In this document: in pieces, positions 1 to 64,000 of the stretch
How positions within the stretch are numbered: position 1 is the first letter of the stretch
How the letters are laid out: every line of letters starts with the position of its first letter
Assembly: GCF_006345805.1 (NCBI RefSeq)
Contig: NW_021833065.1
Location: 496,001 to 560,000 of the forward strand
DNA: 64,000 nt
Reading direction: 5' to 3'
From: Octopus sinensis
Lineage: Eukaryota
The notes under the pieces: generated by a model
Database searches by the model: none
Told to the model about the DNA's origin: nothing
What the model saw: the letters and a program-made list of their open reading frames with translations, nothing else
Program-made: the position numbers and the translations under genes

Positions 1-152
1 CTCAGTACTCAACAGGTACTTATTTCATCGACCCCGAAAGGATGAAGGGCAAAGTCAACCCTGGCGGATTTTGAACTCAGAATTTAGTGACAGGCGAAAT
101 ACTGCTAAGCATTCCGTCCAGCATGCTAACAGCTTTGCCAGCTTGCAGCCTT
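1..152 (-). mobile_element. tRNA-derived SINE, family A (GGCGGCGAGCTGGCAGAA head)
   Basis: Reverse complement of the head, B-box-like GAGTTCAAA and GCCTTTCATCCTTTCGGGGTCGAT core. Confidence 0.9.
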
Positions 153-353
153 AGCAAAGTTATCTCTCATATTTACCAGAGTAATAAAAACATTAGCCAT
201 TGATCAATAATTTGTTTGCATCACTGCCTAATTATTTTTAGCTGGCTTTTTAATGATCCCTGTGTTGAATATATTACTCCTAACTTAATGATTGTTTTTC
301 TTACAGAATTGTTTCTCTCAGTAAAAAATAACAATAACTATATATGACATTAA

Positions 354-553
354 CCCTTTCGTTACTGTATTTATTTTGAGATGCTCTGTATTTCTTTCAA
401 TTACTTTAAATATAACAAAGAATTTAGTAAAATAACTGAGTTATCATTCAGCTAATGTTAGGAACATAAATTGTGACTAAGGTTTGGTGGAAGATTTTAA
501 TTCAAAACTTATGAAAACAAGACATTTGTACTCAGAGCCAGGTAATGAAAGGG
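354..553. mobile_element. piggyBac-like MITE
   Basis: TTAA at 350-353 and 554-557; TIR CCCTTTCGTTAC / GTAATGAAAGGG (11 of 12). Confidence 0.85.
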
Positions 554-621
554 TTAAGGAGATGATATAGAAAAGCAAAAATTGTATTTATTACTGAGAA
601 AGTCAACAAATAAAAACTCAC

Positions 622-736
622 CTCAGTGATCCAACTGTGGCAGATGGATTAAAAACTATTTCAGCTCCATTTACACCATACATCATCCAATTCTGAGGGT
701 GGTGGCGACCATAGCAAATATTCACAGCAATTTTAC
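622..736 (-). CDS. UPB1: UPB1 exon 8 (115 nt)
   Basis: (G)[37 protein letters not shown] + ag; AAG acceptor, GTGAG donor; catalytic Cys. Confidence 0.95.
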
Positions 737-3700
737 CTTACAATCCCAAAACAAAAAAAGGCTATAAATATTATATTTATAGTGGTATGATAAAATACAA
801 TGAGACTACAATGTAAAGCAGTAGCTGATAGGAGTGGCATTCAACCATAAAACCATGCAATAAAGAAACATGATACATAACAACTTGGTGGACTACACCA
901 GGTAGGAAGACTTGCCTAACAGATACCAGGGGCAAAATGTTGATATATGAAGGACAGAGGTTTATCACAGTTTTGTAGTAGCAGATCACAGGGGAGGTAC
1001 TAGAAATATGCTTTGAAGTAGTATATGTAAGGCAAATAAAAAAATATCTCACTTGTCAATGTTACAATGTTCCCGCTGCGTCCATTACAATATGAACAGT
1101 ACAAAATAGATCTTAGCAGGATTTATACCTAATGCCAACCACTTCCACTATGAAATAGAAGTGCTATATATTTTTAGATGGGTTGATTTAAGATAACGAG
1201 CTGTTTTACCTATGAATAAAGCATAATGCTACTTGCAAAGTATAAAGGGCTTTGAACCTATAGTAGGTGAAGGTCACTTTTCACATTATTTTAAGGCAGT
1301 GCTGGTAAGCTAAATAGATAGGGCTCACAGTAGGAATGGAGCTAGCTGTGAACCATGTAACTAGTTTCTTTTGTAGTCAATTTGATATTTATTATAGAAA
1401 CTTATGAGAGGTGGACAGCATTCAAACTAGTTACAATACAGATTGTAAAAACATAAAAATTGATTGCTCTAGTTTAAAACTAGGAAAAACAAACAGAATC
1501 TATATTGATAAACCCATCACTTATAACTTAATTATAAGTGTTATCTCTATACATAAGTCCCAACTCAAGCTACATAAAAGCCGTAGTGAAATATATATAT
1601 ATATATAACAAGACGCTTAACGGACATGTAGAATATGCATGTGTGTTGAAGCTAAGTTTGTGTTCTTTTTTACCGCCATAAAAACCATTTCATAATTGCA
1701 GAAATAAAAGTGAAAGAAGTGAAGAAAAAGAAAATATTTAATACATTGGTATATTTATGTACATTTAATATTTACAGTACATTTAGAAGTAAGGCAATTT
1801 GTCATAGAGAGTCACGACCAACGAACACTAGCATAAGTGTCGTGAAGTCTAGTGATAACCAAAAATCACTAGTGTGAGTGTGGCGGAGTTTAGTAAAAAC
1901 CAACGATCACTGATTAATTTCCCCAAAATCAGAGTTTTTTTAACTGCTCATACCTGAATTCTAAGAACCATATTTCGTGAAAGAATTCTCTTTGACAAAA
2001 GTTTAGAATTCAAATATGGGCAGTAATTTTAACCAATGGGAAACCAACAATTATACTTGTTCAGGCAACATGGCCATTACATCATATTACCACCTTTTAC
2101 GACTTGCTTGCTGCTCACTACATCACAATAAAATACTTGTCATTATTACAATTCTGTTGCTACCTATGGTGAACCATTCAATTGTAAAAAATTTTCTTTC
2201 TCAGTACTTAACACTTTTGGCTGAACTACAAAGACAGTAAAAGTTAATAACTCACCCCATTTTGTCTCAAACACTCTATGTCCAGTATTGCCTTCCATAT
2301 AATAAGTAGACTGAAAATAATAATAACAATTATTATATAAAATTCAAAGCAACTACAATATTGTCTCTGGTTGAAGAATATTGTAGAATAATCTAAACAA
2401 AAGTTTAACATGCAAAATGGAAGGAGCAAGTAATTATCATCAGTCATTTAACGTGTTCTTCATGCTGGTATGGGTTGGACAGTTAACAGGAGTTGGCCAG
2501 CTGGAGAGTTGCCTGGGCTCCATTTGTCTGCTTTGGCAAGTGTCCTATGGCTGGATGCCCTTCCTAACACCAACCACTTTACTGAGTGTACTGGGTGCTT
2601 TTAATGTGGCACTGGCAAGGGCATTTTTATTTGACACCAGCATGGGCACTTTTATGTAGCACCAGCATGAGAGCATTTGTGTAGCACCAGCACAGCTGCT
2701 TTTATGTGGTACCAGCACCCATGAATCCACAAGACTAGGACCTCTCAGCTAAGAGAGGGATTAGAGGACATACACCTTACTAATTTCTTTTTTTCCATCT
2801 AACAGGAACTTGAAATTAGTTGTTTTTTTTACTAATTATAACATAATAGAATGATTTAAGTATATAAATTTAAAATTACTTAATAATCAGTTGTTTTATT
2901 TATCTCTTATTTTTGCATTAGTGATGTAGATTCTGCATGTTATATAAATAAACAACAAATAAATAATACCTCATTGAAATCCCCAACTCTGGGGATATGG
3001 TTCTTACGTGTGATTCCAATAATATTGCCACTGTTTGAAATGATCACTAAAGTAATAAAAAAACAAAACAAATTTAATCAATAAAAGATACATGTAAAAC
3101 AAAAGCAATACACAAGAGGTAAGGTATGTTTTGAAATGAAGCATATAGTTTTCCAACTTATCTATCTTATCATCACACTCACTTCCAACAACCTTCTCTC
3201 CAATACCTTGACTCTCTCTCCCTTATGATAACTGGTATGGCGTTTTTGAAGCTAGATCTACAGAAGACCTACTCTCCTATGTTACTCAGCTGTGAGTCTT
3301 CACCCTCAAGAAATTTCAAAAGATTGTTGTATCAACATCACCAATGCATTGACAGTATCAAAAGGTTGCTTCTATCTCAGGTCTTGGATCTGGTTTTCTG
3401 TCAGATTGCATCATTATGGCATGTGCTTTAATTAACCCACACTGTCAACCTTAGTGTGTCCAGGTTTGTCTTTCTTTTCTCATTATACTCTTCCTCATAT
3501 ACATCAAAAAACTACATGCCCTCCACCAACAATACACACCCCTTTATAGATGGAAGTACCCTTCATTCCTCTCTAATTTTCTGCACTCAAATGTCATCTG
3601 CAGGCATCATATCTCACCCTAAGCATTCACCAATTCTATGAAGAGAGACCTTGAAAACATCCTCCAATAGGGTCATTCCAATTGTGACTTTTTCAAAAGC

Positions 3701-6700
3701 ACAGTGACACAATTACTACCCATATTAAGAAAATGCTATTCTCCTCTTTAAATATGAACAACATGCAACTAGATTTTGTTGTATGTAAAGTGGCCCCAAG
3801 AAACACATATTAATCATAGATGTGTAAGCCTTTAAAGGAATTGCTTCATATAGCTACTTGTTGTGCATAGTTATTTACATTGCCCTGGTTCTGATGAATA
3901 AAATATGCAAAAAGAACTGTAAACTACAATAAATGAAACACATCATTTGATGGCTGGGAACCAGGAACTTTGCTCAATGGAATTCATAAAAATTAATTTA
4001 TTCTGACTAGGCACAAGTTCAGTGTTTTGTAGGGAATCGGTTGTAATTAATATTTGCAAAATTCAAAGTAAATGTATAAGAAATATAGGTAAATTACAAT
4101 GAATGTATAATAAATATAATTCAACCATAGATATTATGCAGAATAAATTATAAAGATCACAGAATGGGAAAATATATTTTATACTTGCTGATAAAACCTA
4201 AAAGTAATGTTTCATGTAAAAGACTTCAATGATTTGGCATCAACTATGCATAAAAAAAGTGGGAAGTATGTTAATAAACTATGTTGTAGAAAGTTCTGAC
4301 TAGTAAAGCTGTAGCTACAAATGTTGACTTATCTTTATAATGATTTTAATGCATAGCTGTAATTGAAGTCACCACCAATGAGCTGGTCATGGTAATAGCT
4401 TAGCACATAGTTATAACTGAAGTAGTTGACGCTGTTGAGCTGGTCACAATTGGTAAAAGCTAGTTATTGCAGTGGTTACTGTGTAGCTGTCCTACTGTTA
4501 TCATTGCAACTATCACTACTACTCTTCTAACTGGCAGCTGACTTGGCAGAAACCCATAAAATTATTAACCATCTTACTAACAATAACTCTGAGCACCTTT
4601 TCAAACTCCACCTGTCTAACACCCGAGGACATGTTTACAAAGTCAGAAAACAGCACAGCTCCCATGACTTTCGGAAACATTTTTTCACACTAAGAGTTGC
4701 TGAAGCATGGAACAGACTGCCGGCATCAGTTGTTAGTTGTCAGAGCACTGCATCCTTCAAAACTTCCATGCTTCCGAAGATTCGCCAACATTACACCTGA
4801 TTTTCTCCCCTCCATACACACGCAAGCATGTATCTGACTCATACACTGTTCACTTTCCAGACATTTGTACATTACTACATATGCTTTATACGCACTTTTG
4901 ACAAGTTGTGGTGCACCTGAGCACTGTATACAATAATTTCATTATTATTATTATAAACTGATGTTAAACACTGATTGCTTGTTAGAAATGGTTGACAGAG
5001 TGTTGCTGTTTCTTTTGATATTGCCATAAGCTGTTACTGTCAGCGAATAAGCATGCTCACATGGTTAATCACTGACAATAGTGGCAGTAAATCAAATCTG
5101 TGGGTGGGAGTTTATCTTACTGGCACATCTCTAATGTAATCTCACTTTATCAAGGGATATTTACCACAAATGAAATGAATATAGAAGTATTCAAACATGA
5201 GAACATACCACAAGTATTAGCAAGGATATCGCCATGAACCTCATCTCTCTCCAATATTGGTGAGATAATCACCATGTTGAACATCTTAGCCATCTGAAAG
5301 ACATTGAAACATTAAAAAACCGTGTAAATAAATACGAGAACATTTCTATTTCAATAAGCTTTATAATAGTAACATTTCAGATTAAAATCGATGTAAATAA
5401 AAACATTACCTATTTCTTTATTACCCACAAGGGGCTAAACATAGAGGGGACAAACAAGGACAGACTTACGTATTAATTCGATTACATCAACCCCAGTGCG
5501 TAACTGGTACTTATTTAATCGACCCCGAAAGGATGAAAGGCAAAGTCGACCTCGGCGGAATTTGAACTCAGAACGTAGCGGCAGATGAAATACTGCTAAG
5601 CATTTCGTCTGGCGTGCTAACGATTCTGCCAGCTTGCCGCCCTTAAACTAAAATAAAAACATTACCATTAGCACTGACGACTGGGTGTTTAGAATTGTAT
5701 TATGATACATTCTTGATAATTTTATGCTCACCATTCCACCCTCTCCAGTTCTTCCTTTAACCATAACTAAGTGAGCCAATGAGAATCTTCTGTTCATTTG
5801 ATCTACTATAAACAAAAGTCAAATTTCTTTCAATTCACACCCTATGGTCTTAACAGAAGGACATATTAGATACTGTAGTCATGAATGAACAAAATAGACT
5901 GGATGGTTATGGCTGGAACTTCTTTCATCATTTGGTGTTTAAGCCGGCCATATCCGGCCCAAATATCCTACATGTTTTTACATTCAAACTGGCCATATTT
6001 AGCCCCTCACACCTAACCTACATTGACATTCTAAGAATAAACTATCATACCATTGAAACTTCAAAGCTATAAGATAATGTATGATTAATTCAAAACGATT
6101 TGAGTGAAAAAAGTCTTACATTTAACAGAGTAATCTGAACACGAAAGGGTTAAACAACATCAATCTTGAAAAGTAAGAAATAGTTTTCTTTCAATGCTAG
6201 AATATGAATTAACAGACAATGTATCTTAAGTTTAAACTAGCTTCAAACATTTCACTGGGACAGAACACTATATTTTCGTTGTATCAATCAACTTAGCTGT
6301 TAAGAAAACTATCAAACCTTCTTGGGAGTGTCGGGGGAGAACGATAGAGATCTGTTTTATCTACTTTTGTGATACAGCATTGCAAATTCCTAATAATCTA
6401 AGAAATAAACAAATTAAGCAGCAAAATAGTGAAAGATAAATCACTATTATGTTTATCCTCTTTTAGGAAGAAATACTACCAGTAATATTTATATATATAT
6501 AAAACTGTAGTTGTGTGAGTGTCTGTCCCCTTCGATTTAGATTCCTTACTCCCACATTTTGCGGTGCAGTTTAACCAAAACCGGGTATCTTATAGTCGTG
6601 ATTCATATCAAGCGCTTCTGGGTATTAGCGCGCGTCTACGATGAGTCTACGATTTAAAAAATAATTTACCATCATTTTTTCCATTTTAACGCATATTTTT

Positions 6701-9700
6701 TTAAATATAAGGGAAGTAACTCTCTAAAAATGTCTACGATGAGTCAACGATTTAAAAAAAAATTTACTATAATTTTTTCCCCATTTTTAATGCATTTTTT
6801 TGCTATTTTTTGGCTATAACTCTCTAAAAATGCCTATATAGTTATTTCCCTTACAAACCCGAGCAACACCGGGCGATACTGCTAGTTTATATATAATTTT
6901 CAAGATCTCCAGACCCTATCACTAAAGTCTGAAATATTTTCCTTGTCACACATCTTCAAAATACTTTGTTTCTCTATCACCTCAATAATGAACTATTGAC
7001 TCAATGTCAATAATTAATTATTGGGGTTATAGAGAAATAAGACATTAATGAATAATTTATTTTCTATCTATGTATTTTGGGTCATCGCAATTCTCAATAG
7101 TTTATATGTCTTTCTGCAGTTTAAAAAAATAAAACTGAAGTAAACCATCTTACACATGAAAGTATGGATAATTGAATACAAAATAGATATATGCATACAC
7201 TTGGATATTTTTATATAATCATTTTTTTTTATTTGATTAAAAAAAAAATATCAATAAAGATCAAATTTAATACACATTTAATATTCAAACTGAGTGGTAG
7301 AGACTGATATTATTGAAACCAATCTGTACCTGACCTTGTTCATGTTACTTTTTGCTCTCATTGTAGCTTCTATAAATCATTAAAGAAGCTAGGTTTTTCT
7401 TTGTATTATCATTTTTATAACACAACCCATTTAATTCAGTTGGTTTTATTATGAATGTCAAAAGGTTAGTTAGAGTTTCAAGCTTAATCTTTATCCAAAA
7501 TAAATAGTTATATAAGAGATATCATTTAATATGATAATGACAGCTGACTGGAACTTGAAAATTCCTGCCAGTTTTAAGAAACAAAGATAAGAATGATATT
7601 GTGATAAATTATATTTCTACAAACATCATTAGAAAATTAATCTCTAAAAACAGCTGTTGTTCATATAGGTTTTTACCTGTACCAACAACACTGACTTACT
7701 ACCTTATGGATGTGATAGCTTTTAAGAGAAAATCTTTGAAAATAATCACCTGTTGCAACAGCTTGGTTGTAGGTCCAGTTGTAGCATTCTCAGCAAATTC
7801 AGACCATGGATACTTTTCTCGAGTACAGAAGGCAAATGGCATATCTAATCAAAACCAAATAAATAATCTGTTCAGTTTTTAGAATAATGTATGTGAAAAT
7901 AATCAAATTTTCGAAATGCTTTTTAAAAATAGTTTACAACACAATTATAATTACATTTGTAATTGTTTGATTTCAGTTACAAGACTATCGCTTTTAGCGG
8001 GGGATATGAATATCAGAACTTTTGTTTCTGTCAGCTGACATCCAAAGATCTGATAGAAACCAATGAATCCTATTGATGGATACTGATGAAAATGTATTAC
8101 ATGTGTGTGGAAATAATTCCTCATACAGTTGAGATTTTAACAGTTTCTTGTGCATTAAACAGCTTTTATCTTAGTTATCTGCAAGAGAAAGGTGAATTTC
8201 TCTTGGTTTTGAATAGATAAAAAAGGAATAAGAATGTATGATGTTTATGCATTTTTGAAAAGCATTAGCAGTTTAAGTTAGGTGAAATGGTTCCAGCTTG
8301 GCCAAAACCAAGTATTAATATTATTTAGAATAAAAATAATTTGGAGGGAGAGAGAGAGAGAGATGAGGAAATGGAATTTCAATTATGAGACAAAAGTTTT
8401 GTTTAATTACTGAGAAATTAAATGGAAAGTAAATATGACTAAAAATTTAGTCCTCAAATGGTTAAAGTAGTTTTTTCATGATGTAATTGCTTCAGTTTTA
8501 ATACACACTCTCAGATCAAGTCATTTGCCAAACAAGTACAACTATGGTGAAGTAGTCGTCCTCCTCAGCTGTTTTATGCTCTGCACCCATGTTATAGTGA
8601 TTCTCCCTACCTCCTTTATGCATTACACCTGCCTCCCCACCTCTGCTTCCCTCAGACTACCCAACCATGTCATCTCTCTCTCTCTCTTGTCCTCCCTCAT
8701 GGCAACTTTATCATCTTTACTACTTCTGCTGCTCAATTCACCACTCTTTTTTGTATCCCTCTATCATCCCCAGTCCATGGTCCTTTGTTTGCTCACCCTT
8801 CAATCCTACCCATTTTGGCAGTTTGCCTCTCTATCTCCTCATTCTGCTTTCCATACAATCCTGTAAACCATCAACTCAACCGCCCACCTACCCTCTTCTG
8901 CTCAGTTTGTGCCTTGTGGGGTCATGCTGATCTTTTTCTCTCTGCCCCTTTCCCATGAGATATGAATAGCCATGCAGATCCCTCTACAAGAACCTGCCCT
9001 ATAACACCATCTTATCATAGTAATTCCCTTGTCCTCTAGCTTGAAGCTGTCACCTTCCCTCTCCCAGGGTCTGTAGTCCTTGCGATCTCAATAGTGTAAG
9101 TGGCATGCAAAAAAGCACCCAGTCCATGCTGTAAAGTGATTGGTGTTAGGAAGTGCATTCAGTCACAGAAACCATGCCAAAGCAGACATTAGAGCACAAT
9201 GCAGTCCTTATACACATCAGATCCTGTCAAACAGTCCAACCCCCGCCAGCATGGAACATGGATGTTAAATGATGATGATGTTGATGATGAAGATTAAATA
9301 TTAATAAAATAGCTAACTCACGCCATGCTTCTTGAAGACACAGAATATTGACACCACATAGAGAGGCAGCCTTGATAATGTTACATATTCTATTGTGAAT
9401 AGCATCACGCTAGGTTTGAAAATAAAATTTTGAAAATCATTTACTATAATGACAAGTTAAAAGAAATTTTATTTGTACATTTACTAAAACCAACAAATTG
9501 CCTTTAATTACATAACTAATATTTACAGGAACTAGCAGTACCTATGGAAATTCCAGTTATTTTGAAACTGTAAGATGGTTGAAAATTTATACAAGAACAT
9601 GAAATATATAATTTCTTTTGAAATTGTGTTATTTTAAACAGCTGGAAGTAGTTTGAAACATTAGTAATACTTCTACTTGGTATAAAACTAAATTGCATCC

Positions 9701-12700
9701 ATGTTAATTCTCTTCCTAATCAAATATGCTATAATTCTTTCTCTCATCTTCATAAGCTGACCCAATAGTTTAAAACCTCTGTAATTTCCCTATTAAGTAC
9801 ACTGTTATGTTTGTCATTAGATATGACACCATCTTAAACTACCTGGTCTACTATGAAGGTGATCATCCCAAATCTTATTCTGACAGTTTAAATATTTTAG
9901 TAGCAATTCCTTATGGACCAGGTGCCTCCCTGTTCCTCATATTCTTAATTGCTTTATCTACCATACTATTGTCATCTTGGCTGGTCCTTTTATTGGATCT
10001 TGTGTCTTAGAGCACTGACAAACTCCTCACTCTCTCTACATATATTATTATATATTATTATTGCATATATACTGAGTTCTTTTCGAGTGTTGGTCTTCAA
10101 GGAGGCATTGACTGAGACCTTTGGCATTAAGTTGTGCTTGAGAAGAAGACCCATCAAGCCGAACAAAATTGCAGTTGTAGCAGATATTGGTGTCACGTAA
10201 AAGCACCCCATCGTCATGCAAATGGCACCCTTGCTGGTGGCATATAAAAGCACCCATTATACTTGTGGAGTGGTTGGCATTAGGAAGGGGATTCAATAGT
10301 AGAAAACCATGCCAAATCAGACTGGAGTCTGGTGCAGCCTTCCACTGTGCCAGCCCGGTCAAATCGTCCAACCCATGCCCAGCATGGACAATGGACATTA
10401 AATAATGATGATGATGATATATATCTATATATAAGGCGGCGAGCTGGCAGAAACGTTAGCACGCCGGGCGAACTGCTTAGGGGTATTTTGTCCGCCACTG
10501 CTTTCTGAGTTCAAATTCCGCCAAGGTCAACTTTGCCTTTCATCCTTTTGGGGTCGATAAATTAAGTACCAGTTACACACTGGGATCGATGGAATCAACT
10601 TAATCCGTTTGTCTGTCCTTGTTTGTCCCCTCTGAGTTTAACCCCTCGTGGGTAGTAAAGAAATAGATATATATCTATATATAAAATGCAAAGGAATAGG
10701 GATTTTTAATCCAAGCAGATACCTTACAAGCACTCTGATAAAATTCACACTTGGTTAATCACATCAAAGGATAGGAAACATTTAGAATAAACAATTGCAC
10801 TCCCTTCAGTCAGAAAATCCTGAGCTCACTTTAATGGATTTCAAGTAGAATACAGAGCATATTATCAAGACATAATATTGAAGAATGAAGATTTAATCAT
10901 CTTTAAAATTTATTTATTAAAAAGCATTCTGACATGTGTTTCTTCTGAATAAGTGAATAAATTGACTAAATGCACAAAAGTATTATATCAAAGTGGAAAT
11001 GATTATTGTTGATTCGGATAGCTGATCCCTCAATTGGGTCTACATTAAGCAGACTCTTCTCTTTCATTACATTCTCTACATTTCGCAGCCTTTCATAATG
11101 GCAGATACTGGTGTCATGCAACTGGCACCTGTGCCGGTGGCATGTAAAAGTACCCATTACACTCCCAGAGCGATTGATATTAGGAAGGGTATTCAGCCGT
11201 AGAAACCATGCCAAATCAGACTGGAGTCTGGTGCAGCACCTCAGAGTCAAACCGTCCAACCTATGCCAGCATAGACAACAGATGTTAAACGATGATGATA
11301 ATTATATGTTTTTTATTGCCAAAATGTTTCCATATCGTTTCATAAGGCCTTTTGTTGATAATATACTTAATTAATGTTTTTTAGTTCCTACTGTTTGCTC
11401 TGAATACTTATTCTATGACACATACCATATACACATGTATCTATGTATCTATGTATGCTTGTGCAAGTGTGCATGCTTGCGAGTACATTCTTGCTTATGT
11501 GTATAAGTACATAATTATATCTGCCTGCTTCCTTTCTCAGTGGTGATAAAATATGATACAATATGTTTAAACCAAGAACAAATAAAATCAATGTAGTTGA
11601 CCAAAGAAAGTACTGAAACGTTGACAAAACTATCTTTTTATATACACTTGGAAATTCTTTAGAAAACATCCATGATAAATCAACAGTAGGGTTTAAGACA
11701 CTTCAATGAGTCTACTACTTCAGTGAACAAAAAAACCCCAACTTTTTATAAATATTAAGTGCTAGTTTGATTTTAGGGGGAAAAGGATAAGTAATAGCAA
11801 TGTAGTGAGGAGCCTAAATTGACCCGAATGTATGAATTTATATACTCACTTGTGCAGTGATTGAAGCAGAGGTACTCTCTATAATTTGATTTTGGATAGC
11901 TCCAATACGGACAAGGCGCTGAGGTCGGATATCTTCTACTTTAGCATCAAATGTATAGCCCTTAATTTCAAAATTCTTTTCTTTTGCAAATTCTTCAGCT
12001 TCAACTGGAATTGCCAATTTTCTGAAATAAAACGAAATTTTACAGATTCTATCACAAACAAATATATATTAATATTTATAACTATATATATGAAGAACAT
12101 TGCAGTTTGCTTGAAGCATTGTGATACAAAGGACTATAAACTATTCATCAGGCTTATTTGTTCCACCAAATCCAACTTAGGGCATGCCATTAAAAACATT
12201 TTACATTGTGTTATCTGAATAGTGAGGGACCAACTAAAACTTGTCACTTTATTTTGAACAAGTTGACATTACCAATTCACTTGTTTCCCTGCTTTTTTAC
12301 ATTACTAAAGCTTAACATTTTGCCAGGAAACTGGCACCTTTCTCTAGCTTGGACATAGATGCTGTATTAATGGCATGAAAAAACCCCTACATCCTCTAAT
12401 AATGAACTATGCGGGCGAAACAATTATTTTAGGTGCAGGCATGGCTGTGAGGTAAGAAGCTTGCTCCCAACCACATGGTTCCAGGCTCAGTCCTACTGCA
12501 CGGCATTTTGTGCAAATGTCTTCCACTGACCAAGACCATAAAAAAACCCCCAACAATTTGTTTTTATTTGTTTATTTGCTGATGTGGACATTTCAATTGA
12601 GAAGATGGGTAGGTGAAGAGTTTGTACTTAATCGAAAGACTTGAACAAACCTTGCGGCCCATCGAACTGTTCTTCCCGATTTGGTGTGCCAGGGTTGTGC

Positions 12701-15700
12701 AGAATCTGAGGTATTTGTGATGGGTGAAGCTGAAGTTGTTGAGTTCATTTGAAGAACAGCAGGAACTGAAAGTAAGTTCTCTTTGACGAATGCTTTTTTT
12801 AAGTGAACAACAGAGACAGTATTTCGGTTTCCTCCAGTATTGAGAATGAAATACTTTGGTTCTTTTTGGATTACTTTGTAGGGCCCGGAATATGGTGGCC
12901 AAAGTTGAGATGGTATTCCATCATTTCTAATGAAAACATGTGTTCAAGTATTGACGTCCTTTGGGACAAGTGAAGCAACGCTCTGTTGTCTGGGGTCTGC
13001 AGGGGACAAATGCAACATACATGTCCGTAAGTGGTGCACATATTTTGCTGGGTCCTGAAAGTCTTGTGGTGAAACAGAGTTAATCATCTGCCCAGGTAAG
13101 GCAAGTGCTGTGCCATAGACCAGTTCAACTGGAATATGTCTAACTCCCTCCTTAACCATGGATCAAATACCAAGGAGGATGAGAAGGAGATATTCCAGCC
13201 AGTTGGAGCAGTCTGGATATGCTTTTATAGCCGCCTTGAGTTGGCGGTGGAAGCATTTGACCATGCCATTGCTGCAGGGTGGTAAGCTGTGGTGCGGGTA
13301 TGTTTACACCCAAAGAGGATGAGTCAGCTTGGTGAAAGGGTGAGAATCAAACCGACGTCTTCTGTTGGTGGTAAGTGTTGTGGGTGTACTGAAACATGAA
13401 ACCCAGTGAAACACTAGCATTTTGGCGACAGTTTCTGCAGAAGTGTCTAATAAGGGAAAAGCTTCCAGCTAGTGAGAAAATCTGTCAACGCAGGTGAGTA
13501 CAGTTGTTGGAAGGAGGCAAGGGTCCAATGATGTCAATATGCGCAGGTTGAAAATGTGCATCTGGAATTGCAAAGGAACCAATGGGAGATTTAAAGTGTC
13601 GGTGGATCTTTGCTTTTTGGCATGCAATGCAGGTCCTAGCCCAATCACGGGTGTCCTTGTTGATGTTGGGCCACACGAAACAGGTCGATATCAGCTTTGG
13701 TGTGGTGCAGACACCAGGATGTGCTAGGGAATGCAAAGCAGAGAAAACGGCATGTTAATGTTTCTGCGATATGCATGGGTATCAGTGATTGCTGAAATTT
13801 CAGAGATGACGAATTCCAGAGCTGTAATAGTTCTTTGTAATCTTGTTGATCGGCTGCAATCTGATGGAAATCAATTGTAGCAGTGGTGTGGATAGTGTTA
13901 AGTTTCATGCGTGACAGGGCATCAGCTGCAGAGTTGTTTGCACCCTTGATGTGGTGAATGTCTGTTGTGTACTGTAGCATGAAGTCTAGATGTTGGACTT
14001 CCCTGGGTGAGTGACGATCGGGCTTGGCGTTGAAGGCATAAACCAGCTGTTTATAGTCCAGATAAATGGAGAAAACGTGACCATCTGCATGTGTCGAAAA
14101 TGCTTGACAGTGAGATACGCTGCCAGTAATTCTCGACCGAAGGTACTGTATTTAGTCTTGGCAGGTTTTAAGTGCTTGGAGAAGATGGATACAGGTTGCT
14201 AAATACCGTCAGTGAGTTGTTGGAGCACGCATCCAACTCCAGAATTGGATGCATAAACTAGTACAAACAGTGGGGCGTCTGGTTTGGGATACCCCAGCAT
14301 GGTAACGACATCTATTACACTTTTTTTTTTTTGTTTTGTTTTGATGGGTGGATGTTTAAAGTAAACATTAACCAATTGGCGATCCTTCGGTATAAGTACA
14401 CACGTGACTTTGTTTACATTTCTGAAGGCGCAGGAGTGGCTGTGTGGTAAGTAGCTTGCTTACCAACCAAACCACATGGTTCCGGGTTCAGTCCCACTGC
14501 GTGGCACCTTGGGCAAGTGTCTTCTACTATAGCCTCGGGCCGACCAAAGCCTTGTGAGTGGATTTGGTAGACGGAAACTGAAAGAAGCCCGTCGTATAAT
14601 GTGTGCGTGTATGTTTGTCCCCCTAGCATTGCTTGACAACCGATGCTGGTTTGTTTATGTCCCCGTCACTTAGCGGTTCGGCAAAAGGGACCGATAGAAT
14701 AAGTACTAGGTTTACAAAGAATAAGTCCCGGGGTCGAGTTGCTCGATTAAAGGCGGTGCTTCAGCATGGCCGCAGTCAAATGACTGAAACAAGTAAAAGA
14801 GATTATAACAGAAACCTTTTTCTCCCACCCCTAACCCCCCATATATAAAAAAACAAACACTTTCTTGAAATGTATCAGGTACTTACACCGGTACTTATAC
14901 CGAAGTTACGCCCTAGATAATTCCCGACACTATTCTATAGGAAGAAATACGTCATAATTTATGCTTTACTCAAAAACTTTCAGTTTAGTAAAAGTTGTTT
15001 TCCCGACGCTATTATACATGTGTATCATTACATTTGTTGTAAAACACGACAGGCAATTCTCCAAAGGACTGCCACACTAGAATATGAAAAAAAAAAAAAC
15101 TAACGAAAACATGTTAGAGACTAGTATAATGTGTTTATCTTAAGGTTATTGACAGAATATCTTGATAACACGTTACTTTCACTCCCTATAAATTTACAGA
15201 ACAACTCTTTCTATTAATTTACTAATAACGAATATAATAAATGCAGCTAACGATGCAGAAACTATTTTTCGAATGGAAATGGATTTTATGACGTTTATTA
15301 AGTACATATCAATTAGCTTTGACGCCTTGTATTAATACTGATTTCAAATTGTGGCACAAGACCAGCAACTTCAAGGGAGGGGTAAGTCAACTCATCGACC
15401 CCAGTACTGAACTAATACTTATTTTTATCGACCTCGAAATGATGAAAGGCAAAGCCGATCTCGGCAGAATTTGAACTCAGAACGTGAAGACGAACGAAAT
15501 ATACGCCATATATTAATGGTTGTGTTGTCAACACATATTGTGTAAAGACAGAAGTTGTTCTCTGAAGACGAAATCCAACAGCGAAAAGTTTGATAGAATG
15601 TGCCAAGAATGAATATACAAATCACGGTTCATTTTGCATTTTCAGGTTAATTAGTTCAAACTCGTCCTCATTACTTCGTCCATAACTTATTGAACTACTT

Positions 15701-16253
15701 ACGACCCACAAAGGTTGGGCCTACGTGAGAACTTCAATGTTGTCATTCTATGTGCTACAGTAAATATAGAAACCAAATTCCCTCAAAACACAGCTGACTG
15801 TCTTAGAGAAAAAAAAAAGGGTATATTAAACAATGTAGGCCTATACAGAAAGTTATGGATGGTTACAGTTGGAGCACCTTCGATCATGTTTTGTCAATCA
15901 GGACTAACCTGGAACTTAAATAATAGTTATCAATAGAATTCCTAGTAAAAAAAAGTGGCAATGCCTTAGATTTAGAAAGAAACCGAGATTTTGTGACGTT
16001 CATAACTTTCTAAAGGACATTTAATGACCGAAGTGAAGTGATATTGTTGCAACGACGAAGAGGAACTAGACAGCAGATAGCCTACTTCTACAATATGGAT
16101 AAACTTGACAACAATAAACTGACGAGACGAAAAAAATATGTAGCTTCCTTACCGTAGTGCTTTTCCGTAGAGAACACGCCACACTTCATTCAGTTCATCA
16201 GGTGGCAAATGTTTTTTCAGGATACTTTCGATGCTTTCATATTTTCCCGCCAT
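622..16253 (-). CDS. UPB1: Beta-ureidopropionase (beta-alanine synthase), spliced; exons 1-8 in window, 3' exons lie left of the window
   Basis: Eight GT-AG exons (101+172+88+95+85+77+55+115 nt) join in frame: [39 protein letters not shown]...[20 protein letters not shown]...[21 protein letters not shown]...[37 protein letters not shown]. Nitrilase-fold triad E (QEAW), K (RKNH) and C (NICYG) present. Confidence 0.96.
2256..2310 (-). CDS. UPB1: UPB1 exon 7 (55 nt)
   Basis: [18 protein letters not shown] + g; CAG acceptor, GTGAG donor. Confidence 0.95.
2436..2722 (-). mobile_element. SINE family B (GAAGGGCATCCAGC core, (GAT)n tail), decayed, several module copies
   Basis: tcatc..tttaacg tail, ggatgcccttcctaacaccaaccac core, repeated ttttatgt..caccagca modules. 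Confidence 0.85.
2970..3046 (-). CDS. UPB1: UPB1 exon 6 (77 nt)
   Basis: (V)[25 protein letters not shown]; TAG acceptor, GTATT donor; catalytic Lys. Confidence 0.96.
3190..3690 (+). mobile_element. Decayed CR1-type LINE RT core fragment
   Basis: Frame-broken [32 protein letters not shown]; resembles the LINE at 55-58 kb. Confidence 0.55.
4532..4955 (+). mobile_element. CR1-clade LINE 3' end
   Basis: ORF 4543-4800 [39 protein letters not shown] (CR1 C-terminus); (ATT)n tail at about 4940-4954. Confidence 0.88.
5209..5293 (-). CDS. UPB1: UPB1 exon 5 (85 nt)
   Basis: [28 protein letters not shown] + g; CAG acceptor, GTATG donor. Confidence 0.95.
5411..5650 (-). mobile_element. SINE family A, full length with TSD
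   Basis: 16-bp TSD AAATAAAAACATTACC at 5395-5410 and 5651-5666. Confidence 0.95.
5918..6153. mobile_element. piggyBac-like MITE, left end decayed
   Basis: Right end GAAAGGG-TTAA, similar to the right terminus of the 354-553 MITE; left TIR degenerate. Confidence 0.6.
6488..6885 (+). mobile_element. Non-autonomous Helitron, family 1
   Basis: 5' T(T)TATATATATAAAA; 3' hairpin CCCGAGCAACACCGGG then CTAG|T; near-identical to the reverse complement of 48994-49387. Confidence 0.85.
7750..7844 (-). CDS. UPB1: UPB1 exon 4 (95 nt)
   Basis: (H)[31 protein letters not shown]; TAG acceptor, GTGAT donor. Confidence 0.96.
9060..9290 (+). mobile_element. SINE family B, decayed
   Basis: aaagcacccag...ggtgttaggaag...gtccaacc..ccagcatgg...gttaaatgatgatgatg. 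Confidence 0.8.
9322..9409 (-). CDS. UPB1: UPB1 exon 3 (88 nt)
   Basis: [29 protein letters not shown] + c; TAG acceptor, GTGAG donor; catalytic Glu. Confidence 0.96.
10165..10418 (+). mobile_element. SINE family B
   Basis: Two aaaagcaccc modules, core and (GAT)n tail. Confidence 0.88.
10435..10665 (+). mobile_element. SINE family A, full length with TSD
   Basis: 19-bp TSD GATATATATCTATATATAA at 10416-10434 and 10666-10684. Confidence 0.95.
11101..11299 (+). mobile_element. SINE family B
   Basis: ctgtgccggtggcatgtaaaag module, core, gttaaacgatgatgat tail. Confidence 0.88.
11850..12021 (-). CDS. UPB1: UPB1 exon 2 (172 nt)
   Basis: ttttatttcag acceptor; [57 protein letters not shown]; donor GTGAG. 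Confidence 0.95.
12432..12528 (+). mobile_element. SINE family D head, truncated
   Basis: ggtgcaggcatggctgtgaggtaagaagcttgctcccaaccacatggttcc matches the head at 14427. Confidence 0.8.
12630..14310 (-). mobile_element. Decayed Gypsy/Ty3 RNase H-integrase fragment in UPB1 intron 1
   Basis: [25 protein letters not shown]...[12 protein letters not shown] (HHCC), [13 protein letters not shown] (GPY/F), TKSGRTVRW; many stops and frameshifts; no LTR seen. Confidence 0.92.
14427..14801 (+). mobile_element. SINE family D, full length
   Basis: tRNA-like head GGCGCAGGAGTGGCTGTGTGGTAAG...GGTTCAGTCCC, body, tail CTGAAACAAGTAAAAGA. Confidence 0.93.
15342..15500 (-). mobile_element. SINE family A, 5'-truncated
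   Basis: core plus tttcaaattgtggcacaag tail. Confidence 0.85.
16153..16253 (-). CDS. UPB1: UPB1 exon 1 (coding part)
   Basis: ATG at 16253-16251; [33 protein letters not shown] + cg; donor GTAAG at 16152-16148. Confidence 0.93.
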
Positions 16254-16540
16254 TGTTTACAAATTATTTGTAATAACTTTGTTATTAGTTATTCGAATAA
16301 CTAATTATTCGTGCAGTCGCCTATTGTTACCACCGCAGCTTTGGCTAAAGAAATTGTTTTTAGGCGAATATCAATAGCAGCTATGACCAAAAACAAATTT
16401 GTATTTTGTGTCTATTGCAGAAACCTCTTACCCCTCACAACAGCACTTAATGATAACAGGACTTTCGAGTGGCTCCTCCCCTTTCTGAATGAATTTCTTA
16501 TCGATGTCACTCTTACTATCTCTGCTATATAGATAAATAT
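16254..16540 (-). promoter_or_regulatory. Probable UPB1 5'UTR/promoter
   Basis: Directly upstream of the ATG; CpG visibly more frequent over about 14.4-17.1 kb than in the UPB1 introns (visual estimate). Confidence 0.45.
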
Positions 16541-16542
16541 TC

Positions 16543-16710
16543 TTTTCTACTCTAGCCACGAAGCCCGAAATTTTTTTTGGGGAAGGGGGCCAGTCGATTA
16601 GATCGACCTCAGTATGCAACTGGTACTTAATTTATCGACCCGAAAAGATGAAAGGCAAAGTCGATCTCGGCGGAATGGGCGTGCTAACGTTTCTGCCAGC
16701 TTGCCGTCTT
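16543..16710 (-). mobile_element. SINE family A with internal deletion
   Basis: ggcggaat joined directly to gggcgtgctaacg; the B-box segment is missing. Confidence 0.85.
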
Positions 16711-17089
16711 TACATAGATAAATATTAATTCCTGACTAATCGCAAGTTGGTTTTTCAGAACTTTTTAAACTATTCTAGAACATCGAAAAAGAAAGAAGCC
16801 AGTTACGACAAATGTAGGCGAACTTGATAAAATGTAACTATCAATTATCTTCTTTTCGTAGCAAATTTATGTATAATAATAATGAATGAATCGTAATCTA
16901 AATATGTTAATGATGTTTAACATTAATGATAAATTTATATACTTTTTTCAAAAGTCAATATTCGAAATACATGTCCGGAAAGCGGTAGATGTTCTACCAG
17001 TTACTCTCCATTCTTTATCGGCGCGCATTTATAAACAAATTCCTGCTCTATTTTGATAAAATCTTTTTTTTTTTTCAATGGCTTGGTCT

Positions 17090-17590
17090 GAAGGCCGTGA
17101 TGGAAAGACTTCCTCCCGCCTCTCCCCCGATTTTCTCGCAAATTATTATTAAAAAAATTTTTTTTTGTCAAAAACCCACCTTTTCGAATACGGAGATTCC
17201 AGAAAATTGCCCCAAATCGGAATTTTGAAATTTTTTTCCACCCCCCTTTTCCACCAATTTCTTCAATTTTCACATTTTTCGTAACCCTAACCCTAAAACC
17301 CAAACCCCAACCCTAAAACACTAACCTTAACCCTAAGTAGAAATATTTTTGTAAATTTTTTCTCCGTATTTTTCTGTATATTTAAAAAAAAATATATCTG
17401 AAAAAAGTTTTAAAAAATGAAGAATTTAGTGGGTGGGGGGTAATTTCAAAATGCTGATCTTTGCCAATTTTTTTGCATATTCGTATTCTCCGTAGCCGAA
17501 AATGAGGGTTTGTGTAGAAAAAAAAAAAATTAAAAAAGGGGGTATTTTGGTGGGGTACAAAAGGAAGTCTTGCCGCCGTGGTTGTACCCA
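17090..17590. repeat. Degenerate fold-back element with central (TAACCC)n-like array
   Basis: Arms share aagacttcct, aaaccc..ttttcg..tacggaga and attttgaaatt in inverted orientation; telomere-like repeats at about 17282-17335. Confidence 0.55.
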
Positions 17591-17679
17591 TGCCACTGGC
17601 AAGACCTGGAAACTAGTGGGGTCAATATGGTTTATGTTATGAACAACAATAGTTAAAAACACACAGGGACGGTATTCCT

Positions 17680-18200
17680 GCCATTTTAAGAAGAAAGGAT
17701 TAGAAATATCAAATAGTGCAGAGCCAAGGGGTGGGAATAGATATACGAGAGGAGGAGAGAAAAACGGGTTTGGGTAGAGGTGTCACAAAGCCGTACATCT
17801 TCGAGGACAGAGGTCATTGTAGTAACAACAGAAAAGGCAGAGTGAGGAGATAACATTAAATATACATGTATTCAGTAACAACAGCATTGTTCTAGATGTG
17901 GAAGCAATACTATATTGTGGGTCTTGAACTTTGTAGTGAATCCGCAACTGATCAGAGCTGAAATATTTTCTGATCTGAAAAAGGAAGGCTAGTCTTTGTG
18001 TTGCTGCCTTTGAGGAAGGATCACCAATGGCAGCTTAGAAGGTTTTTAATTGTGTATAGCTTATAACTACATGGGATGGGATGCAAGAGTGTTTCCTTCC
18101 TATTGAAAGGCGATAAGATTAATATGACCCTATTATAAATATTTTCAAGGTCTCTGCTGAGGGAGAAAGAGCAAAATATTTGGATATAGCCATCTGAAAC
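17680..18200 (-). mobile_element. Decayed CR1-type LINE fragment (RT thumb)
   Basis: RDLENIYN*GHINLIAF, KAATQRLAFLFQIRKYFSSDQL, LCLFCCYYNDLC. Confidence 0.7.
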
Positions 18201-18401
18201 AAAACGAAGATATGAGATTTATTACTGGCTCTCAGGATCAACCAGATCAGAATTTCATTCTAGTCCCTGTTTGTGTTAAGTTGATGATAAACATGTTTTC
18301 CTTTGAGTCTTTTATAAATGACTTTTTCAGAAGTGATGGAGTAACATTGCTTTTCATTCTGAAATAATAATGATGATGATGATGCCGCCAATGATGATGA
18401 T

Positions 18402-18611
18402 CCTTTTTACTGAGGCACAAGGCCTCAAATTTTTTGGTGGGACTAGTTGATTACATCAACCCATTGTTTCTCTGGTACTTAATTTATTGACCCCGAAAGG
18501 ATGAAAGGCAAAGTCGACCTTGGTGGAATTTGAACTCAGAATGTAGCAACGGGCGAAATACCACTAAGTATTTCATCCAGAGTGCTAACGATTCTGCCAG
18601 CTCGACGCCTT
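18402..18611 (-). mobile_element. SINE family A
   Basis: Head to tail present, with CpG-decay substitutions. Confidence 0.9.
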
Positions 18612-18639
18612 GATAATAATAAAATTAATAATAATGATA

Positions 18640-19463
18640 TTGCAAGAGATACAAGCTCCATGACAAATACAGAAGGCTGGTGGTTATGAATATGGAAGAG
18701 TGACCTGAAGATAGAAACAGAAGCACTTATATGTGTAACATAAGAACAAGCATTGAGGACAAACTATGTGAAGTTGAGAATTGATAACACAACTGAGAGT
18801 GGCAAATACAGAATGTGTGGTGAGAGGGGTCAAACAATATGGCACATTGTTAGTGAATGCCTGAAATTGGCACAAGGTGAATACAAAAGACGACATGACA
18901 ATGTAGCAAAATGATCCATTGGGAGCTCTGGAAATTATGGCCTAAGAAGATCAAAGGCAAGATCTGATCAAATCCCAGAGGTAGTTACTGAGAATGAAGA
19001 TTGCAAAATTCAGTGCAACCATCAGATTAGACATCAGAAACCTGACATTGTTGTGGTGAACACAAAAGATAAAGCATGCCTGATAAGTGGACCTGGCATA
19101 TCCTGGTGACAACAAGATCAAAGAGAAAGAGGAAGAAAAGGTGAACAACTATAATGAATTGAAGTTGAAAATATGCAGGTTGTGGGTATGAAGAGAGATG
19201 ATGTGATACCAATAATGATTGATACACTTGGAAGTATCAGTGCTCAACTACTACCAATGTGGCTCAAAAAGATTGGAACAAATGCAAAGATAGAACACCT
19301 ACAAAAATCAGCATTGCTTGGAACTGCAAAATTTCTCAGCAGGGTTCTTGAAGGATGATCAGTAAACAAGTGCCACTTCAGTCTGCTGGTTGAGGGCAGC
19401 TGACACTTTCCATCATACCCAGTAAAATAAGCTGAATGTTTTCATAATAATAATAATAATAAT
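18640..19463 (+). mobile_element. R4/Dong-like non-LTR retrotransposon 3' fragment (CCHC plus restriction-like endonuclease), decayed
   Basis: RMCGERGQTIWHIVSECLKLAQGEYKRRHDNVAK; KPDIVV; LQKSALLGTAKFLSRVL; (TAA)n tail at 19445-19463. Confidence 0.88.
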
Positions 19464-19769
19464 AGTTTTGGTGTCTGTTGCAGATGCATCTTGCCCACTA
19501 GCAATATAAATGGAAGTGCTTTTATGTACTACAAATCCACATGAGGAGTCATCACATGGTAAATAACACAGTATTCTATGTTCTAACATAACATCCACTT
19601 TAAGTGGGAGATAAATATTATCTTTTGATATTGATACTACCTCTGCCACTATTAATTATTTAATCATCCTCATCATCACCATCGCCGCCACCGCCACCAC
19701 CACCACCTTCTTCTTCTTCTTAAATAATAATCTATTCTGTTGCTATCACAGTAGCTGCTGTTCCTCTAA

Positions 19770-19990
19770 ATCAGCTTGTTGCATACAGTCGACATGCCAG
19801 GTCCACTCAACATACCCATTTCTCTCCTGTCATCACCCACAATTGTGGTTTCTCCTCCCTAGTTCCACATTAACAATTTTGTTCAATCCTTCCTCCTCAA
19901 TGTATCAGCCCTCTGAAATTTTGCCTGAGCTCCTATTTTTCCTGCTGACATCGACTTGAAGGTATTCAAACTGGAGATAAATCATAGCAA
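19770..19990 (+). mobile_element. CR1-type LINE C-terminal fragment
   Basis: FVQSFLLNVSAL*NF..PIFPADIDLKVFKLEIN. Confidence 0.6.
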
Positions 19991-20415
19991 TCTCACTGCT
20001 GTTAGTGGGCCCATGAAGATCATAACACAAATCATGCTTCTTGATTAACTGTTAAAAAAAGTCTCATTTAATGTGTGTGTGTGTATTGTTGGTTAGATCT
20101 ATATATTATGATCTTCATTTCAAATAAACTCAAATTCTTTCACTAGTTTTCTTTTAACATTTTCTAGTTTAGTAATTCTCCCATAATTGCATTCTGAGTA
20201 TCATACCCAGCTTATTTATAGTTCAGATTTCATTACGAACATGCATAATTCAAAATATCTTTTCACCTTTGAAACAGTTATATCCCTAGTAGTTCTTACA
20301 TAATATACCTTGGTATTTTGGTTAATACTTTGACAGAATTCTTTATTCATTGACAAAAGTAGTATTTTCTTAAACCACTTCTTAATATTTGTTTTTTTCT
20401 TGTTATGTTGACAAA

Positions 20416-21310
20416 AGCTGGGGTGCTACAAGGAGATATGCTTGCACCTTACCTGTTTGTAATTGTACTGGATTATGCAATGTGGCAGGCTATAGACAAG
20501 TGATGAAAACTTTGGTTTCGTCATAGACTGGCAAAGATCATGCAGAATACCAGCAGTAACCATCACAGACCTGGACTTTGCAGATGATATAATACTCATA
20601 TCTAATAAAATAGATCAAGTTCAATGGCTGCTCAGTAGAGTAGAGACATTAGCTGCTAAAATAGGATTGTACATAAATGTCAAGAAAATGGAGTCTTTCA
20701 ACCAATCAAATGATACTGAACTGTTTGTTTTGAGCGGTTCTAAACTGAATGTTGGTGAAGACTTCAAGTACTTAGGTGGTTGGATGAGCAGTTCGGAAGC
20801 ACAAGCATGGACAGCCTGTCACAAACTAAAGAAAGTCTGAAACTGTAAACTGCTCAGGCAAATCAAAATCAAGCTGTTCATTGCGACTGTTGAATCGGTG
20901 CTTTTATATGGTAGTGAAACATGGACACAGACAAAGAAATTGTCAAATGAAATTATCAGAAATTATGGATGCTATACAAAGATGATATGAATGACCCTAA
21001 ATGTGAAATGGTAGCTACATATGACATGAATACCTTTATGGAAACCTGCCGAAAGTTAGTGAGAAGATCAAACAAAGATGGTTTCAACTATCTGGTCACT
21101 GCGTGCACTGTCCTGAACTGGAAACATCCAAATTAGTTTTGTGGAATCCATTTCATGGTGATGTAAGAAGAGGAGATAAACATTGTCACAATTACATCAA
21201 CAACTTAATTGTAGAAACTGGCCTGGAATGTATCCAGGACCTCAAAGTTGTGATGTTGGACTGAGCAGTGTAGCTTTGTCGCTGTGGTCTGGGTTGGAAC
21301 CCAGCCATAA
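20416..21310 (+). mobile_element. RTE-clade LINE RT/3' fragment (not in the ORF track)
   Basis: GVLQGDMLAPYLFVIVLDY; ITDLDFADDI (FADD at 20577-20588); DFKYLG; VESVLLYGSETW. Confidence 0.92.
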
Positions 21311-21564
21311 TGAATAAAATGACAAAAGCTTCCATTTCTCCAAATCATAATTAAGTTGCTCTACATAATTTTACTAGAACAAATAAAAGAAGAATAACTT
21401 TAAAAAAAACTGTTAAGAAGATTATTATGAAGTGTGATACTACTTCTGTGAAAAGAGAAGAAAATTGATCGTTGTTAAGGAAATAAATTATTCAGCATCA
21501 CACATTTCATTGAGTGAGAAATAACATTGACATAGATAACACATAACAAATAATTTTTTATGAA

Positions 21565-21881
21565 TAGTAATCGCCAAGCTAACATAGCAGTCCAGGAAAA
21601 TAGGACGAATGCTGCTGTTGATTAGCACCAAGAGGTCATTGCTTCAACCTAGCTGACACACAAACCCGTGTTCCATTACAACATTCAAACAGGGGAGGTC
21701 AGCAGCTTTCCCTTGTTGAACCAGCAAGGGAAAGCTGCTGACCTCCCCTGTTTGACAGTTGTGATGGATACAGGTTTGTGTGTCACATAGCTAGGTAGAG
21801 GCGATGGCCTCTTGGTGCTAATGAACTGCAGCATTCGTCCTATTTTCCTGTACTGCCATGTTAGCTTGGTGATAACTACTA
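21565..21881. mobile_element. Palindromic MITE/fold-back element
   Basis: About 150-bp inverted arms; perfect 31-bp inner arms 21685-21715 / 21725-21755 around a 9-nt loop. Confidence 0.8.
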
Positions 21882-22760
21882 ATATCCAGTACTGCTGCCG
21901 TAGTCTCCTTTAGAGAGATTTAGAAATATTAATATTTCTATAATTAATTTTGTGTTATTTGTATAAATATAGTAATGGAATATTGGTCTTAAATACTATA
22001 TAAATATATAAATAAGCTGTAAGAAAATGAGATGATAAAGGGACAAATGATTATCTTAAAGATAACATTAAGATAATTGTTGGTTGTGGAAATGTTAGTA
22101 ACTGCTTTTTCATGAGATATAAGGTCATACAAAAGCTTATAAGTGATATAGATTGATGAAAATAAAATAAAATGATTAAGATTCAACAAAATAAAAAAAA
22201 CAAACAAACAAAAAATAAATAACTTAACATTCACTTTCATCTATTCTTCAGAATAGACCCTATGAGTTGCATGTACCATGAAATGTCAAAACATTTTGCT
22301 CATCTGTGAAATTGTGTCAGTTACTACTAGGTCACAGAAAAGAGTTAAAATGTAGGACATTTCATAATGCATAGATCTATTAAGAAATGAACAAAAGTGA
22401 AGAAACAAAATATTTAATCCATAGTAAACATAAAATTTAATTAATATATAATTACTTTTTATGACTGAGAATTACAATCTGATGGCAAAGCCAAGAACTG
22501 CATGTCAGCAGATGTACTTTGAAAACAATAATCTCCCTGTTATATTGTATTGTTAAAAAGTTTATCAATAAACAGTTACCTAAAACTAAAATACATTTTA
22601 TATGTTAAGTGATACTCTAATAACAGGATTATTAAAGGAATTATAATCAATGTACTGGGCAAAAACAGTTTGTCATCAAAGATATATATACTACAACTTA
22701 ACTGACAATATTCACTATCCACAGTATCTGGGATCATCTTTTAATTGTATGCATGTATAT

Positions 22761-22905
22761 TTATTACCTCCGCCTTCACTCAGGCGGAGGCATTGTTTTC
22801 AGTTGTGTTTGTTTGTTTGTCCATGGACAAGATATCTCAAGAACCACTGGATGGATATGGATAAAACTTACAGGGATATTTGGCCTCATCACTGGTACGA
22901 ACTGA
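22761..22905 (+). mobile_element. Helentron-associated (HINE/DINE-1-like) 5' part
   Basis: TTATTA-CCTCCGCC(8 nt)GGCGGAGG hairpin at 22767-22790, (GTTT)n, then gatatctcaagaaccactggatgg core. Confidence 0.7.
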
Positions 22906-22919
22906 TTTGGCAGCCATCT

Positions 22920-23368
22920 ACTACACCTGACAGCAGACTGGGAGCATTCCCAGTCATGTGAGCCAGGAGTGGTGACTCTGTTGAGGAAGGATTCAACCAA
23001 GGGGAATGTGATGGAAAACTTTAGGGCCATAACTCTGCTCAGCACTGAGTTAAAGAATTCAGCTAAGGTGCTCACCAAGAGGCTGGCACTTGTTGTCAGT
23101 AGTGTAGTTGGGGATGCACAAACCTGTGCAATCCCCTGCAGATCTATCCATGACAACCCCACCACCCCACCTCATGCAATATATTGTAGAATGGGTCAGG
23201 GATAGATCTAGCTTTAGAGGGGCACTGATCAACTTGGAGCAGTCCAAGGCATTTGACAGGACTAATCATCACTATCTGGTGGCTGTCCCGAAAGCTGTTG
23301 GCTTTGGTCCTATCTTCAGTGGCTGGATCACTACAATATATAATGGCAAATACTCAGTGGTATTATGA
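22920..23368 (+). mobile_element. L1/Tx1-clade RT N-terminal fragment
   Basis: ENFRAITLLSTELK..AKVLTKRL; AQTCAIPCRSIHDN; ALINLEQSKAFDR..GFGPIFSGWI. Confidence 0.88.
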
Positions 23369-23497
23369 AATTTGTTGTTAAGTTACATGGAACATAAGAG
23401 TGGAGTGATGAACTTATCTACTGTGCTCAAACCTTTTGGTGACATGTTGCATCTTCCAGTGCACATTTTGGGGTATGTATATATATGTATATATACA

Positions 23498-24605
23498 CTA
23501 GCAGTATCACCCGGTGTTGCTTGGGTTTGTTTCGACCCTTTAGAATCAGAATTTTTGAAAAGTAAAAATTTTGCATTATGCAACTTGTTATTCTCTTCAA
23601 GTGAAATGCTTCCAGTTGAAATACACCGAAAAATGAAGACACAGCAGTCAAAAATCGTAAAAAATAGGGATTTTCATAGAAAAAAAAGCACTTTTTTGAT
23701 GTAAATAATTTTTGGTGTTAACATGGTCCGATTTGAATTTTATCTTCTGCAGAATGAAGAGCAAGCCTTCTTCTATTATACTATCAATTTTGGTAAACTT
23801 GCACTGCAGGGTCTCGAAGGAGATAGTGTTAGTTGAAAGCTACCAAACCTGTCACACACAGACAACTTCAGCTTTATATATATAGATTTGCTACACACTA
23901 CTTTCCATCCTTAATAATGAAACTTGGTAGATCCAAAAGTTAAACACACAGACACACACACAGATACACATACAGAAACACAAGTTGAGTTTTATATATA
24001 TAGATTTCTCAACGGGGATTTCAGGGGAGAGTTTCAAGGAGTCGCTGGCGATGTATCGTGATGATTAAAAATCCGGCCTGCTAAAATTTGGTTAAAGTGA
24101 TTCAAACTGCAGACTCAATGCAAAATGGTTACATTTAATTCAAAGCGTTAAAAATGTTATGAAAACAATTGGTATGTGTTCACAAAGTCCAAACGATTAA
24201 TACGAAAAAACCCTCCAGGCTACATCCCGAAAATTCATTTCTTTGCCGAATTTCTACAATGTTTACGGTGATTCGTTTTTATATCTTGATTTTTTATTTT
24301 TCATGCAATTTACGCATGCTTGCACACGTGGTGAACACAGTTCACGTCAAACAGCTGACTGAGTAAATTTCACTATTCAGTGCATGGGATAAGGCCTAAA
24401 CAAACACATTATTGATTTTTGCACTTGTGAGATGAATTTTGGAACAGAAATAGCGCAATTCAATTTTCATTCACCTAAACTTTAAGTGACCCATTTTTGG
24501 TGGTTCTACGATTTGTTGGCCAGGAGGAGATATGCTGGGAAGTTAAACACACAGACACACACAGATACACACATAGACACACAAGTTGAGTTTTATATAT
24601 ATAGA
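23498..24605 (-). mobile_element. Helitron family 2 (23498-23886) extended by two further Helitron 5' ends
   Basis: 3' CTAG at 23498-23501 with hairpin; TCTATATATATAAA 5' termini ending at 23886, 24004 and 24605. Confidence 0.8.
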
Positions 24606-25790
24606 TATACACACACACATGCTCGTGCATGTGTGTGCACATACACACACACACATGTATGTAAACGTGTGTGTCTATGCATGTGCACTCATACTTCATT
24701 TCCTTACAATGGAGTTAAGTGCATAGAATTTTAAGTCATATCCTTAACGTTTTAGAAGTGAATGTAATTAAAATCTCTTCTCTAATTTAGATTAGTGTTT
24801 GTGGTTGAGGTTTCATAACTACATTGATATCAGTGTGCATGATAATTTCTATCTTTCTTTATTTCTAAGTATATAACTATTGCTTGTGGGTTAATAGCAT
24901 ACAATGTAGGTCAATAACTTCCATTGTAGGTCAAATAGTGATTCAGTTATATGTTTTTGGTGTTAAGAGTTTTTAGGATTCTCTTGGTGGCTCTGTAGAT
25001 AAACTTATTTTATTCATGTTCATAGGAAAACCACTAGCATATGCCAGGTATTATCTTGAGGCACTAAACAGAACTCTTGAAATGACATAAAAACACCTAT
25101 TTTTTATATTATATAATAGCTTCATTGATTGCAAGTGTTCATTGGGCTTATCATAACGTCATTATATTTGCAAATAAGAGTGCCATGCGAATTTCTGTAT
25201 AATTTAGGAAGAATAAATATCACATGGTATTGTTTTGATTCAATGCACTGGTTTATTGCAGATATATATATATATATAATATATATATATATTGCTCACT
25301 CTCTTTCTCTCTCACTCACTCACTCTCTCTCTCTCTTACACACACACACACAGGGCTACTGTTGAGTTGATTATACTCAACAAAGCAGAAACAACATACA
25401 GCTGTCTTTTTTTCTCTAGACAATCAAAAGCATGTCACTTTTGGAGAATTCATGATTTTTGAGATTATCTCCCATTCTCATTTGGAGTTCGTCTCAATTA
25501 CCACCAGGCACTTTTTCTATCTCCTCTGAAAGCAGAGATAATTTCAGTAAATAAAAATTTTTATTTTGTATGGTATTTAATACACCCTTCTTAGTTTTTT
25601 TTTTCAAATTCAGGCCATTGGCTCACTCTGAAATATTTCTCTACGTTCATTTTTATGCAAATTACCAAAGTCATACACATGTTCTACTTGTTTATAAATA
25701 TGTCAATCTCATTCTGGATGATGACTTTGATTGAGGCAGAAACATAAATATAAGTTGTAATAACGAAGTCAAACCAAATAGTGATATTTT

Positions 25791-26012
25791 GGGCCGTTGC
25801 CAGTACCGCCTGACTGGCCCTTGTGCCGGTTGCACGTAAAAGCACCCACTACACTCTCGGAGTGGTTGGCGTTAGGAAGGGCATCCAGCTGTAGAAACTC
25901 TGCCAGATCAGATTGGAGTCTGGTGCAGCCATCTGGTTCGCCAAACCTCAGTCAAATCGTCCAACCCATGCTAGCATGAAAAGCAGACGTTAAACGATGA
26001 TGATGATGATGA
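25791..26012 (+). mobile_element. SINE family B, single module, well conserved
   Basis: cctgactggcccttgtgccggttgcacgtaaaagcaccc...gacgttaaacgatgatgatgatgatgat. Confidence 0.92.
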
Positions 26013-26639
26013 TTAACTGATTTCAAAGTATCACTATTTGGTTTGACTTCATTACTATAACTTATATGATGTGATACCAATACAAACTAACTGATCCAGA
26101 CTCTACTTATGCAGATACTCTGACATCAATTTGGAGTAGTTATATTTGACTCAAGTTGAAAAATCTGGTACTGCATACTGCTTCTTAGCACAACAGGAAA
26201 TATATATATATATATATATATGATGAACCAACTATTGTGCTTCTCCATTTTCTTATTTGCTATATATATATATATCATAATATATTATTAATATCAGGAA
26301 GTCAACATTAGAAAGTTCTTCAGAAAGATAAATACATATTTAAAATAATTGTTGTATTAAAAATATAAATATATGTAAAAATGTATAAGTATAAATATAC
26401 AATGTATGTGACAGTTTAATTACATGCTTCATATGGTAGAGTAGACAGGATGTTGGCCACAGTTAGTTGGCATTCTGGAGGGTTTAACATTTCAGTGACA
26501 ATGGTTATCATGTGGAAAGATAATAGGTGATGGTGTGAAGTTACATCTGAATTTGTATAATATACATGATTGTTGGGTGATAGATGGCTGTAATCTACTA
26601 TAGGCTGCAGGGATGTATTCTCTAATTGAGCTTAAGTCA

Positions 26640-27230
26640 GCTAGCTGAGAATGGCATTTCTGGGTTATCAGTGGCCAATGGCTTGAAGGTCATTAAAGAA
26701 GCATATTTCAGGTGTCAACATTTGGCTAGTTTAGTTTTCTTATTGATGGATAGTGCAGTTTCTCATGGAGACAGAGTTGGCAATTACAAACTCTAGGTGA
26801 GTAAAGAGAGGCCTTTTTGAGGATGCTCCATGTGATGTTGAAGTTGTTTTCATGGTTCTGGAGTTTCCATGCAAAGCAAGAGAGGACAGTGGTGTTTTTT
26901 TTCAGTTTCTACATCTAAATGAGTGCATGTGTTGTGTAAATCTTTTCTTGAAGTTGCTAACTGTCATGCTTCATGATACTATTGGATGGTATTAGAGAGA
27001 ATTGGAGATTCACTTTGTAACCCATTGATAGAGTGGAGATTCTACTGCTGATAGACTTCTAAATAATTTCTAAAGTTGGGGTGGTGGTGTAGTTGGAGTA
27101 TCTATAAATATAAACTATTTCCTTGTTGGGCTTTCTGTTGGGGTAGTACTCACCTGTCTCTAGGTCTAGACTTTGTTAAGTTGGTGGTAACAGTTTCAGA
27201 CTGTATTCTTTGAAGATATATGATTTTGTT
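26640..27230 (-). mobile_element. Penelope-like element fragment (RT thumb plus GIY-YIG), decayed
   Basis: LDLETGEYYPNRKPN; FKKRFTQHMHSF; LSCFAWKLQ..FNITWSILKKA; CQLCLHEK. Confidence 0.8.
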
Positions 27231-27249
27231 GCATTTTGAGATGGTAAAT

Positions 27250-27497
27250 TTTTTTCTGCCAAATAAACACATGCACTATATATTTGTTTTTCACTTGTTT
27301 ATAACTGTTTTTATTCTAACTGATGTCCATTGTCTGGAAATCTTTCGTGGAGCACACATAAAGACAGAAAGTGTTGCTAAGGAGGTCACAGACATGTGAC
27401 GAAAGGTTTCTGGACAATGGACATGAGTTAGAATAAGAACAATAATAAATGAGAGAAGAACAAGTATAGAGTGCATGTGTTTATTTGGCAAAAAAAA
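27250..27497. repeat. Inverted repeat, about 99-bp arms and 50-nt spacer
   Basis: 27250-27348 versus 27399-27497, e.g. gccaaataaacacatgcact / agtgcatgtgtttatttggc. Confidence 0.8.
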
Positions 27498-27699
27498 AAA
27501 AAAAAGACCATCCCCCAATACAACAATATCTGTTTGAACACATGACTTTACATAAGGAATCTTGCAACACAAATTCATTTATATGATTCTCCTGAACTTA
27601 CTAATATACATCAGTTCCTAGGATTTGAGATTGCCTAACCATCATTTCTGAACAAGACTGAACTGTGGGTGTGTGTATATAACTTTTAGAGTATTCAGG

Positions 27700-28700
27700 A
27701 TAAATAACCTAATTACGCCTATGCCGAGATTAGTGATGAGGACATAAACATCATCATACACACCAGAAAAACCTTGCTCTTTAACAAGGGATCTACCTGG
27801 GTCAAGCAAACTGACCCAAAAGGCTCATTCAATGAAGTGATGGGGGTATTTCACAGTGTTGACGTATGTGACTAAATATAAAGTTCCCCTCAACTAGATT
27901 AGACCTCATCAAAGATGATGCTTGGCAATATTGAGAGGGGTCAACAGCCATATATTTAGTAGACTTAGGAAAGACCTAATCTGCACTCTGAATTTTTTTG
28001 AACTTAAAGTCACAATAAAAATAACCTGAAAATGGTTGATTTCCTCACTGTAACCTTAAACTTAAACACTGGTGCTTTTAAGCACTTTAAGAAACTGAAT
28101 GAGGAGTTGACATGTATAGCTTCTTGTCATTCAACCATTTTGTTCAGGACATAGTGAAGGGAGTCGGCAGAAGAATCTCCAATCTGTTTTCAAATAAAGA
28201 AATTTTTAATGCTGCAGTCCCATACTACAGCAAGGCCTTGGTTACTAGTTGGTTTAAGGATAAAATTAGTTACATGCCTGACCCTAACCCCACTGGAAAG
28301 TTTTGTGGTTTTCTCCCACTTCTCCCTGGATGTAAAAACTGGTGAAGGTAGGTTCTTAGTATATTTGATAAACACTTTCCCTAAATACATAAAGAAAAAT
28401 ATTTAATATCTATACCATGATAATCTTTTTTTAGCTGTGAACCTTGTATAAAGGAAATCATAGTAGGTATGTCTATACCTGAAATAGAGGCAGGATACCC
28501 ATGCAGAGTCAATGCTGTATGTCCACTAAGTGGCCAATGCAGCGCAGAAACTGTTGTATATAGGGCAATGTCAAAGGATCCGAGTAGGTAGACAGACGTT
28601 TGGACAGAAGATCCCTTTTGATGAGTGCCAGGATTGGTTTTCCCAAACTCTCGTGTATGAAACCAAGTGGTAAAATTGGCTCAAACGTGTCTATATTGCT
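27700..28700 (+). mobile_element. Penelope-like element fragment (RT to start of GIY-YIG), decayed
   Basis: ISDEDINIIIHTRKTLLF..WVK; NLKMVDFLTVTLNLNTG; RRISNLFSNKEIFNAAVPYYSKAL; CPLSGQCSAETVVYRA. Confidence 0.85.
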
Positions 28701-28707
28701 GTACTTT

Positions 28708-29925
28708 ACATACATACATACACGATGACCGTCCACTCGTGACTGAGGAAGACCATTGCCAACCTTCAGGAACATTGTGCGCTCTAGGACTAATTTATAT
28801 TTTGCATTTGCGGCTCCGTTGGTGGCTAATGAGCCCTGCTCTTGACAAGCATACACGACTGCAAACATTGCAGACTAAGCTTTCCCTATTCACTACACAA
28901 GCAGTGCATTTTTGCGCAGCTCGTTTAGGTTCTTCATGCTGGATACGTGCTCTCTCAAAAGTGTCGATCCCCTCCTTAACCTGCTTCCTCCATCTGTGGC
29001 GATGACAGGCATTGTTCTCCCTGTCAGTGTTCTGCACATCACAGGCCTTTAATAAGGACTTGACACAGTCCTTAAATCGCAGCCTTGGTTTCTGCCGGAG
29101 TCTCCTTCCATTCACAAGTTCTCCATAGAGCATCTGCTTAGGAATCCTGCTAGGATCTTTTCCTTTTGAACGGCAGACAATTTCTAGTTAACTAAACACT
29201 TTAAAACTTCGTATACTAGTAGATTGTGTCAAAATAAAACATTTTTTTCTCTTGGCTTTCTTGAGAAAATTGTAATTTGTTTGTTTAACGTAGTTTAATT
29301 TTTCGAATTTCAACCAATAATACGCCCTCTTTTGAGCTAAAATCATTTGCTGCATCTAAAACTGAGACAACATCCTGTCACTAACCCTCAACCTAACCCT
29401 AACCCTAATTTTTTTTCTTAATTGTTAAATTAATCTAATTGTTATGCGGGTAAAAAAAAACCAAAGCAATGGAAAATAATTTAAACAATTAACAAACAAA
29501 ATAATTCTATAATTTTATACACACTCTTCCCGTACGTATACGGAAAGCGTGTGTGTATATATTGTTACACACGTAACAATTAAATTAATTTAACAATTAA
29601 GAACAAAAAAAATTAGGGTTAGGGTTAGGTTGAGGGTTAGTGACAGGATGTTGTCTCGGTTTTAGACGCAGCAAATGATTTTAGTTCAATGGAGGTAATC
29701 GATTGGTTAAAATTGCCGAAATGCTCGGATTTTCAGACGAAATATCTTTCAAACTATAGAATTTTCTCAATAAAACCAAGAGAAAATGATGTTTTATAAA
29801 CACATTCTACCAGTATACGAAGTTTAAAACTTTTTAGTTTCCTAGATATTATGTTACAAACTGCCGTTCAAAAGGAAAAGATCCTCCTGCTATCCTTCAT
29901 TCTCATAAGGTGTCCAGTCCACATA
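28708..29925 (-). mobile_element. RTE-BovB-like LINE 3' end, interrupted by a MITE
   Basis: Removing the MITE and one TSD gives WTGHLMRMKDSRIPKQMLYGELVNGRR..KPRLRFKD..C2H2 finger CNVCSRVCLSRAGLISHQR; (TATG)n tail. Confidence 0.9.
29153..29884. mobile_element. Merlin-like fold-back MITE with telomere-like repeats
   Basis: TIR GGATCTTTTCCTTTTGAACGGCAG; perfect 8-bp TSD TCCTGCTA (29145-29152, 29885-29892); (TAACCC)/(TTAGGG) in both arms. Confidence 0.9.
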
Positions 29926-29958
29926 TGTATGTACGTACGTACGTACATACGTACACAC

Positions 29959-29991
<33 letters not shown>

Positions 29992-30010
29992 TACACACAT
30001 ACATACATAG
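29925..30010. repeat. Compound (TACG)/(CA)/(CATA) microsatellite
   Basis: Direct inspection. Confidence 0.9.
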
Positions 30011-30099
30011 TGTTACAATCTAAACAAGCTGTAATGCACTTTGTTTTCTTGACCGCATAGCCCTGTCCCACAATGTGTGTGTGCATGCGTGCGCGTGTA

Positions 30100-31270
30100 T
30101 CGATACTATTCTTACGGTAATAGTCATATCTAGTAAACAGTGATCTGCTCAAGATATCGCAGGGCTTCCAACATTGCCGTAGCTTTAGTTACAATCAAGA
30201 TAAGCGATTGCAGTTCTTATGTGGGATAAAGCAACTCTATTTATTTCACCATCTCACCAGACTTTTAAGGTACACAACTTCTAAAGTTGTCTCCCTTCTA
30301 AGCTTTTGTATCTCATTGGTTACAAGTGCGAAAAATTGCGCTAGAATTGAGTTTATTTACTTAGGATATTCAAATAGTTTCTTTAAAAACTTGAGTCACA
30401 AATCATTAGGCATGCAACACGGTAAGATGAACGGTTATAAAATTTGTTTATTTCGTTAGTCATTTGAATTACTGAATATAATGGCATGGTAAATATTTAA
30501 ATACGACGGAAAATGTCTTGTATTTCCCGTCGAAAATTAATTAACCATCTATGTTTTGTCTCATATGCTTATCTCAGATCAAAATTTCAGCTGTTTCACT
30601 TTCGAATCACAACACAAATATTTAGGATAAAGTAACAGTTATTTTTTCCTGTTACGACTTATTTACCTTTACCTACAAACTTTCGACAAATTCTTTCTCT
30701 GTTCTTGTTGCTTCATCATTCAACATTGTACGAACTGTGTTTTCTTTTATGTGAACGCAAATGTTTATCTTCGCACGCCAGCGAGTAGTATTTCTATATA
30801 TCATTTTGCGATGATTTATATCGATGTTCATTTGCTTTTTACACAAAAGAAGAGAGAGAGAATGTGTAAAATTTTCACAAAATAATATTACTACTCTGCT
30901 TAAGCAAAACAAGTTACGAACTCATATAAATTACTCGCAAGTACCCTATTTAAAAGAAGGAATCAATAACAGTTGTGTACGAACATCAGATTCATCAAGG
31001 ATTATGCTAATCCCTGTTTGGGACCATAAGCAAACTTCAGAGTTCAGAAAACTGCACTACGCATCATCAAGCGTTGCAAACAGAACAGCAAAAGAAATTT
31101 ATTAAAAATAACGATCATTTTGACATGCAAGGGTCACAGTTTGTTGCCTTAAAAAACATATTCTCGCAGTTGTTGTCACTATATAGAAAAATCACTCTTA
31201 AACGCCCGGACACCTATACAACGGCTCAGAGAACTACTACAGCAGCATCCTAAAAACACTATCGTTTCTA
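30100..31270. promoter_or_regulatory. CpG-retaining, non-repeat region; probable ZSWIM7 (possibly bidirectional) promoter
   Basis: Many CpGs in otherwise AT-rich unique sequence, flanked by CpG-poor DNA; contains + strand donor at 30422 and - strand donor-like GTAAGA near 30115. Confidence 0.5.
30412..30421 (+). CDS. ZSWIM7: Candidate ZSWIM7 first coding exon (ATG CAA CAC G)
   Basis: Phase-1 exon with G|GTAAGA donor inside a CpG-retaining region; an alternative ATG exon at 32708-32726 also fits the phase. Confidence 0.45.
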
Positions 31271-34200
31271 TTCAGCTTAGACAAACGTAAAAATAAAATA
31301 ATAAAAAAAACCCACCAAAAACCATACACTTAGAAGTAGTTGCATCATTAATTGCCTCATTAGCTCCAAATGTTGTGCTGGGATGCACATCACCTGTAAA
31401 ATATGTAGAGGGACAGCAAATGTTTCATTCAGATCAAGTTCATCTTGTCCACTTTCACTGTGGCTGTCACCTGAATTTATGGGAGTATAGATATAGATTG
31501 AACGGTGTAGAAAGTGTAAAATGTTGAGAATGTCACACTGTTGCACTGTATGCAATTCCTCACAGTGTGTCAGGTGTGGTGGAGACCTAGTATAAACTGG
31601 AATAACAGATCTGTTTCACATCTTGTTCAGTCAACTCCTGACATAATCAGAGCTTATCTGGGTCTACACAAAAATAATTACACACTTCATAATATCATCA
31701 TCATCATCATCGTTTAACGTCCATTTTCCATGCTGGCATGAGTTGGACGGTTCGACAGCAGTCTGGGAAGCCAGGAAGCTGCACCAGGCCCCAATCTGAT
31801 CTGGCATTGTTTTCTACAGCTGGATGCCCTTCCTAACGCCAGCCACTCCGAGTGTATAGTGGATCTTTTTATGTACCACTGGCACAGGGGCTAGAGGAGC
31901 TGGCATCGACCACGATTGGATGGTGCTTTTTACATGCCACCGGCACAGAAGCCAGTCAAAGCAGCACTATTTGATATATTTAAAGTCATCATAACATCTC
32001 ATTACCTATGACAAAAAAAAGGTGACATTTCAAAATCACAAATTCTGTATTTTGGATTTATGTCTTGCAAATTTCATTGTGACAGAGAGAAGTGGCATCT
32101 TTAATTATTACATTCTTGAGATCAAATTTTGTATTTATACATGTTGTATTGTAGAGGTTGTGTTGGGCAAAGAGATATGTTTGCCAAGCCAACAACATTA
32201 TTCATGTATCTTTGAAATATGAGTTGTTCTAGGTCACATGTGTAGTGTGAATGGAGTATATTACAGAAATAAAATAATGAAAATTAGCATACATTGGCAG
32301 TAACCTGGTGGAATCAAGACAGCAAACTGTTGTCTTGTTCAACTAAGACATGTCTGAGGCTAACCAATACAAGAGTTGAAAGAATCTTTCTGTTGATTCT
32401 TTGCTCTGGTTAATTTCTGTAGAAGAAAGTTTGGAGTTTCATTATGTAGCCAATACATGGCTGAGAGATACAACTCTTTCAATGGTTTATTAATTTGGTG
32501 AAAAGCAGTGACTAACTAAAACTTTATGTGGTTGCATGAGTGTTTTACAAGGTTTTGATTGTTAATAGAGCATAGTATTGTTAACAGGAGACACACTATC
32601 AGCCCTTGATGGTTGTCTAGTACCCTAAAGACTCAGTCATTTTTGCTTCTACAAGATGTTTGATAGAGACATACTCATGAAATAAGATAAAAGAAAGTTT
32701 AACAAACATGACAACCTTTGAATTCTGTAAGTCATCAATCAGAGGCCATTTATGCAAATTAGTTTAAGAAGCACTAGTCTTACAAATATACAAGAAAGCT
32801 TCTTGAACTATAATTTAGCTACCTTAGGAATTTTAATGCTTTTCTTCTGTGTAAAAAATCATTATTAACAATAATAATCTAAATATATATTGATTTTTAG
32901 CAGTTATTTGCAAAATATCTAAGCGTTATTGAACTGTCAATTTGATATATATATATATATTTTACGTTGTTTTGTCTTGTTTATCGGAAATCATTAAAAG
33001 CATAACAATATAATAATTTTTTTCTCCCCAGATGTGTTACTTTCTACTGTAGAGACCCAATTAATGTCAGAAGTCTCTCGAGTCTACAAGGAAACCAATT
33101 CATGTAAGATATTTTCAGCTCTCAGTTTTAACTATTTCATGCAGTACATTGGAAATGACAACAGAAATGTTTCATAGTCTTCAGTTTAGTTTTGAGACGT
33201 AAGAGATAGCATATAGATTCAATAATTATATTGTTTATGAATAAAGTATATAGAGCAACATGATCTTGGGTAGGCGTTATTAAAATGTTATCTCCCTTTA
33301 ACCAACTGATAGTCGATATAAGTCCCAAACCAGTCATGGGTAATCGACGGTCCGTGGGACCTTCAGAATGGTAAGCCCAATGAAAAATTTACCTTTAACT
33401 TTCTTAGTTATGCAGTCTGCCAGATCATGAGCCTTGTCTCATGCAGCCTGCTTCTTGGAAAGTTACCAATGCCTGGTCTAAACTTTAATTTATATGTATA
33501 TGCTAAACCTTCAATGCTGGAAAGAGCACTTCTTGAGTCTTCTGAACCAAAACTCCAATGTGGTACCCATGCATCCAACTCAACACTGGTTGAACACGCC
33601 ACCATTCTACGAAGAGTACCAGATTGCCCTCAACTGCATGAAGCAGTGAGAGTCTCCTGGCCTAGACAACCTCCCAGGGGAACTTCTAAAACATGGTTGA
33701 CTACTATTAAACACTTGTCTGTTCTCATTGTTTCTCCGAATGTGGAAGAACTGCCATGTTCCCAAAGATCTCAAAGATGTTGTTATTATTATTACCATCT
33801 TCGAAAAAGGAGATAGAAAGATCTGTGGGAACTATTGTGGCATCTCACTGCTCTCCACTACAGGGAAAATCTTTGCAAGACTCCTGGATCATCTCAAAAT
33901 CATTGCGGAGGAAGTCCTACCTGAATTACAATATGGATTTCGACCATCCAGAGGGACAACTGACATGATCTTTTGTGCTTGACAAATACAAGAAAAGAAT
34001 AGAGAACAACAAAAACCTCTCTATTTTGTTTTCTACGACCTCGAGAAGGCCTTTGATACCGTCCCAAGGCTGGCAATGTGGAAGGTCCTCTGATGCTTTG
34101 GCTATCCTGATCAGTTCGTTACATATATTGATTTAACTATGAGCGGGTGCTGAAAAGTTCCTGGTTTTGGGTTAAAGAAAATAAGGGAGGATCAGTTAAT

Positions 34201-37200
34201 TATGATTTTATCCAACATATTCCCCTCTCAGATTCAAACACTTATTGCAGCAATTCTTCAGTTTTTCTAAGCCCTGTAAAAGAACTCAGAAGGTTGGGCC
34301 TCCAACCAGGCCTTTTGTGATACCTTTAAAGCCAGGAAGTTTTTAGTTCCTTGTTTATAAGTTTGACTTTATAAGCATCATAAGATATTTGTTTATGATT
34401 ACAGCAGTAATTTACAAAGAGTTAGCCATTTGACAATATTGTGTAATCTCTTCAAATTCAGAGTGATAAGCAACACTCTAAAGTTGTCTCATCTTGAAAA
34501 AAGCTAGTTCAGAATTTCTTCATCCTTATTATATATATATTAAGTATCACTATCTAACCCTTTATAACAGGATTTACTGGGGGCACTAAATTCAAACCTT
34601 TTCTATAATTGTATTGTGAGCTGTAGATTTAACCAATTTGATTGGAAATGGATTCAATGAGTTGTTCCCAATTAAGATATTCAACTATAAAAGTGATTGC
34701 TGTAACGATATGTCAGTGTAAGAATTTTTCAGTGAGGCCATTATTGAAAGATGGATTTAAAGTATGAAAAAGATTTGTTATATATTGTAACCACTGTGCA
34801 TGTTGGTGGCAAATTGTACATTTTTTCTGTGCACATGTATGTGTGTTTGTGTCTGTGTGTGCACACGTATGTGTGTGTATGCACATGTATGTGTTTGTGT
34901 TTTACTGTCTCCTTCCCATGACATCTTGCAACAGTTGTAAATGAGTGTCATCATCATGTGTGCAATGTCCTTCATTTCCTGTTTTCTGTAAAAAAATATC
35001 TGATCTTGGAAACAGGTGATGGATGGCGATATGTAGGGCATCTGCTTGTAGAAAATCTGCCCCAACATACTGCGTCTGACCTATGCAAGCATGGAAAAGT
35101 GGATGTTAAAATGATGATATTTCGTTTTTGGATTTGGTTTGCAAGATTCTTTATGTGAGTTCGTGTGTTGAAGCATATTCTGTTGTGCCTGGGGAGAGTC
35201 ATTTTCTTTTTGTGCCTTATAATTTAACACACTCACTTAGGAAAATAAAAATAAGAAATAAGTGGAAATTTTACCGGTGAGTGTGTTAAATTATAAGGCA
35301 CAAAAAGAAAATGACTCTCCCCAGACATAAGAGAAAATGATGATAATACATGATGATATAAAAATTATAATGCTATAACTTTGTGTTTATGTAAAACAGT
35401 AGCTACATTATTTATATCTGTTTTATAACAATATAAATGGCTTTTATGATTTCAGTGTCTGATGAATTGTTATCCGCGTGAGTATATATATCCACTTTCT
35501 ATATATATATATATTAGTTTCAAATTTTGGCACAAGGCCAGCAATTTCGGGGAGGGGAATAAGTTAATTACATCGACCATAGTACTCATCTGGTACTTAT
35601 TTTATTGACCACGAAAGGATGAAAAGCAAAGTCAACCTTGGCAGGATTTGAACTCAGAATGTAAAGATGGATGAAATATCACTAAGCATTTTGCTTGGCA
35701 TGTGAACAAGCTTGCCACCTTACTTTATATATTAAGAATTGGTCTATTTTATCTGCATTTTCCCAGAAACATTTTCTGAAATTATGAAGCATAAGTCATA
35801 TTTACCAACATATTTACATTTATACACCTACTAGCAGTATCACCTGACGTTGCTCGGGTTTGTTTCGACCCTTTAGAATTGGAATTTTTGAAAAGTAAAA
35901 ATTTTGCATTATGTAGCTTGTTATCTCTCTATATATAAACGGCAGTTTGTCTGTGTGTGTTTCTGTGTGTCTGTTTGCTTGTACCCTCACCCTGACCACG
36001 GCTTTCAACCGATTCTGATGAAACTTGACACACACATAGCCCAATGTCATAATTCAAAACTAACGCAGCGAAAATTTTGAAAAGTTCCCCCAGTTCTGAA
36101 AAAAATCGATAAATTCGACATGGGGTCGAGAATCAGAAACACAAACCACAGACTGTCTAGGGGACGCAACTCCACCTTTTTAACTAAAAAAAAATTTACC
36201 ATAATTTTTTTTCCATTTTTTTGCTATTGTTTGGCTATAACTCTCTAAAAATGCTTTATAGTTATTTCCCTTACAAACCTGAGCAACGCCGGGCGATACT
36301 GCTAGTTCTCTTTAAATGAACATTTTTCTGGTTGAAATACACCGAAAAATGGTGACACAGCAGTCAAAAAATCATAAAAATAGGGATTTTCATAGAAAAA
36401 AAGCACCTTTTTGATGTAAATAATTTTTGGTGTTAACATAATCCGATTTGAATTTTTTCTTCTACGGAAGGAAGAGCAAACCTTCTTCTATCATACTCTC
36501 AATTTTGGTCAACTTGCGCCGCAGAGTCTTGGAGGAGATACTGTTAGTTGAAGGCTACCAAACCTGCCATACACTGACAACTTCAGCTTTATATATATAG
36601 AGATTTACATTTACACAGCTATATACTTAAGGAACTAATCTTAGAAATTTATTAAATATTTCCAGTTGATACTGGTTTTAATCTTTGTAGTTTCACCAGT
36701 CAATAAATATGTTATACACATCACACAAGTGTGATATTTAGAGTCTATTGCCAAATTTTTTGTGGGAACTGAGTTATTAGTTTTATCTATCTTAGAGATA
36801 TAGATTAATAGGATTTATGATGTTTGTAACTCTTGCAAAAGTTATTGTGCTGTTAATGAAGAGACATAGTCTCACCTATATTAGAATTTGATTATAGGAT
36901 TCAGCTCATCATTTAACGCTTGCTTTCCATGCTGGCATGGGTTGGACAGTTTGACAGGAGCTGGCTAGGCAGAAGACTGCACCATGCTTTGCTGTCTGTT
37001 TTGGCATGGTTTTTTTTTATAGCTGGATGCCCTTCCTAACACCAACCACTCCACAGATACCTCAACTTTAATTTACTCAAGATTAACTTGTTTATTGTAT
37101 CTGAAACTGATAACAGGCTCAACCTGAAATTCAGATTATATCTTATAGCATACTAATTTGCCACACTGTCTCAAGATACTATGTAACTTTGATGACTTAT

Positions 37201-40200
37201 AATGACTGACAAGAGATTATGTTGTATTTTTGTTTTATTCTTTTATTCTAGGCTTCAGTTCATTTACCAGACAAGTCTCATGCCTGCACTTGATATCATT
37301 GATAGAAAAGCCGTTACTCTGCTAGAATGCCCAAGTAAACGCCAATTATACACAGTACGTCTTCTATACAAAAAGTTTCGTATTTGTTTATAAGTAATAT
37401 TGCATGTGGAAATTGCTTTACAGCTGAGTTTATATGGTGCTGGACTCACAATGAAGGGTGGCAGTTCATACTCTGGCACTGAGAAAGGACTATGTCCATA
37501 ACCATGAATTGAACACTTAAATGGCTCAATCCACCTAGGTGTAAATGGATAGCACAAATGTTACAGCTCAACACTGTGCAGCAGCATTAATATGAAGTAG
37601 TAGGAACCATGGAAATCCCACATTTTATAAATTTCCTTATTTCTATTTTTACAACAGTCTTTCATTATGTTTAAGATTTCACTTACATTTTCAATTTTGT
37701 TCCATAGTTAAGGTAAAATTATAACACTTGAAGATATATCATAACATTGTGGAATAATATGCATACATATGAGATATATATATCTATATATATATGATAT
37801 GTCTGGCTGGGCATTAAATGATGATGATGTTGACAATTCATGATATATATCATGTTTATAATGATGAGGATGATGACGATCATCATTTGATATCCTTCAA
37901 ATGTCCAATTTTTCGCATGGATTAAAACGAAATTTGTCAAGGCAAATTTTCTATGGCTAGATGCCCTTCCTGTTGTCAAATCTCATCCAAGCAAGGTTAT
38001 ATTTTCCATGGCTGCACATCGTTTTTTTTTATAGAAGACTGGAAAAGAAAACATCCTTGAACAAGTGGTGCTTGTTTATCATTTGATGTCAAGAAAAGGA
38101 TACACACATACACAAATATACATTATACTGCTTTCAGTTATTATCTACCAAATCCACTCACAATGCTTTGGTCAGCCTGGAGCTATATCAGAAGACACCC
38201 TAGGAGCCATGTAGCAGGGCTAAACTTGAAATCACATGGCTGAGAAGCAATCCTCTTAACCACACACACACAAATTTAGTGTATGCATATGAAACAGCAT
38301 TAAATTAAAATACTCATCTATGTATTATACTTGCTGTATATACACTGTTGACACGCACAATGCTATAGTATTTGTCTGACTGAAAGTCTCTTCATAGAAA
38401 TGCTGTGTTATAAAACATAATATATATTGGAGTGAGGCAATTATCATGACTCATGAGAATGCCAGATGTGTGTTGGCCTACCTGGGTCTAGTCAATGACA
38501 TGTACTCACTAATCTCATACCTCAGTGAAATCAATTCTCTCTGATACATGGGAAACAGGGAATAATATATTCACTGATATTGCAGAAAGTCTACTAAGAT
38601 GAAGTTCAGTGTTTTGTAATTCTGAAATTCTGATGTAACTTTACCTTTTCAAACCTCTCTGGTCTAAAGCCGTACTTCTTCCTTATCAATCCATAATATT
38701 TGTTCTCTCGGCTTCTAACATCCATTTACAATGTTCTTACTCGAGCAGTTATCTCCCCTGCTTACAATATCTTACTGTCTTTCATATTCTATCACTTTCT
38801 CAATTCACTGTATTTAATTTTTGTGAAAACATCTCTTACATAATGAACTATACATAGCTCATTTCTCTCATGAATTGCTGTCTTCAATGTTATACAATAT
38901 CATAGTTCTTAAATGTATTTTTTATAATGTCTTACAGAGAGACAATTCCTTTGCTTCTCACAATTTGTCCATCATATGTTGTTTACAGTGTTACATTTAT
39001 CATGTTTATTGTGCAGGTAATGGGCACTTCAGGAATTGTGTATATTTGTTTCCCTGACAGCAAATATTGTTCCTGTCCTGCTTATAACTATTCAGGTAAA
39101 GTATCATACAAGTGCTCATTTACTTTTTTACTGATTTCATGTTAACTGGAAGCGGATGGATTTTGTTAATATGGACATATTAATAGTTGTGCTAACTACC
39201 AAACTGAAGCCTGAGTGTAACCACTTGTCACTCAGAATGAGTTATAATCTTGCTAGGCAATGCAGCATAATACTCATAGTAAGATTCTTAACCTTACTCT
39301 CATTGTATCTCTTGGTGTTGAAGGCAAGTATTTTAGTATGTTTGTAAAGAACTGACAGATTCCAACAGTGTTAGGAGTCTAAAGAAATCTGAAGAGTAAA
39401 ATGCATGCTTCTGTGCCGGTGGCACATAAAAAGCACCATCCGAATGTGGCTGATGCCAGCGCCACCTTGGCTGGCTTCCGTGCCGGTGGCACGTTAAAAG
39501 CACCAACCAATCGTGGCTGATGCGAGATTCCCCTGGCACCTGTGCCGGTGGCACGTAAAAAGCACCCACTACACTCGCGGAGTGGTTGGCATTAGGAAGG
39601 GCATCCAGCTGTAGAAACACTGCCAGATCAGACTGGAGCCTGGTGCAGCCCCTGGCTTCCCAGACCCTGGTCGAACCGTCCAACCCGTGCTAGCGCACAA
39701 AACAGACGTTAAACGATGATGATGATGAAGTGAAGTTATTATTTTCTATGGGATTTTTTCATTTTGTTTTCTCACAAAAATTAGAAGTCAAATTAAATTT
39801 AATATACGAACTAGACTTGTGCATGTACTGTCTTAAGAAGAAAAAAATAAATAGAATTTCAATTGCTGATTCCCACTGATTTTAAATTGAATAATTTTGA
39901 ATGCAAGAAAACTTTTATCTATCTTTTTCACTTTATTTCATCCACTTTTTTTAAAATTTGGTTTTTGCTTCATTAATATATCACATTTTCACTTAGAAAT
40001 GAGTATTTTACACAAACACAAGGTCTCAAATATGAAGTTCAAAGAAAATGTGAAGTGTGATGTCTCTCTTAGAGAAATGAAATGAAATTCCTTCAATTGG
40101 AATTAAAACTGATATAGAGATTTAGCCTGTAAGGAACTTATATTGTATCAGAGTGCTTATCCATGTGATATTAAACAGTAAATCATTTCACAGAATTAAA

Positions 40201-40874
40201 TTATTGTTAAAGAGGAGATTGCTCTTGAGCATGATTTAAAAAGTAGTTGTGTTAGTTGTTTTACATAATTGGAAAGGATAGGAAATTTTAAAACATATTA
40301 ACCAAAGGCTGTCACAAAACAGTAATTATCACTGTAATGATGAAATTATGAGCACATTTGATTACTGCAGAAAGTTAAAATGTTATTCTGTTTATCTTTC
40401 ATCTTTTAAATACTTTGTCTGCTAATCATATACATTCAACTTCATATATGAGGTCAGCTTCCAGAGATACCCAGGTATCCTTTCAAATTACTGTGAATTA
40501 ATGCTATAATAAATCTGCAAGGCCTGATTTGCAACAGTGTTTGCTATGAAATCCCTTTGTATGACATCATCATCACAAACTGAATAATTTTGTGGAGTTG
40601 TTTCTGGTTCTTGTGTAAATGAGCTGAAAAAGTAACAGCACATTAAAGATGTATATATATATATATATTGGTGGACGCACGCAGTTGTCGAGTGGTACCC
40701 GCGTGATCGGAAAAGACCACCCGGAAGACCTCCACGATGGTGGAATGACGATTTCAGGAGGACGATTGGGATCACGTAGATGAGAAAGGCGTGATCCAGA
40801 GAGGAGTGGACAGCGTGCTGTGACCAGCGGTGTCAAATGGACGCCTGACGGACTGGTCGGTCAAAGTGATCAAA

Positions 40875-40915
<41 letters not shown>

Positions 40916-42665
40916 ACAAGGCATGTTTATATGTATATCTAATTACAAATTAGTAATGTAATAATAGAGATTATAGTGAGATGTGTTAATAAAGATTATG
41001 GTGAGATGTGTTAATACATAGTTTTTCCATGTTTCAGTCCTTTTGAAAGATGACCACATCATGGTAAGTTATAAACCCTTCACATAAGTAATCTTTATAA
41101 CTGGATATCATTAAGCTGTTTAATGTACACTCTATCCCCTGTTTTCTCCATTTATCTACCACTAAGCTATCTATATGTTCATGAAATATTCCTGTATTTC
41201 TGAAATTACCTATATAACCATTTTTATTGTAATGTAACTGTGTTCATTCTGAAAGTTCATGGAAAGGTTAAGGATACTGACTCACTTCTTCAGACTAGAT
41301 TATATAAAATCTTTGCTCTTAGTTTACAATATATCTCCAGTTTATTGCTTTTCAGTTTAATGAGCAGGTTTCATTTGATAATGTACTCTCTGTTACCTAC
41401 ATTTGACTCATACTTGATGTATGTTGACAACCTAACCCTGCTTCAGCACAATTATTCGAAAGGGCAAACTGTAGCCTGGATTCATTTACCAGTTTCTAAG
41501 ATTCCCATGGGCCTTTTGATAGTGATTTTATTCACCCTCCCCAACACATGTACATATGTGTGTGTGTATGTTTGTGCTTCTTTTTCTTGACATCACCTAA
41601 TAGTTGTAAATGAGTGTTATCATTTGCAAGTAGTGTCATTCGTTTTTCATCTTACATAAAATCAAGTCAGGTCATGAGGAAATATTGCCTTGCTTGAAAA
41701 CACAAGTATCAGTTGCTGACAGGGAAGGCATCCAGCTGATAGAAATTTGCCTCAACAAATTCCGTCTGACCCTTGTAACATGGAAATGTAGGTGTTAAAA
41801 TGAGGATGATTTTGATGAAAACTCAAACACCAAACTGGCATGGTGTCTGTTTTTTTGTTTTGTTTTTTATTAATTAAATTATCACTTTTAAATAATAGAG
41901 TGTATAACTCAACACACCACCAACATGCTAACAGAATTAACATTGGATGAGTAGGGTAGTAGGCTAGTGGGGTATTAAGAACACCATCCGACCATGATCG
42001 TTACCAGCATCGCCTTACTGGCACCTGTGCCTGTGGCATGTGTAAAAGATTCGAGTGAGGTCGTTGCCAGTACCACCTGACTGGCCCCGTGCCGGTGGCA
42101 TGTAAAAGCACCCACTACACTCTTGGAGTGGTTGGCGTTAGGAAGGGCATCCAGCTGTAGAAACTCTGCCAGATCAAGATTGAAGCCTGGTGCAGCCATC
42201 TGGTTCGCCAGCCCTCAGTCATTTGTCCAACCCATGCTAGCATGGAAAGCGGACGTTAAACGATGACGATGATGATGTATTCATTACGCATATGGTGTTT
42301 CATAGCTGCAGCCAATGAAATATTATACATTAGTCATAAGATGTCTCCAAGCTATTGTTTTTAGTATCTTTGTTTTCAAAGGTTTGTTGTTGCATTTATT
42401 TTGTTTTTACACTCAAGTATATATTTATATTTGTATATTAATATATTGTATATTAAAATTTCTCACATTATATATGAATATATTTTCAGTGGATCTAAAA
42501 GAGTAGTTAAGCTGGTACCTATGTCAAGTATATTTTCATTTTACTTATGTCTATTTCTAGTGCAAGCATATTTTGGCCATAAAACTTTCTAATGCCATGA
42601 ATGTCACTGTGAGACGCAATATATCTGACAAAGAGATGAGATCTATGCTGTTGCATATGGAATAA
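30412..42665 (+). CDS. ZSWIM7: Zinc finger SWIM domain protein 7 (SWS1, Shu complex), spliced, about 138 aa
   Basis: Exons 10(tentative)+72+22+103+79+26+105 = 417 nt in frame: (MQHD)VLLSTVETQLMSEVSRVYKETNSLSDELLSALQFIYQTSLMPALDIIDRKAVTLLECPSKRQLYTVMGTSGIVYICFPDSKYCSCPAYNYSVLLKDDHIMCKHILAIKLSNAMNVTVRRNISDKEMRSMLLHME*. SWIM motif CxC...CxH; ALDIIDR resembles ALDLVDR of vertebrate ZSWIM7 as I recall it. Confidence 0.9.
31694..31968 (-). mobile_element. SINE family B
   Basis: (ATC)n-gtttaacg tail, core, two modules. Confidence 0.9.
33032..33103 (+). CDS. ZSWIM7: ZSWIM7 exon (72 nt)
   Basis: tttttttctccccag acceptor; VLLSTVETQLMSEVSRVYKETNS; donor GTAAGA. Confidence 0.88.
33400..34125 (+). mobile_element. 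RTE-BovB-like LINE fragment (linker plus RT N-terminus)
   Basis: WKEHFLSLLNQ; SPGLDNLPGELLK; GDRKICGNYCGISLLS; QYGFRPSRGTTDMIFCA; DLEKAFDTV. Confidence 0.9.
34138..34359 (-). mobile_element. Mariner-derived MITE
   Basis: TA-flanked TIRs (gctgaaaagttcctgg / ccaggaagttttta); minus strand retains a mariner-like C-terminus (LEAQPSEFFYR..GEYV-like, frame-broken). Confidence 0.7.
34860..35118 (+). mobile_element. SINE family C (shares gggcatc..gtagaaaa core and gttaaaatgatgat tail)
   Basis: Matches 41560-41820 and the reverse complement of 37868-37998. Confidence 0.75.
35189..35324. repeat. Perfect 48-bp inverted repeat, 40-nt spacer
   Basis: 35189-35236 is the exact reverse complement of 35277-35324. 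Confidence 0.97.
35456..35477 (+). CDS. ZSWIM7: ZSWIM7 22-nt micro-exon
   Basis: atttcag|tg tct gat gaa ttg tta tcc gc|GTGAGT = (L)SDELLS(A); phases match both neighbours. Confidence 0.9.
35517..35721 (-). mobile_element. SINE family A, decayed
   Basis: Core and tail; starts 40 bp after the 22-nt micro-exon. Confidence 0.88.
35831..36603 (-). mobile_element. Helitron family 2 (host of a nested Helitron)
   Basis: Colinear with 23498-23886 apart from the insertion at 35924-36305. Confidence 0.88.
35924..36305 (+). mobile_element. Helitron family 1 variant nested in a family 2 Helitron
   Basis: A|TC start, 3' hairpin gagcaacgccggg, CTAG|T end, no TSD. Confidence 0.9.
36906..37056 (-). mobile_element. 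SINE family B 3' part
   Basis: tcatcatttaacgc..ccatgctggcatgggttggac..ggatgcccttcctaacaccaacc. Confidence 0.85.
37252..37354 (+). CDS. ZSWIM7: ZSWIM7 exon (103 nt)
   Basis: ttttattctag acceptor; LQFIYQTSLMPALDIIDRKAVTLLECPSKRQLYT; donor GTACGT. Confidence 0.93.
37868..37998 (-). mobile_element. SINE family C 3' part, decayed
   Basis: ggcaaattttctatggctagatgcccttcctgttgtc. Confidence 0.7.
38125..38265 (-). mobile_element. SINE family D head, decayed
   Basis: tctaccaaatccactcacaatgctttggtcagcc..aaccacaca. Confidence 0.75.
39017..39095 (+). CDS. ZSWIM7: ZSWIM7 exon (79 nt), SWIM CxC
   Basis: VMGTSGIVYICFPDSKYCSCPAYNYS + g; CAG acceptor, GTAAAG donor. Confidence 0.93.
39405..39727 (+). mobile_element. 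SINE family B with three modules
   Basis: gtgccggtggcac modules at about 39412, 39480 and 39541; (GAT)n tail. Confidence 0.92.
40669..40878 (+). mobile_element. RTE-clade 3' fragment inserted in (TA)n
   Basis: WTHAVVEWYPRDRKRPPGRPPRWW..; tail (TCAAAGTGA)2; (TA)n on both sides. Confidence 0.85.
41038..41063 (+). CDS. ZSWIM7: ZSWIM7 26-nt micro-exon
   Basis: tttttccatgtttcag|tc ctt ttg aaa gat gac cac atc atg|GTAAGT = (V)LLKDDHIM; restores frame between the CxC and CxH exons. Confidence 0.9.
41560..41820 (+). mobile_element. SINE family C, decayed
   Basis: gttgtaaatgagtg..gggaaggcatccagctgatagaaatttgcctcaacaaattccgtctgaccc..gttaaaatgaggatgat. Confidence 0.75.
41975..42277 (+). mobile_element. 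SINE family B (two modules)
   Basis: Core and gacgttaaacgatgacgatgatgatg tail. Confidence 0.92.
42561..42665 (+). CDS. ZSWIM7: ZSWIM7 last coding exon, SWIM CxH and stop
   Basis: ctatttctag|CKHILAIKLSNAMNVTVRRNISDKEMRSMLLHME-TAA (42663-42665). Confidence 0.93.
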   Translation, partial: CKHILAIKLSNAMNVTVRRNISDKEMRSMLLHME

Positions 42666-43919
42666 ATGACGTGCACCAGAATCAAATCTGAAAACAATGA
42701 ATGCCTTGGTAGGGTGACAATGAAGATGTTGAAACCAGCAAAATGAGAATATTAACAATTCAGAAGATAAAATACTTTACAGTGTATTCTTTACTCTAAT
42801 TGTTTAACATAGATGTCAACCAAATATTCTTAGAAGGGCAATATCTCATTAGTTAGGTATAAACTCCTAAAAGACACACAGCATTTGAGGACTCTTAAAT
42901 GACTTAGAACTCTGAGTATTTAGCAATCTGTGAAATTATCCTTTTCTATGTCTATTGGAGGTAGTCTGGGATTTTCATGTGTGTATAGCAACAGAAACAT
43001 TTCAAATATGAAAGCAGTACACTAATGTGGATTGTTTTTGTGCTGTGTAGTAAGGTCAAAGTTGAAATAATAATTTCAAATTTAATTGGTATGCAGTTTT
43101 GGTTGTATATGACATTGCCAGTCAGAGACTGTGAAGCTTAAAGTTTGTGGTAATTTTTAAGGACAAATTATTTGCTACACTTGTAAATAAAATAAATATT
43201 TTTTTATTCATTCTCACATTTTGTTTTGATAGTTTGTTATTGCATTCTGTATTGTTGAAGAAAACTTAGTTTTTATCTGTAAGACAATTTTTAACAGAAA
43301 TATATTTGTGTATTGAATTATGCTGAAGGATTTGAACTTTAATGCATTGCAGACTGAACTCTCAGTGTCCAGTATATAAATTTCAAATTTAGATGAAGCT
43401 TGCCACCTAAACTGTAAGGCTTCTTTTTGATGAAGTAAAAATACCCCAATGAACTGAAGGGATAAATGAGAAATTGTATTGTTTGTGTATATCCTAAGAG
43501 CATTTGGAACAAAAGTTAGTGAATTGCCTTTAACCAGGGTAGAGTTGGCCTGTAGTATGCTTATCTCTTGGATGAGTACTTTATTATCTTTTAATGTTGA
43601 ATTCAAAGCATACAATGAGCATAACTTAGAGGTGAATGAACTTAACCAGTTCATGTCCCAGGCATACTAATCTAGAACTGATCTTGTTAACAAAAAATTA
43701 CTGCTTATTGTGGTGGAGTTATAAAATGGACCCAATACACCCTACAAAACCGTAAAAACTATGCCAAAAATTGTAATGTACAAGTGAAATGTCATTGATT
43801 GCCTCATCTGGAGGGGCAGTAACAATGAATAAGGACTGATTTGGATCTTAATGATACATCCAACCCATGTTGGTATGGAAAATGGGCAGGTTTGAAGAGA
43901 AATAGTTACTGTATTGATG

Positions 43920-44368
43920 ACCTTGTTTCCATAAGCTATGTGGTTGAAGAGTGATTTAGGGTGACCTGCTGTGCTTGAGGAGACCTATTGAGTCAAGTAC
44001 ATCAACATCAAAATAAATATCAAATGGAAATTGTAGTTGTGATACCTGTGCCGGTGGCATGTAAAAAGCACCGTTCGAACTTGGCCAATGCCAGCGCCGC
44101 CTTGACTGTCTTCTGTGCCAGTGGCACGTAAAAAGCGCCAACCGATCGTGGCCACTGCCAGCCTCCCCTGGCACCTGTGCTGGTGGCATATAAAAAGAAC
44201 CCACTACACTCATGGAGTGGTTGGCGTTAGGAAGGGCATCCAGCTGTAGAAACACTGCCAGATCAGACTGAAGCCTGGTGCAGCCACCTGGCTTCCCAGA
44301 TCCCTGTCAAACCGTCCAACCCGTGCTAGCATGGAAAACGGACGTTAAACGATGATGATGATGATGAT
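43920..44368 (+). mobile_element. SINE family B, longest copy (5' extension plus three modules)
   Basis: gggtgacctgctgtgcttgaggagacctattgagtcaag leader, modules at about 44047, 44115 and 44175, (GAT)n tail. Confidence 0.9.
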
Positions 44369-45084
44369 ATAGCCTAGAATAGTCTGTCTGTTTTCTATTT
44401 TAAGATTCTTTTTCAAAATACTCTACAGAACCTGTTCATCAATTCTGATTGTCAAAACATGTATAGCAACTTAGCTTTGTATGTTGTATCATCAGTCTGA
44501 CTCTACTGCTTCCACAATGGTGGGGTTTGGCTGGGTTGGGAGCAGGGGTAAGGTCATTAGGACCTGGTGGTCCATTCAGACCTTCATCTGACTGCTTGTT
44601 TTAGTGTATTACTTCTGCACTCATCATCTGACCATAGCATGCTGCAAAAGTGATGACAAGTCAAGGGTTAACATCTATATATAAACATCTTTTGCTGTGA
44701 TCTTTATATTCTTCTTTCCCACTTCAGAATCAGCCTATTGACAGGCTTGTGTTGCTTAGGCTCTGTTTGTATCTTTGCCTTGTTATTGGTATTGGTATTA
44801 TAAACCAAGTATACACTTGCTTATGACCTACCCCATTCAAGGAAGCACATCTCTTGCTTCACCTCTGCCAGGTTTCTCAAAATCTTCTTTTGAGGACATG
44901 GAAACTCTCCCTGTTACTTGCAATACAGGAGTATGTCATCTTTTTGGATAAAATCCCTTGTTTTTCTCAATAAATAACATCTTCTTTCCTTTTTCTTTAG
45001 CCTTATTTCCTTAAAGTATAATGATACAAATAAACTAAGAAACGTAATTACTATCTCAAGCAACACTACACGTGTGAACATATG

Positions 45085-45900
45085 TATGTATGCATGGTAG
45101 TATAGTTTACTTTGCAACCATGTAGTTCTGAGTTCAACCCTTATTGTAGGGTATGTTTGACAAATATTGGATCTTTACCGTTTGAACTACAGATTTAAAA
45201 AATAATTTTTTGTAACTAAACACTTTCAAACTTCGGACACTGGTAGAATGTGTCATATAAAACATCTTTTAGCATTTTTGAGAAAAACTTATATTTACAA
45301 AGTTATTTCACATTAAAGTTGTCCTATTTCGGTAATTTCAACCAATCAATGACGTGTATTCAGCTGAATAAAATTACTGCTGTTGTTTGTCAACAAGAAC
45401 TTCCGGCAGTGTATATTTCGTTTGTCACTGTTATTTATGACAACCTTAACCCCAACCCTAATCCTAAAACCCTAACCCTAACCTTAAAACTCTAACCCTA
45501 ACACTCTAACCCGAAAACCCTAACCCTAAAACCTTAAAGCTAAAACCAGTACAAACGCACGACTGATGTCATAAATAACAGTGACAAACAAAAAATTCAC
45601 CGCTGATAGTTGTTGACAAATAACGGCAAGTAATTTTATTCAGCTGACTACACATCATTGATTGGTTGAAATTACCGAAATACGAGAACTTTAACATGAA
45701 ATAACTTCGTAAATATGTTTTTCTCAAAAATGCTAAGAGTAAAAGATGTTTTATGTGACACATTCTACCAGTGTCCGAAGTTTAAAGTGTTTAGTTACAA
45801 AAAATTATTTTTTAAATCTGTAGGTCAAAAGGTAAAGATCCCAAATATTTTCTTAGACTGAGTTGGGCTGGTAAGTGGAATCTGCCAGACAAGCTGTAAC
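45085..45900 (+). mobile_element. Decayed SINE family D split by a MITE
   Basis: Head (caaccatgtagttctgagttcaa..tttgacaaat) left of 45169; resumes as tttcttagact..taagtggaatct right of 45841. Confidence 0.55.
45169..45841. mobile_element. Merlin-like fold-back MITE with central telomere-like array
   Basis: TIR GGATCTTTACC..; about 270-bp arms; perfect 8-bp TSD CAAATATT (45161-45168, 45842-45849); (TAACCC)-like array at about 45442-45540. Confidence 0.92.
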
Positions 45901-46539
45901 CCCACTTCCCGAAAAAACTCCCAAAAAAACACACTATATTGTGTTTGTGTGTGTGTATATGTTTGTCCTTGTTTACAACAATGTTAAAATCGATGCTATG
46001 TTGTATTTCTTTATGCCTTACACTTTAGTAGTTCAATGGGACTACCTGAGGCATGTTATTTGGTTAGGGGCTATATGATTGACTACACACTTGAAGGTGC
46101 TGCACTGTATGTCTGCAGCCCAATGACTAAAACCAGTAAAACAATAATAATATAAAATGGAAAAAAAACTAACACAAATTACTACAATAATGTAAATGAG
46201 AAAATAAGAGAGTGAGAGAGAGAGGCAATGAAAAAGGTGGAGGGAAAATAAATATCTTTATGTCTTCATACTCTTTACTCATTTGTTTTTTTTTTTGTTT
46301 CCTTTTGCTTAACTTAATTGGAAGACTGCAATCATCTTTGTGTGTGTGAGTTTGTATGTGTTTGAACTATACATAAAAGTACATTTGGTTTATAAAAAGT
46401 AAAAGAGTCCAATAGATAAAAACACAGAAAGTATGTTGCTGTTTATTAGTTGGCACTACCTAGGCGTTACTCAGAGTCCTAGAGTTTCGTTTCCTAATAC
46501 TTTTCAAATGAAACACAAGCACTTATATATATAAAATGT

Positions 46540-47031
46540 ATGTATGTATGTGTGTATGTATGTATGTAGTATGTATGTATGTATGTATGTATGTATGTAT
46601 GTATGTATGTATGTGTATACATATATACACAAGGATAAATGTATATATGTGTGTGTGTATGTATGCATATATGTGTATAAATATATATATATACATGGAC
46701 ATGTGTGCATATATATATATATATATGTCAGTATATATATATGTGTGTATGTATAAATGTGTGAATATTCCTATACATACCTAAGTATATATATATGCAA
46801 ATATATAGGTGTGTGTGAATTTATGTCTATATGTGTGCATGGATTGTCTATTTACATATAAATATTCATGTATATACATGTGTGTATGTGTATGCGGTTG
46901 TATGTATGTGTATATGTGTGTGTGTGAGTATGTATATATATATATATAGATGAATTGAAATTTGACGTTCATACAAACATAATAAATATATACTTATATA
47001 CATATACTTACACACACACACACACACAGAG

Positions 47032-47064
<33 letters not shown>

Positions 47065-47095
47065 TATGTACACATATATATACACACACACACAG
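46540..47095. repeat. Compound (TATG)n/(TA)n/(TG)n/(CA)n microsatellite field
   Basis: Direct inspection; source of many spurious ORFs. Confidence 0.95.
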
Positions 47096-47819
47096 ATGAA
47101 CGTCGAATTTCAATTCAAGTATCTATATACTACGCTGATAAGATCAATTTTCTATGAAATAAGCCGCTTATTTCTTCAAAGTGTACCCCCGACCTTTTCG
47201 TAGAGATTCCTTTACAATTGTTGTTGTTTTTTTCTTCTCTTCATTCATTAAGAATTTTTCTCGTGCGTCACTCAGAAAACACCACCTATCTGAATTACAT
47301 ATGGTAAATGTAGTTGTGTTGTATATATTTTCCCATAATGGTTTCTTCCAGTTCAATAGAACTTTAAAGTAACGAGGTAAAATATACGTGAATAACAAAA
47401 GTGCAGTTCCTCGGCTGTCGCTAAACTTCACAAGTACATTTAGCCAAATTTATAGTGATTTTTCGTTTTTAAAAGTGCAAACCACTCTCGGTTTGGGCTG
47501 TTCCCATTTTCGCATCCATTCACCTAATTAATCAGTTGGACTCGTCCCGATTTATAAATAAGAAGTATTAGGCGAGTCTATTTTATCGTTTTTCTAGTAT
47601 AGTATCTTTAGTATCTTATCAAATATTTGTTTTTATTATGTTGAAGCTTTCCGATTTTGACAGATGTGATTGTTGTTGTTCCCGTCGTTGTCGTCATCGT
47701 TGTGTATATGTGGGGGAGTTGTTGATTTCGTTACTGAGATAAATGTTGTAACAACTTGTATTATTTGCTGCTGCTGTTATACTTATAGCTACCGTTATCG
47801 AGTATCTGTACGCAGCGTC

Positions 47820-47995
47820 GGAAAAGTGCCTTGCGGTGTTTGTTCAGGCTCTGAGTTCAAATCTTGCCGAAGTCAACTTTGCCTTTCATCCTTTCAGGGT
47901 CGATAAAATAAAATAAAATATCACTGCTATTTCTTTATTAGCCACAAGGGCTCAAAATAGAGGAGGGGGGGGGGACAAACAAGGACCGACAGGAC
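47820..47995. mobile_element. Two SINE family A pieces in opposite orientation
   Basis: + strand core 47820-47912 abuts - strand tail 47928-47995. Confidence 0.7.
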
Positions 47996-48168
47996 ACCAC
48001 AGAGGGGACAATACCTAAAACGAATATGAATGAGATGATTATATAACAATGAGGTTATGAATGGCTGCATGCGCCCCTCATCACATGCAGTACCATTAAC
48101 CTTTTTTTACAGTCCATTTTTATCAACAGTTAATTATAGTGTTACATACCTTGCAAGAATTTGAACCG

Positions 48169-48391
48169 TTACTCTTTTACTCTTTTACTTGTTTCAGTCA
48201 TTTGACTGCAGCCATGCTGGAGCACCGCCTTTAATCGAGCAACTCGATCCCGGGACTTATTCTTTTTGTAAGCCCAGTACTTATATTATCGGTCTCTTTT
48301 GCCGAACCGCTAAGTAACGGGGACATAAGCACACCAGCATCGGTTGTCAAGCAATGCTAGGGGGACAAACGCAGACACACAAACACACACA

Positions 48392-48445
<54 letters not shown>

Positions 48446-48616
48446 ATATATACATATATACGACGGGCTTCTTTTCAGTTTCCGTCTACCAAATCCACTC
48501 ACAAGGCATTGGTCGGCCCGAGGCTATAGTAGATGACACTTGCCCAAGGTGCCACGCAGTGGGACTGAACCCGGAACGATGTGGTTGGTAAACAAGCTAC
48601 TTACCACACAGCCACG
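48169..48616 (-). mobile_element. SINE family D with expanded internal (TA)n
   Basis: Reverse complement of 14427-14801; (TAAAAGAG)n tail. Confidence 0.93.
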
Positions 48617-48993
48617 TTATATACATTATATACATCATATACATTATATACATTATCTACAAATGTTCTTCTATTTTTCAATATTTAAAAAAAAACTAAA
48701 CATAAAACACCTGACTCTTTTTTTATTCTTTTTTTTCTCCTTTTTCTCCCCCCCCCATCCTTTTCAGTGCATTAACTGGTATGTATGTGATAGACTGAGC
48801 CCCTCTCGCCCCAACATAGCTGACCTTGTGCCCAAATCAAAAACCAGCATTTCTTCATAAACGCCATCGCCGTTTTCATTATAGTTGTGTTGTTGCTTTA
48901 CTTTCAATATTATCAAAAATGCTGTTATGTTATTAACAATTAACCCTACCTCTTTATTCGAACTGCGTGCCTGTTATTATTATTTATTAGTTA

Positions 48994-49387
48994 CTAGCAG
49001 TATCGCTCGGCGTTGCTCGGGTTTGTAAGGGAAATAACTATATAAGCATTTTTAGAGAGTTATAGCCAAAATATAGCAAAAAAATGCATTGAAAATGGAA
49101 AAAAAATGATGGTAATTTTTTTTTAATCGTTGACTCATCGTAGACATTTTTAGAGAGTTACTTCCCTTATATAATAGGGAAAAAATGCATTAAAATGGAA
49201 AAAAATGATGGTAATTTTTTTTAAATCGTAGACTCATCGTAGACGCGCGCTAATACCCAGACGGGCTCGATATGAATCACGACTATAAGATATCCGGTTT
49301 TGGTTAAACTGCACCGCAAAATGTGGGAGTAGTTGGGAATCTAAATCGTAGGAGACAGACACACAACCTTACTTTTATATATAAAGA
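48994..49387 (-). mobile_element. Non-autonomous Helitron, family 1
   Basis: A|TC...CTAG|T on the minus strand with 3' hairpin; near-identical to 6488-6885. Confidence 0.9.
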
Positions 49388-51045
49388 TTATTATTATTAT
49401 TATTATTATTCAGTAGTTTTATTTTTATAGCGTGCTTTCACTTCACTACCGAGCGCAGCTCTGTGTGCCTTGGGTATGTGCTGTGATTTGTTGTGATGCT
49501 CTGATGGTTATTGTATGGAAAGTGTTCTGCGTAGGATGTGTGCAGTGCCTAGTAGTGCAATTTTCTGTATGTTATATGTGTTTGTAAGTCCTGGTGTTTT
49601 TGTTATGTATTTGTCTGAATATTTTTTTATCATGCCTAATGCACCTACTATGATAGGAATTGTTTCTGTTTTTAGGTTCCACATTCTAGTTACCTCTATT
49701 TCCAGGTCTTTGTATTTTGAGAGTTTCTCCATTTCTTTTAGAGACACGTTGTCATCTGCCGGTATTGATACATCAATTAGAAAGCATTTTTTTTCTTCAT
49801 GATCTCTGACAACTATATCTGGTCTGTTGGCCTTAATTTCTCTATCTGTGTGTATCGGCATATCCCAGAGTATGGTTGCTTTCTCGTTTTCTGTGACCTT
49901 TTCTGGTGTGTGCCTATACCATCTTTTTTCTGTTGTTATTCCATAATGTTGGCATAGCTTCCAATGTATGTAGGTTCCAACTCTGTCATGTCTGTGAATA
50001 TATTCCTTCTTAGCCAGGACTGGGCAGCTAGAGATAATATGATTTATTGTTTCTTGTCCATCTCCACATATTCTGCAGTTACTTGTAATATTTCTTTTCA
50101 TTACATGTTTTTGGTAATTTCTGGTGGGGAGGCTTTGGTCTTGTGCTGCAATTAAAAATCCCCCTGTTTCTGCTTTGAGTCCTGAGCTTCTCAACCATTG
50201 TTGGGATTTTTCTTTGTCTATTTCTTTTGCGTTTAGTTTAGTGCAGTATTACCATGAAGGGGCTTTTCTTGCCATCGTTTTATCATGGCTCGTTGCTGTT
50301 CTATTTTTAGTTTGGATTTCATTTGTTTTATAGCTTTTGTTGTTTCTTCATCATCTTCTTCTTCTTCTTTGTGTTTATTAGGTGGTATGATTTCTTGTTT
50401 GTATTTGTCAGCTTCCTTAAATACTGAGAACAGTTTTTTGTTTTGCTCGTGTTTTGCTGCTATCTGGATCAGTTTTCCTTCCTTCTGAAGTAGGTATTTT
50501 TGCAGTCCTATGGTGGTTATTTTATAGTAGTTTTCCAGCTGTATAAGGCCTCTACCACCTTCTATACGTTGTATATATAGTCTTTCTATGTCAGATTTTG
50601 GGTGATGCATCCTAGATCCTGTCAGTATTTTTCTTGTTTTCCTATCTATTTTGGACAGTTCATTTCGTGTCCAGTTAAGGATATTGTAGCTGTAACTTAT
50701 AACTGGGACAGCTAAAGTGCTGATACCTATTATCTTGTTTTTAGCATTGAGCTCTGTTTTTAGTATTGATCTAACTCGTCTATACTATTCTTTTTTTATT
50801 TTCTCTTTCATTTGTGTGTGTTGTGTCTTATCTAGTTCATGGATTCCTAAGTATTTGTAAGTTTGGCTTTGGTCTAATTCTTTTATTTCATTGGTTTTAT
50901 CTAGTGTGATGTTGTTACTCTTAACTAGTTTTCCTCTTTTCATGGTTACTTTGGCGCATTTTTCTAATCCAAATTTCATATCTATTTCTTTGGTAAATCC
51001 ATGAACTGTCTTTAATAGTGTTTCCAGCTGTTTGTCATTTGCAGC

Positions 51046-51046
<1 letters not shown>
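49388..51046 (-). mobile_element. 5'-truncated R4/Dong-like non-LTR retrotransposon (RT C-half, CCHC, restriction-like endonuclease)
   Basis: KFGLEKC..YKYLG; HHPKSDIERLYIQRIEGGRGL; CRICGDGQETINHIISSC; RPDIV..LIDVSIPAD..EKLSKY; only one stop (about 50785) and one frameshift (about 50245); (TAA)n tail. Confidence 0.95.
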
Positions 51047-51129
<83 letters not shown>

Positions 51130-51175
51130 ATATTATTTATTATTATTTATTAGTTATTTATTTGTTAGTTATTAT
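51047..51175. repeat. (TTA)n microsatellite
   Basis: About 80 bp perfect, then degenerate. Confidence 0.95.
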
Positions 51176-51185
51176 TTAACCCCTA

Positions 51186-51810
51186 AAAGGCAGCGAGCAG
51201 GCAGAATCGTTAGCGCGTCGGACAAATGCTTAGCGACATTTGGATCTTTTCGGTTTGAACGGCAGTTTTTTTCCAGCGGTATCATATGAAATTGTCACCC
51301 ATAATTATGACCTAATATCGATCTATTGCATTTCAATCTGTTTTAGGGTTAGGGTTAGGGGTGGGGGGAAGGGTATCTGTTTTTCTTCACAAATGTAAAT
51401 AAACCCAATCTGTTTCTTAAACGAGGGACATATTCATACAACACAAAATGTTTTTTTTTACCTCAATAGACGATACTGATTGGTTGAAATTGCAGAAATT
51501 GAAGAAAAAAAACAACAACGAATATCTTACAAACTATAGAATTTTCTCAATAAAGCCAAGAGAAAAAGATGTTTTATAAACACATTCTACCAGTATACGA
51601 AGTTTAAAATTTTTTAGTTACCTAGAAATTATGTTAAAAACTGCCGTTCAAACCGAAAAGATCCGGCATTTCTTCTGATTCTTTACTTTCTGAGTTCAAA
51701 TACCTCCGAGGTCCATTCAGGGTCGATGAAATAAAGTACCAGTTAAGAAATGAGCGGATGTAACCGACTAGGTCCCGCTTTCTAACTTTCAAGCCTTGTG
51801 CAGAAATGAT
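51186..51810 (+). mobile_element. SINE family A split by a MITE
   Basis: Head to gcttagcgacattt at 51241; resumes ggcatttcttc at 51665. Confidence 0.85.
51242..51664. mobile_element. Merlin-like MITE with (TTAGGG) tract
   Basis: Perfect 29-bp TIR GGATCTTTTCGGTTTGAACGGCAGTTTTT; duplicated target g(a/g)cattt; right arm near-identical to the right arm of 29153-29884. Confidence 0.9.
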
Positions 51811-51816
51811 TATTAG

Positions 51817-52028
51817 AAGGCGGCAAGTTGGAAGAATCGTTAGCACGCTAGACAAATTGCTTAGATGAATTTTCCGGCCTTACGTTTGGAGTTCAAATTC
51901 CACCAACCGTCGACTTTGTTTTTCATCGTTTCGGGAGTCAATAAAATAAGTACCAATTGAGCAATGGGGTCGATGTAATCAGCTCTCTGCCTCAAAATTA
52001 CTGCCTTGTGTGCCAAAATTAGAACGAA
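51817..52028 (+). mobile_element. SINE family A
   Basis: Head, core and gccaaaattagaa tail. Confidence 0.85.
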
Positions 52029-52239
52029 TAATTTAGCCCCAAATCATCTCTGATCGAGGATACCTATCATCAAAAATATTCCAGCTGTGGCTACCCTGCC
52101 TTACTTGCCAGACAGTGTATTGAGGATATTTAAAAAAGACATTAGGGTGTTACTTTTGGGGAGATTTGGTGGCTAATTTTAACTGTGTTGCTTTATATGA
52201 CAAAATTTGTGCTTTTGTAATCATTATTTTAAACCCATT

Positions 52240-52420
52240 GAAGGCGATGAACTGGCAGAACCGTTATTGCGCCGGGCAAAATGCTTAGCGGCCGAGGTCG
52301 ACTTTGCCTTTCATCCTTTCGGGATCGATAAAATAAGTACTAGTTGAGCACTGAGGTCAATGTAATCGACTTAACCCCACCTCTCCAAAATTACTCCCTG
52401 TGCTAAAATTTGAAATCAAT
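52240..52420 (+). mobile_element. SINE family A with internal deletion
   Basis: gcttagcgg joined directly to ccgaggtcgac; B-box segment absent. Confidence 0.85.
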
Positions 52421-52500
52421 ATTTTCACCTGATTTATTAACCATCAGTGGAATGGACAATTGTATGTAACCTGTGGCTTTACGCTAAATGTGTGAAGATG

Positions 52501-52620
52501 CATAACCTAGTGGTTAGAGTATTCAGCTCATGATCATTGGTTCAGTTCCTGGAAAGAACGGTGCGTTGTGTCCTTGAGCAACGGACTTCATGATACTCTG
52601 CTCTACTCATCTGCAAAGAG
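52501..52620 (+). mobile_element. SINE family E (tRNA head plus CORE-like gtgtccttgagcaa)
   Basis: cctagtggttagag..ggttcagttcctgg..gttgtgtccttgagcaa. Confidence 0.65.
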
Positions 52621-52985
52621 CACCAGACTGGTTCTGGTACAGCCGCCTCTCCTCGCTGGATGATCCGCTGGGTCCAGAGTGGGAGGGCCGAGAGGAGTCT
52701 GCTCTTGACTAAATAAGCACCTAAATCAATTAGTGAAAGTATGGCGCATGTTACTAAGCCATGCATGCTCGCGAGTGACGGAAATTCGTCACCTTTAAAG
52801 AATTCAGCGAAAGAAATGGTTTTGTACTTGACATCAGCAAAACATTTGGTCGTGTCCAGTACGAGAATTTCTGAGCTAAACTACCCATTTGTAGGTTTCA
52901 TCCACCTTTCCCAGGGGCGAATCTAGGATGGGTGGGTACCGAGGGCACGGGCTCCCCGCAAGAAAAGAAGTGCGCCTTTCCAAAT

Positions 52986-53134
52986 AATATAAGGTTGTCC
53001 CAAAAGTTCGTAGAAAGTCTTGGAAAATAATGGTCTTTATTTTGAGGAATAATTTTTGTTGTTTTTATTAGTACTTGGCGAGTAAAAATTCAATTTTCGC
53101 AAGTGTTTACGAACTTTTGGGACAACCTAATATT
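52986..53134. mobile_element. Mariner-like MITE
   Basis: Perfect 21-bp TIR AGGTTGTCCCAAAAGTTCGTA (52992-53012, 53108-53128), TA-flanked. Confidence 0.85.
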
Positions 53135-53519
53135 ATTACACAATTTTCTCCTGGTATTGTAACCCCTTTCTGACTTGTGCCCTTCCTTCGAAAAATTCCT
53201 GGGACCGCGCCTGTTTCATCTCTTTGAGTTGAAACGTCTTCCCTAATCATACTCTATAGCAGCGGTTCACAACTGGAATTCATAAAGATTTTGTTGTTAA
53301 AATTTATCTGCAATAAAATGGCTGTATTTCTACAGTATACAAAATATTTTAACAACTTTGTTTATATAATTCTTAATATTTAAAAATATATTAGGTTATT
53401 TTAGACATCGAATGGCAATGGTGGTGGTGGTGGTGGTGGGGAAGTAAAACATGAATCAAAAGCGTCCACAGGTAAAAAAAATGGTTGAAAAACACTAATC
53501 TATAGTAACTATAGTGTGA

Positions 53520-53631
53520 TGACAGGGGTCTGTGCCTGTCTGTCTGCCTGTCTGTGTCTGTCTGTGTCTGTCTGTCTGCCTGCTTGCCTGTCTGTCTGTT
53601 TGTCTGTCCGTTCGTCTGTCTTTCTTTTACC

Positions 53632-53683
<52 letters not shown>

Positions 53684-53690
53684 AGCGCTG
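53520..53690. repeat. (TGTC)n plus (CA)n microsatellite
   Basis: Direct inspection. Confidence 0.9.
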
Positions 53691-53917
53691 ATGTTTGATT
53701 TGAAACAAACGCCAATATTTCTCGTCGAATAATGTCCTCCAAAATTCACACAGAAATCCAAAACCCTCTCGGTATAATACATGAAGAAAAACATCCCGAG
53801 TCAGCGGTATCCTTGGGGTAAAACAAGGAAGATAAAAAAAAAAATGGCTATTGAGAGTTAAAATGGAGTGATGAACTATCCTCTTCTCTCTCTGCAGTAC
53901 ACTAATCTTTTCTCCTC

Positions 53918-53977
53918 CCGACCAATGCCTTGTAAGTGAATTCGGTAGATGGAAACTGTGTGGAAGCCAGGCACGCG

Positions 53978-54010
<33 letters not shown>

Positions 54011-54125
54011 ATATTTGTGTTTCCTTCCCAACACGTTGCAACTGATGTTTGTTTACATCCCTCTGATCAAGCGGTTCAGCAAAGAAATCGATGAAATAAG
54101 TACCAGACTTAAAAAATACGCACTG
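53918..54125 (+). mobile_element. SINE family D body with (TG)n
   Basis: ccgaccaatgccttgtaagtgaattcggtagatggaaact..aagcggttcagcaaag..aaataagtacc. Confidence 0.75.
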
Positions 54126-54149
54126 GATTGTTTATGGAAGGTTGTTTAT

Positions 54150-54360
54150 GGAAGACCAGCAGCCTCCCCTCTCCATGCCACCAATATCATCATCCAAGGG
54201 AAAGGCAAAGGCGGATACAGCTTGGCACCAGCGATGTCGTAACTTATTTCTACAGCTGAATGAACTGGAGCAACGTGAAATAAAGTGTTTTGCTCAAGAA
54301 CACAACACACAACCCAGTCTGGGATTTGAACTCACTACCTCATGATTATGAGTCCGAAGT
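54150..54360 (-). mobile_element. SINE family E, head truncated
   Basis: Reverse complement: ggactcataatcatgagg..gagttcaaatccc..gttgtgttcttgagcaaaacac. Confidence 0.7.
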
Positions 54361-54364
54361 TCTG

Positions 54365-54792
54365 TGACATAAAACTGACTGAGCTCCGATCAGTTGGCTG
54401 ACTTAAAGCGTAAAATTGTCCGGTGGAAGTGGGGTGCTGAGTTGTATGTTATTGTGCGTTGGGCAGTTGCAATGGGACAGTGGTTGGACGATCTGTTAGA
54501 GGGAGAAACGGTCACGGTGAGAAAGAAATCAAGTATGAGCGTGGCGTTCTGTGTATCAGTCTGGAGTGGAGTCTGAGTAGATCAAACATGTTGGTACAAT
54601 GAGTTGAGAACAGCGAAAGATTCGGCTTCTGCACCGACAACACCAGTGTAGGGTCAGTGTGAGAATGATGAGATGTGAACATTGAAGTCACTAAGGATGA
54701 TGACTTCGGAGAAAGGAGAAGTAAAATAGATGTTCTCAGGAGGAGAAAAGACCAGAGTATTATTGGTGGTTGGAGACGTTCGGAGAGCGAGG

Positions 54793-54874
<82 letters not shown>

Positions 54875-55445
54875 AGATGTGATTGGAGAAACGAGTGAAG
54901 AGACTTCGTGCTAGAGAAGTTATAAGTCGTTATAGCTGAAATCCAGGTTAGAGAAATAGATCGGGAGAGTAGCGTTTGCTTATGTCAGACATCATTTGTT
55001 GGAGTGAAATTTGAGGAGAAAGCATATCCTGGATGGCAGAGATGAGTAGTAGATGGAGGTTGAGAAATTTGCGCCCCAAAAAGAAATAAGAAATGTGGTT
55101 GGTTGTAAGATGTGACGAGTAGGGAGTAGTTTGGAGAGAAGTCCCCGGATGTTTGAAAAGAGGATGGAAAATTGGCCAAGGGGTTTGGAGTTATTGTTTT
55201 TTTGCACTGATGAAAGTGTTGAGTGCGATGTTACGTAGAATGGTCGGAAAATCTCTCGAGTTGGAGACCTAGTCCGAATACAAAAAGCATACAAGGTTCA
55301 TATAGTCGCGTAGTGCGCCTATTCCAGTAGGCGAACCAAAAAAGAGGATCTTCTCTGCCCAGTAGAAAGGATTTACATTCGGATGAACAATACGAAAATA
55401 AGGAGAAAAAGTGAATCTCTAAGTCCCAAAACCCTAAGACCTTAA
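54365..55445 (-). mobile_element. Inverted 5' part (APE endonuclease) of a CR1-type LINE, contains (GA)n
   Basis: FSNIRGL; IILSDFNVH; ILDFFLT; SSNHCPI; RFKSAN*SELSQFY on the minus strand. Confidence 0.8.
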
Positions 55446-55449
55446 GACT

Positions 55450-56408
55450 CGTAGTTGAGTTGCTGCAGTTTGGACAAAAAAATAAAGTCTACAATGCCTG
55501 GAGAATCTTACCTGATTTCCAAAACTGGGTGGCGTCCACCCAGCAACGCAATTATTTTAACATCATTATCCGAGATGCAAAAAAAAAAAAAAAAAAACCG
55601 CCTTCACGCATCACACTGCCCTTAAGCTTTTCCATCTCTCAAATTGCTGCTGATCTTTTTGGTCCCTGTCAACTTTGTGAAAACCTGTTTTCCTCCAATT
55701 TTAAACAATGATGACTATTGTAAGGAGTACTCCCAATGAAGAAAGCCTCCACCTTAGCTACCCACTTTGCATCGAACTCCATACTACATACACTTGGCCA
55801 ATCCCCTCCAAATCTCCCCCCATACCACTTCAATAGGCTCTCCACTCCACTTACACATGCCAGTTGCAGAAATACCTTCAATTGTTCCAAACAAACAAAA
55901 CCACAGGCCCTGAAAATGACTTTTTTCTTACACTCCAACACTGCGCATCAGAACTTGCTCATATACTCACCAATTACTTTTATATCTCATTCTCCACAGG
56001 GATATTACCTGACATTTGGAAACATGTCTCAGTGTATCTCATTCCAATGAAAGTCAACCCCTCTGACTCAGACAATTATCGTCATATTGCTCTTATCTCT
56101 AACATCTCTATGGTAACGAAGACGGCCATAATCAATAAAGCTCTCCAAGATCTCGAATCTCTCACTTTCTACAGTGATCACCAGTACACTGGCGACCTAA
56201 TCTCTCATGTCACTCACCAGTGGGTTTTCACCTTAGAGAAGTCCGGTAAAAGCAATATTGTTGCCCTCCACGTTAGCATAGTCTTCAACCATGTCTGGCA
56301 TGCGGGTCTCCTATCAAAACTTCCAGTGTACTGGCTCTGCCCATCTCTCAAATTTACACACACACACACACACACAACACACACACACACACAACACACA
56401 CACACACA

Positions 56409-56440
<32 letters not shown>

Positions 56441-58070
56441 GCTCTGTCACTACTCTCTTCTGATCCACAATCCAATGTTTGAAAAAAGGCCCACCACACT
56501 GTACATTAACGATCTGAATGCTGCCACCACCAACAGCGCTTATTCGTACTCGGATATGTCAAGGTTCTCTCAACATATCCTTTTGCACACAGACATCAAC
56601 TCTTTGTGACGTAGGCATCTTATGTCAAATCTATATATCCTCTGCGAACAGATAGCTCGAAATCATCCTCTAATAAGGCATGGCAATTTTGTTTCTTCTT
56701 GTAGCACAAAGACACAACAGAATCCCTGGACATACGAAGGAAGCAGTCTTGTACCTCACCATCTCTACTCTTGGGCAACACGCAGTAACTATTAATGCTA
56801 GGTTTCACAATCTCTTATGATCCCCTTTGGTGAATTCACACCCGAAACAATACCGGAAGTGAATATATAAGAATACTTTTCTTCTCTCCAAGAATACGAA
56901 ATGCTTCCGCTCTGATCAGCTACAAACTCTGTAGCAAACCCGAGTAAGATCCACAACGGAATAATTTCACACTTGGGACGGTGCTGCTGCTCTCCTTCCA
57001 ACATTCTCTACTGCATCTGTAAGAAAGCTATTCAACTAATTAGCAAAGACACAATCCCATCATCATACTAGATCCTTCAGTGGGGTGATAACTATTCTTG
57101 TCTCCTGCAACACCACAAAGACCTTATCACTACACATATTACACACAACATTATCGCATCTCTCCCTAAATATGAACACGCGATTATAACCTTCAAGGCT
57201 GATTGATACACATGCTAGATGTCAGCATTTACTGATGATCTCGCCAACGAAAATACACATTCACCTTTGTAGAGACTGCATCAAAAAGATCGGCATTCTT
57301 CTTCAGGGCCAGAAAATGCTTCAATTTCCAACAAATTCTAACCTATTAAGTTTAACTGTGACCCAAAGTACTGCTCAAACATCTGGGACGCTGCAGCTAC
57401 TACGCACACAAACATCCACCAAACGGTTACTCGACTGGCTGACATTAAGGCCTCTCTCTCTCTCTCACACACTCACACCAACTTCTGTTCCATAGATCCA
57501 CTGTCTCCTCTTTCCGATTCTTCATCTACCACAACTAATAGAGTGACGTCTACGTTTCAGAGGTTACTTGCCTCATGCCACCTCTACTCAGACATTTCCG
57601 ACTCGCTCTTGTTATATCTTCCTTTCGTCACTCAAGCTTACTCCCCCCACCAAGGCTTTTCACTAATCATTACGTTCAATTTTCCTCGCCAGAGCGTCGG
57701 CCACTTAGAAATTTTACCCTTAAGCATGTTTTTCCTGCTGCCGTCGACTTGGAACTGTTCACGAGAAACGTTAACTTCTTTGGGCTGATTATACTGCCAT
57801 CCCTCTATTCTACCTGTAATAATACTACTACAATAGTCTCCGCATGTTGGAACTAACAATTACGTAATTCATCGATCCAGACTCACTTGACAGTATTTAC
57901 CATACTCTACCCCTCCACCGATCCTCATTAACCACATATGCTAAATCCTTACTCATAAAGAGTGTCAACCCTCTGGAATTTCCTTCCTACCTAGTTTTTT
58001 CCTACAGACGTCGATTTACAAAATTTCAAACAGCTTCCACCTAATCGATCTCGAATGGTCTGTGCAGGTC
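55450..58070 (+). mobile_element. CR1-type LINE body (RT to C-terminus), decayed, probably two nested copies
   Basis: GPE..CASELA..IWKH..NYRHIALIS; VWHAGLLSKL; LYINDL..YSD; thumb region occurs twice; C-terminal VFP..DL..F motif at about 57740 and 58000. Confidence 0.85.
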
Positions 58071-58289
58071 ACTGATACGGTGCCCTGCTTGATTAAACTT
58101 CAAAATAGCTGATTTATCAAAGATGAAGTATATAGAAACGAACCATTACTGGTACTGATCTGGAGCTAAGCAACAGCAACCACAACTGTTAGAATGCATC
58201 TACTTTTTCCAAACTGTATTGTGTGTAGTTCCTTCATGTACGAAGTACCTTGATGCAAAAAGTCTTTAAATATTGTTTTTATTTTCTTT

Positions 58290-58430
58290 CTAATATTTCA
58301 AAATTTTGGCACAAGGCAAGCAATGTCGGTGGAGGGACCAAGGTGGTTATATCGACCCTGAAAGGATGAAAGGTAAAGCTAACCTCGGCGGAATTTGAAC
58401 TCAGAACGTAAAGACGGACGAAATGCCTCT
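58290..58430 (-). mobile_element. SINE family A, head truncated
   Basis: Core plus caaaattttggcacaagg tail. Confidence 0.85.
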
Positions 58431-61400
58431 CGCCTCGCCGTCGCTCGTCCTCTGCTCATTCATCCATATGTTGGTTTGGAGCTTCAGTACATAACTGTAC
58501 CCAACTCTGCACTTTTCTCGACGGGAAAACGCCCAACCAAAGAATTGAGCACGGCACATTCTCTGCAGCAGCCAGCGGCCAGCCGTGCATTTTTCATAAC
58601 AGATCGGATATCCCACGCCCGCTGCCTCGTAGATACAGGTGCTGCCTGCAGTATCTGGCCGTTAAAACTCCTCGCGGATAAACTGCTGTTATCACCAGTG
58701 ACTCTACAGGCGGCGAACCATTCACTGATTCCAACTTTCGGTCAGATATCTCGTTCGTTGGATTTAGATTTGCGACGTGACTTTAAGTGGATTTTTACAG
58801 TCGCAGATCTCCTTTACCAATATTAGGTGCAGACCTTTTGCACCACTTACACCTTCTTATGGATATACGCACTCGGCGCTTATGGGACGCAACCACAGAA
58901 CTTTCTATCCCAGGTAAAAGGCCACTAACCTCTGCGGTAAGTCCAGTCTTTTTCATTGCTGTCACGGACGACTTATACCTTACACTTTTAAACTCATATC
59001 CGGAGCTGACTAACCTAAATTTTTTTATTGCTTCTCCAACTCACACCACCACCCATTTCATCGAAGCCGGTTTTTTCTCGACCTCACCGTCTCTCCTCGG
59101 AGAAGCTAAATGCGGTCAAGGCAGAATTTAACCACATGCATCATCCGCCCCTCTAATAGCCCCTGAGCGTCGCCCTTGCCCATGGTTCCAAAGCGTTCCG
59201 AGGACTGACGACCCACTAGTGACTACAGGAGATTATACTCCATCACGGTGCCAGACGGGTACCCAACACTCTACATTTAGGATTTTGCGTCATCTCTCCA
59301 CAACTGCAGAGTACTCACCAAAATGGACTTGGTTAAGGCATACCATCAGATTCCTGTGAATCCAGAGGATATTTCAACGGCTGCCGTAACCACTCCTTTT
59401 GGCGCTTTCGAATTCCGAACTATGGAATTCAACTAGCACATTTCAACCAGGACATTACGGAATTCAACCAGCACATTTCAAAGGTTCATAGACGAAGTCG
59501 TCCGACACTTAGACTTCGTCTATGCGTACATCGACGACATCTTGATAGCTAGCGCCTCACTCGAAGAACATCTCCATCATGTACGTCAGCTGTTTGGGCG
59601 GTTCAAGACTTACCAAGTGCGGATCAATCCTACCAAATGTGTTTTCGGCGTATCTTCTTTGACCTTCCTAGGTCACGTCATCAGCCCCGAAGACATATCG
59701 CCACTGCCTGACAAGGTGAAGGCAATGCAGGAGTTATCTCCACCCACCTCGTTACGTCAGCTCCGACATTTCTTGGGACTATTCAACTTCTATTGGCGCT
59801 TTGTTCCTCATTCAGATGAAATCCTATATCTGCTAAACACACTCCTTCGGAATAGTAAAAAGAGGAATGAGTCGATAACGTTGGACTCCACCCAACTTGA
59901 CTCCTTCAACACAGCAAAGCAGCAACTTGCTCAGGCATCGCTTCTTGCTCACCCTGTTGCGGACGCTCAGCTATCCCCTGTAGAGGATGCATCCAACACT
60001 CCCATAGGCGCGGTATTACAACAATTTCACCAGCAACAACTCCAGCCTCTTACCTTTTTCTCTCGGCAGCTTAGACCAGCTGAAACTCGCCACAGCACTT
60101 TCGGGCGGGAGCTGTTAGCTATGCATTTAGCAGCCAAATATTTACGGCACACACTCGAGGGATGCCAATTGACGATTTTTACGGGCCACCGTTCACTCAC
60201 TTTTGCCCTGCGCTCGAAGCCTGACAAGTACTCTCAGCGGGAAACCAGGCACTTGGATTTCATTTCCCAATTTACCGCCGACATCCGCCATATTTCTGGT
60301 GTAGATAACACTGCAGCAGACGCCTTATCGCGCCTACCACTGAATTCACTGTCGTCACTCAGATATCGACCTGCATCTCCTGGCTAAAGATCAACCTCGC
60401 TTAGAGGCAATTGATATATCTTCACCTGCCTTTTCCACATGCAACTTCAAGTACTTCCCAGTACCCACAGCTGACGCACAGATTTTGTGCGATACTTTCA
60501 CGAGTTCTCCTCGTCCTTTTGTTCCGGAGACCCACATACAAACAGTCTTCAGCACACTGCCTAACCTGTCACACCTTGGCGTCACCGCCACAGTGAAACT
60601 CATTTAGGCTAGAGTCTTTTGGTCAAATATGAGACGAGACATCACTGCTTGATCACGCTCCTGTCTTTTCTGCCAGAAGTCAAAGGTGCATAGGCACATC
60701 CGTGCACCCCTTGGCACATTCAACATACCAGATGTGCGTTTCAACCATGTGCACATCAACCTTGTTGGACCTTGGCCAGTCAGCCAGGGATACACCTACT
60801 TGCTCACCTGCATTGATCGTTTCACACGTCGGCCGGAAGCTATTCCTTTAGTGGATATCACTGCAGAATCTGTTGCCAAACCTTTCCTCACAGGATGGAT
60901 ATCACAGTACGGAGTCCGTCCCACCATCACTACCGACCGTGGAAAACAGTTTGAATTGCAACTCTTCCATGAGTTTACAAAGACCATAGGTGCACGTCGG
61001 ATTCGAACCATCAGTTACCATCCACAATCCAACGGTATGGTGGAACAATTCCAACGTCAAATGAAAGCTGCTTTGCGTGCTTACTCAGATCGGCAGCGTT
61101 GTAGCGAATATCTTCCAATAGTCCTTCTTGGCTGTCGAGCCTCGATAAAGGAGGATCTCGGTTACTCCTCAGCAGAACTTGTTTATGGCACACCTGTTTT
61201 GTTGCCAGGCCAGATGTTGGCACCAGTAGATCTGCCTACACAAGACCCCACTATATACATACACAGACTTCGCAAATACATACAAGAACTGCCGCCCATG
61301 TCAACACGACACCAAACCACTAAATCATCAGTTCCAAAAGGCATTGATTCTTGGACCCATGTATTTCTACGAAACGACGCTGTGAAAACCCCTCTCACAT

Positions 61401-61696
61401 CTCCATACACGGGACTCTATCGCACAGAGACAAACTATATACCATAGACATTAATGGTAAAAAGGAAACTGTCTCAATAGACAGGCTTAAGCGGTTATAC
61501 ACAGACAGTGATACAATATCACCTCATACACCTCCCAAATTCACAGTACAACATAAAACAAACGCTACTCCACTGCAACCACCATCAACACCATCACATA
61601 CACCGATCCCTCCTCCATCTACATACGTCACTTCGACTTGTAGTGGTCGCCGTGTACATCGGCCCATTAAGCTGCCGAAAACTATATACATCTGAA

Positions 61697-61927
61697 GGCG
61701 GTGAGCTGGCAGAAACGTTAGCGCGCCGGGCGAAATGCTTAGCGGTATTTCGTCTGTCGTTACGTTCTGAGTTCAAATTCCGCCGAGGTCGACTTTGCCT
61801 TTCATCCTTTCGGGGTTGATAAATAAAGTACCAGTTTCGCACTGGGGTCGATGTAATCAACTTAATCCCTTTGTCTGTCCTTGTTTGTCCCCTCTATGTT
61901 TCGCCCCTTGTGGGTAGTAAAGAATTA
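61697..61927 (+). mobile_element. SINE family A, near-consensus, with TSD, inserted at the Gypsy pol stop
   Basis: 14-bp TSD TATATACATCTGAA at 61683-61696 and 61928-61941. Confidence 0.96.
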
Positions 61928-62240
61928 TATATACATCTGAACTATAATGAACTATTTGTGAACTCACCAAAGACTTTTCAACACGTATCACCAACGACGC
62001 AGTTTTGTTCTTCACAGTATTCCTTCGAACTTTACCTAATTGACTTGAGCATTTTGCTCATTTCTGTGTTCATATTCTGTTTACCCTTGCCATGCTTTTC
62101 CTTTACATTTCAGTTTCTCATTTTTCGTTGTGTTGCATCCTTCTGTTTGTATTCCATGTTATTACCTGCTTCTTGCACTGCATATTTACATACGCCATCT
62201 CTATTTTTTTCTCGACTTTTCCAAATCTAGCAGGAGGCTA

Positions 62241-62490
62241 TGTAGCAGAGGTACATATTACATAGTAATATGTGAGTCGACCTGCACAGCAGACGAATAT
62301 ATCGATGAGGCATCTAGCCTAGCTTTGATAAACTAGCCTCGTTTTGATACAGTAGCCTCGTTCTGAGACACTAGCCTCATTCTGAGCTCCACTGTAGAAA
62401 CATCCTCAGTTCCTGCTAGGCTTCGGTCAAAAGGTGAACACCACAAAAGGTAAACACAAAATAAACAATATATTTAAAGACAAAAATGTC
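62241..62490 (+). mobile_element. Candidate Gypsy 3' LTR (right end uncertain)
   Basis: Purine-rich AGCAGGAGG tract then TGTAGC start; 4x19-bp tandem repeat; AATAAA at 62460-62465. Confidence 0.6.
62315..62390. repeat. 4x19-bp tandem repeat (TAGCCTCGTTYTGAKAMAS-like)
   Basis: Units start at 62315, 62334, 62353 and 62372. Confidence 0.9.
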
Positions 62491-62499
62491 TTATGGTGA

Positions 62500-64000
62500 T
62501 TCATACTGTTTTTCCATTTACTAACACGCACTTGAACAGCCAACGACTGCCGCTATAAGCCCAAAGGCCGAGGAGCACAATGGAAGTTCCTATCACCCTT
62601 CTCGGTCTATGATGTTTCTAAGTAAAACCACTGCAGCCAGAAATTAAAATTGTGTCATTAACAAAGCTAACTGCAAGATTGTTCCAAAATGTGGAACAAT
62701 CTTGCATTCTCGTGAGGATGGAGGTGGGTGTTGCTACAATTCTTCAGAGATACGGTTCTCGAATTTAGAATAATGATTAAAGTCTCGGAGAGTGTGACAT
62801 TGCTCTTCTTTCTTGATGGGAATTACGAGCTTTGATGATGTTGACTTTTGAGATAATCAGCCAGTGATCTGTCCACTTATCATCAGCACTTCCGATGGTT
62901 CTAATGACGTGAACTTCTGCTCGATCAGTGGCTCTGTTGTTAATATAGTTTATGAAATACCAATGTTTTGAGCTCAAATGCTTTGATCGGAGTCCAGAGT
63001 TGGTGCATATACACTGATAGTGACGATGTGAGTTCTCCCTATGAGTAGAAGTTTCACAGAGATGATTCTTTTATTGATGGCATTAGGAATGGTGTTTCAT
63101 GCTGCTAGTTTTGACGGCAAATCCAACCTCATGCAATCTTCAATCTCCTCTTGGATTCTCCTCGTAAAAGAATGTGTTACCGGCTCTAATTGCAGTCATT
63201 TGCTCTTCGTCAGATAGTCATGTCTCACTTAATGCTGTAATGTCGGCATTGTATCTTTCAAGTTCTTTCCAGATAAGAATAGTTCTTTCTGGGATTTCGC
63301 AGTCAGTTTCCCTTCCATCCATCAGTATACGGGCATTCAAAATCCTAAGCACCAATGCAGTTCAAGAAAAAAAATTTCGATTATTCCCACCACATTCAGG
63401 ATGAGCCTGTCAGACACGGTCATCTGATACAACTTTGGTGTTAAGTCAGGCGATTCTTAGGTTACACTTTCTAATCCCTTCCTCATTCGAGGCGAGTGGC
63501 GCTGAACCAAAATAGATCAGACCGAAATTCCAAGGCTGTCTTAGTTCATTGAAATGACGATCATCGATCCTTCGCTACTAAGAATGCAAGAATAATCCAA
63601 GAGACTTTCACTATTCACTGCACTCGTCTCCTTTAGACTCATTCCATCGTCCTTCTTCGACTTACGTTTCAGAAATTAGTAGGTGATATTTGTGTGATTG
63701 AGGGAATTGATTGTAGCCTCGAAAACCTTATAACTTGATTGAGTCTGGCCTACTTCTAGGAGACACATGAATCCATATTACAGGGATCAAAATCAGGGTT
63801 GCTGACTTACCCATGCTGTTTTGTAGCCACCGTTGTCTAGACGGTTCGGCTCTTCCACCAGCGATGGATACTAGAGTAACAGTTGTTCTGCGTCATGATT
63901 AGGTTTATTTGAAAGCAGTAAAACTCATCTTGTCGCAAAGATCGGCGTTGGGATTGAGAGTTCCTGTGAATCAGCAGTGTCACCTGCTGATTCCTCTACC
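62500..64000 (-). mobile_element. RTE-BovB-like LINE 5' region (5'UTR plus APE endonuclease), decayed
   Basis: LNARILMD..PERTILIWKELERYNADITALSET*L..FFY..HEVGFAVK; WTDHWLIISK; FWNNL..GFT*KH. Confidence 0.85.

Follow-up and report, generated by a model that had tools for sequence, protein, structure and literature searches.

Interstitial telomeric sequences (ITS) are usually read as scars of chromosome fusion or as the repair of single breaks. In the stretch of Octopus sinensis DNA analyzed here (64,000 nucleotides, hereafter the window), several tracts resembling TTAGGG, the telomere motif of cephalopods, lie within short elements that have inverted ends. This raises the question of whether the tracts are carried by mobile elements and, if so, which transposase moves the elements and where the tracts came from. 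We compared the window with ten Octopus loci: six from O. vulgaris (~123 kb), three from O. sinensis (~62 kb), and one 8-kb O. bimaculoides contig (L011). Many repeats of the window also occur at the O. vulgaris loci, at 75-94% identity; a SINE-derived ORF in the window matches Octopus proteins only, and an Rfam and tRNA scan of the window gave no match.

Three family A elements in the window

A preliminary description of this DNA had reported three related elements, and all three were found where it had placed them and form one family (family A): E1 (29153..29884), E2 (45169..45841), and E3 (51242..51664), with no strand assigned to the elements or their flanking duplications. E1, a fold-back MITE with ends GGATCTTTTCC...GGAAAAGATCC, interrupts a non-LTR retrotransposon ORF in its 3' part. 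Its perfect inverted termini measure 24 nt within the element, or 25 nt if one flanking base per side is counted, and the TSD TCCTGCTA stands in identical copies on its left (29145..29152) and right (29885..29892). E2, a fold-back MITE of a divergent subfamily, consists of two arms (45169-45442 and 45567-45841) around a center, and is flanked by the TSD CAAATATT (45161..45168 and 45842..45849). These are the two perfect 8-bp TSDs that had been claimed. E3 has a perfect 29-bp (29-nt) TIR and a less regular duplication, GACATTT on the left (51235..51241) and GGCATTT on the right (51665-51671), which spans 7 bp, or 8 bp with a shared terminal C, and contains one mismatch (7/8 in the 8-bp reading).

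The boundaries of E3 can be checked independently, as its host site is a SINE copy. The uninterrupted SINE reads GGTATTT at this position, and the flanks of E3, once joined, align without gaps across the junction to ~20 paralogous SINE copies. These paralogues, which represent the empty site through related copies rather than orthologous loci, confirm the boundaries and prove the insertion.

Each of the six window ends starts with GGATCTTT, as do both ends of a further copy on the O. bimaculoides contig. The family thus has GGATCTTT termini, perfect terminal repeats of 24-29 bp, and 8-bp TSDs, two perfect and one 7/8, while the three window elements are 423-732 bp long with ORFs of ≤55 aa. The TSDs, together with the empty site rebuilt from paralogous SINE copies, demonstrate mobility, which supports E1, E2, and E3 as one real, mobile, and non-coding family. 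They are MITEs in being short (<~800 bp), lacking coding capacity, having TIRs and TSDs, and occurring in several copies (three window elements plus the O. bimaculoides copy).

The ends, TSDs, and arm homology of E1-E3 are far above chance. The TIR pattern matched the window seven times against 0.95 expected, and six of the seven matches are the ends of E1-E3. The common arm core that had been proposed, AAACTTCG.A.ACT.GTAGA..GTGT, is borne out by five matches against 0.01 expected. In the JGI metagenome and IMG/VR collections, the arm core had no match by exact-pattern scan, and a full-text literature search for the TIR sequence returned unrelated primers only.

The claim of a fold-back family stands for two of the three elements. 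E1 and E2 are near-complete fold-backs: the arms of E2 are 88.6% alike over 281 bp, and the computed folds reach -232 kcal/mol for E2 (z = -38) and -218 kcal/mol for E1 (z = -52). It does not stand for E3, which retains a right arm (93.75% identical to that of E1) and only the 29-bp left TIR, the left arm having been replaced by unrelated sequence.

Merlin as the probable source of mobility

Merlin elements are defined by a terminal 5'-GG, a TSD of 8-9 bp, a TIR of 24-462 bp, and a DDE_Tnp_IS1595 transposase (PMC8101967). E1-E3 and the O. bimaculoides copy have a terminal 5'-GG at both ends. Their TSDs are perfect in three cases (TCCTGCTA, CAAATATT, and, in O. bimaculoides, TAACGTTG) and 7-8 bp with one mismatch in E3; the perfect cores of their TIRs are 24-29 bp, with arms of up to ~275 bp. 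Octopus is also rich in Merlin transposases, with 191 Merlin proteins in O. bimaculoides (PMC8101967). The positive control was P0207, an octopus Merlin of 8.7 kb (PF12762 at 76 bits): at each of three loci its ends are GG and its 8-bp TSDs perfect. It is a different family from family A, its own GGATCTTT being internal and coincidental. The Merlin superfamily and its MITEs were reportedly described by Feschotte in 2004.

A candidate autonomous partner comes from the O. bimaculoides contig. This contig encodes a Merlin ORF (P0134, 3223-4056) that matches PF12762 (DDE_Tnp_IS1595) at 62.7 bits, and 545 bp downstream, in the expected orientation, lies a right terminus homologous to the MITE ends (4516-4602, ending AAAGATCC at 4602). 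The reverse complement of this terminus and the MITE arm have in common GGATCTTT and then GTAGTGTTTTTGGTACCGAAAsACTTTCAAACTTCG, 38/40 as counted on one alignment, and the homology ends after ~115 bp. An inverted-repeat search did not reveal the left end of this Merlin, and the upstream sequence has gaps and microsatellites; in O. sinensis, P0146, a related Merlin copy with 82% identity, has no such terminus. Because only one end was found, the transposase-bearing element is a putative partner and is not proven. One end, the upstream gaps, and ~115 bp of homology mean that the terminus could be a stray MITE fragment that lies by chance beside a Merlin remnant, and no complete autonomous copy with both family A ends was recovered. 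Two Merlin-bearing ENA contigs (L013, L014) and two LTR-element contigs (L001, L002) belong to unrelated organisms and hold no octopus repeats.

An 8-bp TSD alone does not separate superfamilies: hAT, P/Galileo-like fold-back, Zisupton, and Novosib elements also make 8-bp duplications. It is conceivable that family A belongs to one of these and that the Merlin gene near the terminus is coincidental, the more so as the Merlin-bearing element matches at one end only and as long arms with internal repeats recall Foldback and Galileo. hAT elements have short TIRs starting with a YARNG-type motif, usually CA/TA-type ends, and a TSD that is often nTnnnnAn, but family A ends in GGATC, TCCTGCTA and CAAATATT are unlike nTnnnnAn, and TSD length alone fits. 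Duplications are 7 bp long in Galileo and 9 bp in FB, and in both the arms consist of internal tandem repeats. The arms of family A are of unique sequence, with the telomere-like tract as the sole tandem structure, and its TSD is 8 bp, so neither a Foldback nor a Galileo membership holds. Moreover, transposase-bearing octopus Merlins show exactly this combination of GG ends and 8-bp TSDs, the terminus on the 8-kb contig lies where and how a Merlin end is expected, and the window contains no DNA-transposase ORF. We therefore regard another superfamily as unlikely. Given the GG/8-bp TSD signature, transposase-bearing octopus Merlins with the same ends and TSDs, and a terminus 545 bp from a Merlin ORF, family A was probably moved by a Merlin transposase, in agreement with the Merlin type suggested at the outset from GG ends and 8-9-bp TSDs. 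Such a DDE transposase would act in trans, recognizing the GGATCTTT... TIRs, excising the element, and reinserting it with duplication of 8 bp of target.

Telomere-like tracts as inherited cargo

All three elements contain TTAGGG/TAACCC-like tracts, as had been described: in both arms of E1, centrally in E2, and once in E3. The left tract of E1 (CTAACCCTCAACCTAACCCTAACCCTAA, 29381..29408, minus strand) and the right tract (TTAGGGTTAGGGTTAGGTTGAGGGTTAG, 29613..29640, plus strand) are exact reverse complements, variant unit included, and pair together in the computed fold. In E2, a degenerate (CCCTAA)n tract (45442..45547, minus strand) forms the unpaired loop of the fold-back. E3 has (TTAGGG)3 followed by a G-run (51343..51373, plus strand), a canonical G-quadruplex (G4) motif. 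The fourth family A copy, complete on the O. bimaculoides contig (5575-6284), has a central TTAGGG-like/CCCTAA-like tract. Tracts are 20-110 bp long, and the arrays show periodicities of 14-26 bp, which shows that slippage or unequal exchange also shaped them.

The window also contains an unrelated fold-back element with GG ends (family B; GGAAAGACTTCC...GGAAGTCTTGCC, 17102..17574, no strand assigned), whose flanks, GCCGTGAT and GCCGTGGT, match at 7/8 positions. Its center is a (CCCTAA)-type tract (17283..17336, minus strand) with a G4 motif on the minus strand. A family B homologue occurs at another O. sinensis locus (L012), and the tract lies between the same flanks in both.

Chance microsatellites are rejected as the source of these tracts: (TTAGGG)2 with ≤1 mismatch matched 15 times against 0.15 expected, 12 times in E1-E3 and three times at 17283-17336. 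A scan with 12-mers, one mismatch allowed, placed all long telomere-like tracts in the ~300 kb sampled within family A or family B. The other comparison loci (~123 kb of O. vulgaris and ~62 kb of O. sinensis) yielded no copy of family A, and the claim that every family A copy carries a tract rests on four copies.

Were the tracts carried, or did they arise at each site after the element had landed, by insertion or from microsatellites? Palindrome centers are break-prone, telomerase fills breaks in other animals (PMC2246262), the tract sits in different places in E1, E2, and E3 (the arms in E1, the center in E2), and its presence in two unrelated families argues for a recurrent process. When the tract flanks of E1/E3 were compared with those of E2, and the tract of E1 with that of E2, homology could not be established. 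Yet E2 and the O. bimaculoides copy, at different loci and with different TSDs, have a unique spacer in common at the center, and their variant repeats follow one another in the same order for ~100 bp. This shows that the two tracts are common by descent, inherited as cargo rather than gained after insertion. Together with the shared flanks of the two family B tracts and the variant unit repeated in both tracts of E1, it argues for copying and not independent synthesis. Independent origin is already largely refuted in family B and where E2 is compared with the O. bimaculoides copy, and as a general account it is very unlikely. The idea of a mobile carrier of telomere-like sequence thus holds in the sample, with a tract in 4/4 family A copies.

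Retention of the tract in all four family A copies and in both family B copies (2/2) could also reflect selection, if tracts serve the element or the host by recruiting telomere-repeat-binding proteins, forming G-quadruplexes, or interrupting the palindrome so that it can be replicated. A long palindrome is expected to be stabilized by a central spacer, and canonical G4 motifs are present in E3, family B, and the O. bimaculoides copy. On the other hand, the tracts are degenerate, the divergence between the E2 and O. bimaculoides tracts seems close to that of the arms, and E1 and E2 are without a canonical G4 motif; we consider such a function quite unlikely. Of the G4 and cruciform potential that had been proposed, the cruciform part is supported by the fold calculations, and the G4 part applies to E3 and the O. 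bimaculoides copy but fails for E1 and E2.

The head-to-head TTAGGG/CCCTAA order in the O. bimaculoides copy is the arrangement left by telomere fusion, and the tracts might in principle be remnants of old chromosome fusions or of subtelomeric sequence. However, all tracts are contained in elements with TIRs and TSDs at their borders, which refutes fusion relics; four such sites fall within 35 kb of the window, others are on different chromosomes and in different species, and the tracts are short. This origin is therefore extremely unlikely.

Altogether, we consider it likely that E1-E3 are Merlin-mobilized MITEs with inherited telomere-like cargo; for the first origin of the tract we propose telomerase break repair. 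A degenerate TTAGGG/CCCTAA array inherited within the element would mean that with each transposition one more location gains an interstitial telomere-like tract. The array may have begun as a break inside the element filled with telomerase-made repeats, most plausibly at the fragile tip in the center of the long palindrome or at the junction of the deletion from which the MITE arose, and would then have decayed and spread with the element. At least two such events would be needed, one for family A and one for family B, which are unrelated. In mammals, telomerase is reported to insert repeats at double-strand breaks (PMC2246262, PMC7215372).

Relation to known elements and meaning for octopus genomes

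The published description of Merlin (PMC8101967) includes no internal telomere-like arrays. Families A and B are akin to a known kind of element, MITEs that bear tandem repeats. These include DTC84 of Donax trunculus, pearl and BIV160-type elements of bivalves, Xstir of Xenopus, and (GTCY)n MITEs of insects (PMC5615363, PMC6947457). They are likewise short and non-coding, with inverted ends and an internal tandem array spread by transposition, but their array is a family-specific satellite or microsatellite, whereas here it is the host telomere motif. In addition, unlike theirs, the array stands here at the center or in both arms of a long palindrome, in two unrelated families. Foldback-type elements (FB and Tetris of Drosophila, the latter cited in PMC5615363, and Galileo of the P superfamily) share the very long inverted arms, little or no center, and hairpin/cruciform potential, and differ in duplication length, in the GG ends and unique-sequence arms found here, and in the telomere-like repeats. 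Short ITS inserted by telomerase (Nergadze et al., PMC2246262; PMC7215372; PMC8537989) resemble our tracts as short internal TTAGGG arrays, and such insertions probably supplied the first tract of either family. They are single break events without TIRs or TSDs, whereas here the tract is multiplied by transposition.

A DNA transposon that multiplies the telomere motif of its host offers a third, testable route to ITS, one that has been proposed before and seldom shown with a concrete family. The part of PMC9693754 that we could consult puts forward transposon-borne ITS as a hypothesis and gives no concrete family, and our search of the literature on MITEs with telomere repeats found no description of such a family. 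The probable pairing of Merlin and MITE also falls in a genus where Merlin is unusually abundant. If families A and B hold most internal TTAGGG tracts of octopuses, cephalopod ITS maps would be unfit as fusion markers, scaffolding guided by the telomere motif could be misled in cephalopods, and these elements would supply sequence able to form G4s and cruciforms at many scattered sites. A stronger version, which we regard as doubtful, is that long-palindrome Merlin MITEs and telomerase are mechanistically linked in octopuses: breaks at hairpin tips or deletion junctions would be healed repeatedly by telomerase, independently in unrelated families, and the elements would be the chief source from which interstitial telomere-like sites, G4 motifs, and easily broken palindromes arise and spread across the genome. 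Were this so, they might provide raw material for the extensive rearrangement of coleoid cephalopod chromosomes.

Family A elements and their insertion sites

The preliminary description had placed three related MITEs in the window, each with a telomere-like tract, and all three stretches read as first described: E1 (29153-29884), E2 (45169-45841) and E3 (51242-51664). E1 starts with GGATCTTTTCCTTTTGAACGGCAG, ends with the perfect reverse complement of that start, and is flanked on both sides by the target-site duplication (TSD) TCCTGCTA. E2 starts with GGATCTTTACCGTTTGAAC and has CAAATATT as TSD on both sides, and E3 has a perfect terminal inverted repeat (TIR) of 29 nt. The TIR pattern occurs seven times in the window (0.95 expected), and six of these matches are the six ends of E1-E3; the arm core occurs five times (0.01 expected) and the telomere 12-mer, with ≤1 mismatch, 15 times (0.15 expected). 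A six-way alignment groups E1, E2 and E3 into one family (family A) with two subfamilies: E1 and E3 have a right arm in common at 93.75% identity, and E2 is ~75% identical to these two. No ORF in E1-E3 exceeds 55 aa. E1-E3 code for no protein, are bounded by TSDs, exist in multiple copies and have Merlin-type ends.

E3 is inserted in a member of an abundant SINE family. With E3 and one of the duplication copies taken out, the joined flanks align gap-free across the junction to ~20 other SINE copies. The aligned SINE reads ...GCTTAGCGGTATTTCGTCTG... at the insertion site, and the flanks of E3 read ...GCTTAGCGACATTT on the left and GGCATTTCTTCTG... on the right, which indicates a duplication of 7 bp, or of 8 bp with the terminal C shared, and one later substitution. 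The GG termini and 8-bp TSDs ascribed to the family hold up, with perfect TSDs at E1 and E2 and a 7-8-bp TSD carrying one substitution at E3. E1 has inserted into a non-LTR retrotransposon ORF, within its 3' part, in the fragment at 28795-29133 (-); further fragments of this kind (reverse-transcriptase tails, C-terminal Cys-rich domain) lie at 49508-50610 (-) and 55864-56463 (+).

Many window repeats have counterparts in O. vulgaris loci, with 75-94% identity. Octopus SINE copies yield spurious ORFs with the motif LDALPNANHS (10048-10398, 10966-11259, 39333-39683, 43956-44255 and 39411-39566); ORFs of this kind are annotated in O. vulgaris as "hypothetical predicted protein." The ORF at 39333-39683, from a highly repeated SINE, matches Octopus proteins only, which together with the O. 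vulgaris matches identifies the window as octopod DNA. One LDALPNANHS copy contains a 67-bp tandem duplication. An LTR-type retroelement at ~58400-62200 has long ORFs with protease-like, RT/RNase H (relatives: PF00078, PF17919, PF17917) and integrase regions; it shares ~67% DNA identity with elements in the ENA eukaryote assembly ERZ21867824, and its nearest named proteins are from cestodes (~50% identity).

The fold-back structure claimed for the family applies to E1 and E2, for which long stems are predicted, and not to E3, which retains only the right arm and the 29-bp left TIR. Folded in silico as single-stranded DNA, E2 forms one stem of ~275 bp (-232 kcal/mol, z = -38) with the telomere-like tract as its loop. 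The predicted fold of E1 (-218 kcal/mol, z = -52) pairs its two tracts with each other. Its inner palindrome, tracts included (29326-29419/29602-29695), is 94% complementary, and its outer arms (29179-29250/29779-29850) only 76%; the E3 arm matches the left outer arm of E1 at 81% vs 94% for the right. One possibility is that E1 arose by recombination; another is that its inner part was made palindromic anew. The best-conserved internal arm motif, AATTTCAACCAATCA, lies ~165-190 bp from each element end (window 29306-29320, 29700-29714, 45334-45348, 45659-45673 and 51477-51491; 5730-5744 and 6107-6121 in L011, an O. bimaculoides contig). It includes a CCAAT box that fits the NF-Y consensus, and could be a subterminal transposase-binding site or a promoter element.

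A candidate Merlin partner

Merlin elements are defined by a terminal 5'-GG, an 8-9-bp TSD, a TIR of 24-462 bp and a DDE_Tnp_IS1595 transposase, and O. bimaculoides has 191 Merlin proteins, the top protostome count given (PMC8101967). With one O. bimaculoides Merlin protein from the supplement of that paper as query, we fetched the loci of three Octopus matches. As a positive control, the Merlin transposase P0207 (PF12762 at 76 bits) lies inside an 8.7-kb element present in three sampled loci, from O. sinensis and O. vulgaris, with 98-99.6% identity (L008 4265-12996; L010 4252-12997; L009 about 3886-12950). Its arms are ~350 bp, its ends GGCGATG... and GGCATAG..., and its TSDs GCAAATCT, GAAACTTT and CAAGGCTT are all perfect 8-bp repeats; octopus Merlins therefore do have the GG-plus-8-bp signature. 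The P0207 protein sequence is identical at all three loci, and the element looks recently active. At 8.7 kb it is unusually large, it contains a further internal inverted repeat of 344 bp, and it may carry cargo.

The preliminary description had called for an autonomous partner with the same TIR as family A, and L011 provides a homologous right terminus beside a Merlin gene. This contig encodes P0134 (ORF at 3223-4056; 277 aa, PF12762 at 62.7 bits), whose translation has an N-terminal Cys-rich motif and VEIDES, IISDLW and HIESLW blocks. Downstream of the ORF by 545 bp, at 4516-4602, is a terminus ending ...AAAAGATCC, the reverse complement of which starts GGATCTTT. After GGATCTTT, this terminus and the arm of a MITE on the same contig have GTAGTGTTTTTGGTACCGAAAsACTTTCAAACTTCG in common, with 38 of 40 positions alike by hand count on the alignment, and the 25-nt core of the motif has just two sites in L011 vs 0.00 expected. 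The homology fades beyond ~115 bp, which is what one expects when a MITE is compared with its autonomous element. No left end of the P0134 Merlin was found; upstream of the ORF, the contig has assembly gaps and microsatellites. The O. sinensis Merlin copy P0146 (82% identical) has only the ORF region in common, the terminus being absent. With one end only and no terminus at P0146, the pairing of P0134-type Merlin with family A MITEs, read from sequence, is probable and not proven. On an ENA eukaryote contig (L014 5936-9196), fragments of a Merlin transposase, 104 aa long, repeat with a period of 1473 bp, in what looks like a tandem array built from a Merlin piece.

Descent and distribution of the telomere-like tracts

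At 5575-6284, the MITE on L011 is a complete member of family A, GGATCTTTGGGGTTTGACGGGCAAC ... GTTGCCCGTCAAACCCCAAAGATCC, with the perfect TSD TAACGTTG and arms 82% identical to those of E2. Its centre runs from TTAGGG-like repeats through a short spacer to CCCTAA-like repeats. We aligned this centre to the reverse complement of that of E2: both have the arm end TATTTATGACATC, the unique spacer TCGTGCGTTTGTACTGGTTTTAGC and a tract of ~100 bp with the identical succession TTTAGGG, TTTTAGGG, TGAGGG/TTAGGG, TTCGGG, TTAGAG ... The same decayed array at different loci with different TSDs indicates that it was present in a common ancestor and transposed along. The proposal of a mobile carrier of telomere-like sequence thereby holds for E2 and the L011 copy, which carry one inherited array at separate loci. 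In E1, the two tracts are exact reverse complements, the variant unit TCAACC included, which shows that they were duplicated with the arm and not synthesised twice. Homology of the E1/E3 tracts to those of the E2 subfamily was sought and not established. The L011 copy also contains an extra GGATCTTTTCCCTTGAA (5792-5810), which resembles a TIR fragment from the E1/E3 subfamily and has the look of an insertion that was nested or broken off.

A second fold-back element, unrelated to family A and here called family B (17102-17574), has a fourth telomere-like tract at its centre (window 17283-17336). Its ends, GGAAAGACTTCC and GGCAAGACTTCC, match at 11 of 12 positions and its flanks, GCCGTGAT and GCCGTGGT, at 7 of 8; its predicted fold is more stable than those of shuffled controls (z = -5.7). 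Its ends resemble those of family A in the GG and are otherwise unrelated. In O. sinensis, a homologue at L012 7082-7666 (591 bp aligned at 69% identity) also bears a central tract, ~95 bp in length, framed by the same flanking sequences as in the window copy. Altogether, two unrelated GG-ended families with 8-bp duplications bear a telomere-like centre. The sample comprises four family A and two family B copies, and a search of O. vulgaris and O. sinensis loci (~185 kb) gave no family A copy.

TTAGGG is the sole experimentally determined cephalopod telomere motif (PMC13218726, PMC6160780), so these tracts are telomere-like for their octopus host. We scanned the window and 14 loci (~300 kb) for (TTAGGG)2 in all its rotations, allowing ≤1 mismatch. 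All clusters of at least nine overlapping matches (20-94 bp span) fall within family A or B, and the short C-strand half of the L011 centre falls there too; outside both families, there are three smaller clusters, with 4-7 matches and a span of 16-18 bp. As to the share of interstitial TTAGGG carried by MITEs, it thus covers all larger clusters in this sample; within the window, the four elements make up 3.6% of the sequence yet hold four of its four tract sites. The suggested G4 potential is borne out in part: E3, family B and the L011 copy contain canonical motifs, E1 and E2 none. Of the four clusters of G4 motifs in the window, two fall in family A/B elements. At the extreme end of an O. 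vulgaris locus (L005 20384-20410) lies GGATCCTAACCCTAACCCTTTCAAAGG, in which a short telomere-like run begins right after GGATCC; it is too near that end to be interpreted.

Known systems and a possible origin of the tracts

Fold-back transposons are a familiar class. So are MITEs that harbour and disperse tandem repeats, particularly in molluscs (PMC5615363, PMC6947457 and references therein), and transposon-borne telomeric repeats have been put forward as one of the sources of interstitial telomeric sites (PMC9693754). A recent O. vulgaris repeat annotation gives Merlin and MITE families and leaves telomere repeats unmentioned (PMC13282606). Our literature searches turned up no Merlin MITE described as carrying an inbuilt telomere-like tract, Dfam and Repbase being outside the scope of this search.

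The elements take the telomere-like tract along from site to site. Family A would be moved in trans by a Merlin transposase, as suggested by the signature of ends and TSDs, the positive control and the one-sided partner. Long inverted repeats are known break sites, and each tract may first have arisen by telomerase-mediated filling of a break, either in the fragile middle of the long palindrome or at the junction of the internal deletion from which the MITE resulted. Telomerase insertion at breaks is described for mammals (PMC2246262, PMC7215372, PMC8537989). The arrays have 14-26 bp periodicities, which show that slippage or unequal exchange shaped them too. The recurrence of telomere-like centres across two unrelated families points to a process and not an accident.
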